Origin: Alphaproteobacteria bacterium
GTDB lineage: Bacteria > Pseudomonadota > Alphaproteobacteria > Rickettsiales > JAIXRX01
Direction of reading: 5' to 3'
Length of the DNA: 41,866 nt
Assembly: GCA_027485005.1 (NCBI GenBank)
Contig: JAIXRX010000035.1
Location: 1 to 41,866 of the forward strand
The notes beneath the pieces were generated by a model. That model worked only from the letters and a program-made list of their open reading frames with translations. It was not told where the DNA came from and made no database searches. The position numbers and the translations under genes were made by a program. Shown here one piece after another: positions 1 to 41,866 of this stretch (positions within the stretch are counted from its first letter, which is position 1; each line of letters opens with the position of its first letter).

Positions 1-1596
1 AACAGCGCCAAACGCCATGAGGTGCGCGAACAGTTAAAGCAATTACCGGATGTGGAGCGCGCGCTTTCCCGCCTTAGCCTTGGGCGTGGCGGCCCGCGCG
101 ACGCGCAGGCGATTTTAGTTGGCCTTAAAACCGCACAGGCGCTGCGAGAAACATTGTATGATGCCATAGAAAACCCCGCGCTTAAAAACGTACTCGGGGC
201 GTTGGTGCCATCAGACGCGCTAGTGGCGCAGTTGGAAAAAACATTAGCGGATGAATTGCCGCTACAAGCCCGAGATGGCGGGGTGGTGCGCGCAGGGTTT
301 CATGCCGCACTCGATGAATTTAGAAACTTGCGTGACCACGGCAAACAGCGCATTGCCGCCCTGCAAGCCGAGTATCAGACGCAAAGCGGCATTGCGACCT
401 TGAAGATTAAGTTCAATCATGTGCTGGGGTATTTTATTGAAATTACCAATAGCCACCAAAGCAAAGTGCCGGCTGAATTTATTCATCGGCAAACGGTGGC
501 GAGCGCGCTGCGCTACACCACCACTACGTTAGGCGAGCTGGAACGCAACCTGAAAGATGCCGCCGACAAGGCACTGGCGCTTGAGCAGGAGATTTTTGGT
601 GCCTTACTGCAAGCGGTGCTGGCGCAGGCCAGCCACATTACTACCACTGCTCGCGCGATGGCGCAGTTGGACGTCTTGGCGGCGCTCGCGCATTTGGCGC
701 AGAAACAACATTATGTGCGCCCGAAAATGGACGACGGGTTGGCATTTGAAGTGGAAGAGGGGCGTCACCCTGTGGTGGAAATTCACCGCGCGAAAGCGGG
801 CGAGGGGGCGTTTATTGGCAATGATTGCGCGTTGGCAGCAGGTGAGCGCTTGTGGTTGCTAACAGGGCCGAACATGGCGGGTAAATCCACGTTCTTACGG
901 CAAAATGCCTTGATTGTTCTGCTCACGCAGATGGGCAGTTTTGTGCCCGCCAAGCGCGCCCATATTGGGGTGGTGGACAAGTTATTTAGCCGTGTTGGCG
1001 CGTCGGACGATCTGGCGCGCGGCCGCAGCACCTTCATGGTGGAGATGGTAGAAACTGCCACCATCCTACACCAAGCAACAGAGCGCTCTTTGGTGATTCT
1101 GGACGAGATTGGGCGCGGCACAGCGACGTTTGACGGCATGGCAATTGCTTGGGCAGTGGTGGAATATCTGCACAATACCAATAAGTGTCGTGGTCTGTTT
1201 GCCACCCATTACCACGAGCTTAATGCGCTGCGCGAAAATTTGCCGCATCTTGGTGCCTTCCATATGCAGGTGAAAGAGTGGAAAGGCGAGGTGATTTTTC
1301 TGCACACGGTGGGGCGCGGCGGGGCAGATCGTTCTTATGGTGTGCATGTGGCTAAACTCGCCGGGTTGCCGACGGCGGTGGTGGCGCGCGCGCAAGAGCA
1401 GCTGGCGTGGCTGGAACAAAAGCCAGTGCAGGCCAAACAGGCGGAATTGGCATTGTTTGATGCCCCAGCCCCGGCAGTCAGTGAGCCACCAGCCTCCAAT
1501 CTGTTGGCAGCGGCGCTGGCGGAACTGGAGCCTGATGAAATGTCCCCAAAATCTGCGCTGGAAGCCATTTATCGGTTGAAAAAACTAATTTCTTAA
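1..1596 (+). CDS. mutS: DNA mismatch repair protein MutS, C-terminal ~530 aa (5' end outside window)
   Basis: The reading frame is open from base 1. It has Walker A GPNMAGKSTFLRQ, DEIGRGTATFDG and THYHEL motifs, and a C-terminal dimerisation tail. Confidence 0.95.
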   Translation, partial: NSAKRHEVREQLKQLPDVERALSRLSLGRGGPRDAQAILVGLKTAQALRETLYDAIENPALKNVLGALVPSDALVAQLEKTLADELPLQARDGGVVRAGFHAALDEFRNLRDHGKQRIAALQAEYQTQSGIATLKIKFNHVLGYFIEITNSHQSKVPAEFIHRQTVASALRYTTTTLGELERNLKDAADKALALEQEIFGALLQAVLAQASHITTTARAMAQLDVLAALAHLAQKQHYVRPKMDDGLAFEVEEGRHPVVEIHRAKAGEGAFIGNDCALAAGERLWLLTGPNMAGKSTFLRQNALIVLLTQMGSFVPAKRAHIGVVDKLFSRVGASDDLARGRSTFMVEMVETATILHQATERSLVILDEIGRGTATFDGMAIAWAVVEYLHNTNKCRGLFATHYHELNALRENLPHLGAFHMQVKEWKGEVIFLHTVGRGGADRSYGVHVAKLAGLPTAVVARAQEQLAWLEQKPVQAKQAELALFDAPAPAVSEPPASNLLAAALAELEPDEMSPKSALEAIYRLKKLIS

Positions 1597-1717
1597 GAAT
1601 ACGCGTAAAAACGCTGGATTTATGTTGTGAAAAGAGTATAAAGCGCCCCTCACGATTAAAATAACAGGCGCGTCATGTGCGCCCCGAAATTGTATAGAAA
1701 GACGAAAGGACTTAGCC

Positions 1718-1900
1718 ATGGCTGTTCCAAAACGTAAAACGACCCCTTCTAAACGTGGTATGCGCCGCGCGCACAAAGCCTTGCGTGGCACCAACATCAT
1801 TGAAGGTGCTGAAACCGGCGAACAAAAACGCCCTCACCACGTTTCTCCCGACGGCCATTACAACGGTCGTCAGGTGACGAAAGAAAAAGTAAACCGCTAA
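1718..1900 (+). CDS. rpmF: 50S ribosomal protein L32
   Basis: The N-terminus [22 protein letters not shown] is the canonical L32 signature. A GGA-rich RBS lies upstream, and the gene precedes plsX as in many bacteria. Confidence 0.95.
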
Positions 1901-1913
1901 TCTTTCATTAGCT

Positions 1914-2993
1914 GTGAGCAATGATTCTTTGCATGCGTCGGCATCTTTGCCGATTGCCTTAGATTGCTTAGGTGGCGACAATGCACCCTTCTGCGTGATA
2001 GAGGGAGCTTTGCTTGCTCATAAGCGCTACCCAGACTTGCGCTTTGTGCTTTTCGGCCCAAAAGACGCGTTGGAAAAACTTCTTTCAAAACATGAATCTT
2101 TACGCGCGCAATGTGACATTGAGCATTGTGACCAAGGTATTGCTGCGGACGAAAAGCCTTCTCAGGCCGTGCGCAAAGGCCGTGCCAGCAGCATGTGGCG
2201 TGCGATTGAAGCAGTGCGTGATGGCCGTGCATCGGCGATTATTTCTGCTGGGAATACCGGCGCACTCATGGCGTTTAGCAAACTCATTCTCAAAACCTTG
2301 CCAGGTATTTATCGCCCTGCGATTGTTGGCCGCATGCCGACGTCCAATGGCGAATGTGTGATGTTGGATCTTGGGGCGAATGTGGAATGTGACGCGCAAA
2401 CGCTGCAACAATTCGCTTTTATGGGGAGCGCCTTTGCCCGCGTCGTACTCGAAAAAGAAAATCCAAGTGTGGGGCTTTTAAATATTGGTTCGGAAATGTC
2501 CAAAGGCAAAGAAGAGCTAAAAGAAGCCTATCAACTATTAGATGCAGAGAAATCCTTTAACTTTCTAGGTTTTGTAGAAGCGCATGACATCGGTCATGGC
2601 CGCATTGACGTGGTGGTGACGGACGGATTTACCGGTAATGTCGCGCTGAAAATGTTGGAAGGCACAGCCTCGATGATTCGTTCATTTATCAAAGAAAGTT
2701 TCATGAGTTCCTTGTGGTCAAAATTATCGTATATTGTGGCAAAAGGCACGATTGCTAAATTGCGCAAGCGGGTGGACCCACGAAAATATAATGGTGCTAT
2801 GTTTATTGGCTTGAACGGGATTTCTATTAAAAGTCATGGCTCGGCGGATGGGTATAGTTTTTACCACGCGATTAAAGTCGGCTTGGGCATGGTCAATAAC
2901 AATCTAAACGCTCGTTTGCTAGCGGAGCTTGACGCGTCTGGTGCATTGCTGGACGCAGCAGATGCCGAAGATAAAGTGGTAGAACTCGCATGA
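1914..2993 (+). CDS. plsX: Phosphate acyltransferase PlsX
   Basis: PlsX-like motifs are present (IALDCLGGDNAP, SAGNTGALMA, TDGFTGNVALK). The gene sits in rpmF-plsX-fabH synteny. The start is GTG and is tentative. Confidence 0.9.
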   Translation: MSNDSLHASASLPIALDCLGGDNAPFCVIEGALLAHKRYPDLRFVLFGPKDALEKLLSKHESLRAQCDIEHCDQGIAADEKPSQAVRKGRASSMWRAIEAVRDGRASAIISAGNTGALMAFSKLILKTLPGIYRPAIVGRMPTSNGECVMLDLGANVECDAQTLQQFAFMGSAFARVVLEKENPSVGLLNIGSEMSKGKEELKEAYQLLDAEKSFNFLGFVEAHDIGHGRIDVVVTDGFTGNVALKMLEGTASMIRSFIKESFMSSLWSKLSYIVAKGTIAKLRKRVDPRKYNGAMFIGLNGISIKSHGSADGYSFYHAIKVGLGMVNNNLNARLLAELDASGALLDAADAEDKVVELA

Positions 2994-3955
2994 GTATTCG
3001 CAGTGTGATTGTTGGGCTGGGAAGCTATTTGCCAGAAAAAATTCTAACGAATACCGAGCTTGCTGAGCGTGTGGACACCAATGATGCATGGATTGTGGAA
3101 CGCACGGGTATTAAGCAGCGCCACATTGCCGCGGAAGGTCAGGTGACGTCTGATTTAGCGACCGAAGCGGCCAAAGCCGCGCTCAAAGACGCAGGTCTTA
3201 CGCCTAATGACATTGATATTGTGCTGGTAGCCACCAGCACTGCAGATGACACCATGCCAGCAACGGCCGTGCATGTGCAGCATAAATTGGGTATGACCCG
3301 TGGTGCGGCCTTTGATTTTCAGGCGGCCTGTTCTGGCTTTGTCTATGGCTTACACATGGCGGACGCTTTCTTGCGTGCGGGCAGCGCCAAGCGTATTTTG
3401 GTGGTTGGCGCAGAAACTTTTTCTCGCGTAGTGGACTGGAATGATCGCGGCACCTGCATTTTGTTTGGTGACGGTGCGGGTGCGGTTGTTGTGGAAGCGA
3501 GCGAAGGCGAAACCACGCGTGGCATTTTACATTCAGAAATTTTTTCGGACGGGCAGTATGCGGCGTTGCTGGGCACTACAGGCGGCACCTCTCGCACACA
3601 AACCACCGGTGTGGTGACCATGCAAGGCAAAGAAGTTTTCCGTCATGCGGTGAGCAAAATGGCCGACGTGGTCGAGCGCAGCTTAAAAGCTACAGGACAT
3701 ACGGTAGCAGATTTAGATTTCGTCGCGGCGCATCAGGCTAATGCCCGCATTCTGTCGTCCGTGGCAGAAAAACTTGGGCTTCCCGCTGAAAAAGCGCTGG
3801 TGAGTGTGGACATGCATGGCAACACCTCAGCGGCCTCAATTCCGCTCGCACTGGCGGCTGCAAAGGCCCAAGGGCGCCTAAAAGAAGGCCAGCTTTTGGC
3901 CTTGCCTGCCTTGGGTGCAGGCCTTACATGGGGCAACTGTTTGCTCCGTTGGTAG
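2990..3955 (+). CDS. fabH: 3-oxoacyl-ACP synthase III (KAS III)
   Basis: It shows an active-site Cys context (AACSGFVYGL), HQANARI and GNTSAASIP motifs. An ATGA overlap links it to plsX. Confidence 0.93.
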   Translation: MSIRSVIVGLGSYLPEKILTNTELAERVDTNDAWIVERTGIKQRHIAAEGQVTSDLATEAAKAALKDAGLTPNDIDIVLVATSTADDTMPATAVHVQHKLGMTRGAAFDFQAACSGFVYGLHMADAFLRAGSAKRILVVGAETFSRVVDWNDRGTCILFGDGAGAVVVEASEGETTRGILHSEIFSDGQYAALLGTTGGTSRTQTTGVVTMQGKEVFRHAVSKMADVVERSLKATGHTVADLDFVAAHQANARILSSVAEKLGLPAEKALVSVDMHGNTSAASIPLALAAAKAQGRLKEGQLLALPALGAGLTWGNCLLRW

Positions 3956-4044
3956 GAAGTATTTGCTTTTATTGCCTTTTTCTCTATAATCGTCTTTCAT
4001 AAGCGCATTTATCATCCATATGAGACGATTCAAAGGGGATAGAC

Positions 4045-4377
4045 ATGACCGAAGAGAAAACCATTACCCGTGCGGATTTAAGTAACGCTGTGTACCGCGA
4101 GGTCGGCGTGTCTTCGACAGAGTCAATGAATCTGGTGGATGCTTTTTTTGAAGAGCTCGCAAGCGCTTTTGAAAAAGGTGAATCAGTGAAACTCTCATCC
4201 TTCGGTACCTTCGCATTGCGCAAGAAAAAAGAGCGCGTGGGTCGCAATCCCAAAACAGGTGTGGAAGTGGCAATTACCCCGCGTACGGTGCTTACTTTCA
4301 ATGCGTCGAATATCTTGAAACAAGAAGTGAATGATGCGTTGGTCAAAGCAGAAAATGCTAGCGCCGTACAAAGCTAG
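4045..4377 (+). CDS. ihfA: Integration host factor subunit alpha
   Basis: It has the HU/IHF fold signature ([29 protein letters not shown]) and an alpha-type N-terminus (ITRADL). Confidence 0.9.
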
Positions 4378-4385
4378 TTTTACCC

Positions 4386-4856
4386 ATGGCGCAATTTGAT
4401 TTATTGGATTTAACGGGCGATCCGGAACCGCGTTTTACAAATGCAGACGACCCGCAAGCAAAGTCACCGCTGGCATACCGCACCATTTCTGAGGTGGCCG
4501 AGATGCTCAAAGTTCCCGTGCATGTTTTGCGCTTTTGGGAAACAAAATTTTCGCAATTAAAACCCACGAAAGCCAAAGGTGGACGCCGTTATTATCGGCC
4601 GGAAGATATTGCGCTACTTAAGCAGATTTACGAATTGCTTTATGGTCGTGGATTTACGATTAAAGGTGCAGAAATTGTTCTTTCAGGAGTGGCGGAGGAA
4701 AATGCTGCTCTGCAAGTGGCCGCAGACATACGTGCGAATGCCGCGCATCTTCCAACGCTTTCACCAGTGAAAATTGGCGAAATGCGCCGCGAGCTGGAAA
4801 CAGCACTTGCAGAACTAAAACATCTGCGGCATACCCTTGCTCCATACCGTCCTTAG
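4386..4856 (+). CDS. MerR-family transcriptional regulator
   Basis: It has a MerR-type HTH ([25 protein letters not shown] ... [11 protein letters not shown]). Its position after ihfA is the usual alphaproteobacterial arrangement. Confidence 0.8.
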
Positions 4857-4868
4857 GTCGTTATTTTT

Positions 4869-4890
4869 TGTCGGGGTGTAGCGCAGCCTG
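4869..4890 (+). repeat. Orphan copy of the first 19 nt of tRNA-Pro plus 3 upstream nt (21/22 identical to 4960-4981)
   Basis: TGTCGGGGTGTAGCGCAGCCTG here matches TGTCGGGGCGTAGCGCAGCCTG at the 5' end of the intact tRNA, 91 bp downstream. The rest of the tRNA is absent. Confidence 0.7.
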
Positions 4891-4962
4891 CCCCCGCGAG
4901 ACGTTGGCGAGCGGATAGCAATATCGCGCGAACAGGCGTCTTAGATTTTGTGCTGTATGTGT

Positions 4963-5039
4963 CGGGGCGTAGCGCAGCCTGGTAGCGCGTCCGTCTGGGG
5001 GGCGGGAGGTCGCAGGTTCAAATCCTGTCGCCCCGACCA
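4963..5039 (+). tRNA. tRNA-Pro (anticodon GGG), CCA encoded
   Basis: A manual cloverleaf fits: acceptor CGGGGCG/CGCCCCG, D stem GCGC/GCGC, anticodon stem TCCGT/GCGGG with loop CTGGGGG, T stem GCAGG/CCTGT with loop TTCAAAT, discriminator A, then CCA. Confidence 0.93.
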
Positions 5040-5042
5040 TTT

Positions 5043-5075
5043 AACAAAAGAGCCGCTTTATGCGGCTCTTTTGTT
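5043..5075 (+). terminator. Rho-independent terminator after tRNA-Pro
   Basis: AACAAAAGAGCCGC-TTTA-GCGGCTCTTTTGTT forms a perfect long stem followed by a T-run. Confidence 0.8.
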
Positions 5076-5133
5076 AAATGCTTTGGCTCCAGTCTTTTCA
5101 CCTTTGAAGCAGGTTCAGTTGATATGTCATAAA

Positions 5134-5138
5134 ACTGT
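5134..5138. repeat. Target-site duplication ACTGT (copy flanking the phage right end)
   Basis: The pentamer is identical to 37591-37595 and directly abuts the TG terminus. Confidence 0.8.
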
Positions 5139-5183
5139 TGTAGCGCGACACTTAGTTTGTCATGACACGACACTTAGTTTGTC
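5139..5183 (+). repeat. Phage right-end transposase-binding repeats (two tandem sites, 22-bp phasing)
   Basis: TGTAGCG-CGACACTTAGTTTGTC is followed by ATGACA-CGACACTTAGTTTGTC. The identical 16-nt core occurs at 5146-5161 and 5168-5183. Confidence 0.75.
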
Positions 5184-5200
5184 CTAAGTGCCTGCGCCAC

Positions 5201-5944
5201 TTAAACCTCCATTAATTCCTGCTTTAATGGTTCCTCAAGATGCCCCAAAAGGTCGCCTTGGCGATACGCATCCTCAATGCGCTTACATGCCATATCAAAG
5301 TAGCGCTCATCTAGCTCGATGCCGATAAACTTTCGGCCCATCAGTGCGCACGCCACTCCAGTGCTTCCACTGCCCATAAAAGGGTCAAGCACCGTGTCGC
5401 CGACGTTCGTGGAGTGAGCCACCATTCCCTTTAAAAGGGGCAGCGGTTTTTGATGTGGGTGGGTCTCGGCCGTATGCTGCGGAATGGAAAAGCGCTGCAC
5501 ATCTGAGAAGTCTTTGCGGCGATAGGTAGGCTTGCCTTTTTCTAGCACCAGGATGATCTCATGTGCCGGACGGAAGTCGCTTCCTAGCTTCATGCCGTTT
5601 TTATCCCACACAACACTATGGCGCAGCTGCAGGTTCGAATAGCGGGCAATATAGGCTCGCAGGAAGTCCTGATGCTTCCAGTTGCTAAAGTTATACACCG
5701 TCGCGTTTTTCCGCAGGCAATGATAGACACCGCGAAGCATCGCACAATTCATCAGGGGATCGGCGTTGTTAGCTATGGTCTTATCAAACGTGCCATACCC
5801 AACATCTGCGCCGTCACCATAAGGTGGATCAGTGATCACGCAGTCCACGCGCTCGATGCGTGGTAGCTGTTCAAGGCAGTCCCCCATGTAAAGAGTGCAA
5901 TCACCAATAATTTCTTTTCTTGTTTTCATGTTCTTTTTCTCCAT
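5201..5944 (-). CDS. Orphan DNA methyltransferase, beta-class N6-adenine/N4-cytosine type (start may be Met6 at 5929)
   Basis: Motif IV (VITDPPYG) lies N-terminal and motif I (LDPFMGSGSTG) C-terminal, with HPHQKPLPLL between them. No adjacent restriction gene is present. It is the last gene before the phage end, in the position of Mu mom. Confidence 0.85.
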   Translation of the reverse strand: MEKKNMKTRKEIIGDCTLYMGDCLEQLPRIERVDCVITDPPYGDGADVGYGTFDKTIANNADPLMNCAMLRGVYHCLRKNATVYNFSNWKHQDFLRAYIARYSNLQLRHSVVWDKNGMKLGSDFRPAHEIILVLEKGKPTYRRKDFSDVQRFSIPQHTAETHPHQKPLPLLKGMVAHSTNVGDTVLDPFMGSGSTGVACALMGRKFIGIELDERYFDMACKRIEDAYRQGDLLGHLEEPLKQELMEV

Positions 5945-6043
5945 AATCCGTCCACCCTGTCAGGGTGGTGGGTTGGCCTGAATCGGCCGGTTCAGATCAT
6001 GCGAGGTCTTGACTCGCGGTTTGGGGCGTTACAGCGCCTCAAA
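5945..6043 (-). promoter_or_regulatory. Highly structured leader/control region upstream of the methyltransferase
   Basis: Stem-loops CCACCCT-GTC-AGGGTGG (5952-5968) and GCGAG-N7-CTCGC (6001-6017), a 16-bp near-palindrome TGAATCGGCCGGTTCA (5979-5994) and a composite hairpin at 6018-6043. Confidence 0.4.
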
Positions 6044-6060
6044 CCCCGCCCAACGCGGGG
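6040..6060 (-). terminator. Candidate intrinsic terminator after the 4-TM gene
   Basis: On the minus strand, CCCCGC-GTTGG-GCGGGG is followed by TTTG, four nt after the stop codon. The U-tract is short. Confidence 0.5.
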
Positions 6061-6064
6061 AATT

Positions 6065-6466
6065 CTAGATACTTAAAATGGCAGGAATGAAAGCGCAGAC
6101 TGGTGCTGTAAGAAGCAGCGCCAGCAGCAGCTCTTGCTGACGGCGCTCACTCAAAAAAGCCCAGCGATGATGCTGGCAATACCCCACGATCCATGTAGCC
6201 ACGATGCCTATAGGCAGTGGATAGGCTGCCTTCACAGCAGCTAGGCTGCCAACCCCACGGATATAATCCAACTCGGCGCGTGCATGGGTGCCACGCCGGA
6301 AGCACACCCACCATGCCAGCGCAAATGGAATAAACTGAGCACCGCAGATAACCCCGACCGCTGCCGCCTGTGCCAAAATAATAATAGGCTTTTGGAGCTT
6401 GTCAGCCCCATGGCATACAGAAGCAATGGCTGCAATAATGGTGAATATAAGTATGCTGATCATCAA
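6065..6466 (-). CDS. Small integral membrane protein (about 4 TM), unknown function (phage cargo)
   Basis: It has four hydrophobic segments and no recognisable catalytic motif. It sits between the fibre module and the methyltransferase and has its own terminator. Confidence 0.6.
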   Translation of the reverse strand: MMISILIFTIIAAIASVCHGADKLQKPIIILAQAAAVGVICGAQFIPFALAWWVCFRRGTHARAELDYIRGVGSLAAVKAAYPLPIGIVATWIVGYCQHHRWAFLSERRQQELLLALLLTAPVCAFIPAILSI

Positions 6467-6472
6467 TGCGCT

Positions 6473-6865
6473 CTATTCAGAAGGGGATGTAGTTTTCAGG
6501 CCTTGCCCGGCCAACAATCTCGCGCGCAGGGCCTTTTTTTCTTCCAAAATGTCACGGTTGCGCGGGTGCAACTTTGCCACGTCAAAACCAGTTGCTTCCC
6601 AATGATCTTCCAGTGAACGGGGCAAGTAAATGTCGAGCTCTTTTAAACGCGCTTTTTCTTTTAGACCAGGCCAACCCGCCGGATACTGGTCAATAAAGAC
6701 CTGCTGCAGCAACTCTTCGCTGGCAATTTTCGTGGGTATATTTCCTCTCTCAACCCATGCTTTAAATGCAGGATTTCTATTAGAGACGTAGGCTGCTTCA
6801 GCACTTGACCAAAGCTTATTTTCAATGCCAGCAACAAGCCAGTACCAGGAGGTAGGGTTAAACAT
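6473..6865 (-). CDS. Hypothetical protein; possible tail-fibre assembly/accessory protein (by position only)
   Basis: The ORF is tightly packed directly downstream of the tail-fibre gene. I recognise no motif in it. Confidence 0.45.
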   Translation of the reverse strand: MFNPTSWYWLVAGIENKLWSSAEAAYVSNRNPAFKAWVERGNIPTKIASEELLQQVFIDQYPAGWPGLKEKARLKELDIYLPRSLEDHWEATGFDVAKLHPRNRDILEEKKALRARLLAGQGLKTTSPSE

Positions 6866-6879
6866 AAGCTATTTCCTTT

Positions 6880-8154
6880 CTATGTATATTGGCCGCCAGT
6901 TGCAGTGCTACCTGCAGTACTGCCGGGGAAAAATGTTGTGCCCGCGCCATTCACATTAATGACGGCATTAGAGGTGACGGAATGTCGCGAGCCAGTTACT
7001 GCTGAACCGGTAAAGCTTGTAGCGGGGGTATCTAACATTGAGCTCCCTGTAGAGAGAGCAAACGCAGTAACAACTATAGCTGTTGAGACTGTCACCAATA
7101 TTGCAGCAGATTCCGTGATAAATGAACCGCTGCCAGCGCGTAGATGATAACTTGCATTGCCGCTAATCGTGTATGCCGCAGTCCTGATAATCTTACCGCC
7201 ATTAGATGCTAACATATGCTCGCCGGAACAAGCGCCGAAGTTCATACCAGCCCCTACGACTATGCGTCCCCCCTGATCCGCTTGTAGTGCCGGACCAGAT
7301 AGGTTAGAGGCCTTATAGTTCTGGACTTGAATCGAGCAGATTGAAGAAGCGTAAATCACACCAATCGTAGTATTGGCCGCACCGTTGCCATTAACGATTA
7401 TACCGCCGCCAATGAAAGGGTTGGTGATGGAAGCGCCAGCGAAGGTTCCTGAGCCCACATTAATGGTGGCATTGTATCCACCTCCATCATACTTCGAAGT
7501 CAGAACATCAATGGCCTTTTGTACTGTAAGCCATGGTGCGCCCACGCTTCCATCGCCCGTACTATCATTGCCGGTGGTGGTGACATAAAACGTTGTGTTG
7601 GCAGTTAATTGCTTTCGCTCTGTTGGAGATGATCCCAAAGGAGAACCAGTGGCTCGATGATAACCCACGCACTGCCAGTTACCAGCCGAGATGCGGACAA
7701 ATTCAGCCATATCCCCCGCTACCGTCACGATATTAGCGCCAGTTGGCAGAATCAAGGATGTAGCGTTATGGGTCAGCGTCAACACACCAGCAAATTTAAC
7801 CCAAACGTGATCGTATTTTGTGCCGGTTCCAAGAGAAGTGATTGTTGTGGTACCGGTGACTGTTATGAAATCGCTATCGGCAGCTCCGATGTTTGTAGTT
7901 GCAGCGGAGGCAATGTTTGTACCTTGGGCTCTTAGACGGTTGCCAGCAATAATGGCAATTGCGTCACGCAGTTGTGTGAGCGTCTCTTCGTCAGGCGTTA
8001 ATCCTGCAGCAGCAATAACCGCCAGAATCTCGCGCTGCGGGTGTTCAATGGCGCGGGCATCGGGGATTGAACCTTTTATTCCTGCACCAAGATTGCCATT
8101 ACTATATGAGGCATTGGCATCACCTGGTTGGTCAACGGGCTGATAATATTTCAT
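6880..8154 (-). CDS. Tail fibre protein
   Basis: The conserved phage-fibre N-terminus (MKYYQP..., SYSNGNLGAGIKGSIPDARAIEHPQREI) is followed by a Gly/Thr/Ala-rich repetitive beta-type C-terminal part. The gene follows the baseplate genes. Confidence 0.8.
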   Translation of the reverse strand: MKYYQPVDQPGDANASYSNGNLGAGIKGSIPDARAIEHPQREILAVIAAAGLTPDEETLTQLRDAIAIIAGNRLRAQGTNIASAATTNIGAADSDFITVTGTTTITSLGTGTKYDHVWVKFAGVLTLTHNATSLILPTGANIVTVAGDMAEFVRISAGNWQCVGYHRATGSPLGSSPTERKQLTANTTFYVTTTGNDSTGDGSVGAPWLTVQKAIDVLTSKYDGGGYNATINVGSGTFAGASITNPFIGGGIIVNGNGAANTTIGVIYASSICSIQVQNYKASNLSGPALQADQGGRIVVGAGMNFGACSGEHMLASNGGKIIRTAAYTISGNASYHLRAGSGSFITESAAILVTVSTAIVVTAFALSTGSSMLDTPATSFTGSAVTGSRHSVTSNAVINVNGAGTTFFPGSTAGSTATGGQYT

Positions 8155-8159
8155 GGCTA

Positions 8160-8759
8160 TTAAACTCCTTCATAACCGATAGTTAAATGTGTGTGAGCGG
8201 GCTTGAGCTTCTGGAAAATGCAGGCCAAATCATCCGCCTGTCGCCAATCAAGCAAATGCTGATCGAGGGTTGATTGGCCGCAATGCAAGTAAAGAGGCTT
8301 TGCGTCTGGAACATTCACCTTCCAGTAAAAGCGGACATGATGACCTTCGCTTAAAATGTCTGTACCAACACTGCTGATACCGCACATAAATGGGCGGTAT
8401 TCATCAATGGTGATGTCGTAACCAAGGGTTGCGGCCAGATCGATAAAGAACTGGCGGGATTGTCCACCAACACGCGTGTATTTAGTAACGACGGCGGCGA
8501 CACGTTCGGGCAAGGTATCTGCTAATATCGAGCAGCTATCTGGCAAGCCAAGCGCATCTTCCCAGTCCTCCAGCAGCTCAGAAACAGTGGTAGGTATGGC
8601 CTCGCGGATGATAACATCCACACGCTGGTGAATAAAGGCTAGCTCAGATGCAATCACTGATAGCGCCGCCAGCATGTCTTTTTCCTGCGCTGGCGTCCAT
8701 GCTTGGCCGGGCGGTAATAACTGTATCAGCTGGTCAAGGTAGCCGCTTCTATCCATCAC
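8160..8759 (-). CDS. Mu gp48-like baseplate/tail protein (DUF2313, YmfQ-like)
   Basis: Size and position after the baseplate J-like gene fit. The LLPPGQAW motif is typical of this family. Confidence 0.7.
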   Translation of the reverse strand: MMDRSGYLDQLIQLLPPGQAWTPAQEKDMLAALSVIASELAFIHQRVDVIIREAIPTTVSELLEDWEDALGLPDSCSILADTLPERVAAVVTKYTRVGGQSRQFFIDLAATLGYDITIDEYRPFMCGISSVGTDILSEGHHVRFYWKVNVPDAKPLYLHCGQSTLDQHLLDWRQADDLACIFQKLKPAHTHLTIGYEGV

Positions 8760-9820
8760 AGCGCCCCAAACGTAATGTTGCCGATAGTCGTGATATCGCC
8801 AAAGTCACGAGTGACATTGGCGCTGGGTGATACCAACGCATGGTCATGCTCACCGATGGCGATGGAGATAACTTCACGGATATGGGAAAGTAGAAGGGTG
8901 CCGCCCGGAATGGACTCGCGGCGAATCAGGTCTTCCAGCTCTGCCTGAATGGCGGTGCGGACGGCCAGCGTGTTTGGAGATATATTGATTTCAAAATCCA
9001 GCGCCACAGGCGTAGGAGCTGCCACAACAGCATCGGCCGTCGCTGGTCGCTGCACATCAATATGGTTTTGCACCAGCTCTACTTCGGGTGCCGATGGAAT
9101 AATGGTGCCTACCTTCTCATCCATGACAAATAGGAGATACACCGACCCGACGCCGAGTTGGCTTGGATAGACCCACGCACGGGTAACGCCCGCGATTTCC
9201 TTGGCCCACATTTCATAGTCGGCCGCATTGCCACCATGAGGCGGGGTTTGCCAGCGCGCTATAATTCGGCCGCGCCATGATGTCTCAGCATCTTCAATAT
9301 CCACCCCGCCGCTTAAACCATCTTCACCAACAATCACCGTGGATTGCACGCCTGGCACAGGTGAGGTAATGGTAAGCGTAGCACCGTCCACTGCATTGCC
9401 CGCTGCGCCAGAAACAACGGCCGTTACATCGCCAGTACCAACACCACCAGAAATAGTCACATCAGCATCCAGTGTATATTCCTGGCCATTGCTATGTCGC
9501 AGTGAGGTGCCAGCCGGAATTGTGCTGCCGTTGGTGCCTGTAAAATCTACCGCGCCGATGGCATGAGCGGCCTCTCGACGATCCACTTTCCAAACTTGGG
9601 CATGAAGTGGCAACCACTCCACATCGCAAGTGGTTGGCAATATCTGACGGGTGACATATTCAATATAGCCTTCCATCTGGTAGGATGCCATGGCGATCAT
9701 GCGTGCCAGCACATCCTCTACGGAAAAGCGCAACGGCGCTTCACCACTGCCAAAGGCAATGGCGATTTCTGCGCGCAGACGCTGGAGTGTTTCTTGCGGT
9801 AAAGAGCGATTATATGGCAT
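8756..9820 (-). CDS. Baseplate J-like protein (Mu gp47)
   Basis: Synteny and length fit. I chose the start at 9820 because AGGAGG lies 6 nt upstream; the track start at 9862 would overlap gp46 by 53 nt. Confidence 0.75.
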   Translation of the reverse strand: MPYNRSLPQETLQRLRAEIAIAFGSGEAPLRFSVEDVLARMIAMASYQMEGYIEYVTRQILPTTCDVEWLPLHAQVWKVDRREAAHAIGAVDFTGTNGSTIPAGTSLRHSNGQEYTLDADVTISGGVGTGDVTAVVSGAAGNAVDGATLTITSPVPGVQSTVIVGEDGLSGGVDIEDAETSWRGRIIARWQTPPHGGNAADYEMWAKEIAGVTRAWVYPSQLGVGSVYLLFVMDEKVGTIIPSAPEVELVQNHIDVQRPATADAVVAAPTPVALDFEINISPNTLAVRTAIQAELEDLIRRESIPGGTLLLSHIREVISIAIGEHDHALVSPSANVTRDFGDITTIGNITFGAL

Positions 9821-10268
9821 AGACACCTCCTGCCTGGACGGTCGTTTCAAAATACCCACCATCAGGAAGTCCTAGGCGGATAAGCATATCCAAACGACCA
9901 CGGCTGCTCCATTGCGCCTCAACATCAATGGTGATGACGTGCCCGTCTTCCACCATCCATTCCAGCGCCTCGCGGGCATAGAATATGGCGCGCTGGCGGG
10001 TTTCTTCTGTTTGTTTTTCACGCTCCAATAGCCATAGGCGCGAGCCGATACGCTGTTGCTGATCAAAAGCATCGCCTGCCCAGCCACGGCGGTCAGGTGG
10101 CACCGGGCCATTCTTGGTTGGCACGGGCAAAGCATCATCGACATCAGCGCGACGGTCAGTTAGCAGGCTAATAATCACTGCCGTTTCCAAGCCTTTTTCA
10201 GCCACCAGTTGGCCTGCATCATTGCGCGCAAGATCAATGCCACCATCAGCCATAGGGATCAGCTTCAT
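9810..10268 (-). CDS. Mu gp46-like baseplate protein (GP46 family)
   Basis: The sequence shows GP46-family features (LLTDRRA..., WAGD..., GSRLWLLEREK) and the synteny fits. Confidence 0.75.
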   Translation of the reverse strand: MKLIPMADGGIDLARNDAGQLVAEKGLETAVIISLLTDRRADVDDALPVPTKNGPVPPDRRGWAGDAFDQQQRIGSRLWLLEREKQTEETRQRAIFYAREALEWMVEDGHVITIDVEAQWSSRGRLDMLIRLGLPDGGYFETTVQAGGVYAI

Positions 10269-10846
10269 GCGCCGCCTCCCATCAACTGATTAGGCTCTTC
10301 AGTGTTGCCACTATTTGTTTCAGGGTGCGTGTGATTATTATAAACTTCACGCATTTCACTCATGCGCTGACCACCATCATCTGCCCGGTCGATAATTTCC
10401 CCAGTGCATTCCAGCAGTGGAGTCTCTAAACGCACCTTCGTCGTGGCTTTAATGACGAGAGTATCTGTATTCAGCTCAAGCACGCGGCCACGCTTAAAAT
10501 GCAGATAGTCTCCCTCATCCGTGTAATCAGCCACTTCGCCAGGGAGCAAACCAGTTTTGCGGTAGCGCGGATCGTCGGCGCTGATCACCACTGGGTGATC
10601 GCGGCCACCACCAAGGAAAAGCACCAGCGCTTGTGCGCCGGGAAGTGGCACGCTGCTGCGGCCATATTCTTGGACACGCTCTACATCCTCTTTAATCTCA
10701 GAAGACAGCACCTCAAGCTGGACGAGCTGGCGGCGGCCAGCATCATTGATGGCAAGTAGAACGGCGCGACCGATTGCCAACCCTACGGCATTGCGGGCGG
10801 CCTCAGTAGCATTTTGGATGCGCTGGCGAAGATTAGTCATTGTCAT
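10265..10846 (-). CDS. Baseplate assembly protein V-like (Mu gp45)
   Basis: The V/gp45-like core (VQEYGRSSVPLPGAQALVLFLGGGRDHPVVI) is present. The start was moved to Met39 so that it abuts the stop of the P-like gene. Confidence 0.75.
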   Translation of the reverse strand: MTMTNLRQRIQNATEAARNAVGLAIGRAVLLAINDAGRRQLVQLEVLSSEIKEDVERVQEYGRSSVPLPGAQALVLFLGGGRDHPVVISADDPRYRKTGLLPGEVADYTDEGDYLHFKRGRVLELNTDTLVIKATTKVRLETPLLECTGEIIDRADDGGQRMSEMREVYNNHTHPETNSGNTEEPNQLMGGGA

Positions 10847-11939
10847 CCGCCCATACAGTAGTTGCGCCAGAGCCAGAGGCATTGCTATTTGTGCTGCCAT
10901 CATCGCTGTCGCTGTTTGCCTTGGTGTCGATGTCAAAGGCTTCTGGTAAGGCCAAATCAAGACGAGTGTTGGTGCCTTGTGCGCCGCGACTGAATTCTAC
11001 TGCAACAATCAACATATCGCTGGCAATACCAGCAATAGGATCGGTCACGCTTACTAAGGTGTTTGGCCGCCATAAAACACTGTCGGCGGCATACCAGCCA
11101 TGCACGACATAACTCGCTTTTGTGCCGCGTGCGCGGTCGGCTTTACGCTCCCAAAGTGCGCGTTCTTTTAGAGTGCCACTGTATCCTTGGTTTTCACCCA
11201 CCAGCACTTTCGGACGATAACGCGTGACTTCGCCATCTTCCACGCGGCCTTCACCACCCGCCATTTGTTTCGCTTCCGTGGTGCCGTCGAGTGATTCTGC
11301 CTGACCCTTAACCACATAAAGACTATGGCGCTGGGTAGCATCGACCGTCATTTCACCAGTCAGGATATTTTGGCCAAAAATCAGTGCCCCGGCACTGCGT
11401 TCAGACGCTGGGCGCGTTAACACCAACCCACCAATGCCATCAGATACTGGCAGCACCCCGTGTGCACGGCATGCGCGGTCAATAAAATCAAAGGCAGTTT
11501 CACCCGGCTGTATTGCCAAACGCTTGATCGTAGGCGCGGGATTTAACTCGCTTTTAACGGTAATTTTAAAAGGCTCTACTATCTTGCGAATGACAGCATC
11601 CAGCGGCATATTGTTATATTCAAACGGCCCTTTTACGGTAGCGGCGCAGTCAATGAGATCGCCTACCTTGTCGCGCCCGCTGATGCTTAGGGTAACAGTA
11701 TCTGCCGAGTAGCTGACGTTTTTGCTATCGATCCACCCAATCAATACTGGCGCATTATCGATTTCAACATGCACAGATCGGCCGGGCTGGATTTGTGGAA
11801 TTGTGCCATCTGACATTTGACGCATCAGGCTGACATTAAACTCGCCTGACATGCATGTCAGGTCACGGCGGATACTGATTTCTTCCCAACCAAAATATAG
11901 ATCGCCGCCAAGGCGTAGGCCAAAAGATGCGTTAATCAT
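10833..11939 (-). CDS. Mu gpP-like tail protein (gp44, late-control-D-like)
   Basis: Length and position between the N-like and V-like genes fit Mu gpP. Confidence 0.7.
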   Translation of the reverse strand: MINASFGLRLGGDLYFGWEEISIRRDLTCMSGEFNVSLMRQMSDGTIPQIQPGRSVHVEIDNAPVLIGWIDSKNVSYSADTVTLSISGRDKVGDLIDCAATVKGPFEYNNMPLDAVIRKIVEPFKITVKSELNPAPTIKRLAIQPGETAFDFIDRACRAHGVLPVSDGIGGLVLTRPASERSAGALIFGQNILTGEMTVDATQRHSLYVVKGQAESLDGTTEAKQMAGGEGRVEDGEVTRYRPKVLVGENQGYSGTLKERALWERKADRARGTKASYVVHGWYAADSVLWRPNTLVSVTDPIAGIASDMLIVAVEFSRGAQGTNTRLDLALPEAFDIDTKANSDSDDGSTNSNASGSGATTVWADDND

Positions 11940-13161
11940 TGAGCAACACCTCCATCGGACGTGGCGCTACAAAGCCGGGATGTGCTACGCGGTTACGCTT
12001 TGCGATATCGGTGGCGCGCTCAAAAATAATAGATGAATCATCACCATAAAGACGGTTGGCCACGGCCAGTGATGGACGCACCACGCTACTGGCAACATTG
12101 ACTGTGCGAGGTAGGCGGCCAATCCGCGTTGTTACATCTTCAGTCACGGCTACCAGCATATCTGTGCTTGCCTGCCAGGCTGGCATGTAACCAGCCGTTA
12201 ATTGACGCTCACGCAATTCCTGCAGGCTATCACTCATCATATTGCGAGTGGACAGTGCTTGCTCGCGGCTTTCATATTGTACATAGCGTGCAACACCACC
12301 TGCCGCTGCAAGCGCAGAGGTTTTGACCAAGGTAGAAACAGCATCCGCATTGGATATCATCGCAGCACGGCTGGGGCTGGTAGGCGTGATATTGGTCTGC
12401 ACATCGTGATTGGCTACTTGCACCAATGCTCGCATGGTTTGCAAAGGGCTGTCAGTGTTGGTCGGCGCAGCAGGCGTGCCAATAATCGGAGTAATACCTG
12501 GGCGCATATTGCTGACGATACCGCTAAATAACGCCGCTACTTGGTCACCAGTGGTACCTCTCAGGCTGGTGAAGTTTGAAGGATTAAGGCGATATGAAAG
12601 GCCGCTGTAGCGGAAGGCATCTTGTGCAAATGTCAGGAACTCACCCAGCACTCCAAGCCCATGCAGATCGACAAAACCAGGCAAAATACCGCTGGCCAGT
12701 GCACTGTTGAAATCCACTGATGCCAAATCAAACATACGACCAGACATCAAGCTCATCTGACGGCCAGTATCGCCCAAAACAGATAGTCCTGCCGTGGAGC
12801 TATAACGCTCAAAAGAAACGCTAAACCCTACTTCACCAATCGTATCTTTTGAGTGAGCGCGGCGCATTTCTTTAACCACCACCTGCACCTCTCCATAATG
12901 CGGATGCAGTAACGTGCCGGGGCCTTTTTGCAGAAAGGCCGCTTCCAGTGCCGCCGCACGCGCAACAAAACCACCGCCGATAATGACGGCCTGAATGTTG
13001 AATGCCAACGGGAGCTGGCCTAAATCTTCATGGAAAGGTTCATCTCGGCCGGGGGCTTGCTTGGTAACGATACGGCGGCCAGAGTTGGTGTCGTCGCTCT
13101 CCATATGAAACGACAATCCTCGAAAAGATGCGGGCCGTAACTCTGCGCGAAAGTCTGGCAT
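11932..13161 (-). CDS. DNA circularisation protein N-like (Mu gp43)
   Basis: The N-terminal signature ASFRGLSF...GRRIV...PGRDEPFHEDLG is typical of the Mu N family. Confidence 0.8.
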   Translation of the reverse strand: MPDFRAELRPASFRGLSFHMESDDTNSGRRIVTKQAPGRDEPFHEDLGQLPLAFNIQAVIIGGGFVARAAALEAAFLQKGPGTLLHPHYGEVQVVVKEMRRAHSKDTIGEVGFSVSFERYSSTAGLSVLGDTGRQMSLMSGRMFDLASVDFNSALASGILPGFVDLHGLGVLGEFLTFAQDAFRYSGLSYRLNPSNFTSLRGTTGDQVAALFSGIVSNMRPGITPIIGTPAAPTNTDSPLQTMRALVQVANHDVQTNITPTSPSRAAMISNADAVSTLVKTSALAAAGGVARYVQYESREQALSTRNMMSDSLQELRERQLTAGYMPAWQASTDMLVAVTEDVTTRIGRLPRTVNVASSVVRPSLAVANRLYGDDSSIIFERATDIAKRNRVAHPGFVAPRPMEVLLND

Positions 13162-14831
13162 TATATGCCTCCCATCAGCGCGCCTGTATTGGCACTTTGG
13201 AATTGAATGCGACGATCATTGCTATTGGTTTCAGCAACACGCGCCTTTCCATCTTGGGCGATTTCAATTTTGATAGTGCCGCCTGCGTCAACTTTACTGT
13301 TAGCTGCTCCACGGCGTGAGATCGCACCCAACCCGGCGGATGGTGCAGATGAATTTTGTTCATCACTACCGCCAGCCAGAAGGTTGATTCCTTTGTTAAC
13401 GCCTGTGCTTACCGCACGGCCGATACGGGCGGCACCACTCAGAACTTTGGATATCATTTCAAGGAGCGGCTGCAAGCCAGCTGTAATGTTGGTTACACTA
13501 TCGTTAAAGACGTTTTTAATGCTGTTCCAAAGATCAATAAAGAAGCCTTTTACTGCCTCCCAGTTTTTGATCAGGAGGTAGCCTGCGCCTGCCAAAGCAG
13601 CAATGGCTACCATTACGACGCCAATCGGGTTAGCCAGCAGCACCAGATTGAATGCCTGCATAACCGTATAGCCTGCACGGATCGCAGTAATAAAGTTCAT
13701 GATCGCGGCCACACCCGTCATGCTGACCATAAAGAATTTGATGGCCTTACTAGCAAACATAAATGCCAATGGCATTTTACCCATCACCAGCATCAGCCCT
13801 GCAATGCCTACGATGAATTGTCCAATAACCACCACAATCGGGCCGATAGCAGCCATGATGAGCGCAAACCAGGTGATCGCCGATTTAAGTCCGGGAGGTA
13901 AGCCCATGAAGCCTTTTACTAACCCGCGAATGCTCTCAGTGATTGATTTTATCTTATCGCCAATCTCAAGGTCTTCCCAAAGCTGCGCTCCAAACTCAGA
14001 AAAGATGCCAGTCAGTGAGTTACGCAGTTCTTTGAATACCCCATTGATGCTCTTGCCCTGACGATCCATCATGCCGTGGAAACGCCCACCTTCTTCCGTC
14101 AAGCCCATCATCGCCTTGCGATAGTCTTGGAAGGTGATCTTGCCATTGGCAGCCATGTTCCAGACCTGCTTTTCAGTTTTGCCCAAACTTTTAGCTAGTT
14201 GTTCCACGATGGGGATGTTGGATTTTATCATTGTCTGCAGGTCACCATCGCTGACTTTTCCAGCTTTGCGCAGTGAAATATATTGATCGGTCAGTCCAGC
14301 AAGAGAGGTGCGACTCCCGGCCGCAACTTCCCCCAGCATTGAAAGGCGCGTGCGGATTTCATCCATGCTGTAGCCTGCGGTTTCCAGCTGCTTCACAGTC
14401 GCGCTGAACTCTTCCACGCCAAACTTGTCGATATAGCCTTGGAGTGAAAATACAAACTGGCGGGCTTTGTCAGCGCTACCTGCCAGATGCTCCATCTGTA
14501 TCGTCAGTTCTTCCATCTGCCCGGCCGCACGAATAGATAGCGCGCCAACGCCGATGATTGGTAGTGAGACGCGGGCTGTTAAAAAGCCGCCGATTTCGGC
14601 TGCCTTCTTACCAACCTTATCCATTTTGTCGGCCACCTCATTCCAATTCTTGATGATGGCGCGGGCTGCAGCGGCAGCGCCTATGCGAATACGATCAAGC
14701 TGGGCACGCATGGCACCAACAGCGCCGTTAGCGCTGTTGGTAGCTGTGCGTAGTGAGTTGGTGATATTGCGAACAGGAGCGGTGACCTTATCAACCGCCT
14801 CCAGAATCATCTTCAAGTTCAGATTTTTCAT
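13161..14831 (-). CDS. Tail tape measure protein
   Basis: It is a long, helical, Ala/Gly-rich protein with internal hydrophobic segments and follows the chaperone gene. I prefer the ATG at 14831 to the TTG at 14873. Confidence 0.85.
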   Translation of the reverse strand: MKNLNLKMILEAVDKVTAPVRNITNSLRTATNSANGAVGAMRAQLDRIRIGAAAAARAIIKNWNEVADKMDKVGKKAAEIGGFLTARVSLPIIGVGALSIRAAGQMEELTIQMEHLAGSADKARQFVFSLQGYIDKFGVEEFSATVKQLETAGYSMDEIRTRLSMLGEVAAGSRTSLAGLTDQYISLRKAGKVSDGDLQTMIKSNIPIVEQLAKSLGKTEKQVWNMAANGKITFQDYRKAMMGLTEEGGRFHGMMDRQGKSINGVFKELRNSLTGIFSEFGAQLWEDLEIGDKIKSITESIRGLVKGFMGLPPGLKSAITWFALIMAAIGPIVVVIGQFIVGIAGLMLVMGKMPLAFMFASKAIKFFMVSMTGVAAIMNFITAIRAGYTVMQAFNLVLLANPIGVVMVAIAALAGAGYLLIKNWEAVKGFFIDLWNSIKNVFNDSVTNITAGLQPLLEMISKVLSGAARIGRAVSTGVNKGINLLAGGSDEQNSSAPSAGLGAISRRGAANSKVDAGGTIKIEIAQDGKARVAETNSNDRRIQFQSANTGALMGGI

Positions 14832-15344
14832 AAATTTCTCTCGCAATATCGCCCCACCAACGGAGACGATCAAAATCCAAATGCATTATTTCGGCTTCGC
14901 CAAAGCCAAAAGTTGCAGCCACTACTCCGACGATTTCTCGCCAGTCTTGAGCTGCTTTGGGAAAAAACGCTCAACGACCTCACCAAAACGCGCAAGATCG
15001 TCTGCATCAATTCGGCTAACGATTTCCGTAGCTTTGGCAGATAAACGGCTCAACAACATCAGTGCGATTTCCGCATCTGTTTTTTGTGCCTTTTCGGCCT
15101 TCTGCACTTCAACCAAATCAGCGGCGCAGGTACGGCGCACACGCAGGCTATCAAATTGCAGCGGTGCCACTTTTCCATCTTTGCGCACCTGAACTTCAAA
15201 TGGCCATTTGAGACGCATAGTATAAGAACCATCACCATTTGCCGTTAGCCATTCAGGCATTGCTTCTACAACGTCATCATTGAGTGGAGCTGCCTCAGCA
15301 TCTACAACCGCTTCGCTATCCAGCGAGTAAATATCGTTGTTCAT
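14791..15344 (-). CDS. Tail assembly chaperone, predicted -1 frameshift fusion product
   Basis: The -1 frame stays open from the T_TTT_TTC site (14967-14961) for 47 further codons (...PKAAQDWREIVGVVAATFGFGEAEIMHLDFDRLRWWGDIAREIYEKSELEDDSGGG*). It fills the otherwise non-coding gap and overlaps the tape measure start. Confidence 0.65.
14922..15344 (-). CDS. Tail assembly chaperone (short, in-frame product)
   Basis: It is an acidic 140-aa protein between the tube and tape measure genes and contains a slippery heptamer near its 3' end. Confidence 0.75.
   Translation of the reverse strand: MNNDIYSLDSEAVVDAEAAPLNDDVVEAMPEWLTANGDGSYTMRLKWPFEVQVRKDGKVAPLQFDSLRVRRTCAADLVEVQKAEKAQKTDAEIALMLLSRLSAKATEIVSRIDADDLARFGEVVERFFPKQLKTGEKSSE
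14961..14967 (-). promoter_or_regulatory. Slippery heptamer T_TTT_TTC (programmed -1 ribosomal frameshift site)
   Basis: It matches the canonical X_XXY_YYZ pattern in the zero frame (cgT TTT TTC). Confidence 0.6.
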
Positions 15345-15715
15345 TAGCCCACGATCTCCTCTGCTGGATCACCCGAAAATTCCAGCGGTGCAATACCGCC
15401 AGAATCGCCATCAGATACAGCTACGGCACCTGTCTGAACGGCATTGCGAATGATGTAAGTGCGCCCGGAATCACAACGGAAGGTGATGTCCACCTCTGTT
15501 AATGAAGCTAATGCAACAATTGACGTGTCCTCTGTCACTGGTACAGAACAGGTGATCGTCGATGGCTGTAGACTCTGATTGTATTTGATGCCGTGGGTGA
15601 AGGCACGGGCAACAGAGCGCAAGCCGCCGACTTGAAGACTAGCACCGGGTTGGCTGTCGTAGAACTGCCCATCAATATGGATCGTCGCACGACCAAATAA
15701 TTTACGGTTAGACAT
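15344..15715 (-). CDS. Tail tube protein (Mu gpM-like)
   Basis: It is a 123-aa protein immediately downstream of the sheath gene, in Mu synteny. Confidence 0.75.
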   Translation of the reverse strand: MSNRKLFGRATIHIDGQFYDSQPGASLQVGGLRSVARAFTHGIKYNQSLQPSTITCSVPVTEDTSIVALASLTEVDITFRCDSGRTYIIRNAVQTGAVAVSDGDSGGIAPLEFSGDPAEEIVG

Positions 15716-15744
15716 AATTTTTTGCCTTTCTCAAGGAAGAGTGA

Positions 15745-17220
15745 TTAGAGGTAGAATTCCACCTTGCCCGCAAATACGCGGAACTGGTTGATGATGTCCG
15801 GCGGAATAATCGCATCAACACGGTTAGGATCGGTGACATTACGTTCCACCAATAAATCCGTTTTGAACTGCTCAAAATTTTCTACCAGGCCAACTTCTTC
15901 CCACAGCTTGAAGCGTGAGATGAGGAAATTACGGATGATAGATGGCGTTACAATAGCCTGACCTTCACCAAAGTTGGTGCCGTCGTTAGCGAGTTTGTAT
16001 CGTGGGAAACGCTGCAAAATGGCGGTGCGGGTATCGTAACGCAGATACGCTAGCGTGTGCATGCTTTCGATATCCAGATAGGACGGATCATCCACGCCTG
16101 CAGGGTTAAGACGATAGCTGGTGACCACGCGCTCTAAATAAACCGTGCCATCAGCACCCACGATAAACGTGCTGATCCCATTGTGCAGCAGGATATTGCG
16201 CTCTTCCAATGTAAAGCGATCAACAATGCTCGGAGCCATCATGCCTGGTAGCGGTAAACGCTGGACTGGGCGTGCCGGGTCAATCTGCAGATTGTATGCA
16301 CATACAGCGCCAAGCAGTGCTGCCATCTCATACGGCGGGGTTGGTGATTTATAAGCTCCCAGCGCACTGCCCTGAGGTGAATTGCGGCCCTGACCTTTGG
16401 TGACCAGGTTGGCATGGCTGGCGGAATAGGCGATATAATAATGTCCCTCCAGCATTTTCAACGGGCCAAAACGTTCGGCCATTTCTGTTTCCAGCTTCAC
16501 CAGGTTAGAGCTGTCGTTATAGGCGCAAACGAATGCTGTGTACCAATCATCACCAATTGCTGCAAAAACATCCGCAATGTCTGGGTTAGCGGTGCCGCCT
16601 GACATAGCGGTCAAAGTAAGTGTAATGCCAGCAGGAAGCTTTTCATCCTGATGGTAATTGACGCGCAAATCGATATCATTACCGTTCAAGCCTTTGTGGC
16701 GGGCAGTCAGATCAACCTCAAAGTTATTGACGCCATTCACAGCAGCTGTAATGGGCAACGATGTTTGCGCCGTAATGGCGGCCGCGATTGCAGTTGCCAC
16801 CTGAGCTGCGGTATTAGTGGCAGCTACCGCAACCTGCACTTGGCGACCAGCGATGTATAGGTTAATCGTGCCAGCGGCGGATGCAGGCCCGGTCACTGCA
16901 ATTTTACCTGTCGCCGCAACACCTGCACCATTGTCAGCCTGAGCAATGGCCCAAACTTCCAGGAAGCTGTTGGCAGTTTTGAAACGCTCAAGCATATGTG
17001 CCAATTGCGAACCTTGGCCAAAATATGCAATGGCCTGCGCGATGGAAGTAATCAGCAATGGCGTATTAGACGCTGCCGTACCGCTGGCGAGTTTTTGACC
17101 AATGACCAGGACACGGGTTGGGTATGCGTTCAAGCCGCGATTGGCTTTCTCATTGGAGATTTCAATATACGCACCAGGAACGCGCAGATTGATAGGAATC
17201 TGATTAAAGCTGATAGCCAT
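15745..17220 (-). CDS. Contractile tail sheath protein (Mu gpL-like)
   Basis: It is a 491-aa protein in the sheath position with sheath-like N-terminal (ISFNQIPINLRVPG) and C-terminal regions. Confidence 0.85.
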   Translation of the reverse strand: MAISFNQIPINLRVPGAYIEISNEKANRGLNAYPTRVLVIGQKLASGTAASNTPLLITSIAQAIAYFGQGSQLAHMLERFKTANSFLEVWAIAQADNGAGVAATGKIAVTGPASAAGTINLYIAGRQVQVAVAATNTAAQVATAIAAAITAQTSLPITAAVNGVNNFEVDLTARHKGLNGNDIDLRVNYHQDEKLPAGITLTLTAMSGGTANPDIADVFAAIGDDWYTAFVCAYNDSSNLVKLETEMAERFGPLKMLEGHYYIAYSASHANLVTKGQGRNSPQGSALGAYKSPTPPYEMAALLGAVCAYNLQIDPARPVQRLPLPGMMAPSIVDRFTLEERNILLHNGISTFIVGADGTVYLERVVTSYRLNPAGVDDPSYLDIESMHTLAYLRYDTRTAILQRFPRYKLANDGTNFGEGQAIVTPSIIRNFLISRFKLWEEVGLVENFEQFKTDLLVERNVTDPNRVDAIIPPDIINQFRVFAGKVEFYL

Positions 17221-17222
17221 GT

Positions 17223-17420
17223 TTAAGCATCCTTCTTAGTAGGTTTAACAGGGGTTTTAAGGGCGGGTTTTTGCTCGCCGACCATTACATCGCCATCATT
17301 GATGCGGCGTTGCCAGTAAGTGGTGGACTCAACCACCCGGCCTGCTTTGGGCAAAAAATCGTGCTGTTCAGGGTCAGTGACCAGCAGATCGTTTTGCGGG
17401 ATCACAAAAATTTTAGTCAT
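17223..17420 (-). CDS. Small conserved Mu-like protein (gp38/DUF2635-like)
   Basis: It is a 65-aa ORF tightly packed before the sheath gene, as in Mu-like phages. Confidence 0.55.
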   Translation of the reverse strand: MTKIFVIPQNDLLVTDPEQHDFLPKAGRVVESTTYWQRRINDGDVMVGEQKPALKTPVKPTKKDA

Positions 17421-18012
17421 CGATTGGCTCCTGGATGGGAAGGGTTACAAGGTCACGGGCATCTGCGTTTTCAGCAGGCAGGGGCGGTGTGACATTGCCG
17501 TGCAGTGGAATGTCCCAGGCGGGTGCCCATGTTTCAAAATCACCAAGCTCGGCCGTATTGGCTGGGGTCAGCACAAAGCTTGTTTCAAAGTTGATTGAGT
17601 AAACGCTGGCGAGCTGGGTGCCAGATAGGTCATTCATCAGCGGCTGGATGGAACGGGCAACCAATGGGGTAATCTCTAGCCCAAGGGTTTGACCGTTGAA
17701 TAATGCCAGCATATCCTGAATGATCTGATAGCTGCCCACTTTGCCATCAGAACCGTGGCGTGAAGTCTTCTCATTCCGCAGACTGGTGGCACAGCAAATG
17801 ACTGAGAAAGTACCCTTCATCTCAAAATCAAGACGGCCTTCCTTGGTAAGGTTTGCCCCATTGAATGCGAGAAGAACCGCAGGAAAATCGCGCACCAGAT
17901 TGCCGATAGCCTCTTCAAATTCTCCCGCATATGTTGCTACCTTGCGCAGTTTGTAACCAAGTGCGGTGGCGTTTATACGGCCAATCATGGCATTTTCGAT
18001 GGCAGAGATCAT
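17413..18012 (-). CDS. Mu gp37-like tail/neck protein (DUF1834-like)
   Basis: Synteny and size fit. The call is tentative. Confidence 0.6.
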   Translation of the reverse strand: MISAIENAMIGRINATALGYKLRKVATYAGEFEEAIGNLVRDFPAVLLAFNGANLTKEGRLDFEMKGTFSVICCATSLRNEKTSRHGSDGKVGSYQIIQDMLALFNGQTLGLEITPLVARSIQPLMNDLSGTQLASVYSINFETSFVLTPANTAELGDFETWAPAWDIPLHGNVTPPLPAENADARDLVTLPIQEPIDD

Positions 18013-18500
18013 TGTGCTATCCCTTCCAGCCAGTTTTCAGCAATTTTGTTGATGCCATTTTCTTCCAGCTTGCTGATTCCGAGAAACGGGCGCGCTGGGA
18101 TGGTCACTTTTTTCGCAAAAACCATGCCGCCATTATCCCCCATAAAGGCAAGATAGCGCGAATTCTTTGGACGAATCTCACCACCCCATTGATGGATGGC
18201 GGCATATTTGACATTGGTTCCCCACTCAACCAATGCGGCACTGGCCTGATAAACAAATGATGTTACCAACCGAGTACTCTTGGTCAGGGTCTTGCCCCCC
18301 TTCGTAATCGCCCGGCGGCTAGGACGCCATTTGATGCCCTCAGCCGTTTCTTGATCAAGAAAGTGCTGCTGGGTTGTGCTCACGCCATACGCGCCAATGG
18401 ATTCCAGTAGCGCTTTGCGCTCATCAGGTGATTGGATGCGTTCCAGTGTTTTAAAAAGGGATTTTGCGCCTTCATAGCGGAGACTGATGGTCATCACCAT
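18009..18500 (-). CDS. Virion morphogenesis protein (Mu gpG / P2 gpS-like tail completion family)
   Basis: Family-like features are present (AIHQWGG..., RPFLGIS). Confidence 0.7.
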   Translation of the reverse strand: MVMTISLRYEGAKSLFKTLERIQSPDERKALLESIGAYGVSTTQQHFLDQETAEGIKWRPSRRAITKGGKTLTKSTRLVTSFVYQASAALVEWGTNVKYAAIHQWGGEIRPKNSRYLAFMGDNGGMVFAKKVTIPARPFLGISKLEENGINKIAENWLEGIAQ

Positions 18501-18913
18501 TCTCCCTTCTGGCGGCTGAACTGGCGGTTAGATTGCGAATACGCCACCTGTGCACCAGCTGAGATAGACTCTTTGCCTGCGACATCGAGAACCATCGCCC
18601 CGCTGCTGATATTACTCAACGAGCGCAGAGCATCGTCATAGGCGGTACGGGTTTCATCGGAATAGCGACCACGATGCAGTTCGTAAAAAGCAATAGTGCA
18701 GCAAATATTGCGCAATACCATTGGCACGGGCAGGACTGGTAGCTTGTAGCGGCGGCCGACATAGGAATCGATAAGTGCGGACGCCTCATCTTTGGCAGCA
18801 TTTATAACCACAGAATCAATGACGCCAAGCGGCTCATCGGCACGATCAGTCAGTTCGATAAGCAGCTGCTCACCGTACCGTGCGATCATATCATCTGTGG
18901 TTGCATATGGCAT
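18494..18913 (-). CDS. Mu gp36-like head-tail connector protein (DUF1320-like)
   Basis: The N-terminus (YATTDDMIARYGEQLLIELTD) is typical of this family, and the synteny fits. Confidence 0.7.
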   Translation of the reverse strand: MPYATTDDMIARYGEQLLIELTDRADEPLGVIDSVVINAAKDEASALIDSYVGRRYKLPVLPVPMVLRNICCTIAFYELHRGRYSDETRTAYDDALRSLSNISSGAMVLDVAGKESISAGAQVAYSQSNRQFSRQKGEW

Positions 18914-18981
18914 TTTGTATCTCCGGTGGCGGCCAGATCAATACTGGCCGCCACCATTCAGCTAGTGTGGTTGCAGATGGT

Positions 18982-19314
18982 TTATTTCTTGCCTGCAGGC
19001 TTTTGGGTGTTTGCTGCAGCAGCTTTGGCTTTATCCGCTGCTTCCTTGTCAGCCTTTGCCTTAGCAGCAGCTTCTGCCTCCGCTTTGGCCTTTGCTTCAG
19101 CAGCGTCGGCCGCGTCATCGGTAGCGGTGGCGGATTTCTTGCCGCCGTTATCATCGATCTCACTCACCAGCAGGTTTGGTTCAGCTTTCAGGGCATCGAT
19201 CTGCTCTTGGGTCAAATCGGACAGTGGGATGATGCGCTCTGCGGCATCATCAAATGAGAAGCCTGCGCGGCGGAAACCGGGCTTTTTGGCTTTAATTTTT
19301 AGAGCACGGGCCAT
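18982..19314 (-). CDS. Mu gp35/FluMu HI1506-like protein with Ala/Lys-rich low-complexity tail
   Basis: The N-terminal domain (KKPGFRRAGFSFDD...LSDLTQEQIDALKAEPNL) is followed by an AEAKAKAEAEAAAKAKADKEAADKAKAAAA tail. Confidence 0.65.
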   Translation of the reverse strand: MARALKIKAKKPGFRRAGFSFDDAAERIIPLSDLTQEQIDALKAEPNLLVSEIDDNGGKKSATATDDAADAAEAKAKAEAEAAAKAKADKEAADKAKAAAANTQKPAGKK

Positions 19315-19444
19315 AAATTTTACTTTCTTTAATAGTTGTTCAAGGAGGGATTAAATTGGTAGGGATGGTGACCGACGCCTAGGAGGCCTGTTCATATACG
19401 TCACTGTTGCACGCCTAGCCTTCGGCTTCGGCATCCCTGATGGC

Positions 19445-20341
19445 TTAATCCAGATAAGGAACTACCAACACCTCAGCGGTGCCCTGGTAGATGTTGGATG
19501 CGCCAGCTGAGTTGCGTTCAGCCTTAATCAGCTCCAGCGCCGCCTTTTCATTGCTTGGGCCTACCACCAACAAGTTAGGCTTCAGCGCCAATGGCTTGCC
19601 GTGGTCACCTTTGCGAGACATGATGCTGGTACGTGCTGCGGCATAGCTGGTGGCATCCAAGGTCTGCTTGGAACCATACGCCAACTGCCATAGGCCAAAA
19701 CCTGCGTTTACACGCGCATCCACGCCGTATAAAAACTCATCCTTCATGAACACATTGGAATCATCAGGATTGTCTTTTGCCGTGAATGCATAGTCGCGGC
19801 GCTTTTGGAAGATCAACGCTTTGATAGGCTTGTTAGTATCAAGCAGGAACCATGCAGCGCCAGAGCCACCACCCGTGTTACTTGCGGAAACGGTATTGCC
19901 GTTTTCATCCAATACAGGGTGATCCGTATCGAAGAAATACTGACCGTCGTAGCAAGGGGTGGTAAAGCCCGATTTCAGCAACGCAAAAACCAGTTCATCT
20001 GGATGGCGCGCTGCATCATCGCCGAGCTGTTGAAAGAGCGGCGAATAAACACCGAGATTATCATCTTCAACATCATCACGCGCCACGCCAATCGTGGACT
20101 CGAATTTACGGTTTTGAATGGTGAAGCTATGCTCTTTCAGCTTGTTGATGACGCGATCACCAATCCACTCGCGCAGACGTGGAAACTGTCCAAGCCAACC
20201 ATAATGCTGCTCACGGGAGGTGCTATTCACCACCATTGCAACTTTGCTATAGTCTACTGCCGCTTGCCCCAGCGCCGCGTCATACAGGCTGGTAAAGCCA
20301 GCACGCAGCGCGTTAAGTTTTGCACTATTAATAACACCCAT
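19445..20341 (-). CDS. Major head subunit (Mu gpT-like)
   Basis: It is 298 aa with a gpT-like N-terminal region (LNALRAGFTSLYD...HYGWLGQFPRLREWIGDR) and sits after the protease/scaffold gene. Confidence 0.85.
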   Translation of the reverse strand: MGVINSAKLNALRAGFTSLYDAALGQAAVDYSKVAMVVNSTSREQHYGWLGQFPRLREWIGDRVINKLKEHSFTIQNRKFESTIGVARDDVEDDNLGVYSPLFQQLGDDAARHPDELVFALLKSGFTTPCYDGQYFFDTDHPVLDENGNTVSASNTGGGSGAAWFLLDTNKPIKALIFQKRRDYAFTAKDNPDDSNVFMKDEFLYGVDARVNAGFGLWQLAYGSKQTLDATSYAAARTSIMSRKGDHGKPLALKPNLLVVGPSNEKAALELIKAERNSAGASNIYQGTAEVLVVPYLD

Positions 20342-20374
20342 ATCTTTGTTCCTTTATCGGTAAGTTTAGTTTGT

Positions 20375-20785
20375 TTAGCTGAAGAGAACCCAAACGCCCT
20401 GGGCATCCACATCATGGATTTTGCCTGCTACAGAGCGCGTATTGGAGCCGTTGGTCAGCGCTACCGTCTGATCGTCCACGATGTAGCAGCTGGCGCCACG
20501 ATCCTTCAGTGCGATCAAATCAGCGTCAGCCGAGTTGCCGAAGCGGTATACGCCCAGACGAACTTTCACAGACTTGTCACCAGCGGAGCCGGAGCTGTTG
20601 TCTACAAAATCTTCCGCAACACCCGCACCTTTAAGCGTAGTGGCGACCGATCCAGGCACCGCATAACCAGTGGCATTGATTGCCACCAGCGCGCCCACAA
20701 AAATTTTAGTAGAGGCCGCCACCGGGATGACGAGAAATGCGCCTTCCTTTTGTGGGGTGTGGCGGTCTTGAGTTAAAGCTGCCAT
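20375..20785 (-). CDS. Small head protein, possibly decoration/cement (DUF2190-like)
   Basis: It is a 136-aa beta-rich protein between the scaffold/protease and major capsid genes. Confidence 0.5.
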   Translation of the reverse strand: MAALTQDRHTPQKEGAFLVIPVAASTKIFVGALVAINATGYAVPGSVATTLKGAGVAEDFVDNSSGSAGDKSVKVRLGVYRFGNSADADLIALKDRGASCYIVDDQTVALTNGSNTRSVAGKIHDVDAQGVWVLFS

Positions 20786-20830
20786 ATGGCTACTCCTTTA
20801 AGAATGGTTGAGTAAGAATGGTTGAGAGAG

Positions 20831-21943
20831 TTATGCTTGCGACAGTTTCTTTGCGGTCGCCTTAAAGTCTTGAGCAGACACACCCAGCTGGTTTGCGACT
20901 GACATTTGCACGTCATCCAAGCCTGCCTGAACAGCCTCAGCAGAAGCAGTGGCGAGCTTTGTTGCTCCACCCACAACAACAGCGCCCTTGACATATTTTG
21001 CAAAGCCTTGCGGGTCTTTCTGTGCATAATCCAGCGCCCAATCCTTGTTGCCCGGCGTCACTTTGCCTGCAGCAATAGCTGCATCTACAGATGCCGTGGC
21101 CTTGGCAAGGCTGGTTTCACCTTCGACGGCCGCCACACGCTCTTGCAGCGCCTGCACTTCTTCGATAGGCACATATTTGGTTGGATCAGGGCGAGTTGCT
21201 GATGCGGTGGCTTTAGCGCTAGCCTTCATTTTACTGGCCACCTCTTTCTTAATTTCACCAGCAATATATCCATCAACTGCCTCAACGATTGCCTCAGGCG
21301 TTGCTGCATCAGCTGGTGCATCTACTGCTTCTTTTACGGCATCTACCGAGCCTTTAAGCGTCGTTACAGCCGCAATAATTGCATCATCAGATACCGCAGA
21401 TGAACCCTCTGCCGCCGCGAGGCCCAGCAGAGCAATAAGTTGTGCCTTCAAATCTTCCATGTTGTTCTCCGATTGGTTGGTTAAAAAAGTGTTTCGAGCA
21501 GATGCCACGGCTGGCATCTCGAAATTGGGGTCATTGGTGAGACTGATACGATCAATACGCGTCACCTGGCCTTGTTTAGTGTGCCAGAAGGTGGGCGAAA
21601 TGTAGCGGTATTCCTTGTTTTTAAGCTGTTCCAGTGCGGGCGGCGTCCATTCTACCTGCGCCCAGACACTTCCATCTTCTCGCGCTTCCAACGCCTTTAC
21701 CCAGCCTGCCGCACGGCGCTCGACGCCAGGGGCGGCAACGTCGGTGACGTGATCGCGGTCAACAGCCATTTGCACCAACGGACGCAGGGAGGCCGCCACT
21801 ACCGCCTTGGCATCGCTCAGGTGATATGGCCCACGGCCGTCTTTCCCGACAGTGGTGCCAGCCGGAAAAACCTTAATCCACCCATCGGATGCACCGACAG
21901 GCAGAAGAACAGAAGCAATGGTTTTGGTCGTGGAATGTGTCAT
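20831..21943 (-). CDS. Head maturation protease / scaffold (Mu gpI-like)
   Basis: The N-terminal Mu-I features (FPAGTTVGKDGRGPYHL, ISPTF, SLTNDPNF) are followed by an Ala-rich helical scaffold-like C-terminus. Confidence 0.85.
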   Translation of the reverse strand: MTHSTTKTIASVLLPVGASDGWIKVFPAGTTVGKDGRGPYHLSDAKAVVAASLRPLVQMAVDRDHVTDVAAPGVERRAAGWVKALEAREDGSVWAQVEWTPPALEQLKNKEYRYISPTFWHTKQGQVTRIDRISLTNDPNFEMPAVASARNTFLTNQSENNMEDLKAQLIALLGLAAAEGSSAVSDDAIIAAVTTLKGSVDAVKEAVDAPADAATPEAIVEAVDGYIAGEIKKEVASKMKASAKATASATRPDPTKYVPIEEVQALQERVAAVEGETSLAKATASVDAAIAAGKVTPGNKDWALDYAQKDPQGFAKYVKGAVVVGGATKLATASAEAVQAGLDDVQMSVANQLGVSAQDFKATAKKLSQA

Positions 21944-21978
21944 GCCGCCTAATTTAGGGGGGCTTAAGACACTTGGGC

Positions 21979-21998
21979 ATTGTAGCTATAACTACAAT
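21979..21998 (-). promoter_or_regulatory. Late-promoter activator dyad ATTGTAG-N6-CTACAAT (P_I candidate)
   Basis: The 7-bp arms are perfect, and the dyad is followed by GCC and then exactly 32 nt to the gpI ATG. The same element with the same geometry occurs at 29092-29111. Confidence 0.6.
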
Positions 21999-22219
21999 GG
22001 ATAGAGATGCGGCAGGATTCGGTTTTCACGCGCACGCGGCATGGGCGTACTTACCCGCACATACTTAACCCCGCAATAAGGCCATTTAATGCGATTCAAT
22101 TTTAGCCATCTAACCCTTTTGCACCCCCATATAGCTACACACCCTAAGATGGCGCTAAAAGTGCCCTTAAAATCGCTTTGCCCTAAAAGTTGATTTTGGG
22201 GTCGAATCAGGCTATATTG

Positions 22220-22266
22220 AAAAACAGATGACTGACTGGCTGACACCCCAACCTCCAAGGTCATCT
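22220..22266 (-). terminator. Candidate terminator after gene F
   Basis: On the minus strand, AGATGAC (22266-22260) pairs with GTCATCT (22232-22226) and is followed by GTTTTTC. The loop is 27 nt, so the terminator is weak. Confidence 0.35.
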
Positions 22267-22301
22267 CAATGCAGTCAGGTGGGATGTGTCGTGACTGCTT
22301 T

Positions 22302-23558
22302 TTATTCCTCCTCTGTCCGTCGATACACCATAGAGCCTTGGCGCTGCTTCTGGAGGTATCCTTTTTTGGTTTGAAATGTGGTGACGCCAGCCCAGCCATC
22401 TTTGCCCGTTTCAAACGCCACCAGCGCTTGCTGCTTGTCGTCACCAACCTGCAATCTGGTCAGATAGCGGCGGCGTAAAACTTTACGGCCGTCACTTAGC
22501 ATTTCCCAATATTCCCATATCTCATCCGGTTTCTTTAGAGCGGCCGCCAGGAGTAAAAGATATTTATGGCGATTGCTCTTTTGCACCTTCCAATTACCCT
22601 GGGCATTTTTGAAAAGGGAATCAGAGATCACCAGATTCTCACCAGCGACATCCGTAAATATCTTGCTCTTGCCGATCTCCGCATCAAACTCTTTCAGGAA
22701 GCGATTGACATACTCAGGGTCACTCAGTCCATCTGGCAGGATCATGTTGGTGGCGGCTGGGCGCATACGGGGCATAGGCACCTTTGCGGCTGGCCCTTGG
22801 TATGGAACGCCAAGCGGCGCATCGAGCGGTGGTGGCGTCAGTGCCTTCATACGAGCGCGGCCTGCGTTGTAATTAAAACCGGGAGTTATACCTTGCGGCA
22901 CAGTCATGGTTTCGCCCGTGCGCGAATTAAAATAGCGGCGAGGCATCCCCACAGGGGAGTGCACACTGACGCTTAAGCCTAATCGCTTCACATCATCTTC
23001 GGTCAATTGTTGCACCCAGCAGCGACAGCCCCAACCATTTGGCGGATAGTGTTCATCCCAGAACGGATGATCGACAGGCAAGACAGTATTGTGCCAGGCG
23101 CGGTGTTCGGGTCGGGTGGCACCATCCATCACAGCAACATAGCGTAGATATGGAAACGCTTTCTTTGTGCGCTGAATTCCTTCCCAGCGTCCAGCTGCAT
23201 AGCTGGTACGCATGTTGGTTTCAAAGATAGTTTTGAGACGGCGCGGACTGCCGAGCTGGACTTCCTTTTCCTTGCCCGTCTGCGGATCAATCATGTTTTT
23301 ACGGCCCCACCATCCTTTTTCCTGTAAGATGGGAGTGAGCTTCTTTTGGAAATCCGCCAGCGTTTCGCCGTTAGCGATAGCATCATCCATCGCAGCCCGG
23401 ATATCCTGCAGCACATCCTGCTTGGTGGCCTTAGCTACGGTGAATGAATAGGCATGAACTTCGCCCATCATCTCCCGATGATCAAAGGTTTCCTGGTAGC
23501 CTTTCTTGCGGAAGAAATCGATAGCCTGCTCTGGTGGGAGTGCGCGTAGCTCGGCCAT
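22302..23558 (-). CDS. Head morphogenesis protein (Mu gpF / SPP1 gp7 family)
   Basis: The MuF signature is present (RPEHRAWHNTVLPVDHPFWDEHYPPNGWGCRCWV). Confidence 0.9.
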   Translation of the reverse strand: MAELRALPPEQAIDFFRKKGYQETFDHREMMGEVHAYSFTVAKATKQDVLQDIRAAMDDAIANGETLADFQKKLTPILQEKGWWGRKNMIDPQTGKEKEVQLGSPRRLKTIFETNMRTSYAAGRWEGIQRTKKAFPYLRYVAVMDGATRPEHRAWHNTVLPVDHPFWDEHYPPNGWGCRCWVQQLTEDDVKRLGLSVSVHSPVGMPRRYFNSRTGETMTVPQGITPGFNYNAGRARMKALTPPPLDAPLGVPYQGPAAKVPMPRMRPAATNMILPDGLSDPEYVNRFLKEFDAEIGKSKIFTDVAGENLVISDSLFKNAQGNWKVQKSNRHKYLLLLAAALKKPDEIWEYWEMLSDGRKVLRRRYLTRLQVGDDKQQALVAFETGKDGWAGVTTFQTKKGYLQKQRQGSMVYRRTEEE

Positions 23559-25129
23559 TAATCCAGCTTCACATTAAAGTTTCCTGCAAGGCGTGCCGCC
23601 AACATGGTCTTTTCCAATGCTGCAGCCATCTCCTTATCGCCCGTCTTGCTGGCCACGGCGAGCAAACGGTCGCTTAGTTCATCGAAGTTCTTTGCGCCAT
23701 TTACAGCCTCTTCAATCTCGCGTTGAAGGGGAGTTAAAATCTCCTCCCAACCATCGGCCATTTCATCTGCAAGCTTCTCAATGGCATCAGGCTTGGCGGG
23801 TTTTGCTGCCGCCGTAGCCAAGTGGTGCTGGCATCCTGCCGGGCAAGCTGCTGAATGCTGGGCGCTCATCATAGCCGGAACGGCAGGAACAGCTGGAGCT
23901 AAAACTTCCTCACCGTCCTCTGCCATCGGCAAGCCCAGCTTATCGCCTGCACGCTTGGCGCTGACTTTGCCGCCCAGGTTCACAAAGGTTTGTAGAGAAG
24001 CGCCATAAGCCGCGCTGTCCACGGATTCTGGGCGGCGAATGCGTACACGCGGATATTTTTTCTGTTCACCAAAATTGATATCCACCAGCGGGCGCACCAG
24101 CTGAGTGTTGAGGGTAGCGGCAAGGCTGGCCGCATCATCATCCGCAATATCTCCACGCACAGCATTGTGCGATTGATTCCCGGCCAGCCCTCCACCAGAC
24201 AGGCTGTCGGTCGTGGTGGTTTGCCCCAGCACTGCCTTGCTGATCTGCTCGTCACAGTAACGCGCAAGGCGCTCGAATAAGTCTACGCTGCCCGTTGGGT
24301 TTGCATCCTTCACGAATTCAATCACCATGCTGTCCGGGATGATGGCACCAGCATCGCTACCGAGGTTTGCGACCGCCCGGAGCAGCACCTGACGATCAGC
24401 CTCAGAAGCGCCAGCGCCGTATTTACCAACCCGCAATGGCTGGCCGTAGGTTTCCGCAAAGATTACCCAATCGCGGACGCTGAAATTCTTGTAAAGCCAG
24501 AACCAGCTCACCGGGCGGATCACGCCAGCTCGGATAGGAAGGCCGGATTTTGCTTTCACCTGGTGAACGATGTATTTGTATGGCGTCAAAGGTTCAGGCT
24601 GCCCACCTTCACCGCGTAAATGCAAAGTACGGCCGTCATGTCGGTCAAACATAAACCAGCGTGGATCGCGCCACTCAATACGCTCAATCGTCCAGCGAGT
24701 CGCCGTTTGGTTCCAGATAATCTCCGAAACGGAGAAGCCTTTGCCAACCGCGTCCATAATATCGAATAGGTCGCTACGCAATTCATCACGTTCAAACCAA
24801 TCGCGCACGAGCTGTGCAGCTTCCTGATCAGCAGTATCCTCGGAGGCAGCTTCAACCGTAATTTCCAACCCGGTCACGGCGCGCTTACGCTGAGCCAGCA
24901 CGCCCGCATAATGAGGGTCTTTCTCCTCGATCTGCTCGGCCAGCTCCAGATAGGCCATAGTATCGCCTTCGTCAGCGAGGCGCATCCAGCTGGCTAGCGT
25001 TTGCGGATATAGGCCTGCACTGGAGTAACTGTGCCGCACGTTACGCACGGATGTCATCGATGGGAGAACCTTTTCTTCCAGCAAATCTTCACGCAGTAGC
25101 GGGTTTCCATATTGATCAAGCAAGGCCAT
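23558..25129 (-). CDS. Portal protein (Mu gp29/gpH-like, DUF935)
   Basis: It is 523 aa and lies between the large terminase and F, in Mu synteny. Confidence 0.85.
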   Translation of the reverse strand: MALLDQYGNPLLREDLLEEKVLPSMTSVRNVRHSYSSAGLYPQTLASWMRLADEGDTMAYLELAEQIEEKDPHYAGVLAQRKRAVTGLEITVEAASEDTADQEAAQLVRDWFERDELRSDLFDIMDAVGKGFSVSEIIWNQTATRWTIERIEWRDPRWFMFDRHDGRTLHLRGEGGQPEPLTPYKYIVHQVKAKSGLPIRAGVIRPVSWFWLYKNFSVRDWVIFAETYGQPLRVGKYGAGASEADRQVLLRAVANLGSDAGAIIPDSMVIEFVKDANPTGSVDLFERLARYCDEQISKAVLGQTTTTDSLSGGGLAGNQSHNAVRGDIADDDAASLAATLNTQLVRPLVDINFGEQKKYPRVRIRRPESVDSAAYGASLQTFVNLGGKVSAKRAGDKLGLPMAEDGEEVLAPAVPAVPAMMSAQHSAACPAGCQHHLATAAAKPAKPDAIEKLADEMADGWEEILTPLQREIEEAVNGAKNFDELSDRLLAVASKTGDKEMAAALEKTMLAARLAGNFNVKLD

Positions 25130-25138
25130 CGGTTACTC

Positions 25139-26716
25139 CTACCATGTTACCCCGCGTGCCATATGGCCGCTGGTGGGGGTTTCGTCATTATCATAATCAT
25201 CCGCATGCATTTGCATCACGCCGCGTTTCTGAGCACTTGAGTTGCTAACTGGTTCATAGCCAAATTCGACTAAATCCTGCAGGGTTGCCCAATAGGCCAT
25301 CACACAAGCAATCAATCCATCACCGTGACGCTTCTTGCCGTCTTTGCCTGTGGTGCGCTTATCAGGCACCTGTGGTATGCCGCGCACCAGCTCCACCACG
25401 CGGTGATCGGCTAATATGTCGGCATCCGCTGGCAGTATGATGGTGCTGTCTTCAAGCGCGGCTTTATAACGAGGAAGCGCATTCAGATACCATTGCGCCG
25501 TGGCCATGATCTGGTAGATGCGATTAGGGCCATATTTTTGCATGGTTTCTTCGGCCAGTTGTGAGCCGTTCCCTCGTGCATCAAAAGCGGCCGCATTAAA
25601 GCGCGGGAGGCGGTCAATGATATACCAGACGATTTGTTTCTGTTGAGCGAAGGGTACGTTGTGCAGCTCCACGATAAATGGCACCCGCCGTATCAGGTTC
25701 GGTTGCAGCTGCAGCGGCACCAGCACGGTGAGGTCTCCGCTGCGCCCAAAATCTTCACCAAGAAAGTGGCGTAGTGCAGGACTCAGCGCTGACAATAAAG
25801 GCTTGAGGTTCTCTTCACACCATTCGGTAATGGTGCGCTCACGCTCAAACTCAGCTTTAAACACAAACTCTTTATCGCAGGAAAAGCGCAGAACAGGCGC
25901 TTGCACCATGCAGCGTTCGACGAGTGCGCCGGGCAGGTATTTGCCGCCGCCCATGCGTGGTTGACAAAAAAGCTCCTCATCCGCTGCATCATCATAATCA
26001 TTGATCAATCCTTGACGCCACTCGGCTTCGGCCTCGGCTGACCACTCTTTCCCATTACGCAAACAGATGCGTTTATAAAGACCGTCGGCCAAGGCATCAT
26101 CAAGATCAATACGCAGCAGGGCATATTTCAAACGCCCCTTGCGGATGTCCTGAACATACTCATTAAACTGATTATCCACGCCATTGTGCGTTGAAATAAC
26201 CATCACCTTACCGCCCCACATCAGCAAAGCCAGAGCGGCTTTCATCAGCTCCTTGAGATTGTCATGGAAAGCGGCTTCATCAATAATCACATAACCTTGG
26301 CGGCCACGCAGCGAGCGAGGGCGGCTAGTGAGCGCCACAATATCATAGCCACTATCGAAGGTGATACGGAACGCCTTAATCTCTTTTGTGTCATCACCCA
26401 CGCCATCATTAAATACAAACTCTTCAACAGCAGCTGCTGCATGGCTAAAGTGCTTGGCCCATTCAGCACAGGTATCAATAAACTCACGGGTCATATCCAG
26501 CGCATAGCCGATATAAAAAACATCCATACCGCCTGCAGCGCGGTTAGCTGCTGCCGTCAAAACAGCATCAGCAGCAATGGCCCAGGTCAAACCGATACGG
26601 CGGGATTTCTCCACAAAAGCAACCGATGCCGTGGTATGCAACTGCATGGCACGTTTCTGGTAGCCAAAAAAAACATCGGGTAGGTTGGCGATTTCTGATG
26701 GAACGTAATAGTTCAT
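25139..26716 (-). CDS. Terminase large subunit (Mu gp28-like)
   Basis: It is 525 aa with a Walker-B-like GYVIIDEAAFH and a C-terminal nuclease-like region. It lies upstream of the portal gene. Confidence 0.85.
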   Translation of the reverse strand: MNYYVPSEIANLPDVFFGYQKRAMQLHTTASVAFVEKSRRIGLTWAIAADAVLTAAANRAAGGMDVFYIGYALDMTREFIDTCAEWAKHFSHAAAAVEEFVFNDGVGDDTKEIKAFRITFDSGYDIVALTSRPRSLRGRQGYVIIDEAAFHDNLKELMKAALALLMWGGKVMVISTHNGVDNQFNEYVQDIRKGRLKYALLRIDLDDALADGLYKRICLRNGKEWSAEAEAEWRQGLINDYDDAADEELFCQPRMGGGKYLPGALVERCMVQAPVLRFSCDKEFVFKAEFERERTITEWCEENLKPLLSALSPALRHFLGEDFGRSGDLTVLVPLQLQPNLIRRVPFIVELHNVPFAQQKQIVWYIIDRLPRFNAAAFDARGNGSQLAEETMQKYGPNRIYQIMATAQWYLNALPRYKAALEDSTIILPADADILADHRVVELVRGIPQVPDKRTTGKDGKKRHGDGLIACVMAYWATLQDLVEFGYEPVSNSSAQKRGVMQMHADDYDNDETPTSGHMARGVTW

Positions 26717-26874
26717 TGAATCGTCTCCTCTTCAAGTGGAGGCGACAGAGCATAGCTTTCATATTCTACAGCGCGGGCAATACGCTGTTCAACGGTGGCA
26801 TTAGGCAGGTCAAGGCACGCCAGCTTCAAAAACTGAACACGCAGCCAAGCCAGTTCATTGCTATGTTCATCCAT
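26713..26874 (-). CDS. Unlisted 53-aa ORF (MDEHSNELAWLRVQFLKLACLDLPNATVEQRIARAVEYESYALSPPLEEETIQ)
   Basis: Its ATG lies 1 nt after the gp27-like stop (TGATATG), and its TGA overlaps the terminase ATG (ATGA). It exactly fills an otherwise non-coding 159-bp gap. It is below the 60-aa cut-off of the ORF track. Confidence 0.6.
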   Translation of the reverse strand: MDEHSNELAWLRVQFLKLACLDLPNATVEQRIARAVEYESYALSPPLEEETIQ

Positions 26875-26875
26875 A

Positions 26876-27442
26876 TCAGACTACCCCTAAGATGCTGGCT
26901 TTGATCGCCTGAATCGTATCAGTAGAAAGCCCTCGTTTTTTAGCGGCCGCCACCGCAGTGTCCGCAGCCTTCTTAGTTGTTTCTTTACGCTCTAATTCGC
27001 GTATCTCGGCAATCTGCTGATCAAAGTCTGATTTGCTGGCCTTCGCGGCCTTTTCTAAAGCGGTGGCTAGGAACATAATGTCTTTCGCATCAAACTTCAC
27101 TTCGTTGCCGTCATCATCAAGGGCCGTGCTTGCCCGCAGAATCATATCTTGCAGCAGCTCCAGATTCATGCGCACCACATCGCTGGCTTGCTTATCGCCT
27201 AAATTGCGGGTTATCGCCTCGGCAATCTGGCGGCTTTCACGGATACGCGCCGTGATCTGTTCAGTCTTTTTAATATGTCGGCCGATGGCTGAACGCGACG
27301 GCACTTCATCCACGGTTAATAGGCTGTTTAATGCCTCTATAATTTGATCAATCGTATGCCCAGCGTCACGCAATGCGCCGATCTTCTCGCGCACTGATTT
27401 TGGCAGTCGGTCAATTGTGCTTGGGCGATTACGGGGAGCCAT
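26876..27442 (-). CDS. Mu gp27-like protein (DUF3486), putative terminase small subunit
   Basis: The N-terminus (PRNRPSTIDRLPKSVREKIGALRDAGHTIDQI) and a helical C-terminal part fit the family. The gene lies upstream of the large terminase. Confidence 0.75.
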   Translation of the reverse strand: MAPRNRPSTIDRLPKSVREKIGALRDAGHTIDQIIEALNSLLTVDEVPSRSAIGRHIKKTEQITARIRESRQIAEAITRNLGDKQASDVVRMNLELLQDMILRASTALDDDGNEVKFDAKDIMFLATALEKAAKASKSDFDQQIAEIRELERKETTKKAADTAVAAAKKRGLSTDTIQAIKASILGVV

Positions 27443-27443
27443 A

Positions 27444-27740
27444 TCAACCCCCTATGCCTGGCTTTTTAACTCCAGCCGCTTCTTCACGTCCTTCTGCTAC
27501 ATCAACACCACGCTGGGTGATATTAACGATCTGGATATGTTCTAACCATTCATCAGTGCATAAACCGCTGGCCACCAGAAAGCGGATATCTTCACGGATA
27601 GTAGCGCGGGATTGGCGACGATGGCCGATGCTTTCCAATGCCGTGTGCAACACAGAATCATTAGCCGATCCACCTGTTTCGGCCAGAATGCGGAGGATGC
27701 AAAGACGGCGGTCAGCGGCCAGATGTTCTTTGAAATTCAT
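27444..27740 (-). CDS. Small winged-helix-like protein (Mu gp26 position)
   Basis: It is 98 aa with a wHTH-like segment (RLCILRILAETGGSANDSVLHTALESIG). Confidence 0.5.
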   Translation of the reverse strand: MNFKEHLAADRRLCILRILAETGGSANDSVLHTALESIGHRRQSRATIREDIRFLVASGLCTDEWLEHIQIVNITQRGVDVAEGREEAAGVKKPGIGG

Positions 27741-28042
27741 CGACCTGCTCCCTTAATGAGAAATTCTTCAATGCGATCCAGTTGGGTCTGCACGCGTTGA
27801 ACCGTCTCCTCAACCCGACGCACATGTCCTTTGGTTTCCGCCCCTTGCAATACCAAGAGATGGTGGTCATGCAGGGTTGGAAGATTGCTCAAAGCAACCT
27901 CGGCCGCCGCCACTCGTTTCTCAAGCGAAAGATGATCTTCCTTGGTTGTGAAGCGGGTTTTGATGCTCCACCAAATCCATGCCACCAACCCGGTAAACAC
28001 CCATTGAATTACATTGCGCCAGTCATTCAGAGTTTCTAACAC
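27737..28042 (-). CDS. Mu gp25-like membrane protein (DUF2730)
   Basis: It has an N-terminal TM segment (VIQWVFTGLVAWIWW) plus a coiled-coil region, and sits just after the spanins as in Mu. Confidence 0.65.
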   Translation of the reverse strand: MLETLNDWRNVIQWVFTGLVAWIWWSIKTRFTTKEDHLSLEKRVAAAEVALSNLPTLHDHHLLVLQGAETKGHVRRVEETVQRVQTQLDRIEEFLIKGAGR

Positions 28043-28490
28043 GGCGTTCCTCCTGTAAGATTTTTTGTAATGCTTTTACTTTTTCAGGGCAGCGCTTGAG
28101 GGCGGTGCGGACGGCGAGATAATCCGGTTCAGATTCTCGCTTAAGTCTGGCTCGTGCTCCATCAGCCACGCCGGAATTTCCGGCAGTGGCGGACATTGGT
28201 AACGGACAGCTGGCGCTGACGAGCAACTCGACAGAGCCATCAGTAAGACCACGGGCAATATGAGATGTTTCGGATTCGGCATGGCGGATATCCTTCAAGC
28301 TGGCTGTTTCGATTTCATGAATGGATCCGCCCAGGGCAGCGGTATCTTTATGCGCGCTTGAAACGGCAGTCGCATCTTGAGCGCTACGCTCTGCATCGGA
28401 CGCCTTGCGCTCCAATCCCTGCCAGTAAGTGGCGACACCAAAACCAAAAACAAAACCCAAGGCAAAGGCGATTAAATATCGTGCAAGCAT
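28023..28490 (-). CDS. i-spanin (Rz-like)
   Basis: It has an N-terminal TM anchor (YLIAFALGFVFGFGVATYW) and a helical periplasmic domain. It follows the endolysin gene and contains an embedded lipoprotein ORF. Confidence 0.75.
   Translation of the reverse strand: MLARYLIAFALGFVFGFGVATYWQGLERKASDAERSAQDATAVSSAHKDTAALGGSIHEIETASLKDIRHAESETSHIARGLTDGSVELLVSASCPLPMSATAGNSGVADGARARLKRESEPDYLAVRTALKRCPEKVKALQKILQEERRVRNSE
28076..28282 (-). CDS. o-spanin (Rz1-like lipoprotein), fully embedded in the i-spanin gene in another frame
   Basis: It has a signal peptide with lipobox LMALSS|C, and the mature part is short and Pro-rich (CPPLPEIPAWL...SPSAPPSS). Confidence 0.75.
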   Translation of the reverse strand: MPNPKHLILPVVLLMALSSCSSAPAVRYQCPPLPEIPAWLMEHEPDLSENLNRIISPSAPPSSAALKK

Positions 28491-29056
28491 ATGCGAACCT
28501 CCACTTTGCGGCGGTTTATCAGCCCTTTGCTAATTCTTTTGTTGCGGGCGGGCACAGCACATTGACCAGTGGTATCGCCTTTTCCCTTGGGTGCTACCTC
28601 GCATATCCATCGGTTCATCTGCATGCAGGCAGCTTCATATTGCCCCTGGTTAAGCAGGCGAATAAGGGTGGAGGTTTGCATTGCGCCTATGCCCACGTTG
28701 TACGCCCAACTGATAATGGCAGCCTTCATCGTTTCAGGGATTGGCACTTTGACAGCGCGCTCAACCGCTCGCTTAAATACACCCAAATCACCATTAAGCA
28801 GCTTGTCGCATTCTGGCTGTGTCAGCGTCTGACCTGGACGAGCGGTGGCGGTATGCCCATAGCAGATTGTATCAATGCTGGCCGTGTCTTTGTAGGTGGA
28901 GAGACTCAAACCCTCCAGCGTCATCAGCATAGCCAGTGCTATACCTGCAGCGCTACCTCCTGAAAGCATGGCCACAGACAGCGATACTTTCCCCGCGCAG
29001 CAATGAAAGAGCTGACGGCATAATTGGAGAAATTTAAAAGCATTTACATGTGGCAT
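28472..29056 (-). CDS. Endolysin, T4-lysozyme-like (GH24) with SAR-type N-terminal domain
   Basis: The catalytic context LEGLSLSTYKDTASIDTICYGHT (E-D-T) is preceded by a weakly hydrophobic Gly/Ala-rich segment (LSGGSAAGIALAMLM). Confidence 0.85.
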   Translation of the reverse strand: MPHVNAFKFLQLCRQLFHCCAGKVSLSVAMLSGGSAAGIALAMLMTLEGLSLSTYKDTASIDTICYGHTATARPGQTLTQPECDKLLNGDLGVFKRAVERAVKVPIPETMKAAIISWAYNVGIGAMQTSTLIRLLNQGQYEAACMQMNRWICEVAPKGKGDTTGQCAVPARNKRISKGLINRRKVEVRICLHDI

Positions 29057-29091
29057 AAACGCGATGTTACGCGCTCACGCGAAGGCATGGC

Positions 29092-29111
29092 ATTGTAGCG
29101 GTAGCTACAAT
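29092..29111 (-). promoter_or_regulatory. Late-promoter activator dyad ATTGTAG-N6-CTACAAT (P_lys candidate)
   Basis: The 7-bp arms are perfect, and the dyad is followed by GCC and then exactly 32 nt to the endolysin ATG. It lies in the 81-bp gap right after the Mor-like gene. Confidence 0.6.
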
Positions 29112-29137
29112 TTCAATAATAACAGGGGCGGGTTATT

Positions 29138-29512
29138 CTAAAACAGATCGTATTGATCTTTAGCAGCGGAGGCTTTTATGACCCGATAAACCACGCTACG
29201 GTCGGTGCCGATGATACGAGCAATCCGGTTAATCGGCACCCCATCATTATACATACGCAGAATGCGGGCATTGCGGCTGGGCCGCACTGGCACGGTCATC
29301 ACCATACCACCCCATATATCAGACAAGCGCTTTGCCGCCTCTAGGCCAATGCAATACGCAATTGGGCCGCTCTCTGTTGCCCGCAGCGGGATAGAAATAG
29401 CTGCCCCACCAAAATCGACTGACAGCTGCTCGAGCGCATCGTCACCGATCAACATACGCAGTCCATCGGTGGTTGGATTATCTGGTAAATCAAGGTGATC
29501 GTAATCAGCCAT
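29138..29512 (-). CDS. Mor/C-family transcriptional activator
   Basis: The C-terminal HTH (RNARILRMYNDGVPINRIARIIGTDRSVVYRVIK) is characteristic of Mu Mor/C. I chose the start at 29512, 1 nt after the preceding stop. Confidence 0.85.
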   Translation of the reverse strand: MADYDHLDLPDNPTTDGLRMLIGDDALEQLSVDFGGAAISIPLRATESGPIAYCIGLEAAKRLSDIWGGMVMTVPVRPSRNARILRMYNDGVPINRIARIIGTDRSVVYRVIKASAAKDQYDLF

Positions 29513-29513
29513 C

Positions 29514-30203
29514 TTAGTTACCTGCAGCCATTTGTGCACGGCATTGAACGCCGAGGTCTTCGATGGTTTTATCCAGGTCAGCTATATCCATAAATTCTGG
29601 TTGAAAATCTATCGCCTTACCAAGCAAGCGATATTGCGCATAGATTGTCGCTGCCTTTGCCGCGATAGCGCCGTAACTCACATCAGCTGGGCGGCTGTCA
29701 ATACCACGCATCACGCGGGCGCGCATAACGGTATCAATCATGGCAGCATCTGGATTCATCCAGCCGATACGGTTTAGCCAGCCCAGCAACCCACGGATAA
29801 CGGCATCAATTTGATGGCTGCGCATCCATTGTATTTTTTCTACCTTTGCCATGCGTAAGCAATAGGCCTCCAGATTTTTCTCAGAGCCGTCATGAATAGC
29901 GCCAAGGTGGTAAAGGTTCAACCAAAGCGCCCGCACCCGTTTGATCTGTGGATCGTTTGGCAAAAGACGCGGCCCGGCGCGGAAGGTGGTTGTTTTGAAA
30001 CCGAGGCGTTCAAACTCTTTGAGCACCGCTTCCAGTTCTGCGCCGGACATATCCTTGGTGCTTTCTTTCCCGGTGATGCGCACCAGCAAGGCACGATAGC
30101 TTTCATCCACCATGCAAAGCTTTGATTTGCCAATGTGGATTTTAGCAATCATGCTTTTGCGATTGCTATCGGAAGCCGCGCCGAAACTCATCACCTTTCC
30201 CAT
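29514..30203 (-). CDS. GemA-like protein (Mu gp16, DUF1018)
   Basis: The sequence IAKIHIGKSKLCMVDESYRALLVRITGKESTKDMSGAELEAVLKEFERLGF is typical of DUF1018. Confidence 0.75.
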   Translation of the reverse strand: MGKVMSFGAASDSNRKSMIAKIHIGKSKLCMVDESYRALLVRITGKESTKDMSGAELEAVLKEFERLGFKTTTFRAGPRLLPNDPQIKRVRALWLNLYHLGAIHDGSEKNLEAYCLRMAKVEKIQWMRSHQIDAVIRGLLGWLNRIGWMNPDAAMIDTVMRARVMRGIDSRPADVSYGAIAAKAATIYAQYRLLGKAIDFQPEFMDIADLDKTIEDLGVQCRAQMAAGN

Positions 30204-30204
30204 T

Positions 30205-30804
30205 TTACACCGCCGCAAAATCTAGAGTGATGGAGTTCCAAGGGGACAGCAGATTAGTGCGGCGATAGAACCGCACATATTGCTTGGTAGATACCACGCG
30301 CATCGAATCATTGATCGCCTGCATGGCCTGCGTCCACTGCTCGTCCTTGATATCCAAGCGGCGTAGACCGAGAATGTTGCCACGATTGACGCGGCCTTCT
30401 TTGTCTACCGCAAAGGCATGATTGACGATGGTGAGGATGGTGGGATTGACACCGCCGCTGTGAGCTTTGATGCATTCGTCAATCAGCCCCTTGGCTATTT
30501 GCAGCTCAGGGCCAAAAGCGATTCCGTCTGCTACCTGCACCTGCACTTTACTCAGGCCATCGTAGGATTGCAGAGTGAGGTTGCCTTTTTTGCCACCCTT
30601 AAGCAGCCCGTATTTTTCAGACAGCAATGCTAAAAAGGCGTCAATGTCATCAAATGCGGCCGCCTTGAAATAGGTAAGTTCGGCATTGAGCTTGGTGGCC
30701 TGACCAAACAGCTGCGCCACAAGCTGGTCTTCCAGCTTGTGCTCCGGCTTCACCATTTCTACTGGTACCAGATGGCCTTTATCGTTTGTCATATGTGTTG
30801 TCAT
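30205..30804 (-). CDS. DUF3164-like Mu-early-region protein
   Basis: It is 199 aa and resembles the conserved DUF3164 family found in transposable phages. It is not Gam-like. Confidence 0.55.
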   Translation of the reverse strand: MTTHMTNDKGHLVPVEMVKPEHKLEDQLVAQLFGQATKLNAELTYFKAAAFDDIDAFLALLSEKYGLLKGGKKGNLTLQSYDGLSKVQVQVADGIAFGPELQIAKGLIDECIKAHSGGVNPTILTIVNHAFAVDKEGRVNRGNILGLRRLDIKDEQWTQAMQAINDSMRVVSTKQYVRFYRRTNLLSPWNSITLDFAAV

Positions 30805-31097
30805 GCGTTGTTCCTTTCAGTCTGGTTATTGGCTCGGCGCTGGCGCTCAAGGCGGATGTCGTACACATTTGGCCCTTCATGGATAAGAGAGGGGTCGATG
30901 TTGATTTTGCCTTCCAGCTGCTCAACCACTTTGCTGAGGTCTCCTAGGAAGGCGATGATGCCAACCCATTCATCGAGTGGGATGGACAGGTTCATCTCCT
31001 CATGTCGCAAATCTCGCGGCGGCATGTAACGGGACATGATTTGCTGGACACGCTTAATTGCGCCAGGAACGGTACGATTAGGTGATGTATTATTCAT
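30801..31097 (-). CDS. Hypothetical early protein (98 aa)
   Basis: The ORF is tightly overlapped with its neighbours in the early operon. I recognise no motif. Confidence 0.5.
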   Translation of the reverse strand: MNNTSPNRTVPGAIKRVQQIMSRYMPPRDLRHEEMNLSIPLDEWVGIIAFLGDLSKVVEQLEGKINIDPSLIHEGPNVYDIRLERQRRANNQTERNNA

Positions 31098-31470
31098 GAC
31101 GTTTCCTCCCGCAGGTGTTATGCGCGCATCGACGGCATTCCCGAAAGAGTGCGACCGCCTGGTGATTGGCTGGTGAATAGGGTGAAAGCTGATGCTTCAT
31201 GCAGATAGGCCCATCAATCATGCCCAAAATCGGGCACTGCACTTGCTGGGCGTTAAAGGCCGCTTCAACGCGTGCTTGAACCTGCATTAAATCGCCTGGG
31301 TAACGATTTTTAAGCACCTGATTGACCAGGCTCGCCGAGCGACCAATCTTGCGGGCGGCGTCCGCCTGCGTGTGCTGATCTGCATACTCAGCCAATCGCA
31401 TCACCCATTCAGGTAAGGTTGGCACCCAATGCTCTTTTGCCAGAGCCATGGCGCTTACAACTGGCTTCAT
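31090..31470 (-). CDS. HTH DNA-binding protein with Cys-rich C-terminal part
   Basis: It has an HTH (QADAARKIGRSASLVNQVLKNRY) followed by C-x10-C ... C-x2-C-x4-C. An ATGA overlap links it to the upstream gene. Confidence 0.6.
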   Translation of the reverse strand: MKPVVSAMALAKEHWVPTLPEWVMRLAEYADQHTQADAARKIGRSASLVNQVLKNRYPGDLMQVQARVEAAFNAQQVQCPILGMIDGPICMKHQLSPYSPANHQAVALFRECRRCAHNTCGRKRHE

Positions 31471-32024
31471 GCTGCACCTCCACGCCAAACTATTTTTTCG
31501 GCGTTAGGATCGAAAACCTGTTGCTTGCGTTTGTTGACCTCTGGGGCAAGCGGCCCACTGTTGCGGCCTGGCAGAAAGATATATGTGGCACCTTTGCCGG
31601 GATACGACTCCTGCGCCACCTTGATATATCCTGACAGGCGAAGGTACTTTAAATACTCTTTAGCCATTCCCAACTCACAGAATGCGACCAGCGCCACATA
31701 GCGTGCATCGAACTGCTGCGCACCGAACACTCTTAGGGCTGACCAGATGCGCTGGCGCGCAGACGGCTCCATTGGTTTTCCATCTTTGTCAATTCGCGGC
31801 GCGAGCTGACCGACATCGCGCACCAGAGTATAGACATTGGGTTCGGCGATCTTGCCGATTGTCTTTTTCTCCAGATACCCATGCTCTGCCAAGCGATCCA
31901 GATATGATCGGATGCTTGATGTTTCGTGGCCTGTGAGCACATAAATGTCTCGGCAGGTGAAGGTGCGTAGCTTGCGGATTGCAACCCACACCCCTTGTCG
32001 TGATTTAATATGACGTACCCACAT
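31467..32024 (-). CDS. Hypothetical protein with two winged-helix-like repeats
   Basis: There are two similar segments (SSIRSYLDRLAEHGYL and MAKEYLKYLRLSGYI). I chose the start at 32024, just after the MuB stop. Confidence 0.55.
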   Translation of the reverse strand: MWVRHIKSRQGVWVAIRKLRTFTCRDIYVLTGHETSSIRSYLDRLAEHGYLEKKTIGKIAEPNVYTLVRDVGQLAPRIDKDGKPMEPSARQRIWSALRVFGAQQFDARYVALVAFCELGMAKEYLKYLRLSGYIKVAQESYPGKGATYIFLPGRNSGPLAPEVNKRKQQVFDPNAEKIVWRGGAA

Positions 32025-32026
32025 GG

Positions 32027-32776
32027 CTAGAATCTCCGAGCTTGAGGTGGGGTAGCGGAATGAAGAGGGCGCTTGCCCCATTCTTTCAGACCAACTTCCG
32101 CCCACTCATGCCCTGCGGCCTCGTCATAAATACGATCTAGGTTGGTGACAATACGGCGCACGCTACCATGCGCATCGTTCACGATCTGCTCCAGAAGGTC
32201 GTCTTTGATCGTAATGGCAGGGACAAAATGCTTGGCCAGAATGCGGCCATCTTCCATATTGGCAGGCACCGCTTGCGCCCAACGTAATACGCGGCCATGG
32301 AAGCGCTCCCAGCGGCGTAGCTTTTGTGGCAAGGCCTCTTCACCGATCAACACGATGGGAGCTTTGCTTTGCTCATAAATGTCGCGCACCAGCTCCACCA
32401 GATTGCGGTCAACCAGGTTGTCGGCTTCGTCGATCAACAGCGGTCGTTGACTAAGCGCCAGTTCCTCGCTCACTTGATCTGTCATCGCTGAAATTGTCTT
32501 GGCGGGTTGGATGCCCAGCTGCAGCAGCACAGCTTCTAGGAAGGCTTTCTTTGTCCAGACACTGCGCACCTCAACATAGGTTGCGCCGTATTTAGCGGCG
32601 ACAGATGCAACAGCAGTTGATTTTCCGAAACCTGATGGGCCGCTAAATGTAACGATACCCGGAAGATGTGCCGCACGGTTTATGGTGTGGAGCAGCAGCT
32701 CGTTCAGGATGGTGATGTTGCGCAATGGCGCAATCCCGCCAGTGCTTGGATTGACCTTTTCTTTTTTTGATGTCAT
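32027..32776 (-). CDS. MuB-like AAA+ ATPase (DNA transposition protein B)
   Basis: It has Walker A (GPSGFGKST) and Walker B (LLIDEADNL) and lies directly downstream of the transposase gene. Confidence 0.85.
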   Translation of the reverse strand: MTSKKEKVNPSTGGIAPLRNITILNELLLHTINRAAHLPGIVTFSGPSGFGKSTAVASVAAKYGATYVEVRSVWTKKAFLEAVLLQLGIQPAKTISAMTDQVSEELALSQRPLLIDEADNLVDRNLVELVRDIYEQSKAPIVLIGEEALPQKLRRWERFHGRVLRWAQAVPANMEDGRILAKHFVPAITIKDDLLEQIVNDAHGSVRRIVTNLDRIYDEAAGHEWAEVGLKEWGKRPLHSATPPQARRF

Positions 32777-32801
32777 AATGTGCTCTCTCTGTTGAAGTTA
32801 A

Positions 32802-34937
32802 TTACATGGGTGGGACATCCAGCGTTGCATCGCTGGGTGTTTCATTCAGCAGCATCTCTGCTGCTGGAGCGGCGGTTAGTTCATCCGCATCTATTTCTTC
32901 TGGCCACCACGCACGGTCGCTGACACGGCCAATCCACTTACGATCACGGTCGCTAATGCCTTCGCCACGGGCCACACTGGCAGCAATGGCGCGCACGCGC
33001 TTGGCCCATAACTCACGGTCACTAAACGCCACCTCTTGATCATGCACGGTGGCTTGGCGGGCGGGCTTTTGAAGTGGCAATATTTCTACGGCACGGGATG
33101 CTTCATCCATTGCATGGGTGCTGAACTCTTCCACGCGCTGCGGGAATGACAGCACCTTGGTGTCAGCGTGTAGCGCCAGCAACCCATCGGCCAGTTCCTT
33201 TTTGTTCAATCCACGGCGGATACGGTTCAGCTCTTTCTTGCTTTCGCTGATCAGATTGGCCTGCGCCGCTTTTAGCTGCGCAGCGAACTGCATCGGATCG
33301 ATACCAATGGTTTGCGGGTTAATCGCCTCAAACAGGTAATTGCTGTTTTCATCGAAAGCATAGACCCGGCCAAGGTCAGCCGGGTCATGCCGCACCAGCA
33401 CGTCTTTCCCAATATACGGGAGCAACGCTTCGCTGATGTAAGACAGGCCATCCACGCGGATGCCTGATTTCGTAATGCGGCGCATGCCACCGCCTGCCGC
33501 GATAGGGGCAAGCAGCAGATCAAGGGCGCGCTCGCTAGCGGGTTTTTGTACTGGATGCGGCCATTGCGCGGCGCGCTCATTGGGTGACATCTTCAAGGCG
33601 GAATGCACCGCATTGCCATATTTACCAGCTGCCCAACTATCGAGAGCAACTTGCAATTCTTGAGCGGTCATGCCCACTGAGAATGCAGCAGCATCGCTCT
33701 CACCCATGCGGGACGCGAAGTCTTTTTGCTCACGGATACGTTGGCGGTGCGCCACGCTATGGCCAGAGAAACCCGGCAGGATGGCCATCAGGTCGCGCTG
33801 CATGGTGCCAATCACGCGCTCAACAAATGGCTTTTTCTCTGGCGAGTATGGCGGTGAAATCTCTTGCAAAATGCCCACGCCAGCCAGTGCCATTGTAAAG
33901 CGGCGGCTCACAAAGTCAGCGCCATTATCGGTCTTGATCGTTTCTGGTTTGCCCCATGCCATAATGGCCTTACGCACCAGCAGCAGGGAAGCCTCGGTTT
34001 TCGCGGTCTTGCTCACACTAAACATGGCGCGGCGGCTCCATACGTCGATCAGCGCATAAATGCTGTAACGGCCATCGCTGCAAATCGCATCGGCGGGCGA
34101 GGCATCGATCTGCCACATCTGGTTGAGGCCAGTGATATGTGCATCTGCATCACCCACGGCCACCTTGTGGGTGTTTTTGTATTGCCCAGGTGAAGTCACA
34201 GCCATGAACAGTGCGCTGTTCTCCTGTTTCCATTCCACGATATGGCGCTCAAAGGCGCGCAAGGATGGCAGCGGGAAACACCGCCCATTAACATCCAGCA
34301 TCGTACCAAACTTCATGCGCACAAAATCGCGCAGATGCCCGCCTTTATAATCGCGGTTATCAGTCAGCAGGGCAGCAACATACTTGGCCACAGCACCACC
34401 GCAGGCGCGGCTTAATATGCTGGTGCCTTTACGTTTGCCATAGCGACCGCCCAGCAACTCTGGCTGCGTGGTGGCGGCTTTGCACCAGCGGTGCAGCGTG
34501 CGGGTGCAAAGCTCCGGCACCACACAATAAGGCATTTTATGAGGTGTCATAGCGCGTTCCACGCGGTACTGCGCAAGAAATATCTCCGCACCATGATGGG
34601 TCGATATCCCATTCAGGCGGCAGAAATTTTGGTAGCTTGTCACAATCATAAGCTTGGCCAACTGGCGGCCTTGCTGGCCGTTTGGCTTTGTTTCTTCAAG
34701 CTGCACTGCCGCCATTTGAAGCTTCGGCGTTTCCGCCGCCACCTTTTGCAAAATGGCATGCTGCAATTTTGCAGGCAACATGGTCAGCGGATAGATACGG
34801 CCACCGCCTTTGCCTTCACGTTTAATAGATGGCCAGCCTTCTTTTTTGGCGCGGATGTTTATCCTTTGCTCTGTACCTGGCAAAACATCTAGATTTAACC
34901 CAGCTAACTCTCGTGCGGTGTAGTGCTCCCTGATCAT
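32802..34937 (-). CDS. Mu-type DDE transposase A
   Basis: It has an N-terminal Mu-like DNA-binding domain (YTARELAGL) and a DDE core (WQIDASPAD, IKTDNGADF, PFVERVIGT). I chose the start at 34937 (SD GGGGAG, ATGA overlap with the upstream ORF). Confidence 0.9.
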   Translation of the reverse strand: MIREHYTARELAGLNLDVLPGTEQRINIRAKKEGWPSIKREGKGGGRIYPLTMLPAKLQHAILQKVAAETPKLQMAAVQLEETKPNGQQGRQLAKLMIVTSYQNFCRLNGISTHHGAEIFLAQYRVERAMTPHKMPYCVVPELCTRTLHRWCKAATTQPELLGGRYGKRKGTSILSRACGGAVAKYVAALLTDNRDYKGGHLRDFVRMKFGTMLDVNGRCFPLPSLRAFERHIVEWKQENSALFMAVTSPGQYKNTHKVAVGDADAHITGLNQMWQIDASPADAICSDGRYSIYALIDVWSRRAMFSVSKTAKTEASLLLVRKAIMAWGKPETIKTDNGADFVSRRFTMALAGVGILQEISPPYSPEKKPFVERVIGTMQRDLMAILPGFSGHSVAHRQRIREQKDFASRMGESDAAAFSVGMTAQELQVALDSWAAGKYGNAVHSALKMSPNERAAQWPHPVQKPASERALDLLLAPIAAGGGMRRITKSGIRVDGLSYISEALLPYIGKDVLVRHDPADLGRVYAFDENSNYLFEAINPQTIGIDPMQFAAQLKAAQANLISESKKELNRIRRGLNKKELADGLLALHADTKVLSFPQRVEEFSTHAMDEASRAVEILPLQKPARQATVHDQEVAFSDRELWAKRVRAIAASVARGEGISDRDRKWIGRVSDRAWWPEEIDADELTAAPAAEMLLNETPSDATLDVPPM

Positions 34938-35116
34938 GAGCGCTCCCCATGTGTTTTGGCAGCGCGCAAGTCCTGCAAGCGGGCATAGGTGCTTTCCACG
35001 CAGCCATCGCAAATATGGAAAGACGCAGCGCTCTTAAATAAAAACTCCACCTCTGAATAAGGTTTATGGCAGCACGAGCAGCCGGGAGGGGTGGCAGGAA
35101 GAGGCATGTTAATCAT
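34934..35116 (-). CDS. Stand-alone ClpX-type C4 zinc-finger protein (60 aa)
   Basis: CSCC-x19-CDGC with ...SEVEFLF...FHICDGCVE parallels the ClpX N-domain (CSFCGKSQHEV...VYICDECVD). A strong SD (GGAGG) is present, and its stop overlaps the transposase start. Confidence 0.7.
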   Translation of the reverse strand: MINMPLPATPPGCSCCHKPYSEVEFLFKSAASFHICDGCVESTYARLQDLRAAKTHGERS

Positions 35117-35600
35117 GTTGCACCTCCACTACAAAACGGCTGGCCTCTGCGCATTTTTGCAGGGCGGCATCCATACTGCCAGCATACCAGAGGGTTTGCT
35201 GCGCGAGGCGGTCATATATTTCCCAGGCAGTACCAGCGCCCTGAGCTGCCCGCTTATTGCGGCGTATCAATGTCGGGGGAGTATTCCCGCCTGACGCTTG
35301 GGAAGGAAGGCGCTGAATCATCACTTCCAGCTTTTTCACACGGTCTTCAAGACCAACTTTTTCACGCATTAAAGCCGCCGTATCCTCAACGCTTTTTAGG
35401 CGCTCGGTCAGTGCAATCAGATCATACTGTGCATCGTCTGGTTTATTGTCGATCAACTCATCCAGCATCGATTGAAGCTGAACGCCTCGGTTATCCTGAT
35501 CCAATACAGCACGCGCCAGCACATGGTTGGTGCGTTGATATTTGTTCAGCTCATTTTGAAAGAGCGAAAGTTGTTGCCCATAGGCGCTATCCTTTTTCAT
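35109..35600 (-). CDS. Hypothetical coiled-coil early protein (163 aa)
   Basis: It has SD GGAGGG and a TAATG overlap with the upstream ORF. Its composition is helical and heptad-like. I recognise no motif. Confidence 0.55.
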   Translation of the reverse strand: MKKDSAYGQQLSLFQNELNKYQRTNHVLARAVLDQDNRGVQLQSMLDELIDNKPDDAQYDLIALTERLKSVEDTAALMREKVGLEDRVKKLEVMIQRLPSQASGGNTPPTLIRRNKRAAQGAGTAWEIYDRLAQQTLWYAGSMDAALQKCAEASRFVVEVQHD

Positions 35601-35884
35601 TACACCCTCCGGTCTTCTTCCATGGCCACCCACTTGCCATAGCCAGTCATGGCCACAGGCACGGCGGCCAGAATCAATGTGGTTAAAACGATGATTAAAG
35701 CCGCATTGAAGGCCTTGCTCGCCAACAGGCGCTGCATGGTGCGCTCACGCTTTAAGGCGCGGCACTCAATGTGGCGTTTGGTGATTGTCGGTGTGGCGAG
35801 CCTGCAAGCCGCCACACCGTCTCCCCACGCTTGGAGGGCACTGTCAGGGTGGGTGGGGAGAAACTGGATGCAATGGCGGTTCAT
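35600..35884 (-). CDS. Hypothetical small protein with C-terminal TM segment
   Basis: It is 94 aa with a TM segment (FNAALIIVLTTLILAAVPVAM) and overlaps the ner stop. Confidence 0.45.
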   Translation of the reverse strand: MNRHCIQFLPTHPDSALQAWGDGVAACRLATPTITKRHIECRALKRERTMQRLLASKAFNAALIIVLTTLILAAVPVAMTGYGKWVAMEEDRRV

Positions 35885-36189
35885 GCCGCACCTCGCGCAT
35901 TTAATTTTTGGGATTGTGTTTGGCGGCTTATTGTTCTAGCTTTGCGCGCAGTTCTTGTGCCAATGCGCTGACCCTGCTTGTCATACCAAGCAGGCCAGAG
36001 GCTGTGCAGCGAGACACCAAGGAATTTAGCAATTGCATGTTGAGCCGCAGGAAAAGGTGTAGTCATTGCAATGTGACATGCGTCTTTGCAAAGCCCTGCA
36101 TCAATTGCTATTGCGCGCATAGTAGTACCGCGTTTGCGAACTGCGGCCTTGATGTCTTCCCTATGCCAGCCTTTTTTGTTTTGTGACAT
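35881..36189 (-). CDS. ner: Ner-like early transcriptional regulator
   Basis: GWHREDIKAAVRKRGTTMRAIAIDAGL...HAIAKFLGVSLHSLWPAWY closely parallels the Mu Ner/Nlp signature. The SD is GGAGAG. Confidence 0.85.
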   Translation of the reverse strand: MSQNKKGWHREDIKAAVRKRGTTMRAIAIDAGLCKDACHIAMTTPFPAAQHAIAKFLGVSLHSLWPAWYDKQGQRIGTRTARKARTISRQTQSQKLNARGAA

Positions 36190-36380
36190 GAACTCTCCAT
36201 TATGACGGGTTACAGCCCGTTTTTTTGGCGTTGTTGAATTAAGCTAACTAAATGTGTGTTCGCACAATAAAGCGGATATAGCAACATTAAAAAGCGATGT
36301 TTTGCGAATGTCCGTTTTTTTATACGAATTGATGTGACTTTTCGGACACGCCCTGATAGAGGGCGGGCAAAGTATTGGAT
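36190..36380. promoter_or_regulatory. Divergent repressor/early control region (operators, Pe/Pc; probable transposition enhancer by analogy to Mu)
   Basis: This AT-rich 190-bp gap lies between the divergent ner and repressor genes. It contains the inverted repeats TGTG-N4-CACA and AACAT-N10-ATGTT and a hairpin plus T7 run at 36205-36227. Confidence 0.5.
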
Positions 36381-37175
36381 ATGATGGTGTTTAAAGACCG
36401 ACTAAAAATAGCTATGAAAGAGGAATCTGTACTTGGCTTCGCAAAAAAAAGCGGGCTGAGTGAGGGGGCTATTCGGCAATACCTCAAAGGTAGTGAGCCG
36501 GGGCTTGATAAGGTCATAGCAATTGCTGCTGCAGCCGGGGTATCAGCGGCATGGTTAGCCACAGGCGAAGGTAAGCCTGACTCTAGCTATCGCTCGTCTG
36601 CTTTGGCGGATTCTTCTGTGCCCTCGCAATTCAGGGCACAACCATTGCGTAGTAAAGATGGTGAAGAAATGTATCTCTCAATGGCTGCTGCCAATACTTC
36701 TACCATCAAACTGGATAAATCCTCCTATGAGGCAAAAATAAACGAGGTTGATGACACCTCTTCTGTAGCCGTTCCATTACTCAGTATTCATGCGAGTGCA
36801 GGTGGTGGCGCAGCTGTGCTAAGTGAAGAAGGTGATGACTATATACGGTTCAGCGCACGCATGTTGCGAGGCCTTGGCTTGGAACCGCTCCACACATTTG
36901 TAATGCCAGTGCTAGGGGACAGCATGGAGCCGCGTATCCGATCAGGCGAGCTGATGCTTTGTAGTCGTGCGCCGCAACACCTCAAAGGAGCGGACGGCAC
37001 TTACATCGTGCGCCTGGAAGGTGATATATTGGTCAAACGCATCCAGCGACTGCCGGGCGGCAAGGTCGTTGTCTCCTCTGAAAACACAGGTTACAGCCCC
37101 TTTGAAATCATCTTAAATGACGGGGTAGATTTTGCCATTCTAGGCATGGTGCTGGTGGTGTTTCGCAAGGTTTAG
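36381..37175 (+). CDS. CI/LexA-like repressor (XRE HTH plus S24 autopeptidase domain)
   Basis: The N-terminal HTH (GFAKKSGLSEGAIRQYLKG) and the C-terminal S24 motifs GDSMEP (Ser) and VKRIQ (Lys) are present. The track start at 36375 is TTG; the ATG at 36381 or 36384 is more likely. Confidence 0.85.
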   Translation: MMVFKDRLKIAMKEESVLGFAKKSGLSEGAIRQYLKGSEPGLDKVIAIAAAAGVSAAWLATGEGKPDSSYRSSALADSSVPSQFRAQPLRSKDGEEMYLSMAAANTSTIKLDKSSYEAKINEVDDTSSVAVPLLSIHASAGGGAAVLSEEGDDYIRFSARMLRGLGLEPLHTFVMPVLGDSMEPRIRSGELMLCSRAPQHLKGADGTYIVRLEGDILVKRIQRLPGGKVVVSSENTGYSPFEIILNDGVDFAILGMVLVVFRKV

Positions 37176-37199
37176 ATTGCCATCTAAGAGTTCAAGTTA

Positions 37200-37215
37200 G
37201 TGTTTTGCAAAACAC
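37200..37215. repeat. Perfect 16-bp palindrome GTGTTTTGCAAAACAC
   Basis: The sequence is fully self-complementary and lies 25 nt after the repressor stop. Confidence 0.6.
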
Positions 37216-37300
37216 CATAATGCAGACAATAATTATTATATTACTGTGCGTTACATAACTTGAACGCTATCGTGTAACTTGAACGCCAAACGACCCAAAA

Positions 37301-37322
37301 ACACGACACTTAGTTTGTCATG
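37301..37322 (+). repeat. Internal copy of the end-repeat (candidate L3 site), same orientation as the right-end sites
   Basis: In ACACGACACTTAGTTTGTCATG, 37301-37319 is 19/19 identical to 5165-5183, and 37304-37322 is 19/19 identical to 5146-5164. Confidence 0.7.
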
Positions 37323-37567
37323 TTGCTTTGCGCCACTCGCGCCGTAACGCGCAGCAATGCTTGCCTTACGGCACCGCACGCGCCGCGCACGCCCTTATGG
37401 GGCAATCTCTTCTATATTGCTTAAAGCCGCCTTCAAAGTGTCGTGTTGGGTTACACTTGGCCGCGCTGTGTTTTGATGGTGTCACGACACGCCTACGCCA
37501 GGCTCACCGCCGCTGTGCTATCCCATTATATCCCACTTAATACCGCACTATCCCGCCTTGGCTTTAG

Positions 37568-37590
37568 GACATACTAAGTGTCGTTCCACA
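37568..37590 (-). repeat. Phage left-end terminal repeat (L1 site)
   Basis: Its reverse complement, TGTGGAACGACACTTAGTATGTC, matches 5139-5161 at 19 of 23 positions and ends with CA on the plus strand. Confidence 0.75.
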
Positions 37591-37595
37591 ACTGT
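37591..37595. repeat. Target-site duplication ACTGT (copy flanking the phage left end)
   Basis: The pentamer is identical to 5134-5138. Confidence 0.8.
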
Positions 37596-37598
37596 CAT

Positions 37599-37626
37599 TT
37601 GACCTTTGCTAGGCCTTTCATACAAT
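37599..37626 (+). promoter_or_regulatory. Sigma70-type host promoter TTGACC-N16-TACAAT
   Basis: It has near-consensus hexamers and lies about 30 nt upstream of the ATG at 37657. Confidence 0.55.
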
Positions 37627-37656
37627 GCCACCAAATCTACCAATAGTGAGTGTTGT

Positions 37657-38136
37657 ATGAGCGAAAATGCATCTAAAACAGAAAGCTTTGATCCCGAAAA
37701 ATATCGCCCTTCTCCAGAAAGTGTGAAATCAGAACGCCAAACATATAGTCTTGTTTGGGGAGCTATGGCGGCGATGATATCAGGCATGGTGGGTTATATG
37801 GCTGCCGAATGGCAAAAATGTGGATCACAAACAAAAGGCTGGATCACCGGTATAAGTGCTGTTGCGGGCGGATTGATAGGAGGATATATCCTCGGCAAAA
37901 AGACCGAAACTGAGGGTGAGGTTATTTATAAAATGGCGCAAGAGGCTGCCAAAAGACCTGATCCAGAGAAGGCTATGCAAGACGGTCTTGCCAAACGTGA
38001 AAAAGACAAAGAAATGCTTATGGCTATGGCGATGATAGATCAGGCCAATCAATCAGCGAATGCTAACGCTAATTATTTTCAAACATACGCCAATCCAGCG
38101 GCGGGCGGCGGGTATGGTGGTATGGGGCGCTTCTAG
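37657..38136 (+). CDS. Small membrane protein (2 Gly-rich TM segments), unknown function
   Basis: It has two TM segments (SLVWGAMAAMISGMVGYMAA and WITGISAVAGGLIGGYILG). I prefer the ATG at 37657 to the track start at 37606. Confidence 0.6.
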   Translation: MSENASKTESFDPEKYRPSPESVKSERQTYSLVWGAMAAMISGMVGYMAAEWQKCGSQTKGWITGISAVAGGLIGGYILGKKTETEGEVIYKMAQEAAKRPDPEKAMQDGLAKREKDKEMLMAMAMIDQANQSANANANYFQTYANPAAGGGYGGMGRF

Positions 38137-38219
38137 TTTTTATTCTTATCCGCCCATTGCTTATTCCGTGCGGGGGCATATAATGCGCGTCCCATTCCAC
38201 TCATATAGAGGTTTTATCC

Positions 38220-38822
38220 ATGAATATTCGTTTTGCTTGCGCCGCTTTGGTGGCATTGTCTTGTTCTTCTGCGGCATTGGCTGCTAGCTCTGCGCATGAC
38301 AGCGCTCTCACCAAAACCAAAAACGTAGTGGTTACCGAGCGCGGTGATTGCGTATTGACCAAATGGATGAATAGCAGCAACCCATGTGGCACTAAAGTAG
38401 AAGAGCCTAAAAAAGTGGTGAAAAAAGCAGCGCCAGCACCTGTGGAAAGCCTTACCAACGATCAGCGTAGCATTTATTTTGACCTTAACAGCGCAACCTT
38501 GACGCTGGATAGCCAAGCGAAACTAGACGCGCTGGTGGCAGCGGTGAAAGCTTCGACTGGCGTGAAAAAAGCAACCGTGATTGGTTATGCAGATGCTTTA
38601 GGCAAATCAGACCATAATGTGGATTTATCAAAACGTCGTGCGGGGGCTGTTCAGAATTATCTCGCTTCTCGTATCAATATTCCAACTAGCACCAGCTTGG
38701 TGGAAGGCAAAGGCGCTACCGATTCTGTGACCAACTGCCCAAGCAGCTTGAAGCGTCCAGAGCTTGTTAAATGCCTTGCGAAAGATCGTCGCGTGGAAAT
38801 CGAACTTGATTATAGCAAATAG
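38220..38822 (+). CDS. OmpA-family peptidoglycan-binding protein with signal peptide
   Basis: It has an N-terminal signal sequence and an OmpA-C-like domain (IYFDLNSATL...VIGYADALGKSDHNVDLSKRRAGAVQNYL...RRVEIEL). Confidence 0.8.
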   Translation: MNIRFACAALVALSCSSAALAASSAHDSALTKTKNVVVTERGDCVLTKWMNSSNPCGTKVEEPKKVVKKAAPAPVESLTNDQRSIYFDLNSATLTLDSQAKLDALVAAVKASTGVKKATVIGYADALGKSDHNVDLSKRRAGAVQNYLASRINIPTSTSLVEGKGATDSVTNCPSSLKRPELVKCLAKDRRVEIELDYSK

Positions 38823-38844
38823 TCTGTTCAGATAATTAACATAA

Positions 38845-38879
38845 AAACCCGCGCTGCGTTTGCATCGCGGGTTTTTTGT
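38845..38879 (+). terminator. Rho-independent terminator
   Basis: AAACCCGCG-N12-CGCGGGTTTTTTGTT. Confidence 0.8.
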
Positions 38880-38913
38880 TATACACTCAGCATTCACATT
38901 TAGGAGCCTTACT

Positions 38914-39750
38914 ATGTTTCGTTTGGGTCGTTCTTCCTATTTACAAGGGTTTGGTGGCGGCGGTCGTGGTGGTAATTTCACCTTCGCGCTTATTTTGGTG
39001 GCGATGGCGTTTTTCAGTTATTTCAGTTCCAGCGAACATAATGAATTAACGGGCGAGACCCAGCGTGTGGCGCTCAGCGCGGATCAAGAAATTGCGCTAG
39101 GTCTCAATGCCGCGCCGCAAATGATGAGCCAATATGGTGGCGAGGACCGTAATGCGCGCGATGTGGCGCGGGTGAAAGCGATTGGTGCGCGGTTGGTGGA
39201 GCGCAGCGCGGTGGCCAGAACCAATTGGCAATTTGAATTTCATTTGCTGGCGGATAATCAAACCATCAATGCCTTTGCACTGCCAGGTGGACAGGTGTTT
39301 ATTACGCGGGCTTTGTATGAGCAGCTCGACACTGACGGCCAACTAGCGGGGGTGCTAGGGCATGAGATTGGACATGTGGTGGCACGCCACGGCGCCGAAC
39401 ATATGGCCAAAGAAAAACTGACCCAAGGGCTGGCACAGGCAGCGGTTGTAGCGTCGGGGGATCATGGGGCAGGGCAGATGGCGGCCATGGTAGGAAAAAT
39501 GGTGAATATGAAATATGGGCGCGAAGATGAGATAGAATCGGACGTGTTGGGCGTGCGTTTTATGAGCGAAGCAGGCTATGATCCGCGTGGTTTGCTGCAT
39601 GTGATGGCGGTCTTGAAAAAAGCAGCGGGTGGCAAACGGCAGGCTGAATTTTTTAGTACCCACCCGAATCCTGATAACCGCGAGCAGCGGATTTTAGCGG
39701 CAATTGAACAAGCATTCCCGCAAGGTTTGCCAAGCGGTTTAGAGAAATAA
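38914..39750 (+). CDS. M48-family Zn metallopeptidase
   Basis: It has the HEIGHVVARH (HExxH) motif, an N-terminal TM segment and a downstream glutamate region. I chose the ATG at 38914 because the track start lies inside the terminator. Confidence 0.8.
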   Translation: MFRLGRSSYLQGFGGGGRGGNFTFALILVAMAFFSYFSSSEHNELTGETQRVALSADQEIALGLNAAPQMMSQYGGEDRNARDVARVKAIGARLVERSAVARTNWQFEFHLLADNQTINAFALPGGQVFITRALYEQLDTDGQLAGVLGHEIGHVVARHGAEHMAKEKLTQGLAQAAVVASGDHGAGQMAAMVGKMVNMKYGREDEIESDVLGVRFMSEAGYDPRGLLHVMAVLKKAAGGKRQAEFFSTHPNPDNREQRILAAIEQAFPQGLPSGLEK

Positions 39751-39762
39751 TAGGAGAAAAAA

Positions 39763-40290
39763 ATGAGTGACCACCCGAATGCTGTTGAGCGTATTTTCGA
39801 AAAAGGATTATTTGCCAGCCGTTGGTTGATGGTGCCTATTTATGTAGGGCTTGCGTTAGCGCTTGTACTACTTTTGTTTAGCTTTGCCCAAGAGTTGCTG
39901 CATTTGTTTAGCGCTATTCCGAACATCACGCAGTCGGAAGTGATTTTGGGTATTTTGTCGCTTATCGATTTATCGCTTGCGGGAAATCTATTGCTGATTG
40001 TGATTTATTCTGGCTACGAAAACTTTGTATCTAAAATCAATACAGATGACCATGAAGACCAGCCCGATTGGAAAGGCTCGGTAGATTTTACGGCACTGAA
40101 GCTAAAACTGATTGCCTCGATTGCGGCGATTTCTGCGATTCATTTGCTCAAAGTATTTATGGATATTGGAAAATATACGGAAGACCAGATTCGTTGGATG
40201 GTGATCATCCATGTGGTGTTTGTTATTTCTGGTGTGATGCTCGCGTGGATGGATAGTATTGCGGCCAGTGCAAAATCCTATAAGAAATAA
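39763..40290 (+). CDS. yqhA: UPF0114 family membrane protein (YqhA-like)
   Basis: The N-terminus (ERIFEKGLFASRWLMVPIYVGL) and multi-TM topology are typical of YqhA. Confidence 0.75.
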   Translation: MSDHPNAVERIFEKGLFASRWLMVPIYVGLALALVLLLFSFAQELLHLFSAIPNITQSEVILGILSLIDLSLAGNLLLIVIYSGYENFVSKINTDDHEDQPDWKGSVDFTALKLKLIASIAAISAIHLLKVFMDIGKYTEDQIRWMVIIHVVFVISGVMLAWMDSIAASAKSYKK

Positions 40291-40291
40291 A

Positions 40292-40852
40292 TTAGCGCAT
40301 CATCGCTGTTTCATAGGTGATGGCGGAGTTTGGCGCGTTGCGTCCAGCGCGGCGTGCATCTTCCATTTTTACAAAGCTTTTAGTGGGAGCCTCAGGCTCA
40401 TTCGTTTCTTGCCCACGCGGCAGGTCCATGCTGGGCAGGTTATTATTGACCGCCGGCGCTTCTTTTTGCACGCCTGCACTGAGGGTGGGTTCAACACCGC
40501 CCATGCCGCGTTCTAGGCCGCGTCCTTGAGCAAGGCTGGCTTCTTGTGCGGCGGCCTGCTGTTGGTCTTTAGCTGCGCCGATGGAAGTTCCAATCGCTGA
40601 TCCAATCATTTTACCCAAAAGTAAAACCCCTGCTGCGGCTAAGCCTGCGACGGCAATAGGACCGATAAATGCGGGTAATGCAAAAGAGCCAATGCTTATA
40701 ATACCTGCGGCACTTGTGCTGAGCAGGCCACCTGCCGTCGCGAGAGAGGAAGTAACTGCACCATAGGTGGCATATGCGCCTGCGGCACCTGCCAGTAAGC
40801 CCAAAAGCCCACCCCACATTTTGCCTTTCTGTGTATTTTCACCTTCTTCCAT
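40292..40852 (-). CDS. Gly/Ala-rich membrane protein (glycine-zipper-like), unknown function
   Basis: It has repeated GxxxG/A-rich hydrophobic segments and a polar C-terminal half. Confidence 0.55.
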   Translation of the reverse strand: MEEGENTQKGKMWGGLLGLLAGAAGAYATYGAVTSSLATAGGLLSTSAAGIISIGSFALPAFIGPIAVAGLAAAGVLLLGKMIGSAIGTSIGAAKDQQQAAAQEASLAQGRGLERGMGGVEPTLSAGVQKEAPAVNNNLPSMDLPRGQETNEPEAPTKSFVKMEDARRAGRNAPNSAITYETAMMR

Positions 40853-40963
40853 GCTGGCCTCCTTAAATTACTGCCATCTTTATTTTTCTACTATAGCGCA
40901 GAAAGGTTAAAGTTTTATGACAGTGTGGCAGGAAAGCAGAAAATAGAGGAAATGAGGTGCGTT

Positions 40964-41668
40964 TTAGGCCGCCAGTAAGGCTTGCAGCATCGGCGCGCCG
41001 TCGGCACCACCCACCATGCTGTCGGCATAGCGCTCAGGGTGCGGCATCATACCCAGCACGTTTTTACCTGCATTAAACACGCCTGCAATATTGCTGAGTG
41101 AGCCGTTCGGGTTGGCTTCCGCCGTTACTTGGCCATCCTCGGTGCAATAGCGGAAGGCGATTTGGTCATTGTCTTCCATAGCTTTTAGCGTGTCAGCCGC
41201 TGCAAAATAATTGCCGTCATGATGCGCCACAGGAATGGTGATAACTTGGTTTTTGTTGTAGTTTTTGGTGAAGGCGGTGGCGGTGCTTTCCACGCGCAGC
41301 TGCACGGGTTTGCAAACAAATTTTAAGCCCGCATTACGCAATAACACCCCTGGGACAAGGCCAGCCTCGGTCAGAATCTGGAAGCCATTGCAAATGCCAA
41401 GGGTCAAGCCGCCGCGATTCGCATGAGCGACCACGTCTTTCAGAATGGGTGAATTCGCTGCCATGGCGCCCGAGCGCAAGTAATCACCATAGGAAAACCC
41501 ACCCGGCAACACCACTAAATCCACTTTTGGCAAGGCCGCATCCCCGTGCCAGACTTTGGTGATGTCCGACGGTTTGGCCGCACCCGACACCGCCGCCAGC
41601 GCGCTGAGCGCCGAATAGGCGTCGCGGTCGCAGTTGGAACCAGGGAAGGTAATGACAGCAGCTTTCAT
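40964..41668 (-). CDS. purQ: Phosphoribosylformylglycinamidine synthase subunit PurQ (glutaminase)
   Basis: [26 protein letters not shown] (catalytic Cys) and MMPHPER motifs are present. Confidence 0.92.
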
Positions 41669-41777
41669 GGGCTTTTCCTTGAAGTAATAAGAATTTTTAT
41701 CTTTTTGCCGCAGTCTTCATCATTTCGCAACAATTTTAAGATATGGTAAGCTTATTCAACCTTAAGAAAAAGGCTTT

Positions 41778-41866
41778 ATGTCCTCAACCCAATCTCCCGC
41801 AGCCACTCAGTGGAATGAAAAAGTCAGAGGATTTCGTGCCGTTGCGAAGGGAGAAGGCTTGTCTGA
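41778..41866 (+). CDS. Partial ORF of unknown function (3' end outside window)
   Basis: An ATG at 41778 opens a frame that runs to the window edge (MSSTQSPAATQWNEKVRGFRAVAKGEGLS...). It is divergent from purQ. Confidence 0.3.
   Translation, partial: MSSTQSPAATQWNEKVRGFRAVAKGEGLS

Follow-up and report, generated by a model that had tools for sequence, protein, structure and literature searches.

A Mu-like transposable prophage beside a tRNA-Pro gene, from a lineage often found at the flanks of tRNA genes

Results

The locus and its gene content

The window, i.e., the whole contig of 41,866 nucleotides analysed here, belongs to an alphaproteobacterial MAG of 75% completeness from a poorly sampled order. 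It carries a host tRNA-Pro(GGG) gene (4963-5039, plus strand; ARAGORN) whose 3' end points toward the right end of a prophage. The prophage spans 5139-37590, i.e., 32,452 bp from TG to CA as read in the sequence. The tRNA gene is followed by a terminator-like hairpin (5040-5078, plus strand), and the fold of 5040-5138 reaches -23.6 kcal/mol (z = -6.4). The hairpin stops about 55 nt short of the pentamer ACTGT, which flanks the prophage on both sides (5134-5138 at the right end, 37591-37595 at the left). The tRNA gene lies 94 nt from this pentamer and 99 nt from the element, and the pentamer has no similarity to tRNA-Pro.

Inside the element, the minus strand encodes the full complement of Mu-type genes (Pfam). 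The last gene, at the right end, encodes an N6/N4 DNA methyltransferase (5201-5944; Pfam N6_N4_Mtase, 7e-33) that is 78% identical in a colinear relative from another MAG (G041). Next to it are two small ORFs of unknown function (6065-6466 and 6473-6865) and a tail fibre gene (6880-8154), assigned because it comes after gp48. In the fibre, conservation with the G041 relative is confined to the N-terminal 71 aa, and these three genes (6065-8154) have no family matches in Pfam or PHROG. The structural genes follow: a baseplate block with Gp48, Baseplate_J, GP46, Gp45, gpP and the DNA-circularisation protein N (8160-13161; Pfam), then tape measure, tail assembly chaperone, tail tube and tail sheath (13161-17220; Pfam). 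Further on are Gp36, Gp37, tail_S (head-tail joining), the major head subunit gpT, a virion protein and the protease/scaffold gpI (17223-21943; Pfam and PHROG 1731), and then a MuF-like protein with a PBECR2 tail, a Mu-type portal, the large terminase and Gp27 (22302-27442; Pfam). The lysis and middle genes comprise DUF2730, Rz, lysozyme, a Mor-like activator and GemA (27444-30191; Pfam and gene calls). All of these genes are on the minus strand, as are those of the early region except the repressor.

The early region begins with DUF3164, two small ORFs and a 185-aa tandem winged-helix protein (30205-32024; Pfam, PHROG 2030, AlphaFold2 and Foldseek). Beyond them lie a B-like AAA+ ATPase of 249 aa (32027-32776; Pfam AAA_22, 1e-14; TniB, 1e-6) and the DDE transposase A of 711 aa (32802-34937, with its ATG at 34937; Pfam and gene call); B starts 25 nt after A. 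The remaining early genes (34934-36189; Pfam) are a Ner-like HTH_35 gene (35881-36189), two unknown ORFs and a 60-aa ORF with a ClpX-type zinc finger. Divergent from ner, a repressor on the plus strand (36381-37175) combines HTH_3 and Peptidase_S24 domains in a domain search. The S24 domain, already proposed from the sequence-only reading, has the GDSM and VKR motifs and a candidate A-G cleavage site. This predicted LexA-like, self-cleaving repressor would hold lysogeny, and SOS induction is plausible from its sequence.

The earlier description of a Mu-like prophage with complete core genes is borne out by the Pfam families and by full-length matches to the G041 element. Mu-type head and tail genes are present (Portal_Mu, F, I, T, Gp36, Gp37, sheath, N, P and Gp45-48; Pfam), and the core genes are full length and colinear with those of the relative, at 48-78% identity.

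The ends and the target duplication

The right terminus (5139-5161) is TGTAGCGCGACACTTAGTTTGTC and the left terminus (reverse complement of 37568-37590) is TGTGGAACGACACTTAGTATGTC. The two are identical at 19/23 positions, which reproduces exactly the earlier count. Mu-family DDE transposition leaves TG/CA termini and 5-bp target duplications, and the sequence-only reading of TG/CA ends with an ACTGT duplication is exact at all coordinates. A blind search for TG...CA ends that share the same flanking 5 bp and form inverted terminal repeats ranked the 5139/37590 pair first with 20/25, the runner-up pair reaching 15/25. The 16-nt core CGACACTTAGTWTGTC occurs without mismatch at four sites (5146, 5168, 37304 and 37568), all within the two terminal regions; with up to 3 mismatches there are 6 matches, against 0.37 expected from shuffles.

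By motif search, the right end (5139-5183, plus strand) consists of the terminal TG and two adjoining 22-bp repeats, R1 (5139-5161) and R2 (5162-5183), which are putative transposase sites. This layout is identical to the R1-R2 arrangement of Mu, whose ends we read from AF083977. The R terminus TGTAGCGCG is kept in 19 of 20 relatives, the exception (G117a) having TGTAACGCG. The left, or c, end (37303-37590, minus strand; motif search) has L1 at the terminus (37568-37590), a half-site about 140 bp inward (37426-37444) and a perfect core in inverted orientation (37303-37319). A spacing of 139-141 bp between L1 and the next site is also found in two relatives.

The same end finder resolved analogous ends in 20 relatives, each with its own perfect 5-bp duplication. 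The G041 relative, for example, has the same end architecture (TGTCCAACGACAC... and TGTAGCGCGGCAG...) and a different duplication, GGCGC. In another sample, a related phage is assembled as a 33,983-bp Logan contig whose first letters are the TG of its left end, an indirect hint at replicative transposition and headful packaging with varied host DNA on either side. Relatives of the prophage are also carried by the cultured hosts Mesorhizobium sp. AR07 and Jiella pacifica.

In run SRR16126903, the prophage-side and host-side Logan contigs share exactly 30 nt (37590-37619), which is where an empty-site allele would branch. The predicted empty site is thus backed, only indirectly, by an assembly-graph branch at 37590. 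Joined together, the two flanks found nothing beyond tRNA genes (in 40 relatives) in a collection that holds no close relative of the host. A lookup of the exact methyltransferase sequence from the chosen start, aimed at Logan contig ends at the right junction, returned no record.

These data bear on whether the prophage is cryptic or defective, i.e., no longer transposes or forms particles. Its sequence comes from a MAG, there is an ORF-poor gap of 358 bp between genes F and I, and no holin was recognised by name, all of which would fit a decayed element. Against this, the core genes are all full length when compared with so distant a relative, both ends and the duplication are intact, and in one run the assembly graph forks at the junction, which is what a mixture of prophage-bearing and prophage-free cells would produce. 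We therefore regard a defective element as improbable.

The transposition proteins

The domains of transposase A (HTH_Tnp_Mu_1, 26.6 bits for a cut-off of 23.3; rve; Mu-transpos_C) all score above their Pfam cut-offs. Its similarity to MuA is limited to 37% over 51 aa and 24% over 180 aa, and B matches MuB at 27% identity across 121 aa of the ATPase core. By sequence, the solved structures in the PDB nearest to A are those of TnsB (7svw and others, E = 4e-11). The best matches in phage databases are alphaproteobacterial transposable phages, Rhodobacter phage RC1 and Rhodovulum phage RS1 among them (35% identity over 80% of the length). Scans of metagenomes and viral contigs for the transposase gave nothing nearer than the relatives in the genome collection, and a DNA search of deposited phages gave a single, chance-like match of 46 bp. 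The term 'Mu family' fits the genome organisation and the particle genes, while at the level of sequence the transposase resembles MuA only marginally.

Insertion sites relative to tRNA genes

We surveyed 21 elements (the one in the window and 20 relatives), sampled by transposase similarity alone and required to have perfect 5-bp duplications. Thirteen of them, including 12 of the 20 relatives, lie 18-159 bp from a tRNA gene, on its 3' side in 11 cases (11:2). They involve 10 anticodons, both orientations, varied distances and different 5-bp duplications. The 221,138 bp of flanks contain 13 tRNA genes in total, all of them 18-159 bp from the insertion point. Even with a null rate of 7.5%, the binomial probability of 13/21 is 2.7e-10. 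The end finder failed to resolve nine further elements, which were excluded (G392, G396, G095a, G095b, G933, G878, G1166, G1197 and G1183). In seven more (G042, G439, G102, G272, G371, G060 and G117b), one end was found by eye beside a tRNA gene; because these had been looked at for a nearby tRNA and would bias the count, they were also left out. The bias is not absolute, since 8/21 elements lie away from tRNA genes, some with ends nearly identical to those of tRNA-adjacent ones.

The sequence-only reading had attributed the position by tRNA-Pro to transposition and not to att recombination, and this part stands; that the position is incidental is unlikely, because 13 of the 21 resolved elements of this transposase family are within 160 bp of a tRNA gene. 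Integration of the kind used by integrase phages, by site-specific recombination at an att site linked to the tRNA, would account for the nearby tRNA gene. It would have to operate on a contig (C182) with no match to tyrosine or serine recombinases (PF00589, PF00239), in line with the absence of an integrase noted earlier, and on a flanking repeat of 5 bp that lies 94 bp from the tRNA, does not resemble it and provides no shared att core. The diversity of anticodons, distances, orientations and duplications among the relatives also argues against such a mechanism, to which we give almost no credence.

A more serious alternative is that a Mu-like phage inserts at random, without any choice of target, and that the tRNA neighbourhood reflects the survival of harmless insertions in the dispensable DNA past the terminator. 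On the upstream side an insertion would harm the tRNA promoter, and this could account for the 3' surplus of 11:2; 8/21 elements are elsewhere, and no selector protein was recognised. However, the stretches reaching 110 bp from the 3' end of tRNA genes make up 0.2% of the bases of the window's genome and 1.7% of its non-ORF bases, yet 10/21 elements (8 of these 3') are no farther than 110 bp from a tRNA gene and 13/21 no farther than 160 bp. Other dispensable intergenic DNA, e.g., between convergent genes, is far commoner. Moreover, experimental lysogens of other alphaproteobacterial Mu-like phages are already site-biased at integration (PMC12486242). We thus find random insertion followed by selection rather unlikely as the whole explanation; the place of the window element beside tRNA-Pro is probably not accidental.

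What might choose the target

No phage gene able to read a tRNA gene was recognised among the early ORFs. None of these ORFs matches TniQ in Pfam, PHROG or a further search, and no TnsA, TnsD, Cas12k or guide RNA was found with the element. We considered the 185-aa protein encoded after B as a TniQ-like tRNA selector and rejected it. It is modelled as a tandem winged helix (AlphaFold2 pLDDT 86), occurs family-wide and is also present in D3112-like Pseudomonas phages, which are described as inserting largely at random. Foldseek also pairs it with TFIIIC tauB, at TM-scores near 0.3, matches that mirror the generic tandem winged-helix fold.

A fixed distance between hairpin and target, as in Ab30, was also discarded: the window and one relative (G150) have about 55-60 nt between the two, and the distance varies in the others. 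Two relatives inserted away from tRNA genes are 65-75 bp from REP-like hairpins.

Discussion

We consider it very likely that we are dealing with the complete, and probably functional, prophage of a Mu-like transposable myovirus, which entered by DDE transposition and whose integrative step is biased to tRNA flanks. The TG/CA ends, the end-site repeats, the A and B pair and the ACTGT duplication point to this mode of entry, and the insertion would have hit intergenic DNA just past the tRNA terminator, at 94 bp downstream from tRNA-Pro(GGG). From the strong over-representation of the lineage's prophages at tRNA flanks, mostly 3', we infer that integrative (lysogenising) transposition is biased to these sites. 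The replicative step may remain genome-wide, as in Mu-like phages of Citromicrobium.

The prophage has the gene order of Mu (c/ner switch, A, B, semi-essential early genes, GemA, Mor, lysis, Gp27, terminase, portal, F, I, T, sheath, tube, tape measure, N, P, baseplate, fibre). The two also have in common the 5-bp duplication and the contractile tail, known in the prophage from its genes. The prophage is smaller (32.5 kb against 36.7 kb), carries a DNA methyltransferase at the right end where Mu has com/mom, and lacks a resolvase or invertase in the domain search, whereas Mu has Gin and an invertible G segment. Its repressor has an S24 self-cleavage domain; none is annotated in Mu c, which is not known to have one. 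With no DNA match, marginal A/B similarity, no Gin and no com-mom, it falls outside the genus Muvirus (Mu, D108, SfMu). Mu is the textbook near-random inserter, whereas the lineage of this prophage clusters at tRNA flanks. RC1, RS1 and other alphaproteobacterial transposable phages share the winged-helix gene after B, with low transposase identity. Phages of the RC1/RS1 type are described as siphoviruses, unlike the prophage with its Mu-type sheath and baseplate genes.

Some Tn7-like and type V-K CRISPR-associated transposons home to tRNA genes. They share with the prophage a TnsB-like transposase, the weak TniB match of B, insertion downstream of tRNA genes and the 5-bp duplication; the prophage lineage differs by its tRNA distances of 18-159 bp, by both orientations and by being a whole phage. 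It does not group with Tn7-like or Tn5053-like elements, as no TniQ/TnsD or Cas selector was found with A and B and the position of TniQ is taken by the winged-helix protein.

Target preferences have been described in other transposable phages. Phages phiA and phiB of Citromicrobium are Mu-type phages with 5-bp duplications whose integrative transposition is site-biased and whose replicative transposition is genome-wide (PMC12486242). phiA favours a 40-bp zone inside a hypothetical gene and phiB six hotspots, and the section consulted reports no link to tRNA genes (PMC12486242). Compared by description, their likeness to the prophage is one of kind, host class and 5-bp duplication. The Pseudomonas saltovirus Ab30 has insertion hotspots 55-61 bp from hairpin-forming BIME/REP elements, accounting for 5% of replicative events (PMC5977238). 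This distance is close to the approximately 55 nt that separate the tRNA terminator hairpin from our target; however, the bias of Ab30 concerns replicative events, and that of the prophage lineage concerns resident prophages, with a variable hairpin distance. In Burkholderia vietnamiensis, the Mu-like phage vB_BvM-G4P1 is reported to integrate beside a tRNA-Arg gene, a single betaproteobacterial case for which no pattern was claimed and which we compare by description (PMC7354579).

Insertion in this type of phage is generally portrayed as nearly indiscriminate, and the survey points to a non-random choice of target. The pattern fits active targeting as well as selection for harmless sites, and selection could contribute to it. 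We see an even chance that the lineage actively steers its lysogenising transposition to within 20-160 bp of tRNA genes, whatever their isotype and usually 3' of them, without an integrase, TniQ/TnsD or guide RNA, through a cue of the tRNA locus read by A/B or a small early protein. Candidate cues would then be the conserved structure-forming DNA of tRNA genes, the terminator hairpin or the transcription complex.

The prophage itself is a routine, well-delimited new Mu-like phage, useful for annotation and as a source of reference end sequences. Integrase phages, Tn7-like elements and eukaryotic retrotransposons reach the safe harbour of tRNA genes by other means; if the preference holds true, a Mu-type lineage flanking tRNA genes would add a transposase-based route to it.

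The prophage and its ends

The pentamer ACTGT occupies positions 5134-5138 and recurs at 37591-37595. The ends that it encloses, read inward, are TGTAGCGCGACACTTAGTTTGTC on the right (5139-5161) and TGTGGAACGACACTTAGTATGTC on the left (reverse complement of 37568-37590), with 19 of 23 positions in common. A script scanning for terminal inverted repeats with TG...CA ends and the same 5 bp on either side gave its top score to these two ends (20/25 matching positions, with 15/25 for the runner-up). The 16-nt core CGACACTTAGTWTGTC has zero-mismatch copies at 5146, 5168, 37304 and 37568 and none elsewhere in the window; when up to three mismatches are allowed, six matches are found, against 0.37 expected from shuffles. 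The match between the ends is beyond chance, and the insertion of this TG/CA-ended element duplicated 5 bp of the target. The sequence-only reading, which had called a Mu-like prophage with these ends and this flanking pentamer, was correct on both counts.

Nearly all genes of the element are encoded on the minus strand, which makes position 37590 the equivalent of the "left" (c) end of Mu. We established the gene order from Pfam and PHROG searches and from genes called on a Logan contig identical in sequence. The locus starts with the repressor (36381-37175, plus strand; HTH_3 and Peptidase_S24 in Pfam) and, divergent from it, a Ner-like gene (minus strand; HTH_35 in Pfam), followed by two unknown ORFs and by a 60-aa ORF whose product has a C4 zinc finger of the ClpX type (34934-35116, minus strand; zf-C4_ClpX in Pfam, from the Logan contig). 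The stop of this ORF overlaps the start codon of the transposase A (32802-34937, minus strand; HTH_Tnp_Mu_1, rve and Mu-transpos_C in Pfam), after which come the AAA+ protein B (32027-32776, minus strand; Pfam), three small ORFs, DUF3164, GemA and a Mor-like activator. The remaining blocks encode, in order: lysozyme, Rz and DUF2730; Gp27, the large terminase, Portal_Mu and MuF with a PBECR2 tail; the protease/scaffold I, the major head protein T, Gp36, a tail_S family protein and Gp37; the sheath, tube, chaperone and tape measure; the DNA-circularisation protein N, gpP, Gp45, GP46, Baseplate_J and Gp48; and finally the tail fibre, two small ORFs and an N6/N4 DNA methyltransferase. This is the order of Mu, as had been proposed. 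The PBECR2 domain (a barnase/EndoU/RelE-like nuclease) is C-terminal in the MuF-like head protein (22302-23558, minus strand), and the same fusion was found in three relatives.

Two further claims on the gene content also stood. Besides Peptidase_S24, the repressor carries the serine motif GDSM, the lysine of a VKR motif and an A-G pair as candidate cleavage site, and it can be aligned with the catalytic domain of LexA, which supports a putative autocleavage domain. The element had been said to lack an integrase, and when the complete MAG was searched in all six frames, tyrosine recombinases and resolvases turned up on other contigs only, with none on the window contig.

The window spans a complete contig of its host genome, a 1.58-Mb alphaproteobacterial MAG (220 contigs, 75% complete). 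The genome collection contains no close relative of this host, and a search with the joined flanks thus hit nothing but tRNA genes elsewhere. The predicted empty-site allele is ...CATAAA-ACTGT-CATTTG... (i.e., ...CATAAAACTGT joined to CATTTGACC...), which has a common sequence with the window from 37590 rightwards and a mismatch at 37589. Of two Logan contigs from run SRR16126903, the one on the host side starts at window position 37590 (AACTGTCATTTG...) and the one on the prophage side ends at 37619, so that they overlap by exactly 30 nt, i.e., k-1 for a Logan k-mer length that we take to be 31. Such an overlap is typical of a de Bruijn break produced by a second sequence entering the same 30-mer, and it points indirectly to the empty-site allele as a candidate for that sequence.

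The transposase and its relatives

In a comparison with the Mu record AF083977, A resembles MuA in only two regions. The match is 37% over 51 aa (E = 2e-4) in the DNA-binding domain at the N-terminus, and 24% over a C-terminal stretch of 180 aa; B is 27% identical to MuB over 121 aa. The right end agrees with that of Mu at 12/25 positions, which is not above its agreement with the left end of Mu, and the right-end layout common to both elements is a pair of adjacent 22-bp sites. The solved structures that A matches best by sequence are TnsB proteins of Tn7-like and CRISPR-associated transposons (E = 4e-11), and MuA is absent from the matches at E up to 0.001. In the phage database, A comes closest to Rhodobacter phage RC1 and Rhodovulum phage RS1 (35% identity). 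Given the weak similarity to MuA and these best matches, the sequences indicate that A belongs to a separate branch of the MuA/TnsB superfamily in an element that is Mu-like in its organisation and particle genes.

A colinear element is present at 8490-41673 of the MAG contig JANRKD010000001.1, with 24 proteins of the window matched full-length at 48-78% identity. Its left junction (...AAGGCGC joined to TGTCCAACGACACTTTG) and its right junction (...GCCGCGCTACA followed by GGCGC and then ACGAG) show that the two elements have the same termini and the same 22-bp repeat layout, with different 5-bp duplications. A third relative, JBIISI010000039.1, starts with TGTGCAACGACACTT, and so does a 33,983-bp Logan contig of the unrelated run SRR28201394, whose first bases are the TG of the left end, as expected for the heterogeneous flanks of a phage in active replication or packaging. 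The three close relatives all have a second site 139-141 bp inward of the transposase site at the left terminus.

A duplicate of the right terminus (11-13 nt) lies beside an element end in the relatives from genomes G102 (stretch L110, about 3750-3775) and G272 (L121, about 800-830). The flanks are mismatched in genome G371 (L111/L112; AAAAT vs CCAAG), which suggests a rearrangement between copies. In stretch L087 (3604-4871), 200 bp separate the left end of a relative from the start of a downstream tyrosine-integrase gene that belongs to another mobile element; this Mu-like phage thus landed beside or inside an integrative island.

Insertions cluster at tRNA genes

The single tRNA gene detected in the window by ARAGORN is a tRNA-Pro(GGG) at 4963-5039. 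A 21-nt copy of its 5' end is found 91 bp upstream of the real gene (4870-4890, 20/21 identical to 4961-4981), and the Logan contigs of two runs both end at 4871, a hint of strain variation at this point. In the three close relatives, a tRNA gene is within 100 bp of the element and differs from one relative to the next (Pro, Gly, Asn); we thus surveyed the family. The survey included every transposase match in samples chosen by similarity to A only: a class-level sample of 400 genomes, a genome-contig scan, and 400 genomes from the order containing Mesorhizobium sp. AR07. For each match, the finder of ends and duplications used above was run on 7 kb of sequence upstream of A and on 20 kb surrounding the expected position of the right end. 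Cultured carriers of a relative include Mesorhizobium sp. AR07 (NZ_CP080525.1), where the left end of the prophage is 73 bp past a tRNA-Val gene, and Jiella pacifica 40Bstr34.

Counting that of the window, 21 elements were resolved with perfect 5-bp duplications. Their left ends are TGT... and their right ends TGTAGCGCG..., except for one TGTAACGCG. The flanks of these elements (221,138 bp) contain 13 tRNA genes, every one of them 18-159 bp from an insertion point. Thirteen of the 21 elements are adjacent to a tRNA gene (10 within 110 bp), with ten different anticodons and duplications that all differ. The element end facing the tRNA gene is the right one in nine cases and the left one in four. 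In the genome of the window, 0.2% of the bases are at most 110 bp 3' of a tRNA gene, and 1.7% when long ORFs are left aside; even at a null rate of 7.5%, the probability of at least 13 of 21 is 2.7e-10. The transposase family of the window element is over-represented at tRNA flanks. Seven more elements with one end beside a tRNA gene were excluded from the counts because their sites were examined after the tRNA had been seen.

Of the 13 tRNA-adjacent elements, 11 lie 3' of their tRNA gene and two lie 5' of it. Selection for harmless sites may account for this 3' preference and remains a rival explanation of the clustering, but it leaves unexplained why other dispensable intergenic DNA is used less often. 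The reading that we favour is that the integrative transposition giving rise to a lysogen is itself biased towards tRNA flanks.

Possible determinants of site choice

Such a transposition bias would have parallels among transposable phages. A study on Mu-like phages of Citromicrobium describes integration in one 40-bp zone or six hotspots, but replication genome-wide (PMC12486242). The hotspots of Pseudomonas phage Ab30 are 55-61 bp from hairpin-forming BIME elements (PMC5977238), and a Burkholderia Mu-like phage was noted beside tRNA-Arg (PMC7354579). Our full-text search of the literature, incomplete in coverage, returned no account of Mu-like prophages being systematically associated with tRNA flanks. 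Eight of the 21 resolved elements have no tRNA gene nearby, and two of these (in genomes G219, L093/L094, and G117a, L113/L114) are 65-75 bp from REP-like hairpins (GTCATTCC...GGAATC), recalling the hotspots of Ab30. The target in the window is ~55 nt past the terminator hairpin of the tRNA, a spacing that is not constant among relatives.

A 185-aa protein encoded directly after B (31467-32024, minus strand) is predicted to be a tandem winged-helix protein (AlphaFold2 pLDDT 86) and holds the gene position that TniQ occupies in Tn7-like elements. It has about 1,100 representative homologues and follows B across the whole transposase family. D3112-like Pseudomonas phages also encode a homologue after B, annotated "transcriptional regulator", and this protein is thus insufficient as the sole selector of tRNA flanks.

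Taken alone, the element is an ordinary new Mu-like prophage. The noteworthy part is the family-wide clustering at tRNA genes, of which the window provides one clean example resolved to the base pair.

What the first reader, a model, noticed from the sequence alone, without database searches (positions are those of the whole stretch)
21941..21998. Identical 32-nt spacing from dyad to ATG at both late promoters predicts leaderless (or 1-2 nt leader) late mRNAs
In both copies exactly 32 nt separate the last C of CTACAATGCC from the A of the ATG (21943 for gpI, 29056 for the endolysin). The dyad centre is therefore at -45.5 relative to the start codon.

Both spacers carry a -10-like hexamer 7 nt before the ATG: TAAATT (21956-21951) and TAACAT (29069-29064). 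Mor/C sites in Mu are centred near -43.5 relative to the transcription start, which would put +1 at or within about 2 nt of the ATG. Neither gene has a convincing Shine-Dalgarno sequence at the usual distance.

Two independent late operons starting with leaderless messages would be an unusual feature for a Mu-like phage. It would also fix the real endolysin start, which includes the 30-aa extension before the SAR segment.
Basis: inference. Interest (0 to 1): 0.65.

Follow-up and report, generated by a model that had tools for sequence, protein, structure and literature searches.

The report
Leaderless late promoters in Mu-like prophage
Two late promoters of a Mu-like prophage place the start codons of the head protease and the endolysin exactly where transcription should begin, so both messages probably have no leader, and the same layout recurs in many related phages.

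Summary
Two perfect dyads, ATTGTAG-N6-CTACAAT+GCC, lie at 21976-21998 and 29089-29111 on the minus strand. Each is followed by 19 nt, a TAnnnT hexamer, 7 nt and the ATG of gpI or of the endolysin.

Comparative evidence supports the leaderless reading.
- In five further distinct relatives (39-54% gpI identity) the same motif sits 32 or 31 nt before the ATG. T20, A21 and T25 are the only conserved spacer bases.
- Relatives with other upstream motifs (L366, L367, L131) still keep a hexamer, 6 nt, then ATG at both promoters.
- Of 137 distinct gpI upstream regions, 60 have YAnnnT 6-8 nt before the ATG. Only 11% have a Shine-Dalgarno sequence, against 71-92% for five internal genes (gpT, portal, sheath, tube, Z).
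- Phage Mu itself has leaders of about 20-23 nt.

The layout is therefore not rare. It is common in Mu-like phages of Alpha-, Beta- and Deltaproteobacteria and Pseudomonas. I found no description of it in the literature I could search.

No transcription start was mapped, so the mechanism remains an inference (confidence about 0.7). I class it as a new variant of a known kind, Mor/C-type late promoters.

The parts
29138..29512 (-). Gene for the only Mor/C-like activator (124 aa). It lies after GemA and 81 nt upstream of the endolysin ATG. It is the presumed binder of the two dyads.
   Evidence: PHROG 836 'late transcriptional activator' E 1.2e-11. Pfam Mor scores 24.2 bits against a cut-off of 24.9, and there is a C-terminal HTH_7. 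The 124-aa product is P0237. Gene order matches Mu. There is no BLAST similarity to Mu Mor or C. The structure test was inconclusive.
29089..29111 (-). Plys dyad ATTGTAG-CTACCG-CTACAAT followed by the conserved GCC. Proposed activator site.
   Evidence: The same motif sits at the same place in L001, L002 and L127.
29064..29069 (-). -10 hexamer TAACAT of Plys, 19 nt after GCC and 7 nt before the ATG.
   Evidence: TAACCT is at the same position in L001 and L002. No -35 hexamer is present.
29054..29056 (-). Endolysin ATG, the predicted 5' end of the lysis and packaging message (T at -1, A at +1).
   Evidence: It is the first in-frame ATG of the open frame in the window, L001 and L002. No SD is present.
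28472..29053 (-). Endolysin coding sequence. It has a 30-residue N-terminal extension, a Gly/Ala-rich membrane segment of SAR type and a lysozyme domain.
   Evidence: Pfam Phage_lysozyme E 4.9e-35 over residues 47-185. The extension stays in frame in L001 and L002.
21976..21998 (-). PI dyad ATTGTAG-TTATAG-CTACAAT followed by the conserved GCC. Proposed activator site.
   Evidence: It is conserved in L001, L002, L003, L365, L127 and L286. Position 5 of the two arms changes together (G/C or A/T).
21951..21956 (-). -10 hexamer TAAATT of PI, 19 nt after GCC and 7 nt before the ATG.
   Evidence: T, A and the final T are invariant in five aligned phages while the rest of the spacer varies.
21941..21943 (-). 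gpI ATG, the predicted 5' end of the head and tail message (C at -1, A at +1).
   Evidence: The N-terminus M-T/K-x7-10-LP is shared by homologues. No SD is conserved.
20831..21940 (-). gpI (head protease/scaffold) coding sequence.
   Evidence: Pfam Mu-like_Pro E 1.8e-65 and PHROG 328 E 4.5e-75.

Best explanation
These are the two late promoters of a Mu-like prophage. The host is an uncultured alphaproteobacterium.

Proposed mechanism:
1. A dimer of the single Mor/C-like activator (29138-29512) binds the dyad TGTAR-N6-YTACA with its flanking ATGCC.
2. The bound activator recruits the host sigma-70 RNA polymerase to a promoter that has a TAnnnT -10 element but no -35 element.
3. Transcription starts at the A of the ATG, or at most 1-2 nt upstream of it. 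That A lies 7 nt after the hexamer and is preceded by a pyrimidine.
4. The gpI message and the endolysin message therefore begin with AUG and are translated by the leaderless route, without a Shine-Dalgarno sequence.

A likely consequence (inferred): an early transcript that reads through from the activator gene into the endolysin gene would carry the same AUG internally. There it has no SD and would be translated poorly. Lysis and head proteins would then be made only from transcripts that start at the late promoters.

What is shown: the sequence anatomy, its conservation, and its statistics across relatives. What is inferred: activator binding, the position of the transcription start, and the mode of translation.
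For: Anatomy. There are two perfect dyads, each followed by 32 nt and an ATG, with a hexamer 7 nt before the ATG.

Mu geometry. The C site is centred at -43.5, and Mu late promoters have a -10 but no -35 (PMC2582627). No canonical -35/-10 pair and no terminator was found on the gene strand at either site.

Close relatives.
- PI in L001, L002, L003 and L365 has TACAATGCC + 32 nt + ATG.
- L127 and L286 have 31 nt.
- Plys in L001 and L002 has 32 nt, and in L127 31 nt.
- So both promoters of one phage change together.
- T20, A21 and T25 are invariant in an otherwise diverged spacer.

Other motif types. L366 (GGGTGGGTAA) and L367 (ATGTGTAnCAnCTGCGTCACT) keep equal spacing at both promoters, each with a hexamer, 6 nt and ATG. 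In L131 the hexamer and the ATG shift together by 1 nt.

Survey. Of 137 distinct gpI upstream regions, 60 have YAnnnT at a gap of 6, 7 or 8 nt (29, 22 and 9). At most 1 is seen at almost every other gap. A strict SD is present in 11%, against 71-92% for gpT, portal, sheath, tube and Z. At 60% identity, 25 of 52 clusters carry the hexamer.

Window genes. Most have a clear SD, but these two do not.

Published criteria. TANNNT about 12 nt upstream of the start marks leaderless genes (PMC3160421). AUG, zero leader length and low unfolding energy favour leaderless translation (PMC8459731). The unfolding energies here are 4.1 and 0.2 kcal/mol.

Endolysin start. In L001 there is no ATG, GTG or TTG in frame between the 5' ATG and the middle of the membrane segment.
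Against: No transcription start, N-terminus or protein-DNA contact was measured. Every step after the anatomy is inferred.

With the A of the ATG as +1, the dyad centre is at -45.5 (-44.5 in the 31-nt relatives). That is 1-2 bp from Mu's -43.5.

The right arm contains TACAAT, itself a good -10 hexamer. A start about 7 nt after it would give a leader of about 25 nt.

gpI has AGG at -7 to -5.

The activator's place in the Mor/C family rests only on profile matches and gene order. Pfam Mor falls just below its cut-off, BLAST to Mu Mor and C finds nothing, and the structure search was inconclusive.

The Plys spacer (TCGCG..GCGCG) is more conserved than a simple spacer needs to be. It may have a second function.

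In L366-L368 the ATG on the lysis side opens only a 29-32-codon ORF. The long endolysin form is therefore not universal.

Sequences in the survey are related to one another, so the counts are not independent events.
Confidence: 0.7

Rival explanations
1. The messages are leadered. Transcription starts upstream, either about 7 nt after the TACAAT in the right arm of the dyad (leader about 25 nt) or by read-through from the preceding operon. The ATGs are then used by an SD-independent route that still needs a leader. The fixed 32-nt spacing would reflect shared descent or a conserved RNA or DNA element.
For: TACAAT is a near-consensus -10. It is used as one in a canonical TTGACC-N16-TACAAT promoter next to the prophage at 37600-37627. 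No terminator separates the activator gene from the endolysin gene, so read-through RNA probably exists. The Plys spacer is unusually conserved.
Against: No -35 lies 16-18 nt upstream of either TACAAT.

In L127 Plys the hexamer reads TACAAG. This loses the critical final T of a -10 but extends the palindrome, so that base follows dyad symmetry rather than -10 rules.

The invariant T20, A21 and T25 would be unexplained.

Phages with unrelated upstream motifs keep the hexamer + 6-7 nt + ATG layout, and 44% of gpI genes have it.

A GC-rich, SD-less leader of about 25 nt would be a poor site for translation initiation.
Confidence: 0.15
2. The promoters are as described, but the proteins start further downstream: Met31 for the endolysin, or a later codon for gpI. 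The 5' ATG would then be incidental, or would open a short leader peptide that happens to be fused in frame here.
For: MLSGGSAAGIALAMLM from Met31 would be a typical SAR N-terminus. L002 also has an internal ATG just before its membrane segment. In L366-L368 the 5' ATG opens a separate 29-32-codon ORF ahead of the first lysis gene, with an ATGA overlap in L367.
Against: Met31 has no SD either.

L001 has no alternative in-frame start before the membrane segment.

The frame stays open from the 5' ATG in all three SAR-endolysin phages, although their extensions differ in length by whole codons.

For gpI the N-terminal M-T/K-x-LP segment is conserved at the protein level from this ATG.
Confidence: 0.1
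3. The equal spacing and the hexamers are coincidence.
For: Only two sites in one genome were described. TAnnnT alone is a weak pattern.
Against: A perfect 14-position dyad is expected about 1e-4 times in 42 kb, and it occurs twice. Among about 120 chance hits to the motif, only 1 had ATG at +32. The layout recurs in independent relatives and is strongly enriched by position.
Confidence: 0.02

Closest known systems
C-dependent late promoters Plys and PI of Escherichia phage Mu
   Same: Same genes (endolysin, gpI) and same gene order. Both have a dyad-symmetric site for a small HTH activator overlapping the -35 region, a recognisable -10 and no -35. The bases just downstream of the dyad matter in both (PMC2582627). 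The distance from dyad centre to the first base of the -10 is 32.5 nt here and about 31.5 nt in Mu.
   Different: Mu transcripts carry leaders of about 20-23 nt, by S1 mapping as used in the oligonucleotides of PMC4461284. Mu has two activators (Mor, then C) and a middle stage, while this phage has one. The recognition sequence differs (TGTAR-N6-YTACA). No dyad was found for a third (P) or fourth (mom) late promoter.
Lambda cI mRNA from PRM (from my own knowledge, not tested here)
   Same: A phage promoter with a weak -35 depends on a dimeric HTH activator bound next to RNA polymerase. Its transcript begins with the AUG of the first gene.
   Different: It serves a lysogeny maintenance gene in E. 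coli, not late lytic operons. The activator and site are unrelated.
[quoted passage not shown]
   Same: The diagnostic sequence features are the same: a -10-like TANNNT 12-13 nt before the start, AUG, no SD and an unstructured 5' end.
   Different: Those are host genes with constitutive promoters. Here the feature is tied to activator-dependent phage late promoters and to one gene family (gpI) across several bacterial classes.
gpI genes of cultured Mu-like phages: Pseudomonas Spike and D3112, Ralstonia RS138, Rhodovulum RS1
   Same: The same hexamer-gap-ATG layout is present: CACCAT-GGCGGC-ATG, CACGAT-GGCGGC-ATG and CAGTGT-CGCTGGC-ATG.
   Different: gpI identity to the window is only 26-36%. 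Their upstream activator motifs were not examined, and I found no mapped starts for them.

Membership tests
Mor/C-dependent late promoter (phage Mu type) | A Mor/C-family activator is encoded by the phage. | tested here: inconclusive
   In favour: PHROG 836 'late transcriptional activator' at E 1.2e-11 over nearly the full length, the position after GemA, and the Pfam Mor tag on relative P0238. Against: Pfam Mor scores 24.2 bits against a cut-off of 24.9. BLAST to Mu Mor and C finds nothing. A profile search against PDB reaches Mu C (9l0x) only at E 0.39. The AF2 model has pLDDT 67, and Foldseek matches only the HTH.
Mor/C-dependent late promoter (phage Mu type) | An imperfect or perfect dyad overlaps the -35 region at a fixed distance upstream of the -10 (centre at -43.5 in Mu). 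| tested here: met
   The dyad centre is 32.5 nt upstream of the first base of TAnnnT at both sites, against about 31.5 nt in Mu Plys. The position relative to the true +1 could not be measured.
Mor/C-dependent late promoter (phage Mu type) | A recognisable -10 hexamer is present and no -35 hexamer. | tested here: met
   TAAATT and TAACAT are present. No consensus -35/-10 pair was found on the gene strand. T, A and the final T are invariant in relatives.
Mor/C-dependent late promoter (phage Mu type) | Transcription depends on the activator and occurs late. | not testable with these tools
   This needs expression data or in vitro transcription.
Leaderless mRNA | The transcription start coincides with the first base of the start codon. 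| not testable with these tools
   It is only predicted. The A lies 7 nt (6 nt in some relatives) after the -10 and is preceded by C or T.
Leaderless mRNA | A TANNNT signal lies about 12 nt upstream of the translation start (criterion of PMC3160421). | tested here: met
   The first T of the hexamer is at -13 at both sites. The position is strongly enriched across 137 gpI genes.
Leaderless mRNA | The start codon is AUG and there is no Shine-Dalgarno sequence. | tested here: met
   Both starts are ATG. Neither has GGAG, GAGG or AGGA at -17 to -4, whereas most other genes of the prophage do.
Leaderless mRNA | The 5' end is accessible (low unfolding energy). | tested here: met
   The unfolding energy of the first 16 nt is 4.1 kcal/mol for gpI and 0.2 kcal/mol for the endolysin. 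This is within the range reported for natural leaderless mRNAs, median 5.0 (PMC8459731). It does not differ from other genes of the window, so the test is weak.
SAR endolysin | An N-terminal weakly hydrophobic Gly/Ala-rich membrane segment precedes a lysozyme domain. | tested here: inconclusive
   The lysozyme domain is clear. The segment MLSGGSAAGIALAMLMTLEG was judged by eye only. The 30 residues in front of it are atypical for the family.

The most novel reading that the evidence does not exclude
Starting the late messages exactly at the AUG is a conserved design of a large branch of transposable (Mu-like) phages, including Pseudomonas D3112/DMS3-like and Ralstonia phages. It couples translation to the choice of promoter. 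The head protease/scaffold, and in some lineages the endolysin or a short upstream ORF, can be translated only from transcripts initiated at the activator-dependent late promoter. Read-through early RNA carries the same AUG internally without an SD and is not translated. This would give a second, translational lock on lysis and assembly timing.
Probability: 0.3. Interest if true: 0.75.

Novelty: new variant of a known kind. Interest (0 to 1): 0.6.

Why it matters
If confirmed, it has four consequences.

1. It fixes the true starts of gpI and the endolysin in this phage family. Gene callers currently disagree: in the alignment some gpI homologues are truncated and others are extended upstream.

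2. It shows that Mor/C-type late promoters can produce leaderless messages, which phage Mu itself does not do.

3. It points to a simple way for a phage to keep lysis and head genes untranslated on read-through early transcripts.

4. The same hexamer-gap-ATG layout occurs in cultured Pseudomonas, Ralstonia and Rhodovulum phages. The idea can therefore be tested directly with existing strains.

Tried and rejected
- Near-identity DNA searches of the region against the phage and E. coli collections found nothing.
- A single-protein scan of genome contigs found no relative. The alignment-based scan did.
- A scan of viral contigs for ATTGTA-N8-TACAATGCC gave only chance hits, which I used as a control.
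- TACAAT as the real -10 was rejected. There is no -35, and L127 has TACAAG, which keeps the palindrome.
- A third or fourth late promoter was not found. No other site combines the motif, the hexamer and an ATG. The hit ATACAATGCC at 7468-7477 lies inside a gene and has no dyad. The hit at 37620-37629 is the -10 of an ordinary promoter.
- Rfam search of the F-I gap gave no match.
- The structure route to Mor/C membership failed. The model had low confidence and only the HTH matched.
- The protein search for the activator returned only 3 sequences.
- Literature searches for leaderless late mRNAs in Mu-like phages found no report.

Full report
**What is in the window**

The minus strand carries a Mu-like prophage. 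The gene order is transposase A and B, DUF3164, GemA, one Mor/C-like gene (29138-29512), an endolysin (28472-29056), an Rz spanin, terminase, portal, gpF (22302-23558), gpI protease/scaffold (20831-21943), the major head protein gpT, and tail genes.

No phage or E. coli record is close at the DNA level. The nearest gpI homologue is 57% identical.

The flanking host genes are mutS, plsX, fabH and purQ. The MutS fragment is at most 61% identical to anything in the database. The named hits are MAGs labelled Alphaproteobacteria, Rickettsiales, Stellaceae or Pseudomonadota. The host is therefore an uncultured, deep-branching alphaproteobacterium.

**Checking the observation**

- CTACAATGCC ends at 21976 and at 29089.
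- 32 nt follow in each case.
- The ATGs begin at 21943 and 29056.
- TAAATT (21956-21951) and TAACAT (29069-29064) each lie 7 nt before the ATG.
- The dyad centre is 45.5 nt from the A of the ATG.

ATTGTAG-N6-CTACAAT occurs exactly twice without mismatch, and the next best sites have three mismatches. About 120 chance hits to ATTGTA-N8-TACAATGCC in viral contigs served as a control. Only one had ATG at +32 and only one had TAnnnT at spacer positions 20-25.

**Close relatives**

Syntenic prophages were recovered from assemblies and MAGs:
- L001;
- L002 (the same contig as L124);
- L003 (the same contig as L125);
- L365, L127 and L286.

Their gpI identity to the window is 39-54%.

Upstream of gpI, L001, L002, L003 and L365 have (Y/R)TACAATGCC, 32 nt, then ATG. 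L127 and L286 have 31 nt. Upstream of the endolysin, L001 and L002 have 32 nt, and the first gene after the activator in L127 has 31 nt. Both promoters of one phage therefore change length together.

The PI spacer has diverged almost completely. Within it only T20, A21 and T25 are invariant, together with the C just before the ATG. This is the signature of a -10 hexamer. Three relatives also have TGn in front of it, which is an extended -10.

Position 5 of the two dyad arms changes symmetrically, and does so in both promoters of a phage. It is TGTAG...CTACA in the window and L003, and TGTAA...TTACA in L001 and L127. This fits a site read by a dimer that co-evolves with it.

**More distant relatives**

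These use other upstream motifs but keep the layout.
- L366 shares GGGTGGGTAA at both promoters, and 45 nt follow before each ATG.
- L367 shares ATGTGTAnCAnCTGCGTCACT, and 34 nt follow in each.
- In both phages a hexamer (CAGTGT and TAGTAT; CATGGT and TAAAAT) is followed by 6 nt and then ATG.
- In Micavibrio aeruginosavorus (L131) the spacings are 39 and 38 nt, and the hexamer moves with the ATG.

When the two promoters of each phage are aligned on the ATG, the shared motif lines up at shift 0 in six phages and at shift 1 in L131. The ATG therefore tracks the -10 element. This is expected if the start codon is the transcription start.

**Survey of gpI genes**

I collected 240 loci encoding gpI relatives. 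In each I took the ATG nearest to the aligned N-terminus.

Among 137 distinct upstream regions, YAnnnT occurs 29, 22 and 9 times at gaps of 6, 7 and 8 nt. At nearly every other gap from 0 to 14 it occurs at most once. Strict TAnnnT occurs 10, 15 and 2 times at the same three gaps.

A strict Shine-Dalgarno core is present in 11% of gpI genes. With the same procedure it is present in 71-92% of gpT, portal, sheath, tube and Z genes. At 60% identity, 25 of 52 clusters carry the hexamer and 8 carry an SD. In the hexamer set the base before the ATG is C or T in 48 of 60 cases, and the 6 nt before the ATG are 81% G+C.

Within the window, most genes have AAGGAG or GGAGG at -14 to -9. The gpI and endolysin genes have none.

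**Comparison with Mu and with cultured phages**

In Mu, C binds a 16-bp dyad centred at -43.5, and the late promoters have a -10 but no -35 (PMC2582627). The promoter oligonucleotides of PMC4461284 carry 20 nt past the S1-mapped starts. That places the Mu lys and I starts about 20-23 nt upstream of their ATGs. Mu late messages are therefore leadered.

Mannheimia and Vibrio Mu-like phages also have ordinary SD sequences. By contrast, these cultured phages show the leaderless-type layout:
- Pseudomonas Spike and D3112: CACCAT-GGCGGC-ATG;
- Ralstonia RS138 and YO088: CACGAT-GGCGGC-ATG;
- Rhodovulum RS1: CAGTGT-CGCTGGC-ATG.

Literature searches found no report of leaderless late messages in Mu-like phages.

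**Agreement with what is known about leaderless genes**

[quoted passage not shown] In Caulobacter, leaderless translation needs a 5' AUG, loses about 2-fold per added nucleotide, and needs an unstructured 5' end (PMC8459731).

Here the first T of the hexamer is at -13, both codons are AUG, and the unfolding energies are 4.1 and 0.2 kcal/mol. That last test does not separate these genes from others in the window.

From general knowledge of start-site selection, RNA polymerase prefers a purine 7-8 nt after the -10 with a pyrimidine before it. That favours the A of the ATG, in the contexts C-A and T-A.

**The endolysin start**

In the window, L001 and L002 the frame is open from the 5' ATG, and this is the first in-frame ATG. 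The extensions differ in length by whole codons and share a loose pattern: aromatic and basic residues, then G-K/R before the membrane segment.

L001 has no in-frame ATG, GTG or TTG between the 5' ATG and the middle of the membrane segment. The long form must therefore be made there.

In the window Met31 could be a second start, but it has no SD. In L366-L368 the 5' ATG instead opens a 29-32-codon ORF that contains a terminator-like hairpin and ends at or near the next gene. One possible history is that a short leaderless ORF became fused to the endolysin in the window's lineage.

**The activator**

The 124-aa protein matches PHROG 836 (late transcriptional activator, E 1.2e-11) and has a C-terminal HTH. 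Pfam Mor falls just under its cut-off.

BLAST against Mu Mor and C finds nothing. A profile search against PDB reaches Mu C only at E 0.39. A shallow-alignment AF2 model (pLDDT 67) matched only HTH domains.

Membership in the Mor/C family therefore rests on profile matches and gene order. Binding to the dyad is inferred.

**Rivals**

- A start after the TACAAT of the right arm is unlikely. There is no -35, L127 has TACAAG (which keeps the palindrome), and the conserved TAnnnT would have no role.
- Read-through RNA from the activator gene probably exists, because no terminator intervenes. On such RNA the AUG is internal and has no SD. This suggests that the leaderless design restricts translation to transcripts made from the late promoter. 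That is my inference and is untested.

**Verdict**

The leaderless interpretation is supported by several independent lines of comparative evidence but is not proven. The feature is widespread rather than peculiar to this phage, and I found no description of it in the literature I could search.

Noticed in passing
window 21999-22301 (minus strand); L001 9612-9918, L002 9652-9945, L003 2890-3196, L365 3860-4166: The gap of about 350 nt between gpF and gpI is conserved in length in five phages. Right after the gpF stop it holds two hairpins kept by compensatory changes, roughly at 22299-22270 and 22266-22225. It also has invariant blocks such as AAAATTGAA. There is no Rfam match. In Mu the corresponding G-I gap holds the strong gyrase site. 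The element could be a 3' stabiliser or terminator, a gyrase-site analogue, or an unknown RNA.
   Followed up: partly
L366 about 2363-2460, L367 about 2369-2458, L368 about 2190-2290: In three relatives the ATG on the lysis side, placed 6 nt after the -10, opens only a 29-32-codon ORF. This ORF contains an intrinsic-terminator-like hairpin with a T run and ends next to the first lysis gene (ATGA overlap in L367). It looks like a leaderless leader peptide with a possible attenuation or coupling role.
   Followed up: no
L364 (phage Mu NC_000929) 9540-9560: Just upstream of Mu gene I there is a six-codon ORF, ATGATGAGCAGCAGGACATGA, whose stop overlaps the I start codon (ATGA). By the oligonucleotide design of PMC4461284 it begins only about 6 nt after the mapped PI start. 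The annotated I start has AGGA only 1 nt away.
   Followed up: no
window 13482-13497 (minus strand): A third perfect TGTAA-N6-TTACA dyad lies inside the tape-measure gene. AATGAT follows at the same 19-nt spacing, but there is no ATGCC flank and no ATG. It is not conserved in L001 or L002, so it is probably chance. It could be a weak internal promoter for the baseplate genes.
   Followed up: partly
window 37600-37627 (plus strand): A canonical sigma-70 promoter, TTGACC-N16-TACAAT, sits in front of the ORF that starts at 37659. It explains the one-mismatch hit ATACAATGCC and shows that the host uses E. coli-like promoters.
   Followed up: yes
window about 37250-37290: There are two direct copies of TAACTTGAACGC about 20 nt apart, beyond the repressor-side end of the prophage. 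They are likely transposase-binding repeats of the left end.
   Followed up: no
L372 (Pseudomonas phage D3112, AY394005) 220-360: The annotated start of D3112 orf33 (protease/scaffold) is an internal Met. The CACCAT-GGCGGC-ATG start seen in phage Spike is present upstream but is out of frame by one base (GCCGCTGCTC against GCCGCTTGCTC in Spike). This may be a sequencing error in the older record.
   Followed up: no
L035 5986-6008 and 6100-6122 (IMG/VR contig 3300010885_027357): An unrelated viral contig carries two copies, 114 nt apart, of a near-perfect 24-nt palindrome GCATTGTAAGC-AA-GCTTACAATGC. It contains the same TTGTAA/TTACAA core.
   Followed up: no

What the first reader, a model, noticed from the sequence alone, without database searches (positions are those of the whole stretch)
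21999..22301. ORF-poor, repeat-rich gap between gpF and gpI at the accessory slot that holds anti-CRISPR operons in Pseudomonas Mu-like phages
Coding in the phage is otherwise almost gap-free, yet 358 bp separate gene F from gene I. The only long ORF there (22264-21992, 91 aa) lacks an RBS, is rich in W, C and R, and runs through the promoter dyad.

On the minus strand the segment contains four TTAGGG-type units: TTTTAGGGCA, TTTTAAGGGCA, TTTTAGCGCCA and TCTTAGGGTG (22188-22140). It also contains three GGGTTAAG-type units: AAGGGTTAGAT, GGGGTTAAGTATG and GCGGGTAAGTACG (22119-22046).

Established knowledge: in JBD30/D3112-group phages the acr-aca operon lies directly upstream of the protease/scaffold gene. 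This is therefore a recognised insertion hotspot for anti-defence cargo. Here it may hold a non-coding RNA, a protein-binding repeat array or the decayed remnant of a cargo gene.
Basis: partly seen in the sequence, partly recalled or inferred. Interest (0 to 1): 0.6.

Follow-up and report, generated by a model that had tools for sequence, protein, structure and literature searches.

The report
Antisense small-RNA gene between Mu-like head genes
The 358-bp "empty" gap in this Mu-like prophage is conserved control DNA, not a dead cargo gene: it holds an apparently undescribed ~80-nt small-RNA gene on the opposite strand, a stretch of helically phased DNA, and the late promoter of the head-protease gene.

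Summary
gpF (MuF+PBECR2) ends at 22302 and gpI starts at 21943, leaving 358 bp with no credible ORF.

The gap is not a decayed insert. Relatives whose gpI is only about 50% identical keep a 346-386 bp gap with the same blocks in the same order. I read three modules.

1. **Small-RNA gene on the window + strand, convergent with gpF.**
   - -35 TTGATT 22190-95, 17 nt spacer, -10 TATATT 22213-18, TSS about 22225.
   - Two hairpins, then an intrinsic terminator whose U-tract overlaps the gpF stop.
   - Promoter spacing, both hairpins (19 of 22 pairs with compensatory changes) and the terminator are conserved. Model matches sit at the same place in 11 loci that were not used to build the model.
   - G-U versus A-C counts favour the + strand. 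Rfam has no match.

2. **Phased A/T tracts at 22040-22190.** The phasing recurs in most relatives, as in the right arm of phage Mu's strong gyrase site, which lies in the homologous gap. Its function is inferred only.

3. **Late promoter P_I.** Activator dyad 21998-21979, -10 TAAATT, then ATG 7 nt later, predicting a leaderless mRNA. A twin stands before the endolysin gene.

There is no anti-CRISPR cargo.

The parts
22302..23558 (-). gpF: MuF minor head protein with a C-terminal PBECR2 (predicted BECR-fold RNase) domain. Its stop codon TAA is at 22304-22302.
   Evidence: Pfam PF04233 E 5e-23 and PF18810 E 5e-32; phrog_220.
22190..22218 (+). Sigma-70-type promoter of the small RNA: -35 TTGATT 22190-22195, 17-nt spacer, -10 TATATT 22213-22218.
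   Evidence: Consensus scan. TTGnnn-17-nAnnA[T/C] is kept at the same place in all 8 seed loci while the spacer sequence diverges. An automatic TTGnnn-N16-18-nAnnn[T/C] match ending 1-8 nt before the model match is present in 15 of the 19 loci that carry the RNA, including non-seed loci L011, L090, L013, L174, L170, L010 and L126.
22225..22307 (+). Predicted ~83-nt small RNA. 5' hairpin 22226-22266 with a C-rich internal loop (CCCCAACCUCCAAGG). Terminator hairpin GCAGUCA 22271-22277 / UGACUGC 22292-22298. U-tract 22299-22306, overlapping the gpF stop codon.
   Evidence: RNAalifold: 22 pairs, 16 with compensatory changes in 8 sequences. Covariance model R1 matches at the same place and strand in 11 non-seed loci. 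93.9% of cells paired against 65.7% when shuffled. Nine non-seed rows are 93.6% paired against 39-51% when slid, with G-U 20 versus A-C 1. No Rfam match.
22140..22189 (+). On the + strand they are A-tracts (CTAAAA / TTAAAA / CTAAAAG) at 11-16 nt spacing, ending at the -35 hexamer. This is UP-element-like, phased DNA.
   Evidence: Sequence. One A-tract (TAAAA) about 20 nt upstream of the -35 is kept in relatives. Periodicity.
22040..22189 (.). Helically phased A/T-rich and G/C-rich segment, predicted to be bent or to wrap. It lies between the two divergent promoters and is a candidate counterpart of the Mu strong gyrase site arm.
   Evidence: 99.2nd percentile of the contig. The Mu SGS right arm used as a control reaches the 98-99th percentile. 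Relatives: at or above the 98th percentile in 22 of 23 gaps, locus maximum in 13. Intergenic control p about 0.06.
22085..22103 (+). Conserved DNA motif TTTAA-N5-TTCAATTTT (AAAATTGAA on the phage strand).
   Evidence: AAAATTGAA is invariant in six sequences (window, L003-L006, L009) and is also present in L016. The two halves are 4-5 or 15 nt apart in different relatives, a difference of one helical turn. That argues for recognition as DNA, not as RNA.
22024..22043 (.). GC-rich alternating purine-pyrimidine near-palindrome (CGCGTGCGCG here; GGTCGCGCGCGCGACC and CATGCGCGCATG in relatives).
   Evidence: Alignments A1 and A4. Function unknown.
21979..21998 (-). Perfect dyad ATTGTAG-N6-CTACAAT, the predicted binding site of the phage late activator at promoter P_I.
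   Evidence: The only other exact copy in the contig is at 29111-29092, between the activator gene and the endolysin gene. It is conserved in relatives before both gpI and the endolysin.
21941..21956 (-). -10 hexamer TAAATT (21956-21951), 7 nt, then the gpI start codon ATG (21943-21941). This predicts a leaderless gpI mRNA with no Shine-Dalgarno sequence.
   Evidence: The same geometry (dyad, 19 nt, TAnnnT, 7 nt, ATG) holds at both promoters here and in relatives.
20831..21943 (-). gpI, head maturation protease/scaffold.
   Evidence: PF10123 E 2e-65; phrog_328.
29138..29539 (-). Mor/C-family late transcriptional activator, the presumed reader of the dyad.
   Evidence: phrog_836 'late transcriptional activator' E 1e-11. 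Pfam Mor 24.2 bits, just under its 24.9 cut-off.

Best explanation
The gpF-gpI gap is a conserved non-coding control region made of three modules.

**A. Small-RNA gene on the strand opposite to the late genes.**
- A sigma-70-type promoter (22190-22218) starts transcription at about 22225.
- The ~80-nt RNA folds into a 5' hairpin with a C-rich internal loop, followed by an intrinsic terminator. The terminator's U-tract is encoded by the A-rich last codons and stop codon of gpF.
- Inferred mechanism: the RNA is exactly complementary to the stretch of late mRNA that follows the gpF stop. No conserved sense-strand terminator stands there. The RNA would therefore pair with read-through lys-to-F transcripts, as lambda OOP RNA does with cII mRNA and as RatA or SR4 do with their convergent toxin mRNAs. 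This would limit or process the mRNA for the MuF-PBECR2 protein, for example when expression leaks in the lysogen.

**B. Phased A/T tracts (22040-22189), plus the motif TTTAA-N-TTCAATTTT.**
- These lie between two divergent promoters.
- I read the segment as bent or wrapping DNA. It would serve as an UP-like upstream element of the small-RNA promoter.
- It may also be the counterpart of the Mu strong gyrase site, which lies in the homologous gap.

**C. Late promoter P_I.**
- The Mor/C-type activator binds the dyad at 21998-21979, centred at about -45.
- RNA polymerase uses TAAATT as its -10 hexamer and starts at or 1 nt before the ATG, giving a leaderless gpI mRNA.

**Shown:** conservation, covariation, strand bias, promoter and terminator geometry, periodicity.
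**Inferred:** transcription itself, the target of the RNA, any gyrase binding, and activator dependence.
For: **Gap conservation.** Four relatives with 47-52% identical gpI keep gaps of 346-386 bp. Conserved blocks stand in the same order.

**Small RNA.**
- The promoter hexamers sit exactly 17 nt apart in all 8 seed loci, while the spacer sequence between them diverges.
- An automatic TTGnnn-N16-18-nAnnn[T/C] match ending 1-8 nt before the model match is present in 15 of the 19 loci that carry the RNA. My rough estimate is that such a match arises by chance in about 3-4% of loci.
- 22 pairs are predicted, 16 of them with compensatory changes.
- On 13 rows, 93.9% of cells pair against 65.7% when shuffled. 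19 of 22 pairs show double changes. The covariation score is 0.83 against about 0.1 when the partners are slid.
- The model's best or near-best match falls within about 10 nt of the gpF stop, on the antisense strand, in non-seed loci L011, L090, L013, L174, L170/171, L180, L034, L010, L030 and L126. L014 also matches, but its contig lacks gpF.
- Nine of these non-seed rows are 93.6% paired, with G-U 20 against A-C 1. The seed rows give G-U 20 against A-C 4. A G-U pair on one strand becomes an A-C mismatch on the other, so this bias points to the + strand.
- U-tracts follow the terminator in nearly all loci.
- An antisense-strand terminator abuts the gpF stop in 28 of 45 loci with PBECR-type gpF. 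The sense strand has none in those 45. Other gpF types have one in 6 of 111 loci, and random windows in 27 of 1020.

**Phased DNA.**. The Mu gyrase cut site lies 20 bp past the stop of G, inside the 196-bp G-I gap.

**P_I.** There are two exact dyads in 41.9 kb, before lys and before I, with identical spacing to the -10 hexamer and the ATG. The same twins occur in relatives' genomes 7.1 kb apart. The activator gene lies directly upstream of the lys copy.
Against:
- The single-sequence fold of the window's RNA is not better than shuffles (z = -0.96). The support is comparative only.
- The alignments used for pair counts were fitted to the model, which inflates the percentage paired.
- The overlap with the gpF coding sequence is only about 6 nt. 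A cis-antisense role therefore needs read-through of the late mRNA, and that is not shown. In the window (but not in relatives) the sense-strand hairpin is followed by GTTTTTC, which could stop some read-through.
- No convincing trans target was found.
- The periodicity of the window's own gap is only at about the 94th percentile of ORF-free stretches. Bent DNA upstream of promoters is common, so the link to the strong gyrase site is weak.
- Only two late-promoter dyads were found, whereas Mu has four late promoters.
- The association between PBECR-type gpF and the antisense terminator is not corrected for shared ancestry.
Confidence: 0.6

Rival explanations
1. The two hairpins act on the phage-sense strand, as the 3' end (terminator or stabiliser) of the lys-to-F late transcript. 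This would match Mu, where the lys transcript ends between G and I. On this reading there is no antisense RNA.
For: The hairpins fold equally well on the sense strand. From memory (Zha, Zhao and Howe 1994), Mu has a lys-transcript terminator in the G-I gap, and a hairpin plus T-run is visible there. In the window the second hairpin is followed by GTTTTTC.
Against: Relatives have no U-tract on the sense side. A sense-strand terminator near the gpF stop was found in 0 of 45 PBECR-type loci, against 28 of 45 on the antisense strand. G-U pairs outnumber A-C pairs 20:4 and 20:1 in favour of the antisense strand. A promoter with fixed 17-nt spacing is conserved exactly one RNA length away on the antisense strand.
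Confidence: 0.12
2. The central segment (about 22040-22190) is a strong gyrase site like that of Mu. Gyrase would wrap the phased DNA at the centre of the prophage and help synapse the ends for replicative transposition. This can coexist with the best explanation.
For: - The position is homologous. Mu's cut site lies in the gap just before gene I, at 17880 of 36717 bp, or 49%. Here the gap lies about 47% from the left end of a prophage spanning roughly 5.17-37.3 kb.
- A/T periodicity of 10-11.5 bp matches that of the Mu SGS right arm and recurs in 22 of 23 relatives' gaps.
- The E. coli gyrase motif consists of a central part flanked by arms with 10.75-bp GC periodicity, and Mu SGS scores high on it (PMC6379681).
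- The right arm with its bending repeats is the essential part (PMC10052514).
Against: - There is no sequence similarity to Mu SGS.
- The gyrase weight matrix could not be applied, because its supplementary sheet is cut in the held copy.
- 5.7% of ORF-free stretches in the same genome are as periodic.
- Curved DNA upstream of promoters is common.
- Of the Mu-like prophage candidates tested, only the site from the closely related E. coli O157:H7 Sakai prophage could replace Mu's (PMC10052514).
Confidence: 0.3
3. The gap is the decayed remnant of an accessory (anti-defence) gene, or still encodes the 90-aa ORF.
For: The slot carries small accessory genes in JBD30 and RC1. A 90-aa ORF is open.
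Against: - The ORF has no significant family match and no conserved frame in relatives.
- The ORF runs through the late-promoter dyad.
- Gap length and the order of motifs are conserved among relatives with about 50% identical flanking proteins. Decaying DNA would not keep this.
- Conservation is in short blocks separated by indels that are not multiples of three.
Confidence: 0.03

Closest known systems
Lambda OOP RNA (antisense to the 3' end of cII), and the convergent antisense RNAs of type I toxin-antitoxin pairs (RatA/txpA, SR4/bsrG). This comparison is from memory.
   Same: A short (~80 nt), structured RNA with its own constitutive-type promoter. It is transcribed convergently with a protein gene and ends at an intrinsic terminator at or within the 3' end of that gene. 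It is fully complementary to the mRNA region there.
   Different: No sequence or Rfam relationship. The overlap with the coding sequence is only about 6 nt, and the rest matches the 3' untranslated stretch. Pairing, RNase III cleavage and any effect on gpF are untested. It sits in the late structural operon of a transposable phage.
Phage Mu late promoter P_I and its activator C (Mor/C family).
   Same: The position is the same, directly before gene I, with a second copy before lys. A dyad-symmetric activator site replaces a -35 hexamer and is centred at about -45. From memory, Mu C is centred at about -43.5. The activator gene lies just upstream of lys and after gemA.
   Different: The dyad sequence differs (ATTGTAG-N6-CTACAAT). 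Only two copies were found. The predicted transcripts are leaderless, with the ATG 7 nt after the -10 hexamer at both promoters and in relatives. I do not recall this being described for Mu.
Phage Mu strong gyrase site (SGS).
   Same: It lies in the non-coding gap just upstream of gene I, near the genome centre. It has helically phased A/T tracts alternating with GC-rich segments.
   Different: There is no sequence similarity and no cleavage data. In this lineage gene G has moved away, so the gap follows F.
The acr-aca operon slot of Pseudomonas casadabanviruses (JBD30, D3112 group).
   Same: The same inter-gene position upstream of the protease/scaffold gene.
   Different: There are no protein-coding genes here and no HTH aca gene. 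The content is conserved regulatory DNA, not variable cargo.

Membership tests
Independently transcribed small RNA gene (phage cis-antisense type, OOP-like) | Its own promoter at the right distance | tested here: met
   TTGnnn-17-nAnnA[T/C] in all 8 seed loci with a diverged spacer. An automatic match is present in 15 of the 19 loci that carry the RNA.
Independently transcribed small RNA gene (phage cis-antisense type, OOP-like) | Intrinsic terminator (GC stem plus U-tract) on the same strand | tested here: met
   Present in 28 of 45 PBECR-type loci on the antisense strand and 0 of 45 on the sense strand.
Independently transcribed small RNA gene (phage cis-antisense type, OOP-like) | Conserved secondary structure supported by compensatory changes | tested here: met
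   19 of 22 pairs show double changes. 93.9% paired against 65.7% when shuffled. Non-seed rows are 93.6% paired.
Independently transcribed small RNA gene (phage cis-antisense type, OOP-like) | A discrete transcript is detected | not testable with these tools
Independently transcribed small RNA gene (phage cis-antisense type, OOP-like) | Membership of a curated RNA family | tested here: not met
   No Rfam 15 match at the gathering threshold or at E up to 10.
Mu-type C/Mor-dependent late promoter | The phage encodes a Mor/C-family activator | tested here: met
   phrog_836 E 1e-11. Pfam Mor 24.2 bits against a 24.9 cut-off.
Mu-type C/Mor-dependent late promoter | A shared dyad site upstream of a -10 hexamer, with no -35, at several late operons | tested here: met
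   Two exact copies with identical geometry, before lys and before I, and again in relatives. No third or fourth copy was found.
Mu-type C/Mor-dependent late promoter | Transcription depends on the activator | not testable with these tools
   Needs a reporter assay.
Mu strong gyrase site | Central position in the gap preceding gene I | tested here: met
   About 47% from the left end, against 49% in Mu.
Mu strong gyrase site | An arm with helically phased bending signals | tested here: inconclusive
   99th percentile of the contig, and conserved in relatives. However, p is about 0.06 against ORF-free controls.
Mu strong gyrase site | Strong gyrase cleavage, and a requirement for fast replicative transposition | not testable with these tools
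   Biochemical and genetic assays are needed. The published weight matrix is not in the held supplement.
acr-aca accessory operon | Small protein genes, including an HTH aca gene, in the slot | tested here: not met
   No conserved ORF and no significant family match.

The most novel reading that the evidence does not exclude
The small RNA may be an RNA-based immunity or antitoxin factor for the predicted RNase domain (PBECR2) fused to MuF. MuF-toxin genes are usually followed by a small immunity ORF: 89% of 191 toxin-bearing muf genes in PMC5576092. Here that place holds a structured RNA instead. Its loop sequences are conserved, which a purely antisense RNA would not need. An antisense terminator abutting the gpF stop is found in 28 of 45 PBECR-type MuF loci, against 6 of 111 loci with other MuF types. 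The RNA would either silence the gpF mRNA, as in type I systems, or bind the RNase domain, as in type III systems.
Probability: 0.12. Interest if true: 0.8.

Novelty: new member of a known kind. Interest (0 to 1): 0.55.

Why it matters
- **A new phage RNA to test.** I found no small regulatory RNA reported for a transposable (Mu-like) phage: one full-text paper search turned up none and Rfam has no match. A conserved, covariation-supported RNA gene inside the late head operon would add a layer of control, or of self-protection against the MuF-fused RNase, that nobody has looked for. It is directly testable by a Northern blot on a cultured lysogen, Micavibrio aeruginosavorus HCB189.
- **The centre of Mu-like genomes.** Helically phased DNA recurs in the F-I gaps of the 23 Mu-like prophage relatives tested. 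This bears on whether a central gyrase site is general among transposable phages. PMC5977238 proposes a central SGS for the Pseudomonas phage Ab30 and leaves open whether the arrangement is shared by other transposable phages.
- **Annotation.** The result warns against reading every gap at an anti-CRISPR hotspot as lost cargo. It also shows two late operons predicted to be translated from leaderless mRNAs.

Tried and rejected
- DNA similarity of the gap to 50,697 phage records: none. Similarity to 60 related genomes: none.
- A single-protein gpI scan of viral contigs found nothing. An alignment query was needed.
- Rfam at a permissive threshold: nothing.
- The whole-gap RNA fold is not better than shuffles (z = -1.04). 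The gap is therefore not one large structured RNA.
- Target search for the C-rich loop against all ORF starts of the contig gave only generic Shine-Dalgarno pairings.
- blastn-short of the RNA against the whole MAG gave only chance matches of 16 nt or fewer, and no CRISPR array with a similar repeat. An RNA anti-CRISPR reading gets no support.
- I asked whether TTCAATTTT is a transposase-type end site. It is not enriched in the contig and not clustered at prophage ends in relatives. Rejected.
- The left-end repeat GCGTTCAAGTTA has no copy in the gap at up to 3 mismatches.
- The model R1 finds nothing at the F stop in Mu, JBD30, RC1 or Pelagibaca phage vB_PeaS-P1. Mu's own G-I gap shows no antisense promoter or terminator by the simple scan.
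- The published gyrase weight matrix could not be used, because the supplementary sheet DS10 is cut.
- The Oram and Pato papers on prophage SGS sequences are not held.

Full report
**Setting.** The window is a whole 41.9-kb contig of a 1.58-Mb, 75%-complete MAG. It carries a Mu-like prophage on the minus strand. The genes, in phage order:

| Gene | Coordinates |
|---|---|
| CI-like repressor | 36375-37175 (+) |
| Ner-like regulator | 36189-35881 |
| Transposase A | 35012-32802 |
| Transposition protein B | 32776-32027 |
| GemA | 30218-29514 |
| 133-aa late activator | 29539-29138 |
| Endolysin | 29056-28472 |
| Large terminase | 26716-25139 |
| Portal | 25129-23558 |
| gpF | 23558-22302 |
| gpI | 21943-20831 |
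| Major head protein gpT | 20341-19445 |
| gpG homologue (Phage_tail_S), relocated | 18500-18009 |

gpF is a MuF protein with a C-terminal PBECR2 domain (E 5e-32). Iyer et al. predict this domain family to be RNases carried in the virion (PMC5512222).

**The observation.**
- The gap 22301-21944 is 358 bp.
- The ORF has no significant family match and is not kept in relatives.
- Tandem Repeats Finder reports nothing, and the repeat finder reports only two-copy families.

**The gap is conserved, not decayed.**
- The nearest gpI homologues are 45-57% identical.
- Four of their contigs have the same gene order and F-I gaps of 346-386 bp without called genes. One contig has a 36-aa call.
- The gaps align into short conserved blocks separated by variable stretches and indels.
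- Across about 100 Mu-like loci fetched with a gpI profile, an ORF-poor F-I gap of 220-600 bp is common. Some loci carry 1-2.5 kb of inserted genes instead.
- So the slot is a cargo hotspot in some lineages: JBD30, RC1. It is not one here.

**Module C, the late promoter.**
- The perfect dyad ATTGTAG-N6-CTACAAT occurs exactly twice in the contig.
- One copy is at 21998-21979, before gpI. The other is at 29111-29092, in the 81-bp gap between the activator gene and the endolysin gene.
- In both copies the dyad is followed by GCC, 19 nt, a TAnnnT hexamer (TAAATT or TAACAT), 7 nt and the ATG.
- Relatives keep this geometry before gpI. In two relatives' genomes they also keep it before the endolysin, 7.1 kb upstream in one of them, as here.
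- No Shine-Dalgarno sequence fits between the -10 hexamer and the ATG.
- I infer that both late operons are transcribed from activator-dependent promoters with the dyad centred at about -45, and are translated from leaderless mRNAs.
- The position and logic match Mu's P_lys and P_I with activator C. That comparison is from memory.
I reached this reading independently and extended it to relatives.

**Module A, the small RNA.**
- *Structure.* Just past the gpF stop, two hairpins show many compensatory changes.
- *Three observations place them on the window + strand:*
  1. A sigma-70-type promoter (TTGATT, 17 nt, TATATT) lies one RNA length away. In all eight close relatives TTGnnn and nAnnA[T/C] stand exactly 17 nt apart at the aligned position, although the spacer sequence is not conserved.
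  2. On this strand the second hairpin is followed by a U-tract, which is provided by the A-rich end of gpF. On the sense strand no U-tract follows either hairpin in relatives.
  3. G-U pairs on the + strand would be A-C mismatches on the other strand. G-U outnumbers A-C by 20 to 4.
- *Search with a model.* A covariance model of the ~85-nt unit finds one copy in the MAG.
- In non-seed loci L011, L090, L013, L174, L170/171, L180, L034, L010, L030 and L126, the best or near-best hit lies within about 10 nt of the gpF stop on the antisense strand. L014 also matches, but its contig lacks gpF.
- Most of these loci also have a 17-nt-spaced promoter and a U-tract.
- *Pair counts.* 93.9% of cells pair against 65.7% in shuffles. 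19 of 22 pairs show double changes. The covariation score is 0.83 against about 0.1 when partners are slid.
- The nine non-seed rows alone are 93.6% paired, with G-U 20 and A-C 1. These alignments are model-fitted, which flatters the numbers. The positional coincidence and the promoter do not depend on that.
- *Known families and phages.* Rfam has nothing. Mu, JBD30, RC1 and vB_PeaS-P1 lack the RNA.
- *Association with the gpF type.* A simple terminator detector finds an antisense-strand terminator abutting the gpF stop in 28 of 45 non-redundant loci with PBECR-type gpF, and a sense-strand one in none. Other gpF types give 6 of 111, and random windows 27 of 1020. This is not corrected for shared ancestry.

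**What the RNA might do.**
- It has no long complementarity elsewhere in the MAG. A scan of ORF starts gave nothing specific.
- It is by construction complementary to any late transcript that reads past gpF, and relatives have no sense-strand terminator there.
- I therefore favour a cis-antisense role on the lys-to-F mRNA, like OOP/cII or RatA/txpA.
- The conserved loop sequences (CCGACGCCCCA-like and GGGUAGC-like) and the link with the RNase-bearing MuF leave room for an immunity-like role. MuF toxins are normally followed by a small immunity ORF (PMC5576092).
- All of this is inference.

- On the + strand the TTAGGG-type units are A-tracts that end at the -35 hexamer.
- The segment 22040-22190 has a 10-11.5-bp A/T periodicity at the 99.2nd percentile of the contig.
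- The right arm of the Mu strong gyrase site was analysed in the same way as a positive control. It reaches the 98-99th percentile.
- In the F-I gaps of 23 relatives the signal is at or above the 98th percentile in 22. It is the locus maximum in 13, including loci that lack the RNA.
- Against 88 ORF-free stretches of the same MAG, the window's value is reached by 5.7%. The window alone is therefore only suggestive. Several relatives exceed the highest control.
- Mu's gyrase cut site lies 20 bp past the stop of G, in the homologous 196-bp gap, at 49% of the genome. Here the gap is at about 47%.
- Gyrase sites are defined by arms with 10.75-bp GC periodicity (PMC6379681), and the bending right arm is the essential part in Mu (PMC10052514).
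- This makes a gyrase-site reading reasonable but unproven. Promoter-upstream curvature is the simpler alternative.
- The motif TTTAA-N-TTCAATTTT has its halves 4-5 or 15 nt apart in different relatives. That fits a protein site on one face of the DNA helix.

**Limits.**
- The gyrase matrix could not be used, and two key SGS papers are not held.
- Relatives are not independent samples.
- The prophage ends are approximate.

**Verdict.** The cargo-remnant idea is rejected. The most interesting product is a candidate new small-RNA family of Mu-like prophages.

Noticed in passing
window 29040-29115 (- strand): The endolysin gene has the same dyad, 19 nt, TAACAT, 7 nt, ATG arrangement as gpI. The lysis operon is therefore also predicted to be leaderless. 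The same holds in two relatives' genomes.
   Followed up: yes
window 37188-37286, and 37300-37319 with 5143-5185: Three copies of GCGTTCAAGTTA (two direct, one inverted) lie beyond the repressor gene and look like left-end transposase sites. Separately, ACAAACTAAGTGTCG(T/C)G occurs once near the left end and twice near the right end, in direct orientation. That is odd for a Mu-type element with 5-bp target duplications. I found no inverted copy of the left-end motif at the right end.
   Followed up: partly
window 18009-18500 (- strand): The gpG homologue (Phage_tail_S) does not sit between F and I as in Mu and JBD30. It lies after the Gp36-like gene, and the same is true in all close relatives.
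   Followed up: partly
window 22302-22700 (gpF residues 286-413): The C-terminal domain of gpF is PBECR2, a predicted BECR-fold RNase. Among about 156 non-redundant Mu-like loci, an antisense-strand terminator at the gpF stop goes with this domain type (28 of 45 against 6 of 111).
   Followed up: partly
window 22130-22148: There is a partial copy of one arm of the late-promoter dyad (GTGTAGCTATA), about 150 bp upstream of the full dyad. A GCTAY block is conserved at this place in relatives. It may be an auxiliary half-site.
   Followed up: no
window 22148-22170 (+ strand) and the aligned places in relatives: A small GC-rich hairpin-like dyad with covarying arms (GCCCC-tgtac-GGGGC, GGCG...CGCC, GCCG...CGGC) is followed by TTAAAA. 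It lies 25-45 nt upstream of the small-RNA -35 hexamer. It is not a canonical terminator on either strand.
   Followed up: no
L264 (Rhodobacter phage RC1, record 16229-18297): Four small hypothetical genes, one of them on the opposite strand, sit between G and I. This is a real cargo-filled version of the slot in a cultured alphaproteobacterial Mu-like phage.
   Followed up: no
window 4963-5039: tRNA-Pro(GGG) lies about 100 bp outside the apparent right end of the prophage.
   Followed up: no

Follow-up and report, generated by a model that had tools for sequence, protein, structure and literature searches.

Two perfect copies of a 20-bp dyad, ATTGTAG-N6-CTACAAT, in the Mu-like prophage of an alphaproteobacterium that is uncultured and has a small genome are probably the operators of a single activator of the Mor/C family, encoded at 29138-29512, and would define two activator-dependent late promoters, one ahead of the lysis genes and the other ahead of the head genes. 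A preliminary description of the sequence had put the dyads forward as a candidate Mor/C operator of the late promoters, and this proposal is now supported by comparison, that is, by the dyads of related prophages, by the placement of the two sites and by the published geometry of the Mu promoters. We infer binding, activation and transcription start sites by analogy with phage Mu.

Gene content of the prophage

The window, by which we mean the whole analysed stretch of 41,866 nucleotides, carries a Mu-like prophage on the minus strand. Its landmarks are the following:

36375-37175, plus strand: c-type repressor gene
35881-36189, minus strand: ner-like gene
32802-35012, minus strand: transposase A gene
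32027-32776, minus strand: B-like ATPase gene
Between the B-like ATPase gene and the 124-aa helix-turn-helix gene, minus strand: DUF3164 and GemA genes
29138-29512, minus strand: Mor/C-family activator gene, 124 aa from ATG 29512 (phrog_836)
28472-29056, minus strand: endolysin gene (Phage_lysozyme, Pfam 4.9e-35), its ATG 7 nt past a -10-like hexamer
After the lysozyme gene, minus strand, in this order: Rz, DUF2730 gene, gp27-like gene, large terminase, Mu portal
22302-23558, minus strand: F with a C-terminal PBECR2 domain
20831-21943, minus strand: Mu-like I protease/scaffold gene (Pfam Mu-like_Pro, 1.8e-65), ATG 21943 being the first start codon of the ORF
After the I protease gene, minus strand: major head protein T, then tail genes
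5201-5944, minus strand: terminal DNA methyltransferase gene

An Rfam scan of 19000-37500 returned no RNA family, and blastn of the region against a phage collection gave no match. The nuclease domain at the C-terminus of the F-like head-morphogenesis protein (window 22302-23558) belongs to the PBECR2 type (Barnase/EndoU/colicin E5-D/RelE-like); the F-like protein of the related prophage in genome G798 (L079 1611-2867) ends in the same domain.

Two copies of one dyad

The dyads and the elements that accompany them are:

29092-29111, minus strand: dyad copy 1, ATTGTAG-CTACCG-CTACAAT, putative binding site of the activator at the late promoter for lysis and packaging (P_lys analogue)
29087-29091, minus strand: GCC(AT), conserved flank and poor -35-like region, directly 3' of the right arm of copy 1
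29064-29069, minus strand: -10-like hexamer TAACAT, starting 32.5 nt from the centre of copy 1
21979-21998, minus strand: dyad copy 2, ATTGTAG-TTATAG-CTACAAT, putative operator at the late promoter of the head genes and probably of the tail genes (P_I analogue)
21951-21956, minus strand: -10-like hexamer TAAATT, starting 32.5 nt from the centre of copy 2

Read from the window sequence on the minus strand, copy 1 with its trailing GCC occupies 29111-29089 and copy 2, likewise followed by GCC, 21998-21976; neither arm carries a mismatch in either copy. This reading reproduces both the coordinates and the perfect arms given in the preliminary description. The Mor-like gene and the lysozyme gene are 81 bp apart (29057-29137), and copy 1 is located in this gap, 26 nt past the mor stop, much as the targets of Mor and C in Mu follow the genes of these activators. 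The gene layout bears out the earlier placement directly after the only Mor/C-family gene. Copy 2 lies at the 3' end of the 358-bp gap 21944-22301, and the gene that it precedes, previously called a protease/scaffold gene, is identified as such by its Pfam Mu-like_Pro match. The two copies have a common frame, in which the dyad is followed by GCC, 19 nt, a hexamer of the form nAnnnT, 7 nt and an ATG; the distance from dyad centre to ATG (29056 and 21943, respectively) is 45.5 nt in both.

A pattern search of the window with up to two mismatches returned these two copies as its sole matches, where 0.20 matches would be expected from shuffled sequence and 2 of 100 shuffles reached two. At three mismatches five additional matches appear, all of them within coding sequence, so that no further late-promoter dyad is found outside coding sequence in the window at up to three mismatches. 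The whole source assembly (1.58 Mb in 220 contigs, about 75% complete) contains no copy beyond the two at up to one mismatch, which upholds the earlier statement that there is no third copy.

One symmetric two-mismatch variant of the core, TGCAG-GTAGCA-CTGCA at 6901-6916, is centred 43.5 nt before ATG 6865, where the gene that follows the tail fibre gene begins. Considered as a third late promoter, it was judged a chance occurrence, since it lacks a -10-like hexamer at the required distance, the gene downstream of it carries an ordinary ribosome-binding site (AGGA), and a sequence the size of the window should contain some 40 5-N6-5 dyads of this kind at random. The terminal methyltransferase gene occupies the position of Mu mom, and the 120-bp gap before it (5945-6064) holds two imperfect palindromes and no copy of the dyad. 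Late regulation of this gene, if there is any, is not exerted through the dyad operator.

The gap that ends in copy 2 has several features of its own. On the minus strand after F (22205-22301) there is a hairpin, AGAUGAC...GUCAUCU at about 22266-22220, followed by GUUUUUC, which is plausibly the terminator of the lys-F operon, upstream of copy 2; its folding energy is no better than that of shuffles (z = -0.6). The stretch 21999-22301 includes several TTAGGG-like units and no recognisable gene, and a 151-aa ORF at 21992-22447, which has neither a Pfam nor a PHROG match, runs through the dyad. Mu has gene G and a strong gyrase site in this position between F and I, whereas the window has the 358-bp gap without a recognisable gene.

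The candidate activator protein

The Mor/C-like gene is the last of the early operon and begins 1 nt past the GemA stop; its ORF is open from GTG 29539. The product of 29138-29512 matches phrog_836, "late transcriptional activator", with E=1.2e-11, while its score against the Pfam Mor family (PF08765) narrowly misses the cut-off of 24.9 bits, with 24.2 bits for a 133-aa form and 24.6 bits for the 124-aa form. Its homologues, of which a profile search of the full library collected 1,462, do match PF08765 in 60 of 73 aligned cases. Aligned by hhalign, the family profile reaches 89.8% to Mu C and 80.5% to Mu Mor, the C-terminal Q-x-D-L-F tail being common to the activator and Mu C in the profile alignment, and the same profile finds PDB chains named "Late transcription activator C" with E=0.004-0.009. 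Membership of the protein in the Mor/C family is thus supported at the level of profiles.

Pairwise comparison by BLASTP gave no significant match of the activator to either Mu Mor or Mu C. The Mor-type fold combines an N-terminal domain for dimerisation with a C-terminal helix-turn-helix, the two being linked by a beta-strand. An AF2 monomer model of the window protein (pLDDT 73.5, medium confidence) consists of helices, two short strands and a C-terminal helix-turn-helix, and a Foldseek search of the PDB with this medium-confidence model returned generic helix-turn-helix domains alone (E>0.1), neither Mor nor C among them. Like other PF08765/phrog_836 activators, the protein is small, has a C-terminal helix-turn-helix and is encoded after gemA and before lys; unlike them, it is very divergent. 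Single-sequence searches for close Mor relatives in genome, viral and protein collections found nothing beyond the protein itself, and across all collections searched only two Mor proteins are at least 50% identical to it. The assembly shows no other detectable gene of the Mor/C family, which leaves 29138-29512 as the only plausible one.

Private dyads in related prophages

The preliminary description had proposed a search for the same dyad before the lys and I homologues of related prophages. This search was positive in a stronger form, as relatives carry dyads of their own, which differ in sequence but occupy the same two positions and keep the register. The closest case is L085, a viral contig whose Mor is 54% identical: the core TGTAG-N6-CTACAATGCC is kept in the same register, the left arm overlaps the mor stop codon, and the dyad is followed by 19 nt, TAAATT, cgcgttt and ATG. 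Its recognition helix, DRSTIYRII, is similar to that of the window protein, DRSVVYRVI. In L010/G054 (Mor 52% identical), where the helix reads SRPYIRSVI, the dyad is GTGGAA-N6-TTCCAC, with TGCC after it, and the frame is exactly that of the window. L086 (Mor 40% identical) has ACGGG-N6-CCCGT directly after the stop, with TAGCCT in register and an ATG 6 nt on. Among these sequences, the dyad is thus one that varies by lineage, the same where the helix is similar (L085) and different where the helix is different (L010).

Other relatives repeat their dyad. In G287, ATGCGGA-ACTGGT-TCCGCAT occurs exactly twice in 6.0 Mb, once after mor and once 8.6 kb downstream, after an F-like gene; both copies are followed by 22 nt and TAAGGT, the second precedes unidentified ORFs, and the two messages of this prophage would have leaders. 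In G798, TGCTGA-AGGATT-TCAGCA is found after mor and again 11.6 kb downstream, between the F gene with PBECR2 and an I gene of the Mu-like_Pro type, with 45.5 nt separating the dyad centre from the I ATG. Together with the window, these make three prophages in which the prophage's own dyad is repeated at the lysis and head positions. L088 and L089, Mu-like viral contigs at a greater distance, whose Mor proteins are 25-27% identical, each have CTGAAC-NN-GTTCAG twice, about 6.9 kb apart. These copies, at 10993 and 17949 in L088 and at 7398 and 14177 in L089, are each preceded by a hairpin resembling a terminator; at the second copy, TAGATT starts 32.5 nt from the centre, and the gene there has a leader and an AGGAGG site. 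Additional copies of the dyad of G278 fall in GC-rich coding sequence and were set aside as uninformative.

Two cases count against the reading of the dyads as operators of the Mor/C-family activator. G456 has two Mor-like loci or prophages, L028 (contig C89) and L038 (contig C49), both in the same frame and with near-identical core promoters and first codons. Their palindromes differ, ACCCCAACACCTGTTGGGGT versus CTAAACAATTGTTTAG, at 2 of 5 half-site positions, beside recognition helices that are only one or two residues apart. In G054, the second copy of the dyad (L006 1501-1518; G054:C294:1596-1613), a perfect 10-N6-10 palindrome, is found at the right end of the prophage and not ahead of a late operon: the stop of a terminal DNA methyltransferase gene is 22 bp upstream of it, and a tRNA gene lies at a distance of about 190 bp. 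Near 5201, the corresponding place in the window, there is no such copy.

These observations bear on the question of which protein reads the dyads. A palindrome alone names no protein, and the prophage encodes several more helix-turn-helix proteins, so that a different regulator, be it a repressor, a gp26-like winged-helix protein, c or Ner, or another phage or host protein, might be considered in place of the Mor/C-family activator, with the imperfect matching of helix and site in the G456 pair in its favour. Such a regulator is nevertheless improbable. In at least nine prophages, about 0-30 nt separate the dyad from the mor stop (in G456, some 120 nt), the dyad changes with the Mor recognition helix in the comparison of L085 and L010 above, and a search of the early control region near c and ner (35.9-36.4 kb) found no copy of it. 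In addition, a site just upstream of a poor -35 has the geometry of an activator site, not that of a repressor site.

The downstream dyad has its limits in the family. A dyad of this kind is missing downstream of numerous Mor homologues at a greater distance, which also counts against the operator reading, and most phylum-level Mor matches lack it as well, often facing a convergent gene; the layout is therefore not universal in the Mor family.

A rigid frame of the proposed promoters

When the dyads are aligned, the nAnnnT hexamer is in the same register at 12 of 13 sites, and an ATG follows it by 6-7 nt at 10 of the 13. GCC comes directly after the right arm at both window sites and in L085, L010, L028 and L038. 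As a control for this layout, all oriented perfect 6-N6-6 dyads in the 352 kb of loci that were fetched, 458 in number, were scored. Of these, 33 had nAnnnT in register and 21 an ATG 6-7 nt later; the 7 that combined the two features were without exception located downstream of a mor homologue or ahead of I. As judged from these loci, the succession of dyad, hexamer and ATG is specific to the context of the mor and I promoters.

The sequences where a -35 would be expected are GCCATG at copy 1 and GCCCAA at copy 2, so that both sites combine a recognisable -10 with the lack of a usable -35 hexamer, as is characteristic of a Mor/C-dependent promoter. Upstream of copy 1 there is an A/T-rich stretch. 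When the transcription start is estimated from the -10-like hexamer, the dyad centre is predicted at about -44.5 +/- 1.

A different promoter could be read into the same sequence, as the right arm contains TACAAT, which matches TATAAT at 5 of 6 positions. Taken as the -10 of a constitutive or differently regulated promoter, with the symmetry incidental, it would place a start about 7 nt downstream and give a leader of 25-30 nt with the AGG before I. This is the least credible of the readings considered: no -35-like hexamer is present 16-18 nt upstream, and the right arms of the relatives are not -10-like (TTCCACT, TCCGCAT, TCAGCA, CCCGT), while it is the hexamer 22 nt downstream that is conserved. 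A consensus promoter scan calls neither dyad site, as is expected if the promoters are activator-dependent.

The dyads could also act as RNA, as hairpins in read-through transcripts that serve as terminators, processing sites or stabilisers at the ends of the early and the lys-F operons. Both copies do fold into hairpins of 8-9 bp (z about -3.2 to -3.4, folding energy about -10.5 kcal/mol), there are predicted terminators in Mu that overlap with Pm and Plys, and the dyad of L029 is followed by a T6 run. In the window, by contrast, no U-tract follows either copy (GCCAUGCC and GCCCAAGU, respectively); the hairpins are A/U-rich and absent from the terminator scan, and thus do not look like intrinsic terminators. 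A separate hairpin with GUUUUUC is already present after F (about 22266-22220). This reading also leaves unexplained why unrelated dyads keep a constant 32.5 nt to nAnnnT with an ATG 6-7 nt on, and we regard it as very unlikely.

With the dyads read as operators of activator-dependent promoters, the start codons fall at the expected transcription start, and the lys and I messages are therefore predicted to be leaderless or nearly so. No Shine-Dalgarno sequence is found before the endolysin ATG 29056, and the endolysin frame is open from its post-hexamer ATG in the window, L085 and L010.

Comparison with the promoters of phage Mu

The Mor site of Mu Pm consists of two 5-bp inverted repeats with a hexanucleotide spacer, a 16-bp element which is centred at -43.5 and replaces the -35 (PMC4390567). 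The C site is similarly a 16-bp imperfect dyad centred at -43.5, and the Mu late promoters, in which a -10 is present and a -35 absent, require the bases immediately downstream of the dyad for activation (PMC2582627). In a 2025 preprint on the Mor and C activation complexes, the dyad is again found just upstream of a non-optimal -35 (10.1101/2025.05.02.651988). The claim of the preliminary description that Mor/C dyad sites adjoin the -35 region agrees with this literature. The window sites fit the published geometry in their symmetry, N6 spacing and conserved flank, and in their position next to a poor -35 with a recognisable -10 (PMC4390567, PMC2582627).

Copy 1 resembles Mu Pm in its location, since in both cases the early operon ends with the activator gene and the operator follows that gene immediately, and in its inverted repeats with a 6-bp spacer, missing -35 and recognisable -10 (PMC4390567); the A/T-rich stretch upstream is like the proximal UP subsite of Mu. 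In contrast to Pm, the arms of the window dyad are perfect and longer (7 bp, with the 5-bp core common to L085), the promoter would drive the lysis genes directly and not a second activator gene, and the start codon lies at the predicted transcription start. The distance from the dyad centre to the -10 is 32.5 bp in the window versus 30.5 bp in Pm, the latter value coming from our own reading of Pm (AGTAA-agccgg-TTAAT, with TATCCT 30.5 bp away) and not from a published coordinate.

With regard to the late promoters, the two window sites take the same positions as the C-dependent Plys and PI of Mu, ahead of the genes for endolysin and for the I protease; this correspondence, already drawn in the preliminary description, holds against the annotated Mu promoters. 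Also as in Plys and PI, there is a -10 without a -35, and bases downstream of the dyad matter (PMC2582627, PMC4461284). Mu differs in having four late promoters and a separate activator C, where two sites and one activator were found in the window. The Mu dyads are imperfect, and the Mu lys and I messages have leaders and annotated ribosome-binding sites. A search of the Plys and PI regions of Mu for 5-N6-5 dyads with up to one mismatch found none, so that this search did not locate the C sites of Mu from sequence alone.

A model of late regulation

On the model of Mu, the activator would be produced from the last gene of the early operon. As a dimer or a larger oligomer, it would bind the core TGTAG-N6-CTACA with two helix-turn-helix motifs in adjacent major grooves. 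The operator would be situated just upstream of a non-functional -35 region, and the bound activator would bring the sigma-70-type RNA polymerase of the host to the -10-like hexamer 32.5 bp from the dyad centre. The predicted start of transcription coincides with the ATG of lys and of I, or precedes it by 1-2 nt. One of the two promoters would serve the lysis/packaging operon from lys to F and the other the head operon from I onward, probably including the tail genes. As a separate middle operon is absent and a single activator is present, this would amount to a two-tier cascade, early and then late.

The comparison with relatives suggests a wider, more tentative model, which we consider possible though somewhat short of an even chance. 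Alphaproteobacterial Mu-like prophages may keep a rigid frame (dyad centre, 32.5 bp, -10-like hexamer, 6-7 nt, ATG) into which private operators are set. The result would be orthogonal pairs of activator and operator, without cross-activation between co-resident prophages such as those of G456, and leaderless late messages in many lineages, that of the window included.

Implications

For phage biology in general, the finding confirms a known type of switch and is not a surprise. Its added value lies in the rigid late-promoter frame that is kept in divergent Mu-like prophages while the operator sequence is exchanged within it. Natural pairs of activator and operator of this kind could be of use in work on DNA recognition by Mor/C proteins, and possibly also as orthogonal switches. 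For the Mu-like prophage of this uncultured, small-genome alphaproteobacterium, the analysis provides a proposed regulatory map of one activator, two operators and two late operons, and the Mor/C promoter design of coliphage Mu would extend to very divergent relatives.

Follow-up and report, generated by a model that had tools for sequence, protein, structure and literature searches.

We describe a 60-aa ORF in the early operon of a Mu-like prophage that is very probably a genuine gene for a stand-alone, divergent ClpX-type zinc-binding domain (ZBD). The gene occupies positions 34934..35116 of the minus strand in the 41,866-nucleotide stretch of DNA that was analysed (the window), and its product, here called the mini-protein, has the sequence MINMPLPATPPGCSCCHKPYSEVEFLFKSAASFHICDGCVESTYARLQDLRAAKTHGERS. 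It was identified from the ORF, the Pfam family PF06689, an independent HMM, shuffles in which the cysteines were held fixed and an alignment-based model. The reading that best explains the whole, with a probability of roughly 40%, is that this is a genuine accessory gene of the early operon whose product is an interaction module derived from the ClpX N-domain and acting by mimicry.

The four cysteines of the mini-protein (C13, C16, C36 and C39) form the pattern C-x2-C-x19-C-x2-C, and of the window's 814 stop-to-stop segments that are 30 aa or longer, only 2 carry a CxxC-x16-22-CxxC motif. The strong Shine-Dalgarno sequence (SD) that the initial annotation had pointed out is GGAGG (35123..35127, minus strand), 6 nt before the ATG (35116-35114). 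Because a second in-frame ATG at 35107 is 15 nt from the SD, M1 (35116) is the likely start. The stop codon TGA (34936-34934) overlaps the ATG of the transposase gene (34937-34935) in an ATGA at 34934..34937 of the minus strand, and the SD of the transposase, GGGGAG at 34943-34948, lies within the ZBD gene. The start of the ZBD gene in turn overlaps, in the sequence ATGATTAA (35109..35116, minus strand), with the stop of the 163-aa gene that lies upstream, as read directly from the sequence; this second overlap had been missed initially. The ZBD gene was called independently on a second, duplicate contig, and the mini-protein is known from one sequence (two identical contigs).

The mini-protein matches Pfam zf-C4_ClpX (PF06689) with an E-value of 1e-8; its score of 35.3 bits exceeds the gathering cut-off of 27, and the match spans residues 13-47, corresponding to profile positions 3-37 of 39. 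The initial annotation had proposed a stand-alone ClpX-type zinc-finger protein with this cysteine pattern and had named a search with this HMM as a check, and the significant match bears it out. No other Pfam family was matched at E<=1, including the DksA/TraR C4, Mu Com and Ogr/Delta fingers, and no PHROG was matched at E<0.09. The NCBIfam ClpX model matches residues 7-46 (E 8e-4). An independent ZBD HMM, built from 13 ZBD units with the mini-protein left out, scored it at 36.0 bits (E 2e-9, among 12,852 ORF segments). When the sequence was shuffled with the four cysteines fixed, 0 of 2000 shuffles attained the 36.2 bits of the real sequence (maximum 16.5, mean 0.1, sd 3.0), so the likeness to the ClpX ZBD goes well beyond the cysteine pattern. 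The 19-residue spacer between the cysteine pairs is also found in other family members (units of the protein P0002). The four predicted zinc ligands are kept, as are the hydrophobic core positions V23, L26, I35, V40 and L47. Identity to canonical ZBDs is 24-38%, and in pairwise comparison with the PDB the E. coli ZBD is matched only weakly (E 0.3-0.6).

An alignment-based model of the mini-protein (pLDDT 80.9) superimposes on the ClpX ZBD crystal structures 2DS5-2DS8 with an rmsd of 0.7-0.8 A over 38-39 residues (TM 0.81-0.90); its top PDB matches are 9a5x_A, an integrative model of ClpX-ClpP, and 2DS5-2DS8. This good model is not independent of the ZBD sequence match, because ZBD units make up the alignment and AlphaFold, run on the single sequence, gave a poor model (pLDDT 54.9). 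The domain is predicted to comprise approximately residues 13-47, with a disordered, Pro-rich N-terminus (residues 1-12) and a long C-terminal helix (residues 37-57). The net charge is approximately neutral, and no obvious basic DNA-binding surface was seen on inspection of the sequence. No AAA+ module follows the ZBD; the ORF stops at 60 aa, and the transposase gene comes next. The mini-protein is thus no ClpX unfoldase. The candidate explanation that it is the remnant of a degraded phage clpX was rejected, since no AAA+ remnant lies 3' of the gene and canonical ZBDs share no more than 24-38% identity with its product. The host clpX lies outside the window.

The prophage is recognized as Mu-like by an HTH_35 Ner, a MuA-type A, an AAA+ B, DUF3164, GemA, a Mor-like protein and Phage_Mu_Gp27, and the synteny of the Mu-like region is common to the loci L012-L014. 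Its early genes are encoded on the minus strand. The Ner-like regulator (HTH_35, 35881..36189) is the first gene of the early operon, followed by a 94-aa orphan gene with a hydrophobic segment (35600..35884), the 163-aa orphan gene (35109..35600), the ZBD gene, the Mu-type transposase A (711 aa, 32802..34937) and a MuB-like AAA+ transposition ATPase (249 aa, 32027..32776; AAA_22, TniB). The transposase contains HTH_Tnp_Mu_1, rve and Mu-transpos_C domains (PF02316, PF00665 and PF09299), and its start at 34937 is backed by the aligned N-termini of homologues and by an independent gene call on the duplicate contig. Searches of Pfam, PHROGs and NCBIfam assigned the 163-aa and 94-aa genes to no family, relatives were absent from viral contigs and from the fetched loci, and the two genes offer no clue to function; the 163-aa gene is not demonstrably homologous to the genes of approximately 175 aa at the corresponding position in relatives. 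In a simple consensus scan of positions 34600-36500, sigma-70-type promoters were absent from both strands, and the minus strand showed no terminator-like site. Neighbouring genes overlap by 1, 4 or 8 nt all along the operon. The ZBD gene belongs to this early (ner-A-B) operon, and the ATGA at its junction with the transposase is where the initial annotation had placed it.

A divergent repressor gene (36375..37175, plus strand; gene caller's start 36381) encodes an HTH_3 domain and a Peptidase_S24 domain and is of the LexA/CI type, not the Mu c type. The candidate right end of the prophage (5125..5183) has TGTCAT at 5125-5130 and then two copies of CGACACTTAGTTTGTC (5146-5161 and 5168-5183). 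At the candidate left, repressor-side end (37568..37598) the 16-nt motif is inverted (37568-37583) and followed by TGTCAT (37593-37598). The two TGTCAT sequences are direct copies flanking the 16-nt motifs, and these candidate termini are only approximate. The host is probably an alphaproteobacterium, as judged from the named relatives of the transposase and from the host-side genes, which include plsX-fabH...MerR and a split purQ in an order that fits this group. The flanking host DNA matched nothing in the plasmid and E. coli collections, and the host proteins all fall into clusters of one or two sequences.

The position of the ZBD gene in the operon is not shared by related prophages. None of 50 independent loci of related Mu-type transposases, each counted with at least 400 nt of upstream sequence, has a ZBD upstream of the transposase. 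The search beside related transposases, which found no ZBD, covered 5 GTDB genomes, 3 IMG/VR contigs, 79 metagenome loci and the 3 closest-relative contigs. In the closest relatives (51-57% identity) the slot upstream of the transposase is empty, is occupied by a 42-aa ORF, or contains a 52-aa ORF and then a DUF7220 ORF. Conversely, a Mu-type transposase is present within 5 kb in none of the 80 ZBD loci on viral contigs. The segment between ner and the transposase is hypervariable, and the ZBD gene within it is an accessory gene specific to its lineage rather than a conserved transposase partner. The survey proposed in the initial annotation, of whether homologues always sit beside Mu-type transposases, came out negative from both sides.

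Few relatives of the mini-protein came to light. In a word-indexed search of 5.8 billion proteins it matched nothing but itself and formed a singleton cluster. Exhaustive phmmer against 1.84 billion representatives gave 8 matches: itself, six proteins with tandem ZBD repeats and one low-complexity protein that looks spurious; no stand-alone orthologue is among them. A tblastn search of 50,697 phage records found nothing significant. At E 0.01, a full-length clpX was its best match; the contig that carries it, labelled 'Bacteriophage sp.', is contaminated. A scan of viral contigs led by the mini-protein yielded 600 pattern matches, of which 0 were confirmed, the sequence being too divergent for tblastn confirmation, and the viral-contig results given here come from a repeat scan with the phi1 protein as the lead sequence. 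This identified 455 ZBD-encoding stretches in IMG/VR, and approximately two-fifths of the 80 examined are short ORFs that are not ClpX. Free-standing phage ZBD genes are already known as annotations, in Pseudomonas phage phi1 (ALY08156.1, 65 aa), Escherichia phage P88 (AIZ95127.1, 110 aa) and Pseudomonas phage Alize (WWQ71581.1, 109 aa). The P88-type protein, named 'ClpX C4-type zinc finger protein' by PGAP, occurs in 112 of 5426 complete E. coli genomes, and an unannotated 66-aa ZBD ORF is present in Pantoea phage PdC23. The initial annotation knew of no characterised example; a full-text literature search likewise found no functional study of a stand-alone or phage ZBD, although as annotated genes such proteins are on record. 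Among the ZBDs examined, the mini-protein is an outlier, the most divergent copy found and the sole copy beside a Mu-type transposase.

The divergence affects the surface by which ClpX recognizes its ligands. In place of F16, L42 and I46 (ClpX numbering), which are hydrophobic and nearly invariant, the mini-protein has C15, S42 and R46. Among 42 distinct viral-contig ZBDs the F16 position is F in 41, the L42 position is hydrophobic (I, L, V, M or A) in 41 and the I46 position is L or I in 41. F16 and I46 of the ClpX ZBD belong to the hydrophobic region that docks lambdaO, TF, SspB and RssB (PMC7804408). Because both are replaced, the canonical docking function is probably lost. With C, S and R at the three positions, the sequence also makes it unlikely that the mini-protein is a plain decoy for canonical ZBD ligands such as lambdaO-type degrons or SspB/RssB-type tails. 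The suggestion that it competes with the host ClpX N-domain thus loses ground, as the replacements argue against simple competition for canonical ligands.

What is known of the ClpX ZBD provides the frame for the preferred reading. The domain is a docking site for MuA, FtsZ and adaptors (PMC5415555, PMC7804408); its contribution to MuA and adaptor recognition, cited in the initial annotation, stands (PMC5415555). An isolated ZBD supplied in trans inhibits the RssB adaptor-mediated degradation of sigmaS (PMC7226468, Fig. 1d), and IraD blocks RssB (PMC6546054). The mini-protein would be a protein-protein interaction module descended from the ClpX N-domain and made early, together with the transposition proteins. 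Through mimicry it might disturb or join a recognition step of the host that depends on the ClpX N-domain, and retargeting to a different partner would be more probable than action as a plain decoy. The partner could be a host adaptor, an early protein of the phage or, via the dimerisation surface, ClpX itself. The mini-protein is best read, then, as an early accessory protein that is specific to its lineage and descends from the ClpX N-domain, and is possibly a retargeted mimic. That a small module of this kind interferes with, or plugs into, ClpX N-domain-dependent recognition by mimicry is a tentative proposal.

A bolder version of this idea, which we consider improbable, is that the phage captured the ClpX N-domain and re-engineered it into a 60-residue, early, retargeted docking-domain mimic that times ClpX action or arrests the cell cycle. 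Such a mimic might cover the surface through which the ZBD of host ClpX dimerises, or might sequester a partner, either an alphaproteobacterial adaptor such as CpdR or the phage's own transposase complex. The timing would fall during transposition-replication, the alternative being arrest of the host cell cycle. Near the zinc knuckle, F16, G18 and Y34 have given way to C, H and H, which are potential metal ligands and could form a second, intermolecular metal site.

The replaced surface can also be read as a departure from ClpX altogether. The ZBD scaffold could have been recruited as a zinc ribbon for nucleic acid or for a host or phage protein unrelated to ClpX, and would then resemble other small host-targeting or regulatory proteins from the early regions of transposable phages. 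This is consistent with the loss of the three near-invariant hydrophobic surface positions and the AGP turn and with the hypervariable ner-A slot, where relatives carry unrelated small ORFs and more distant relatives a gene that is winged-helix-like by eye only. Treble-clef fingers are versatile, and the lower-ranked Foldseek matches are GATA, RING and ZZ fingers. We nevertheless regard it as somewhat unlikely, as the ClpX ZBD is the only significant family match, with no other Pfam family at E<=1, and the near-neutral charge, with no obvious basic DNA-binding surface seen, does not favour nucleic acid. To our knowledge, moreover, all described activities of zf-C4_ClpX are docking of ClpX substrates and adaptors and dimerisation.

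The gene order invites the idea of a dedicated transposase partner, which would tune disassembly of the transpososome by ClpX, supply in trans the ClpX recruitment missing from the untagged C-terminus of the transposase, or control repressor stability. The ZBD gene is directly upstream of the transposase gene and overlaps it, from which near-stoichiometric co-production would follow, and the ClpX N-domain helps to recognise MuA (PMC5415555). The transposase does end in ...ATLDVPPM without an RRKKAI-type tail, as observed initially, and it alone carries an acidic stretch, WWPEEID, at the place of the basic W-[YF]-K-x-R-K found in many relatives. However, tails without RRKKAI are family-wide, whether a ZBD is present or absent, which weakens the special meaning given to this tail. 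The ATGA overlap, previously taken as a specific tie to the transposase, is no such tie because overlaps of 1, 4 or 8 nt run through the operon. The S24/LexA-CI type of the repressor, not Mu c, means that the Mu Rep-ClpXP paradigm is not directly transferable, which weakens the earlier suggestion of tuned repressor stability. Together with the replaced docking-patch residues and the counts of 0/50 transposase loci and 0/80 viral ZBD loci, these points make a dedicated partnership very doubtful. That the ORF arose by chance or is a decaying, functionless remnant would suit a singleton for which orthologues were not found and whose canonical surface residues are lost, but is highly improbable given the Pfam E-value of 1e-8, the 0/2000 shuffles reaching the score, the retained zinc ligands and hydrophobic core, the good SD, the exact start and stop overlaps at both ends and the way the ORF exactly fills the gap between two genes.

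ClpX sets the timing of Mu transpososome dismantling and the fate of many phage and host regulators, and its zinc finger is the docking hub. Free-standing copies of this ZBD are scattered across temperate phages. Should they act as natural decoys or adaptors, phages would have in them a simple, portable means to reprogramme host proteolysis, and the laboratory a ready-made tool for the same purpose. As the most divergent copy, the mini-protein suggests itself less as a decoy than the phi1 or P88 proteins do; if functional, it would be a natural experiment in retargeting the ClpX ZBD. If the bolder reading of a re-engineered, retargeted mimic is true, it would be the first natural ZBD-mimic regulator of an AAA+ unfoldase.

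[quoted passage not shown] It differs in the replacement of G18 and Y34 (ClpX numbering) by H and in having L-F-K-S-A in place of the L-I-A-G-P turn typical of ClpX. Like the phi1, P88, Alize and PdC23 proteins, which consist of or include one ClpX-type ZBD, it is short and has no ATPase. The genes for those proteins lie in early, replication or lysogeny regions of lambdoid, P2-like or integrase-bearing phages, beside replication, nin or integrase genes. Unlike the gene described here, none adjoins a Mu-type transposase, and their products keep the CSFC/CDFC knuckle and hydrophobic L42/I46, whereas the mini-protein does not. The tandem-ZBD proteins (P0002, P0003 and P0005-P0008), the best sequence matches in the 1.84 billion representatives, also place the ZBD outside ClpX, with 2-4 units and no ATPase, but are multi-domain, cellular proteins with canonical CSFC...AGP...ICDEC units.

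The remaining parallels concern function and genomic setting. The anti-adaptors IraD, IraM and IraP, and the isolated ZBD in vitro, are small and shift the substrate choice of ClpXP via the docking surface, not the ATPase. The likeness of the mini-protein to them would be one of functional analogy only; the Ira proteins are not ZBD folds and bind the adaptor RssB. Tip of phage D3112 and Aqs1 of DMS3 are small early host-targeting proteins of transposable Pseudomonas phages, with PilB and LasR as their targets. Their sequences are unrelated to the mini-protein and have no zinc finger, but the mini-protein gene is, like theirs, a small accessory ORF in the variable stretch between repressor/ner and transposase that belongs to the early region.

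The 60-codon ORF at 34934-35116 on the minus strand (MINMPLPATPPGCSCCHKPYSEVEFLFKSAASFHICDGCVESTYARLQDLRAAKTHGERS) is a real gene, and the four cysteines of its product (C13, C16, C36 and C39) are arranged as C-x2-C-x19-C-x2-C. A Shine-Dalgarno sequence (GGAGG, 35127-35123, minus strand) lies 6 nt 5' of the ATG, and the TAA of the 163-aa gene upstream shares bases with this ATG (ATGATTAA). At the other end the TGA overlaps the ATG of the 711-aa transposase gene as ATGA (34937-34934, minus strand). The transposase start at 34937 matches the N-termini of homologues as well as an independent gene call on L001, an identical contig from a public sequencing run. Reading the window sequence bore out what the initial annotation had described of the ORF, the motif, the Shine-Dalgarno sequence and the ATGA, and the translated transposase does end in ATLDVPPM as reported there.

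The mini-protein had been proposed to be a stand-alone ClpX-type zinc finger, with a zf-C4_ClpX search and a structure prediction suggested as checks. In Pfam it scores 35.3 bits against zf-C4_ClpX (PF06689; gathering cut-off 27, E 1e-8) and no other Pfam family matches at E<=1, which upholds the proposal. Positions 7-46 of the NCBIfam ClpX equivalog align with residues 12-52 (E 8e-4). [quoted passage not shown] The likeness is more than the cysteine pattern, because none of 2000 shuffles that kept the four cysteines and shuffled the rest reached the real score (maximum 16.5 bits vs 36.2). An AlphaFold model built with a ZBD alignment (mean pLDDT 80.9) has a beta-hairpin and a long helix (37-57). 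In the PDB it is most similar to a ClpX-ClpP integrative model and to the crystal structures 2DS5-2DS8 of the ClpX ZBD; the alignment-built model fits the latter with an rmsd of 0.7-0.8 A over 38-39 residues and a target TM of 0.81-0.90. The single-sequence model is poor (pLDDT 54.9), so the alignment-built model resembles ClpX without being independent evidence. In pairwise comparison the protein resembles the E. coli ZBD weakly (E 0.3-0.6), and it shares 24-38% identity with canonical ZBDs. The profile matches place the mini-protein in the ClpX-type zinc-finger domain family.

For residue comparison, 42 distinct ZBDs from viral contigs were aligned to the ZBD HMM and numbered as E. coli ClpX in the literature. 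The position of F16 is F in 41 of the 42 and C15 in the window protein; L42 is L or I in 41/42 and S42 here; I46 is hydrophobic (I, L, V, M or A) in 41/42 and R46 here. LambdaO, TF, SspB and RssB bind the ClpX ZBD in the region around F16/I46 (PMC7804408). The window protein also has K-S-A at the A-G-P turn typical of ClpX, and histidines at G18 and Y34. The core residues V23, L26, I35, V40 and L47 are kept, as are all four ligands. Judged by these residues, the ZBD scaffold is retained and the canonical docking surface is not. C15, H17 and H34, at ClpX F16, G18 and Y34, flank the zinc knuckles; these residues (Cys, His, His) are potential metal ligands and might make up a second metal site or an intermolecular one.

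Published work describes the ZBD as a docking and dimerisation module of ClpX (PMC5415555, PMC9035409), and adaptor-mediated degradation is competitively inhibited when isolated ZBD is supplied in trans (PMC7226468, Fig. 1d). For these reasons mimicry of the ClpX N-domain would be the simplest hypothesis to explain a free ZBD in a phage. Since the docking-patch residues are substituted in the window protein, its specificity may have been retargeted, or the protein might make contact by a different surface, for instance the dimer interface. We put the probability that this protein has a role of any kind in the ClpX pathway at roughly 0.35. A zinc-ribbon function independent of ClpX is an alternative of almost equal probability, and part of the probability is assigned to none of the readings considered. 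The mechanism is a proposal; the protein is a singleton, its host is unsampled and its canonical surface is degraded.

The genes around the ZBD gene are those of a Mu-like transposable prophage. They comprise a divergently oriented S24/HTH repressor (36375-37175, plus strand), a Ner-like protein (HTH_35, 35881-36189), and two orphan genes of 94 and 163 aa (35109-35884) between ner and the ZBD gene. After it come the MuA-type transposase A (HTH_Tnp_Mu_1, rve and Mu-transpos_C domains), a MuB-like AAA+ protein, and then DUF3164, GemA, a Mor-like protein, lysis genes and Mu gp27-type head genes. In a simple consensus scan of 34600-36500, neither strand showed a sigma-70-type promoter and the minus strand showed no terminator-like site; thus the ZBD gene, a member of the early operon, appears to be part of the early transcript. 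It is also an accessory gene. Neither the 94-aa nor the 163-aa gene matches anything in Pfam, PHROGs, NCBIfam or the fetched loci, and because they too are orphans, the entire ner-to-A segment can be regarded as a hypervariable accessory region. The 163-aa protein resembles an N-terminal coiled coil with a small C-terminal domain, and no relation to the ~175-aa genes at the same position in the closest relatives could be demonstrated. Downstream of B, a ~126-aa gene (31090-31470, minus strand) is conserved in size and position (126, 130 and 124 aa in L012-L014, the contigs of the closest transposase relatives). By eye its product has an HTH-like stretch (ARKIGRSASLVNQVLKNRYPGD) and a Cys-rich C-terminus (C-x13-C...C-x2-C-x4-C), making it a candidate for a second early protein that binds zinc; neither it nor its counterparts have a Pfam match in the precomputed annotations.

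Two copies of a 16-nt motif, CGACACTTAGT(T/A)TGTC, lie at 5146-5161 and 5168-5183, and a third, inverted copy lies at 37568-37583. Both sites are flanked by the direct repeat TGTCAT (5125-5130 and 37593-37598), a 6-nt match in small windows that could be chance. Together these imply candidate prophage ends and an element of roughly 32.5 kb. The host flanks carry mutS (cut at the contig end), plsX, fabH, a 110-aa ORF and a MerR-type regulator (1-4856), and a 176-aa glycine-rich membrane protein, an OmpA-like protein, an M48 protease, a TIGR00645 protein and a split purQ (37606-41866). At 90% identity each of these proteins falls in an unnamed cluster with at most one other sequence, a sign that the host lineage has hardly been sampled. 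The closest named relatives of the transposase are from Alphaproteobacteria, which makes an alphaproteobacterial host probable.

The initial annotation had coupled the mini-protein to the transposase. The operon position stands, and among the loci scanned here this is the sole free ZBD seen beside a Mu-type transposase. However, neighbouring genes throughout the early operon overlap by 1, 4 or 8 nt, which makes the ATGA junction the local norm. In L012-L014 the transposase is 51-57% identical and the order c/ner/.../A/B/DUF3164/GemA/Mor is the same; the slot directly upstream of A holds a 42-aa ORF, nothing, and a 52-aa ORF followed by a DUF7220 ORF, respectively, none of them Cys-rich. Every ORF segment of 5 GTDB, 3 IMG/VR, 79 metagenome and 3 close-relative loci was scanned with the ZBD HMM and only the window and its duplicate matched, the ZBD being absent from all 50 independent loci with a transposase N-terminus and at least 400 nt upstream. 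Nor was a Mu-type transposase present within 5 kb of the ZBD in the best 80 of 455 ZBD-encoding IMG/VR stretches, a survey of homologue neighbourhoods that the annotation had suggested. In the more distant alphaproteobacterial relatives L002 (3654-4004) and L004 (3624-4004), with 32-38% transposase identity, another occupant of the slot is a 116-126-aa gene overlapping the transposase start; by eye its product is OmpR-type winged-helix-like, and the L004 copy starts with a CRCC motif.

Significance had also been attached to the missing Mu-like ClpX tag. C-terminal tails are highly variable across this transposase family and none is RRKKAI-like as in MuA, so the phage with the ZBD does not stand out by this absence. 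In many relatives a basic W-[YF]-K-x-R-K stretch lies 15-30 residues before the C-terminal end, whereas the last ~40 residues here (32802-32930) carry the acidic WWPEEIDADE at that place. The repressor is a LexA/CI-type S24 protein unlike the Mu c type, and the ClpXP-Mu repressor paradigm that had been invoked is therefore not directly transferable. The comparative data do not support functional coupling specifically to the transposase, and this version of a ClpX-pathway role is improbable. That the protein has no function at all is very improbable.

The broader ClpX-pathway reading gains context from other phages. The annotation knew of no characterised phage-made ZBD, and full-text literature searches likewise found no functional study of one; uncharacterised annotations do exist (phi1, P88 and Alize), so phage-borne free ZBDs are not new as annotations. 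A tblastn search of 50,697 phage records with the E. coli ZBD matched 68. Pseudomonas phage phi1 (Detrevirus; 2498-2695) has a 65-aa ZBD-only CDS after replication protein P, labelled 'ATP-dependent Clp protease ATP-binding subunit', and Pantoea phage PdC23 (2471-2671) an unannotated 66-aa ORF for a ZBD in a nin-like region. Escherichia phage P88 (2815-3147) encodes a 110-aa protein with a C-terminal ZBD, and its DNA is present in 112 of the 5426 complete E. coli genomes, where PGAP names the protein 'ClpX C4-type zinc finger protein'; in Pseudomonas phage Alize (5995-6324) the ZBD is N-terminal in a 109-aa protein, encoded two genes upstream of the integrase. In the best 80 of the 455 IMG/VR loci, the ZBD ORFs are <=80 aa in 25 (22 of these phi1-like, L097-L118), 81-150 aa in 8, 151-350 aa in 5 and full-length ClpX in 42. 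The best tblastn 'phage' match of the mini-protein, L096 (MT835938.1, 'Bacteriophage sp.', human faeces), is misleading, as it carries a tig-clpP-clpX row and looks like bacterial DNA or host flank. Its top matches in 1.84 billion representatives (P0002, P0003 and P0005-P0008) are cellular proteins that lack an ATPase domain and consist of 2-4 ClpX-type ZBD units in tandem, joined by short linkers; we know of no described function for these proteins.

The window protein is thus a divergent member of a catalogued, uncharacterised group, the free-standing ClpX-type ZBDs of temperate phages, and poses an attractive and cheap biochemical question. The free ZBDs of phi1, PdC23, P88, Alize and the 22 phi1-like contigs (65-110 aa) keep hydrophobic F16/L42/I46, whereas the window protein does not. 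Because the docking patch is retained, the ZBDs of phi1, P88, Alize and PdC23 could plausibly be plain decoys, and such canonical free phage ZBDs look like better natural candidates for a ClpX N-domain decoy than the window protein.
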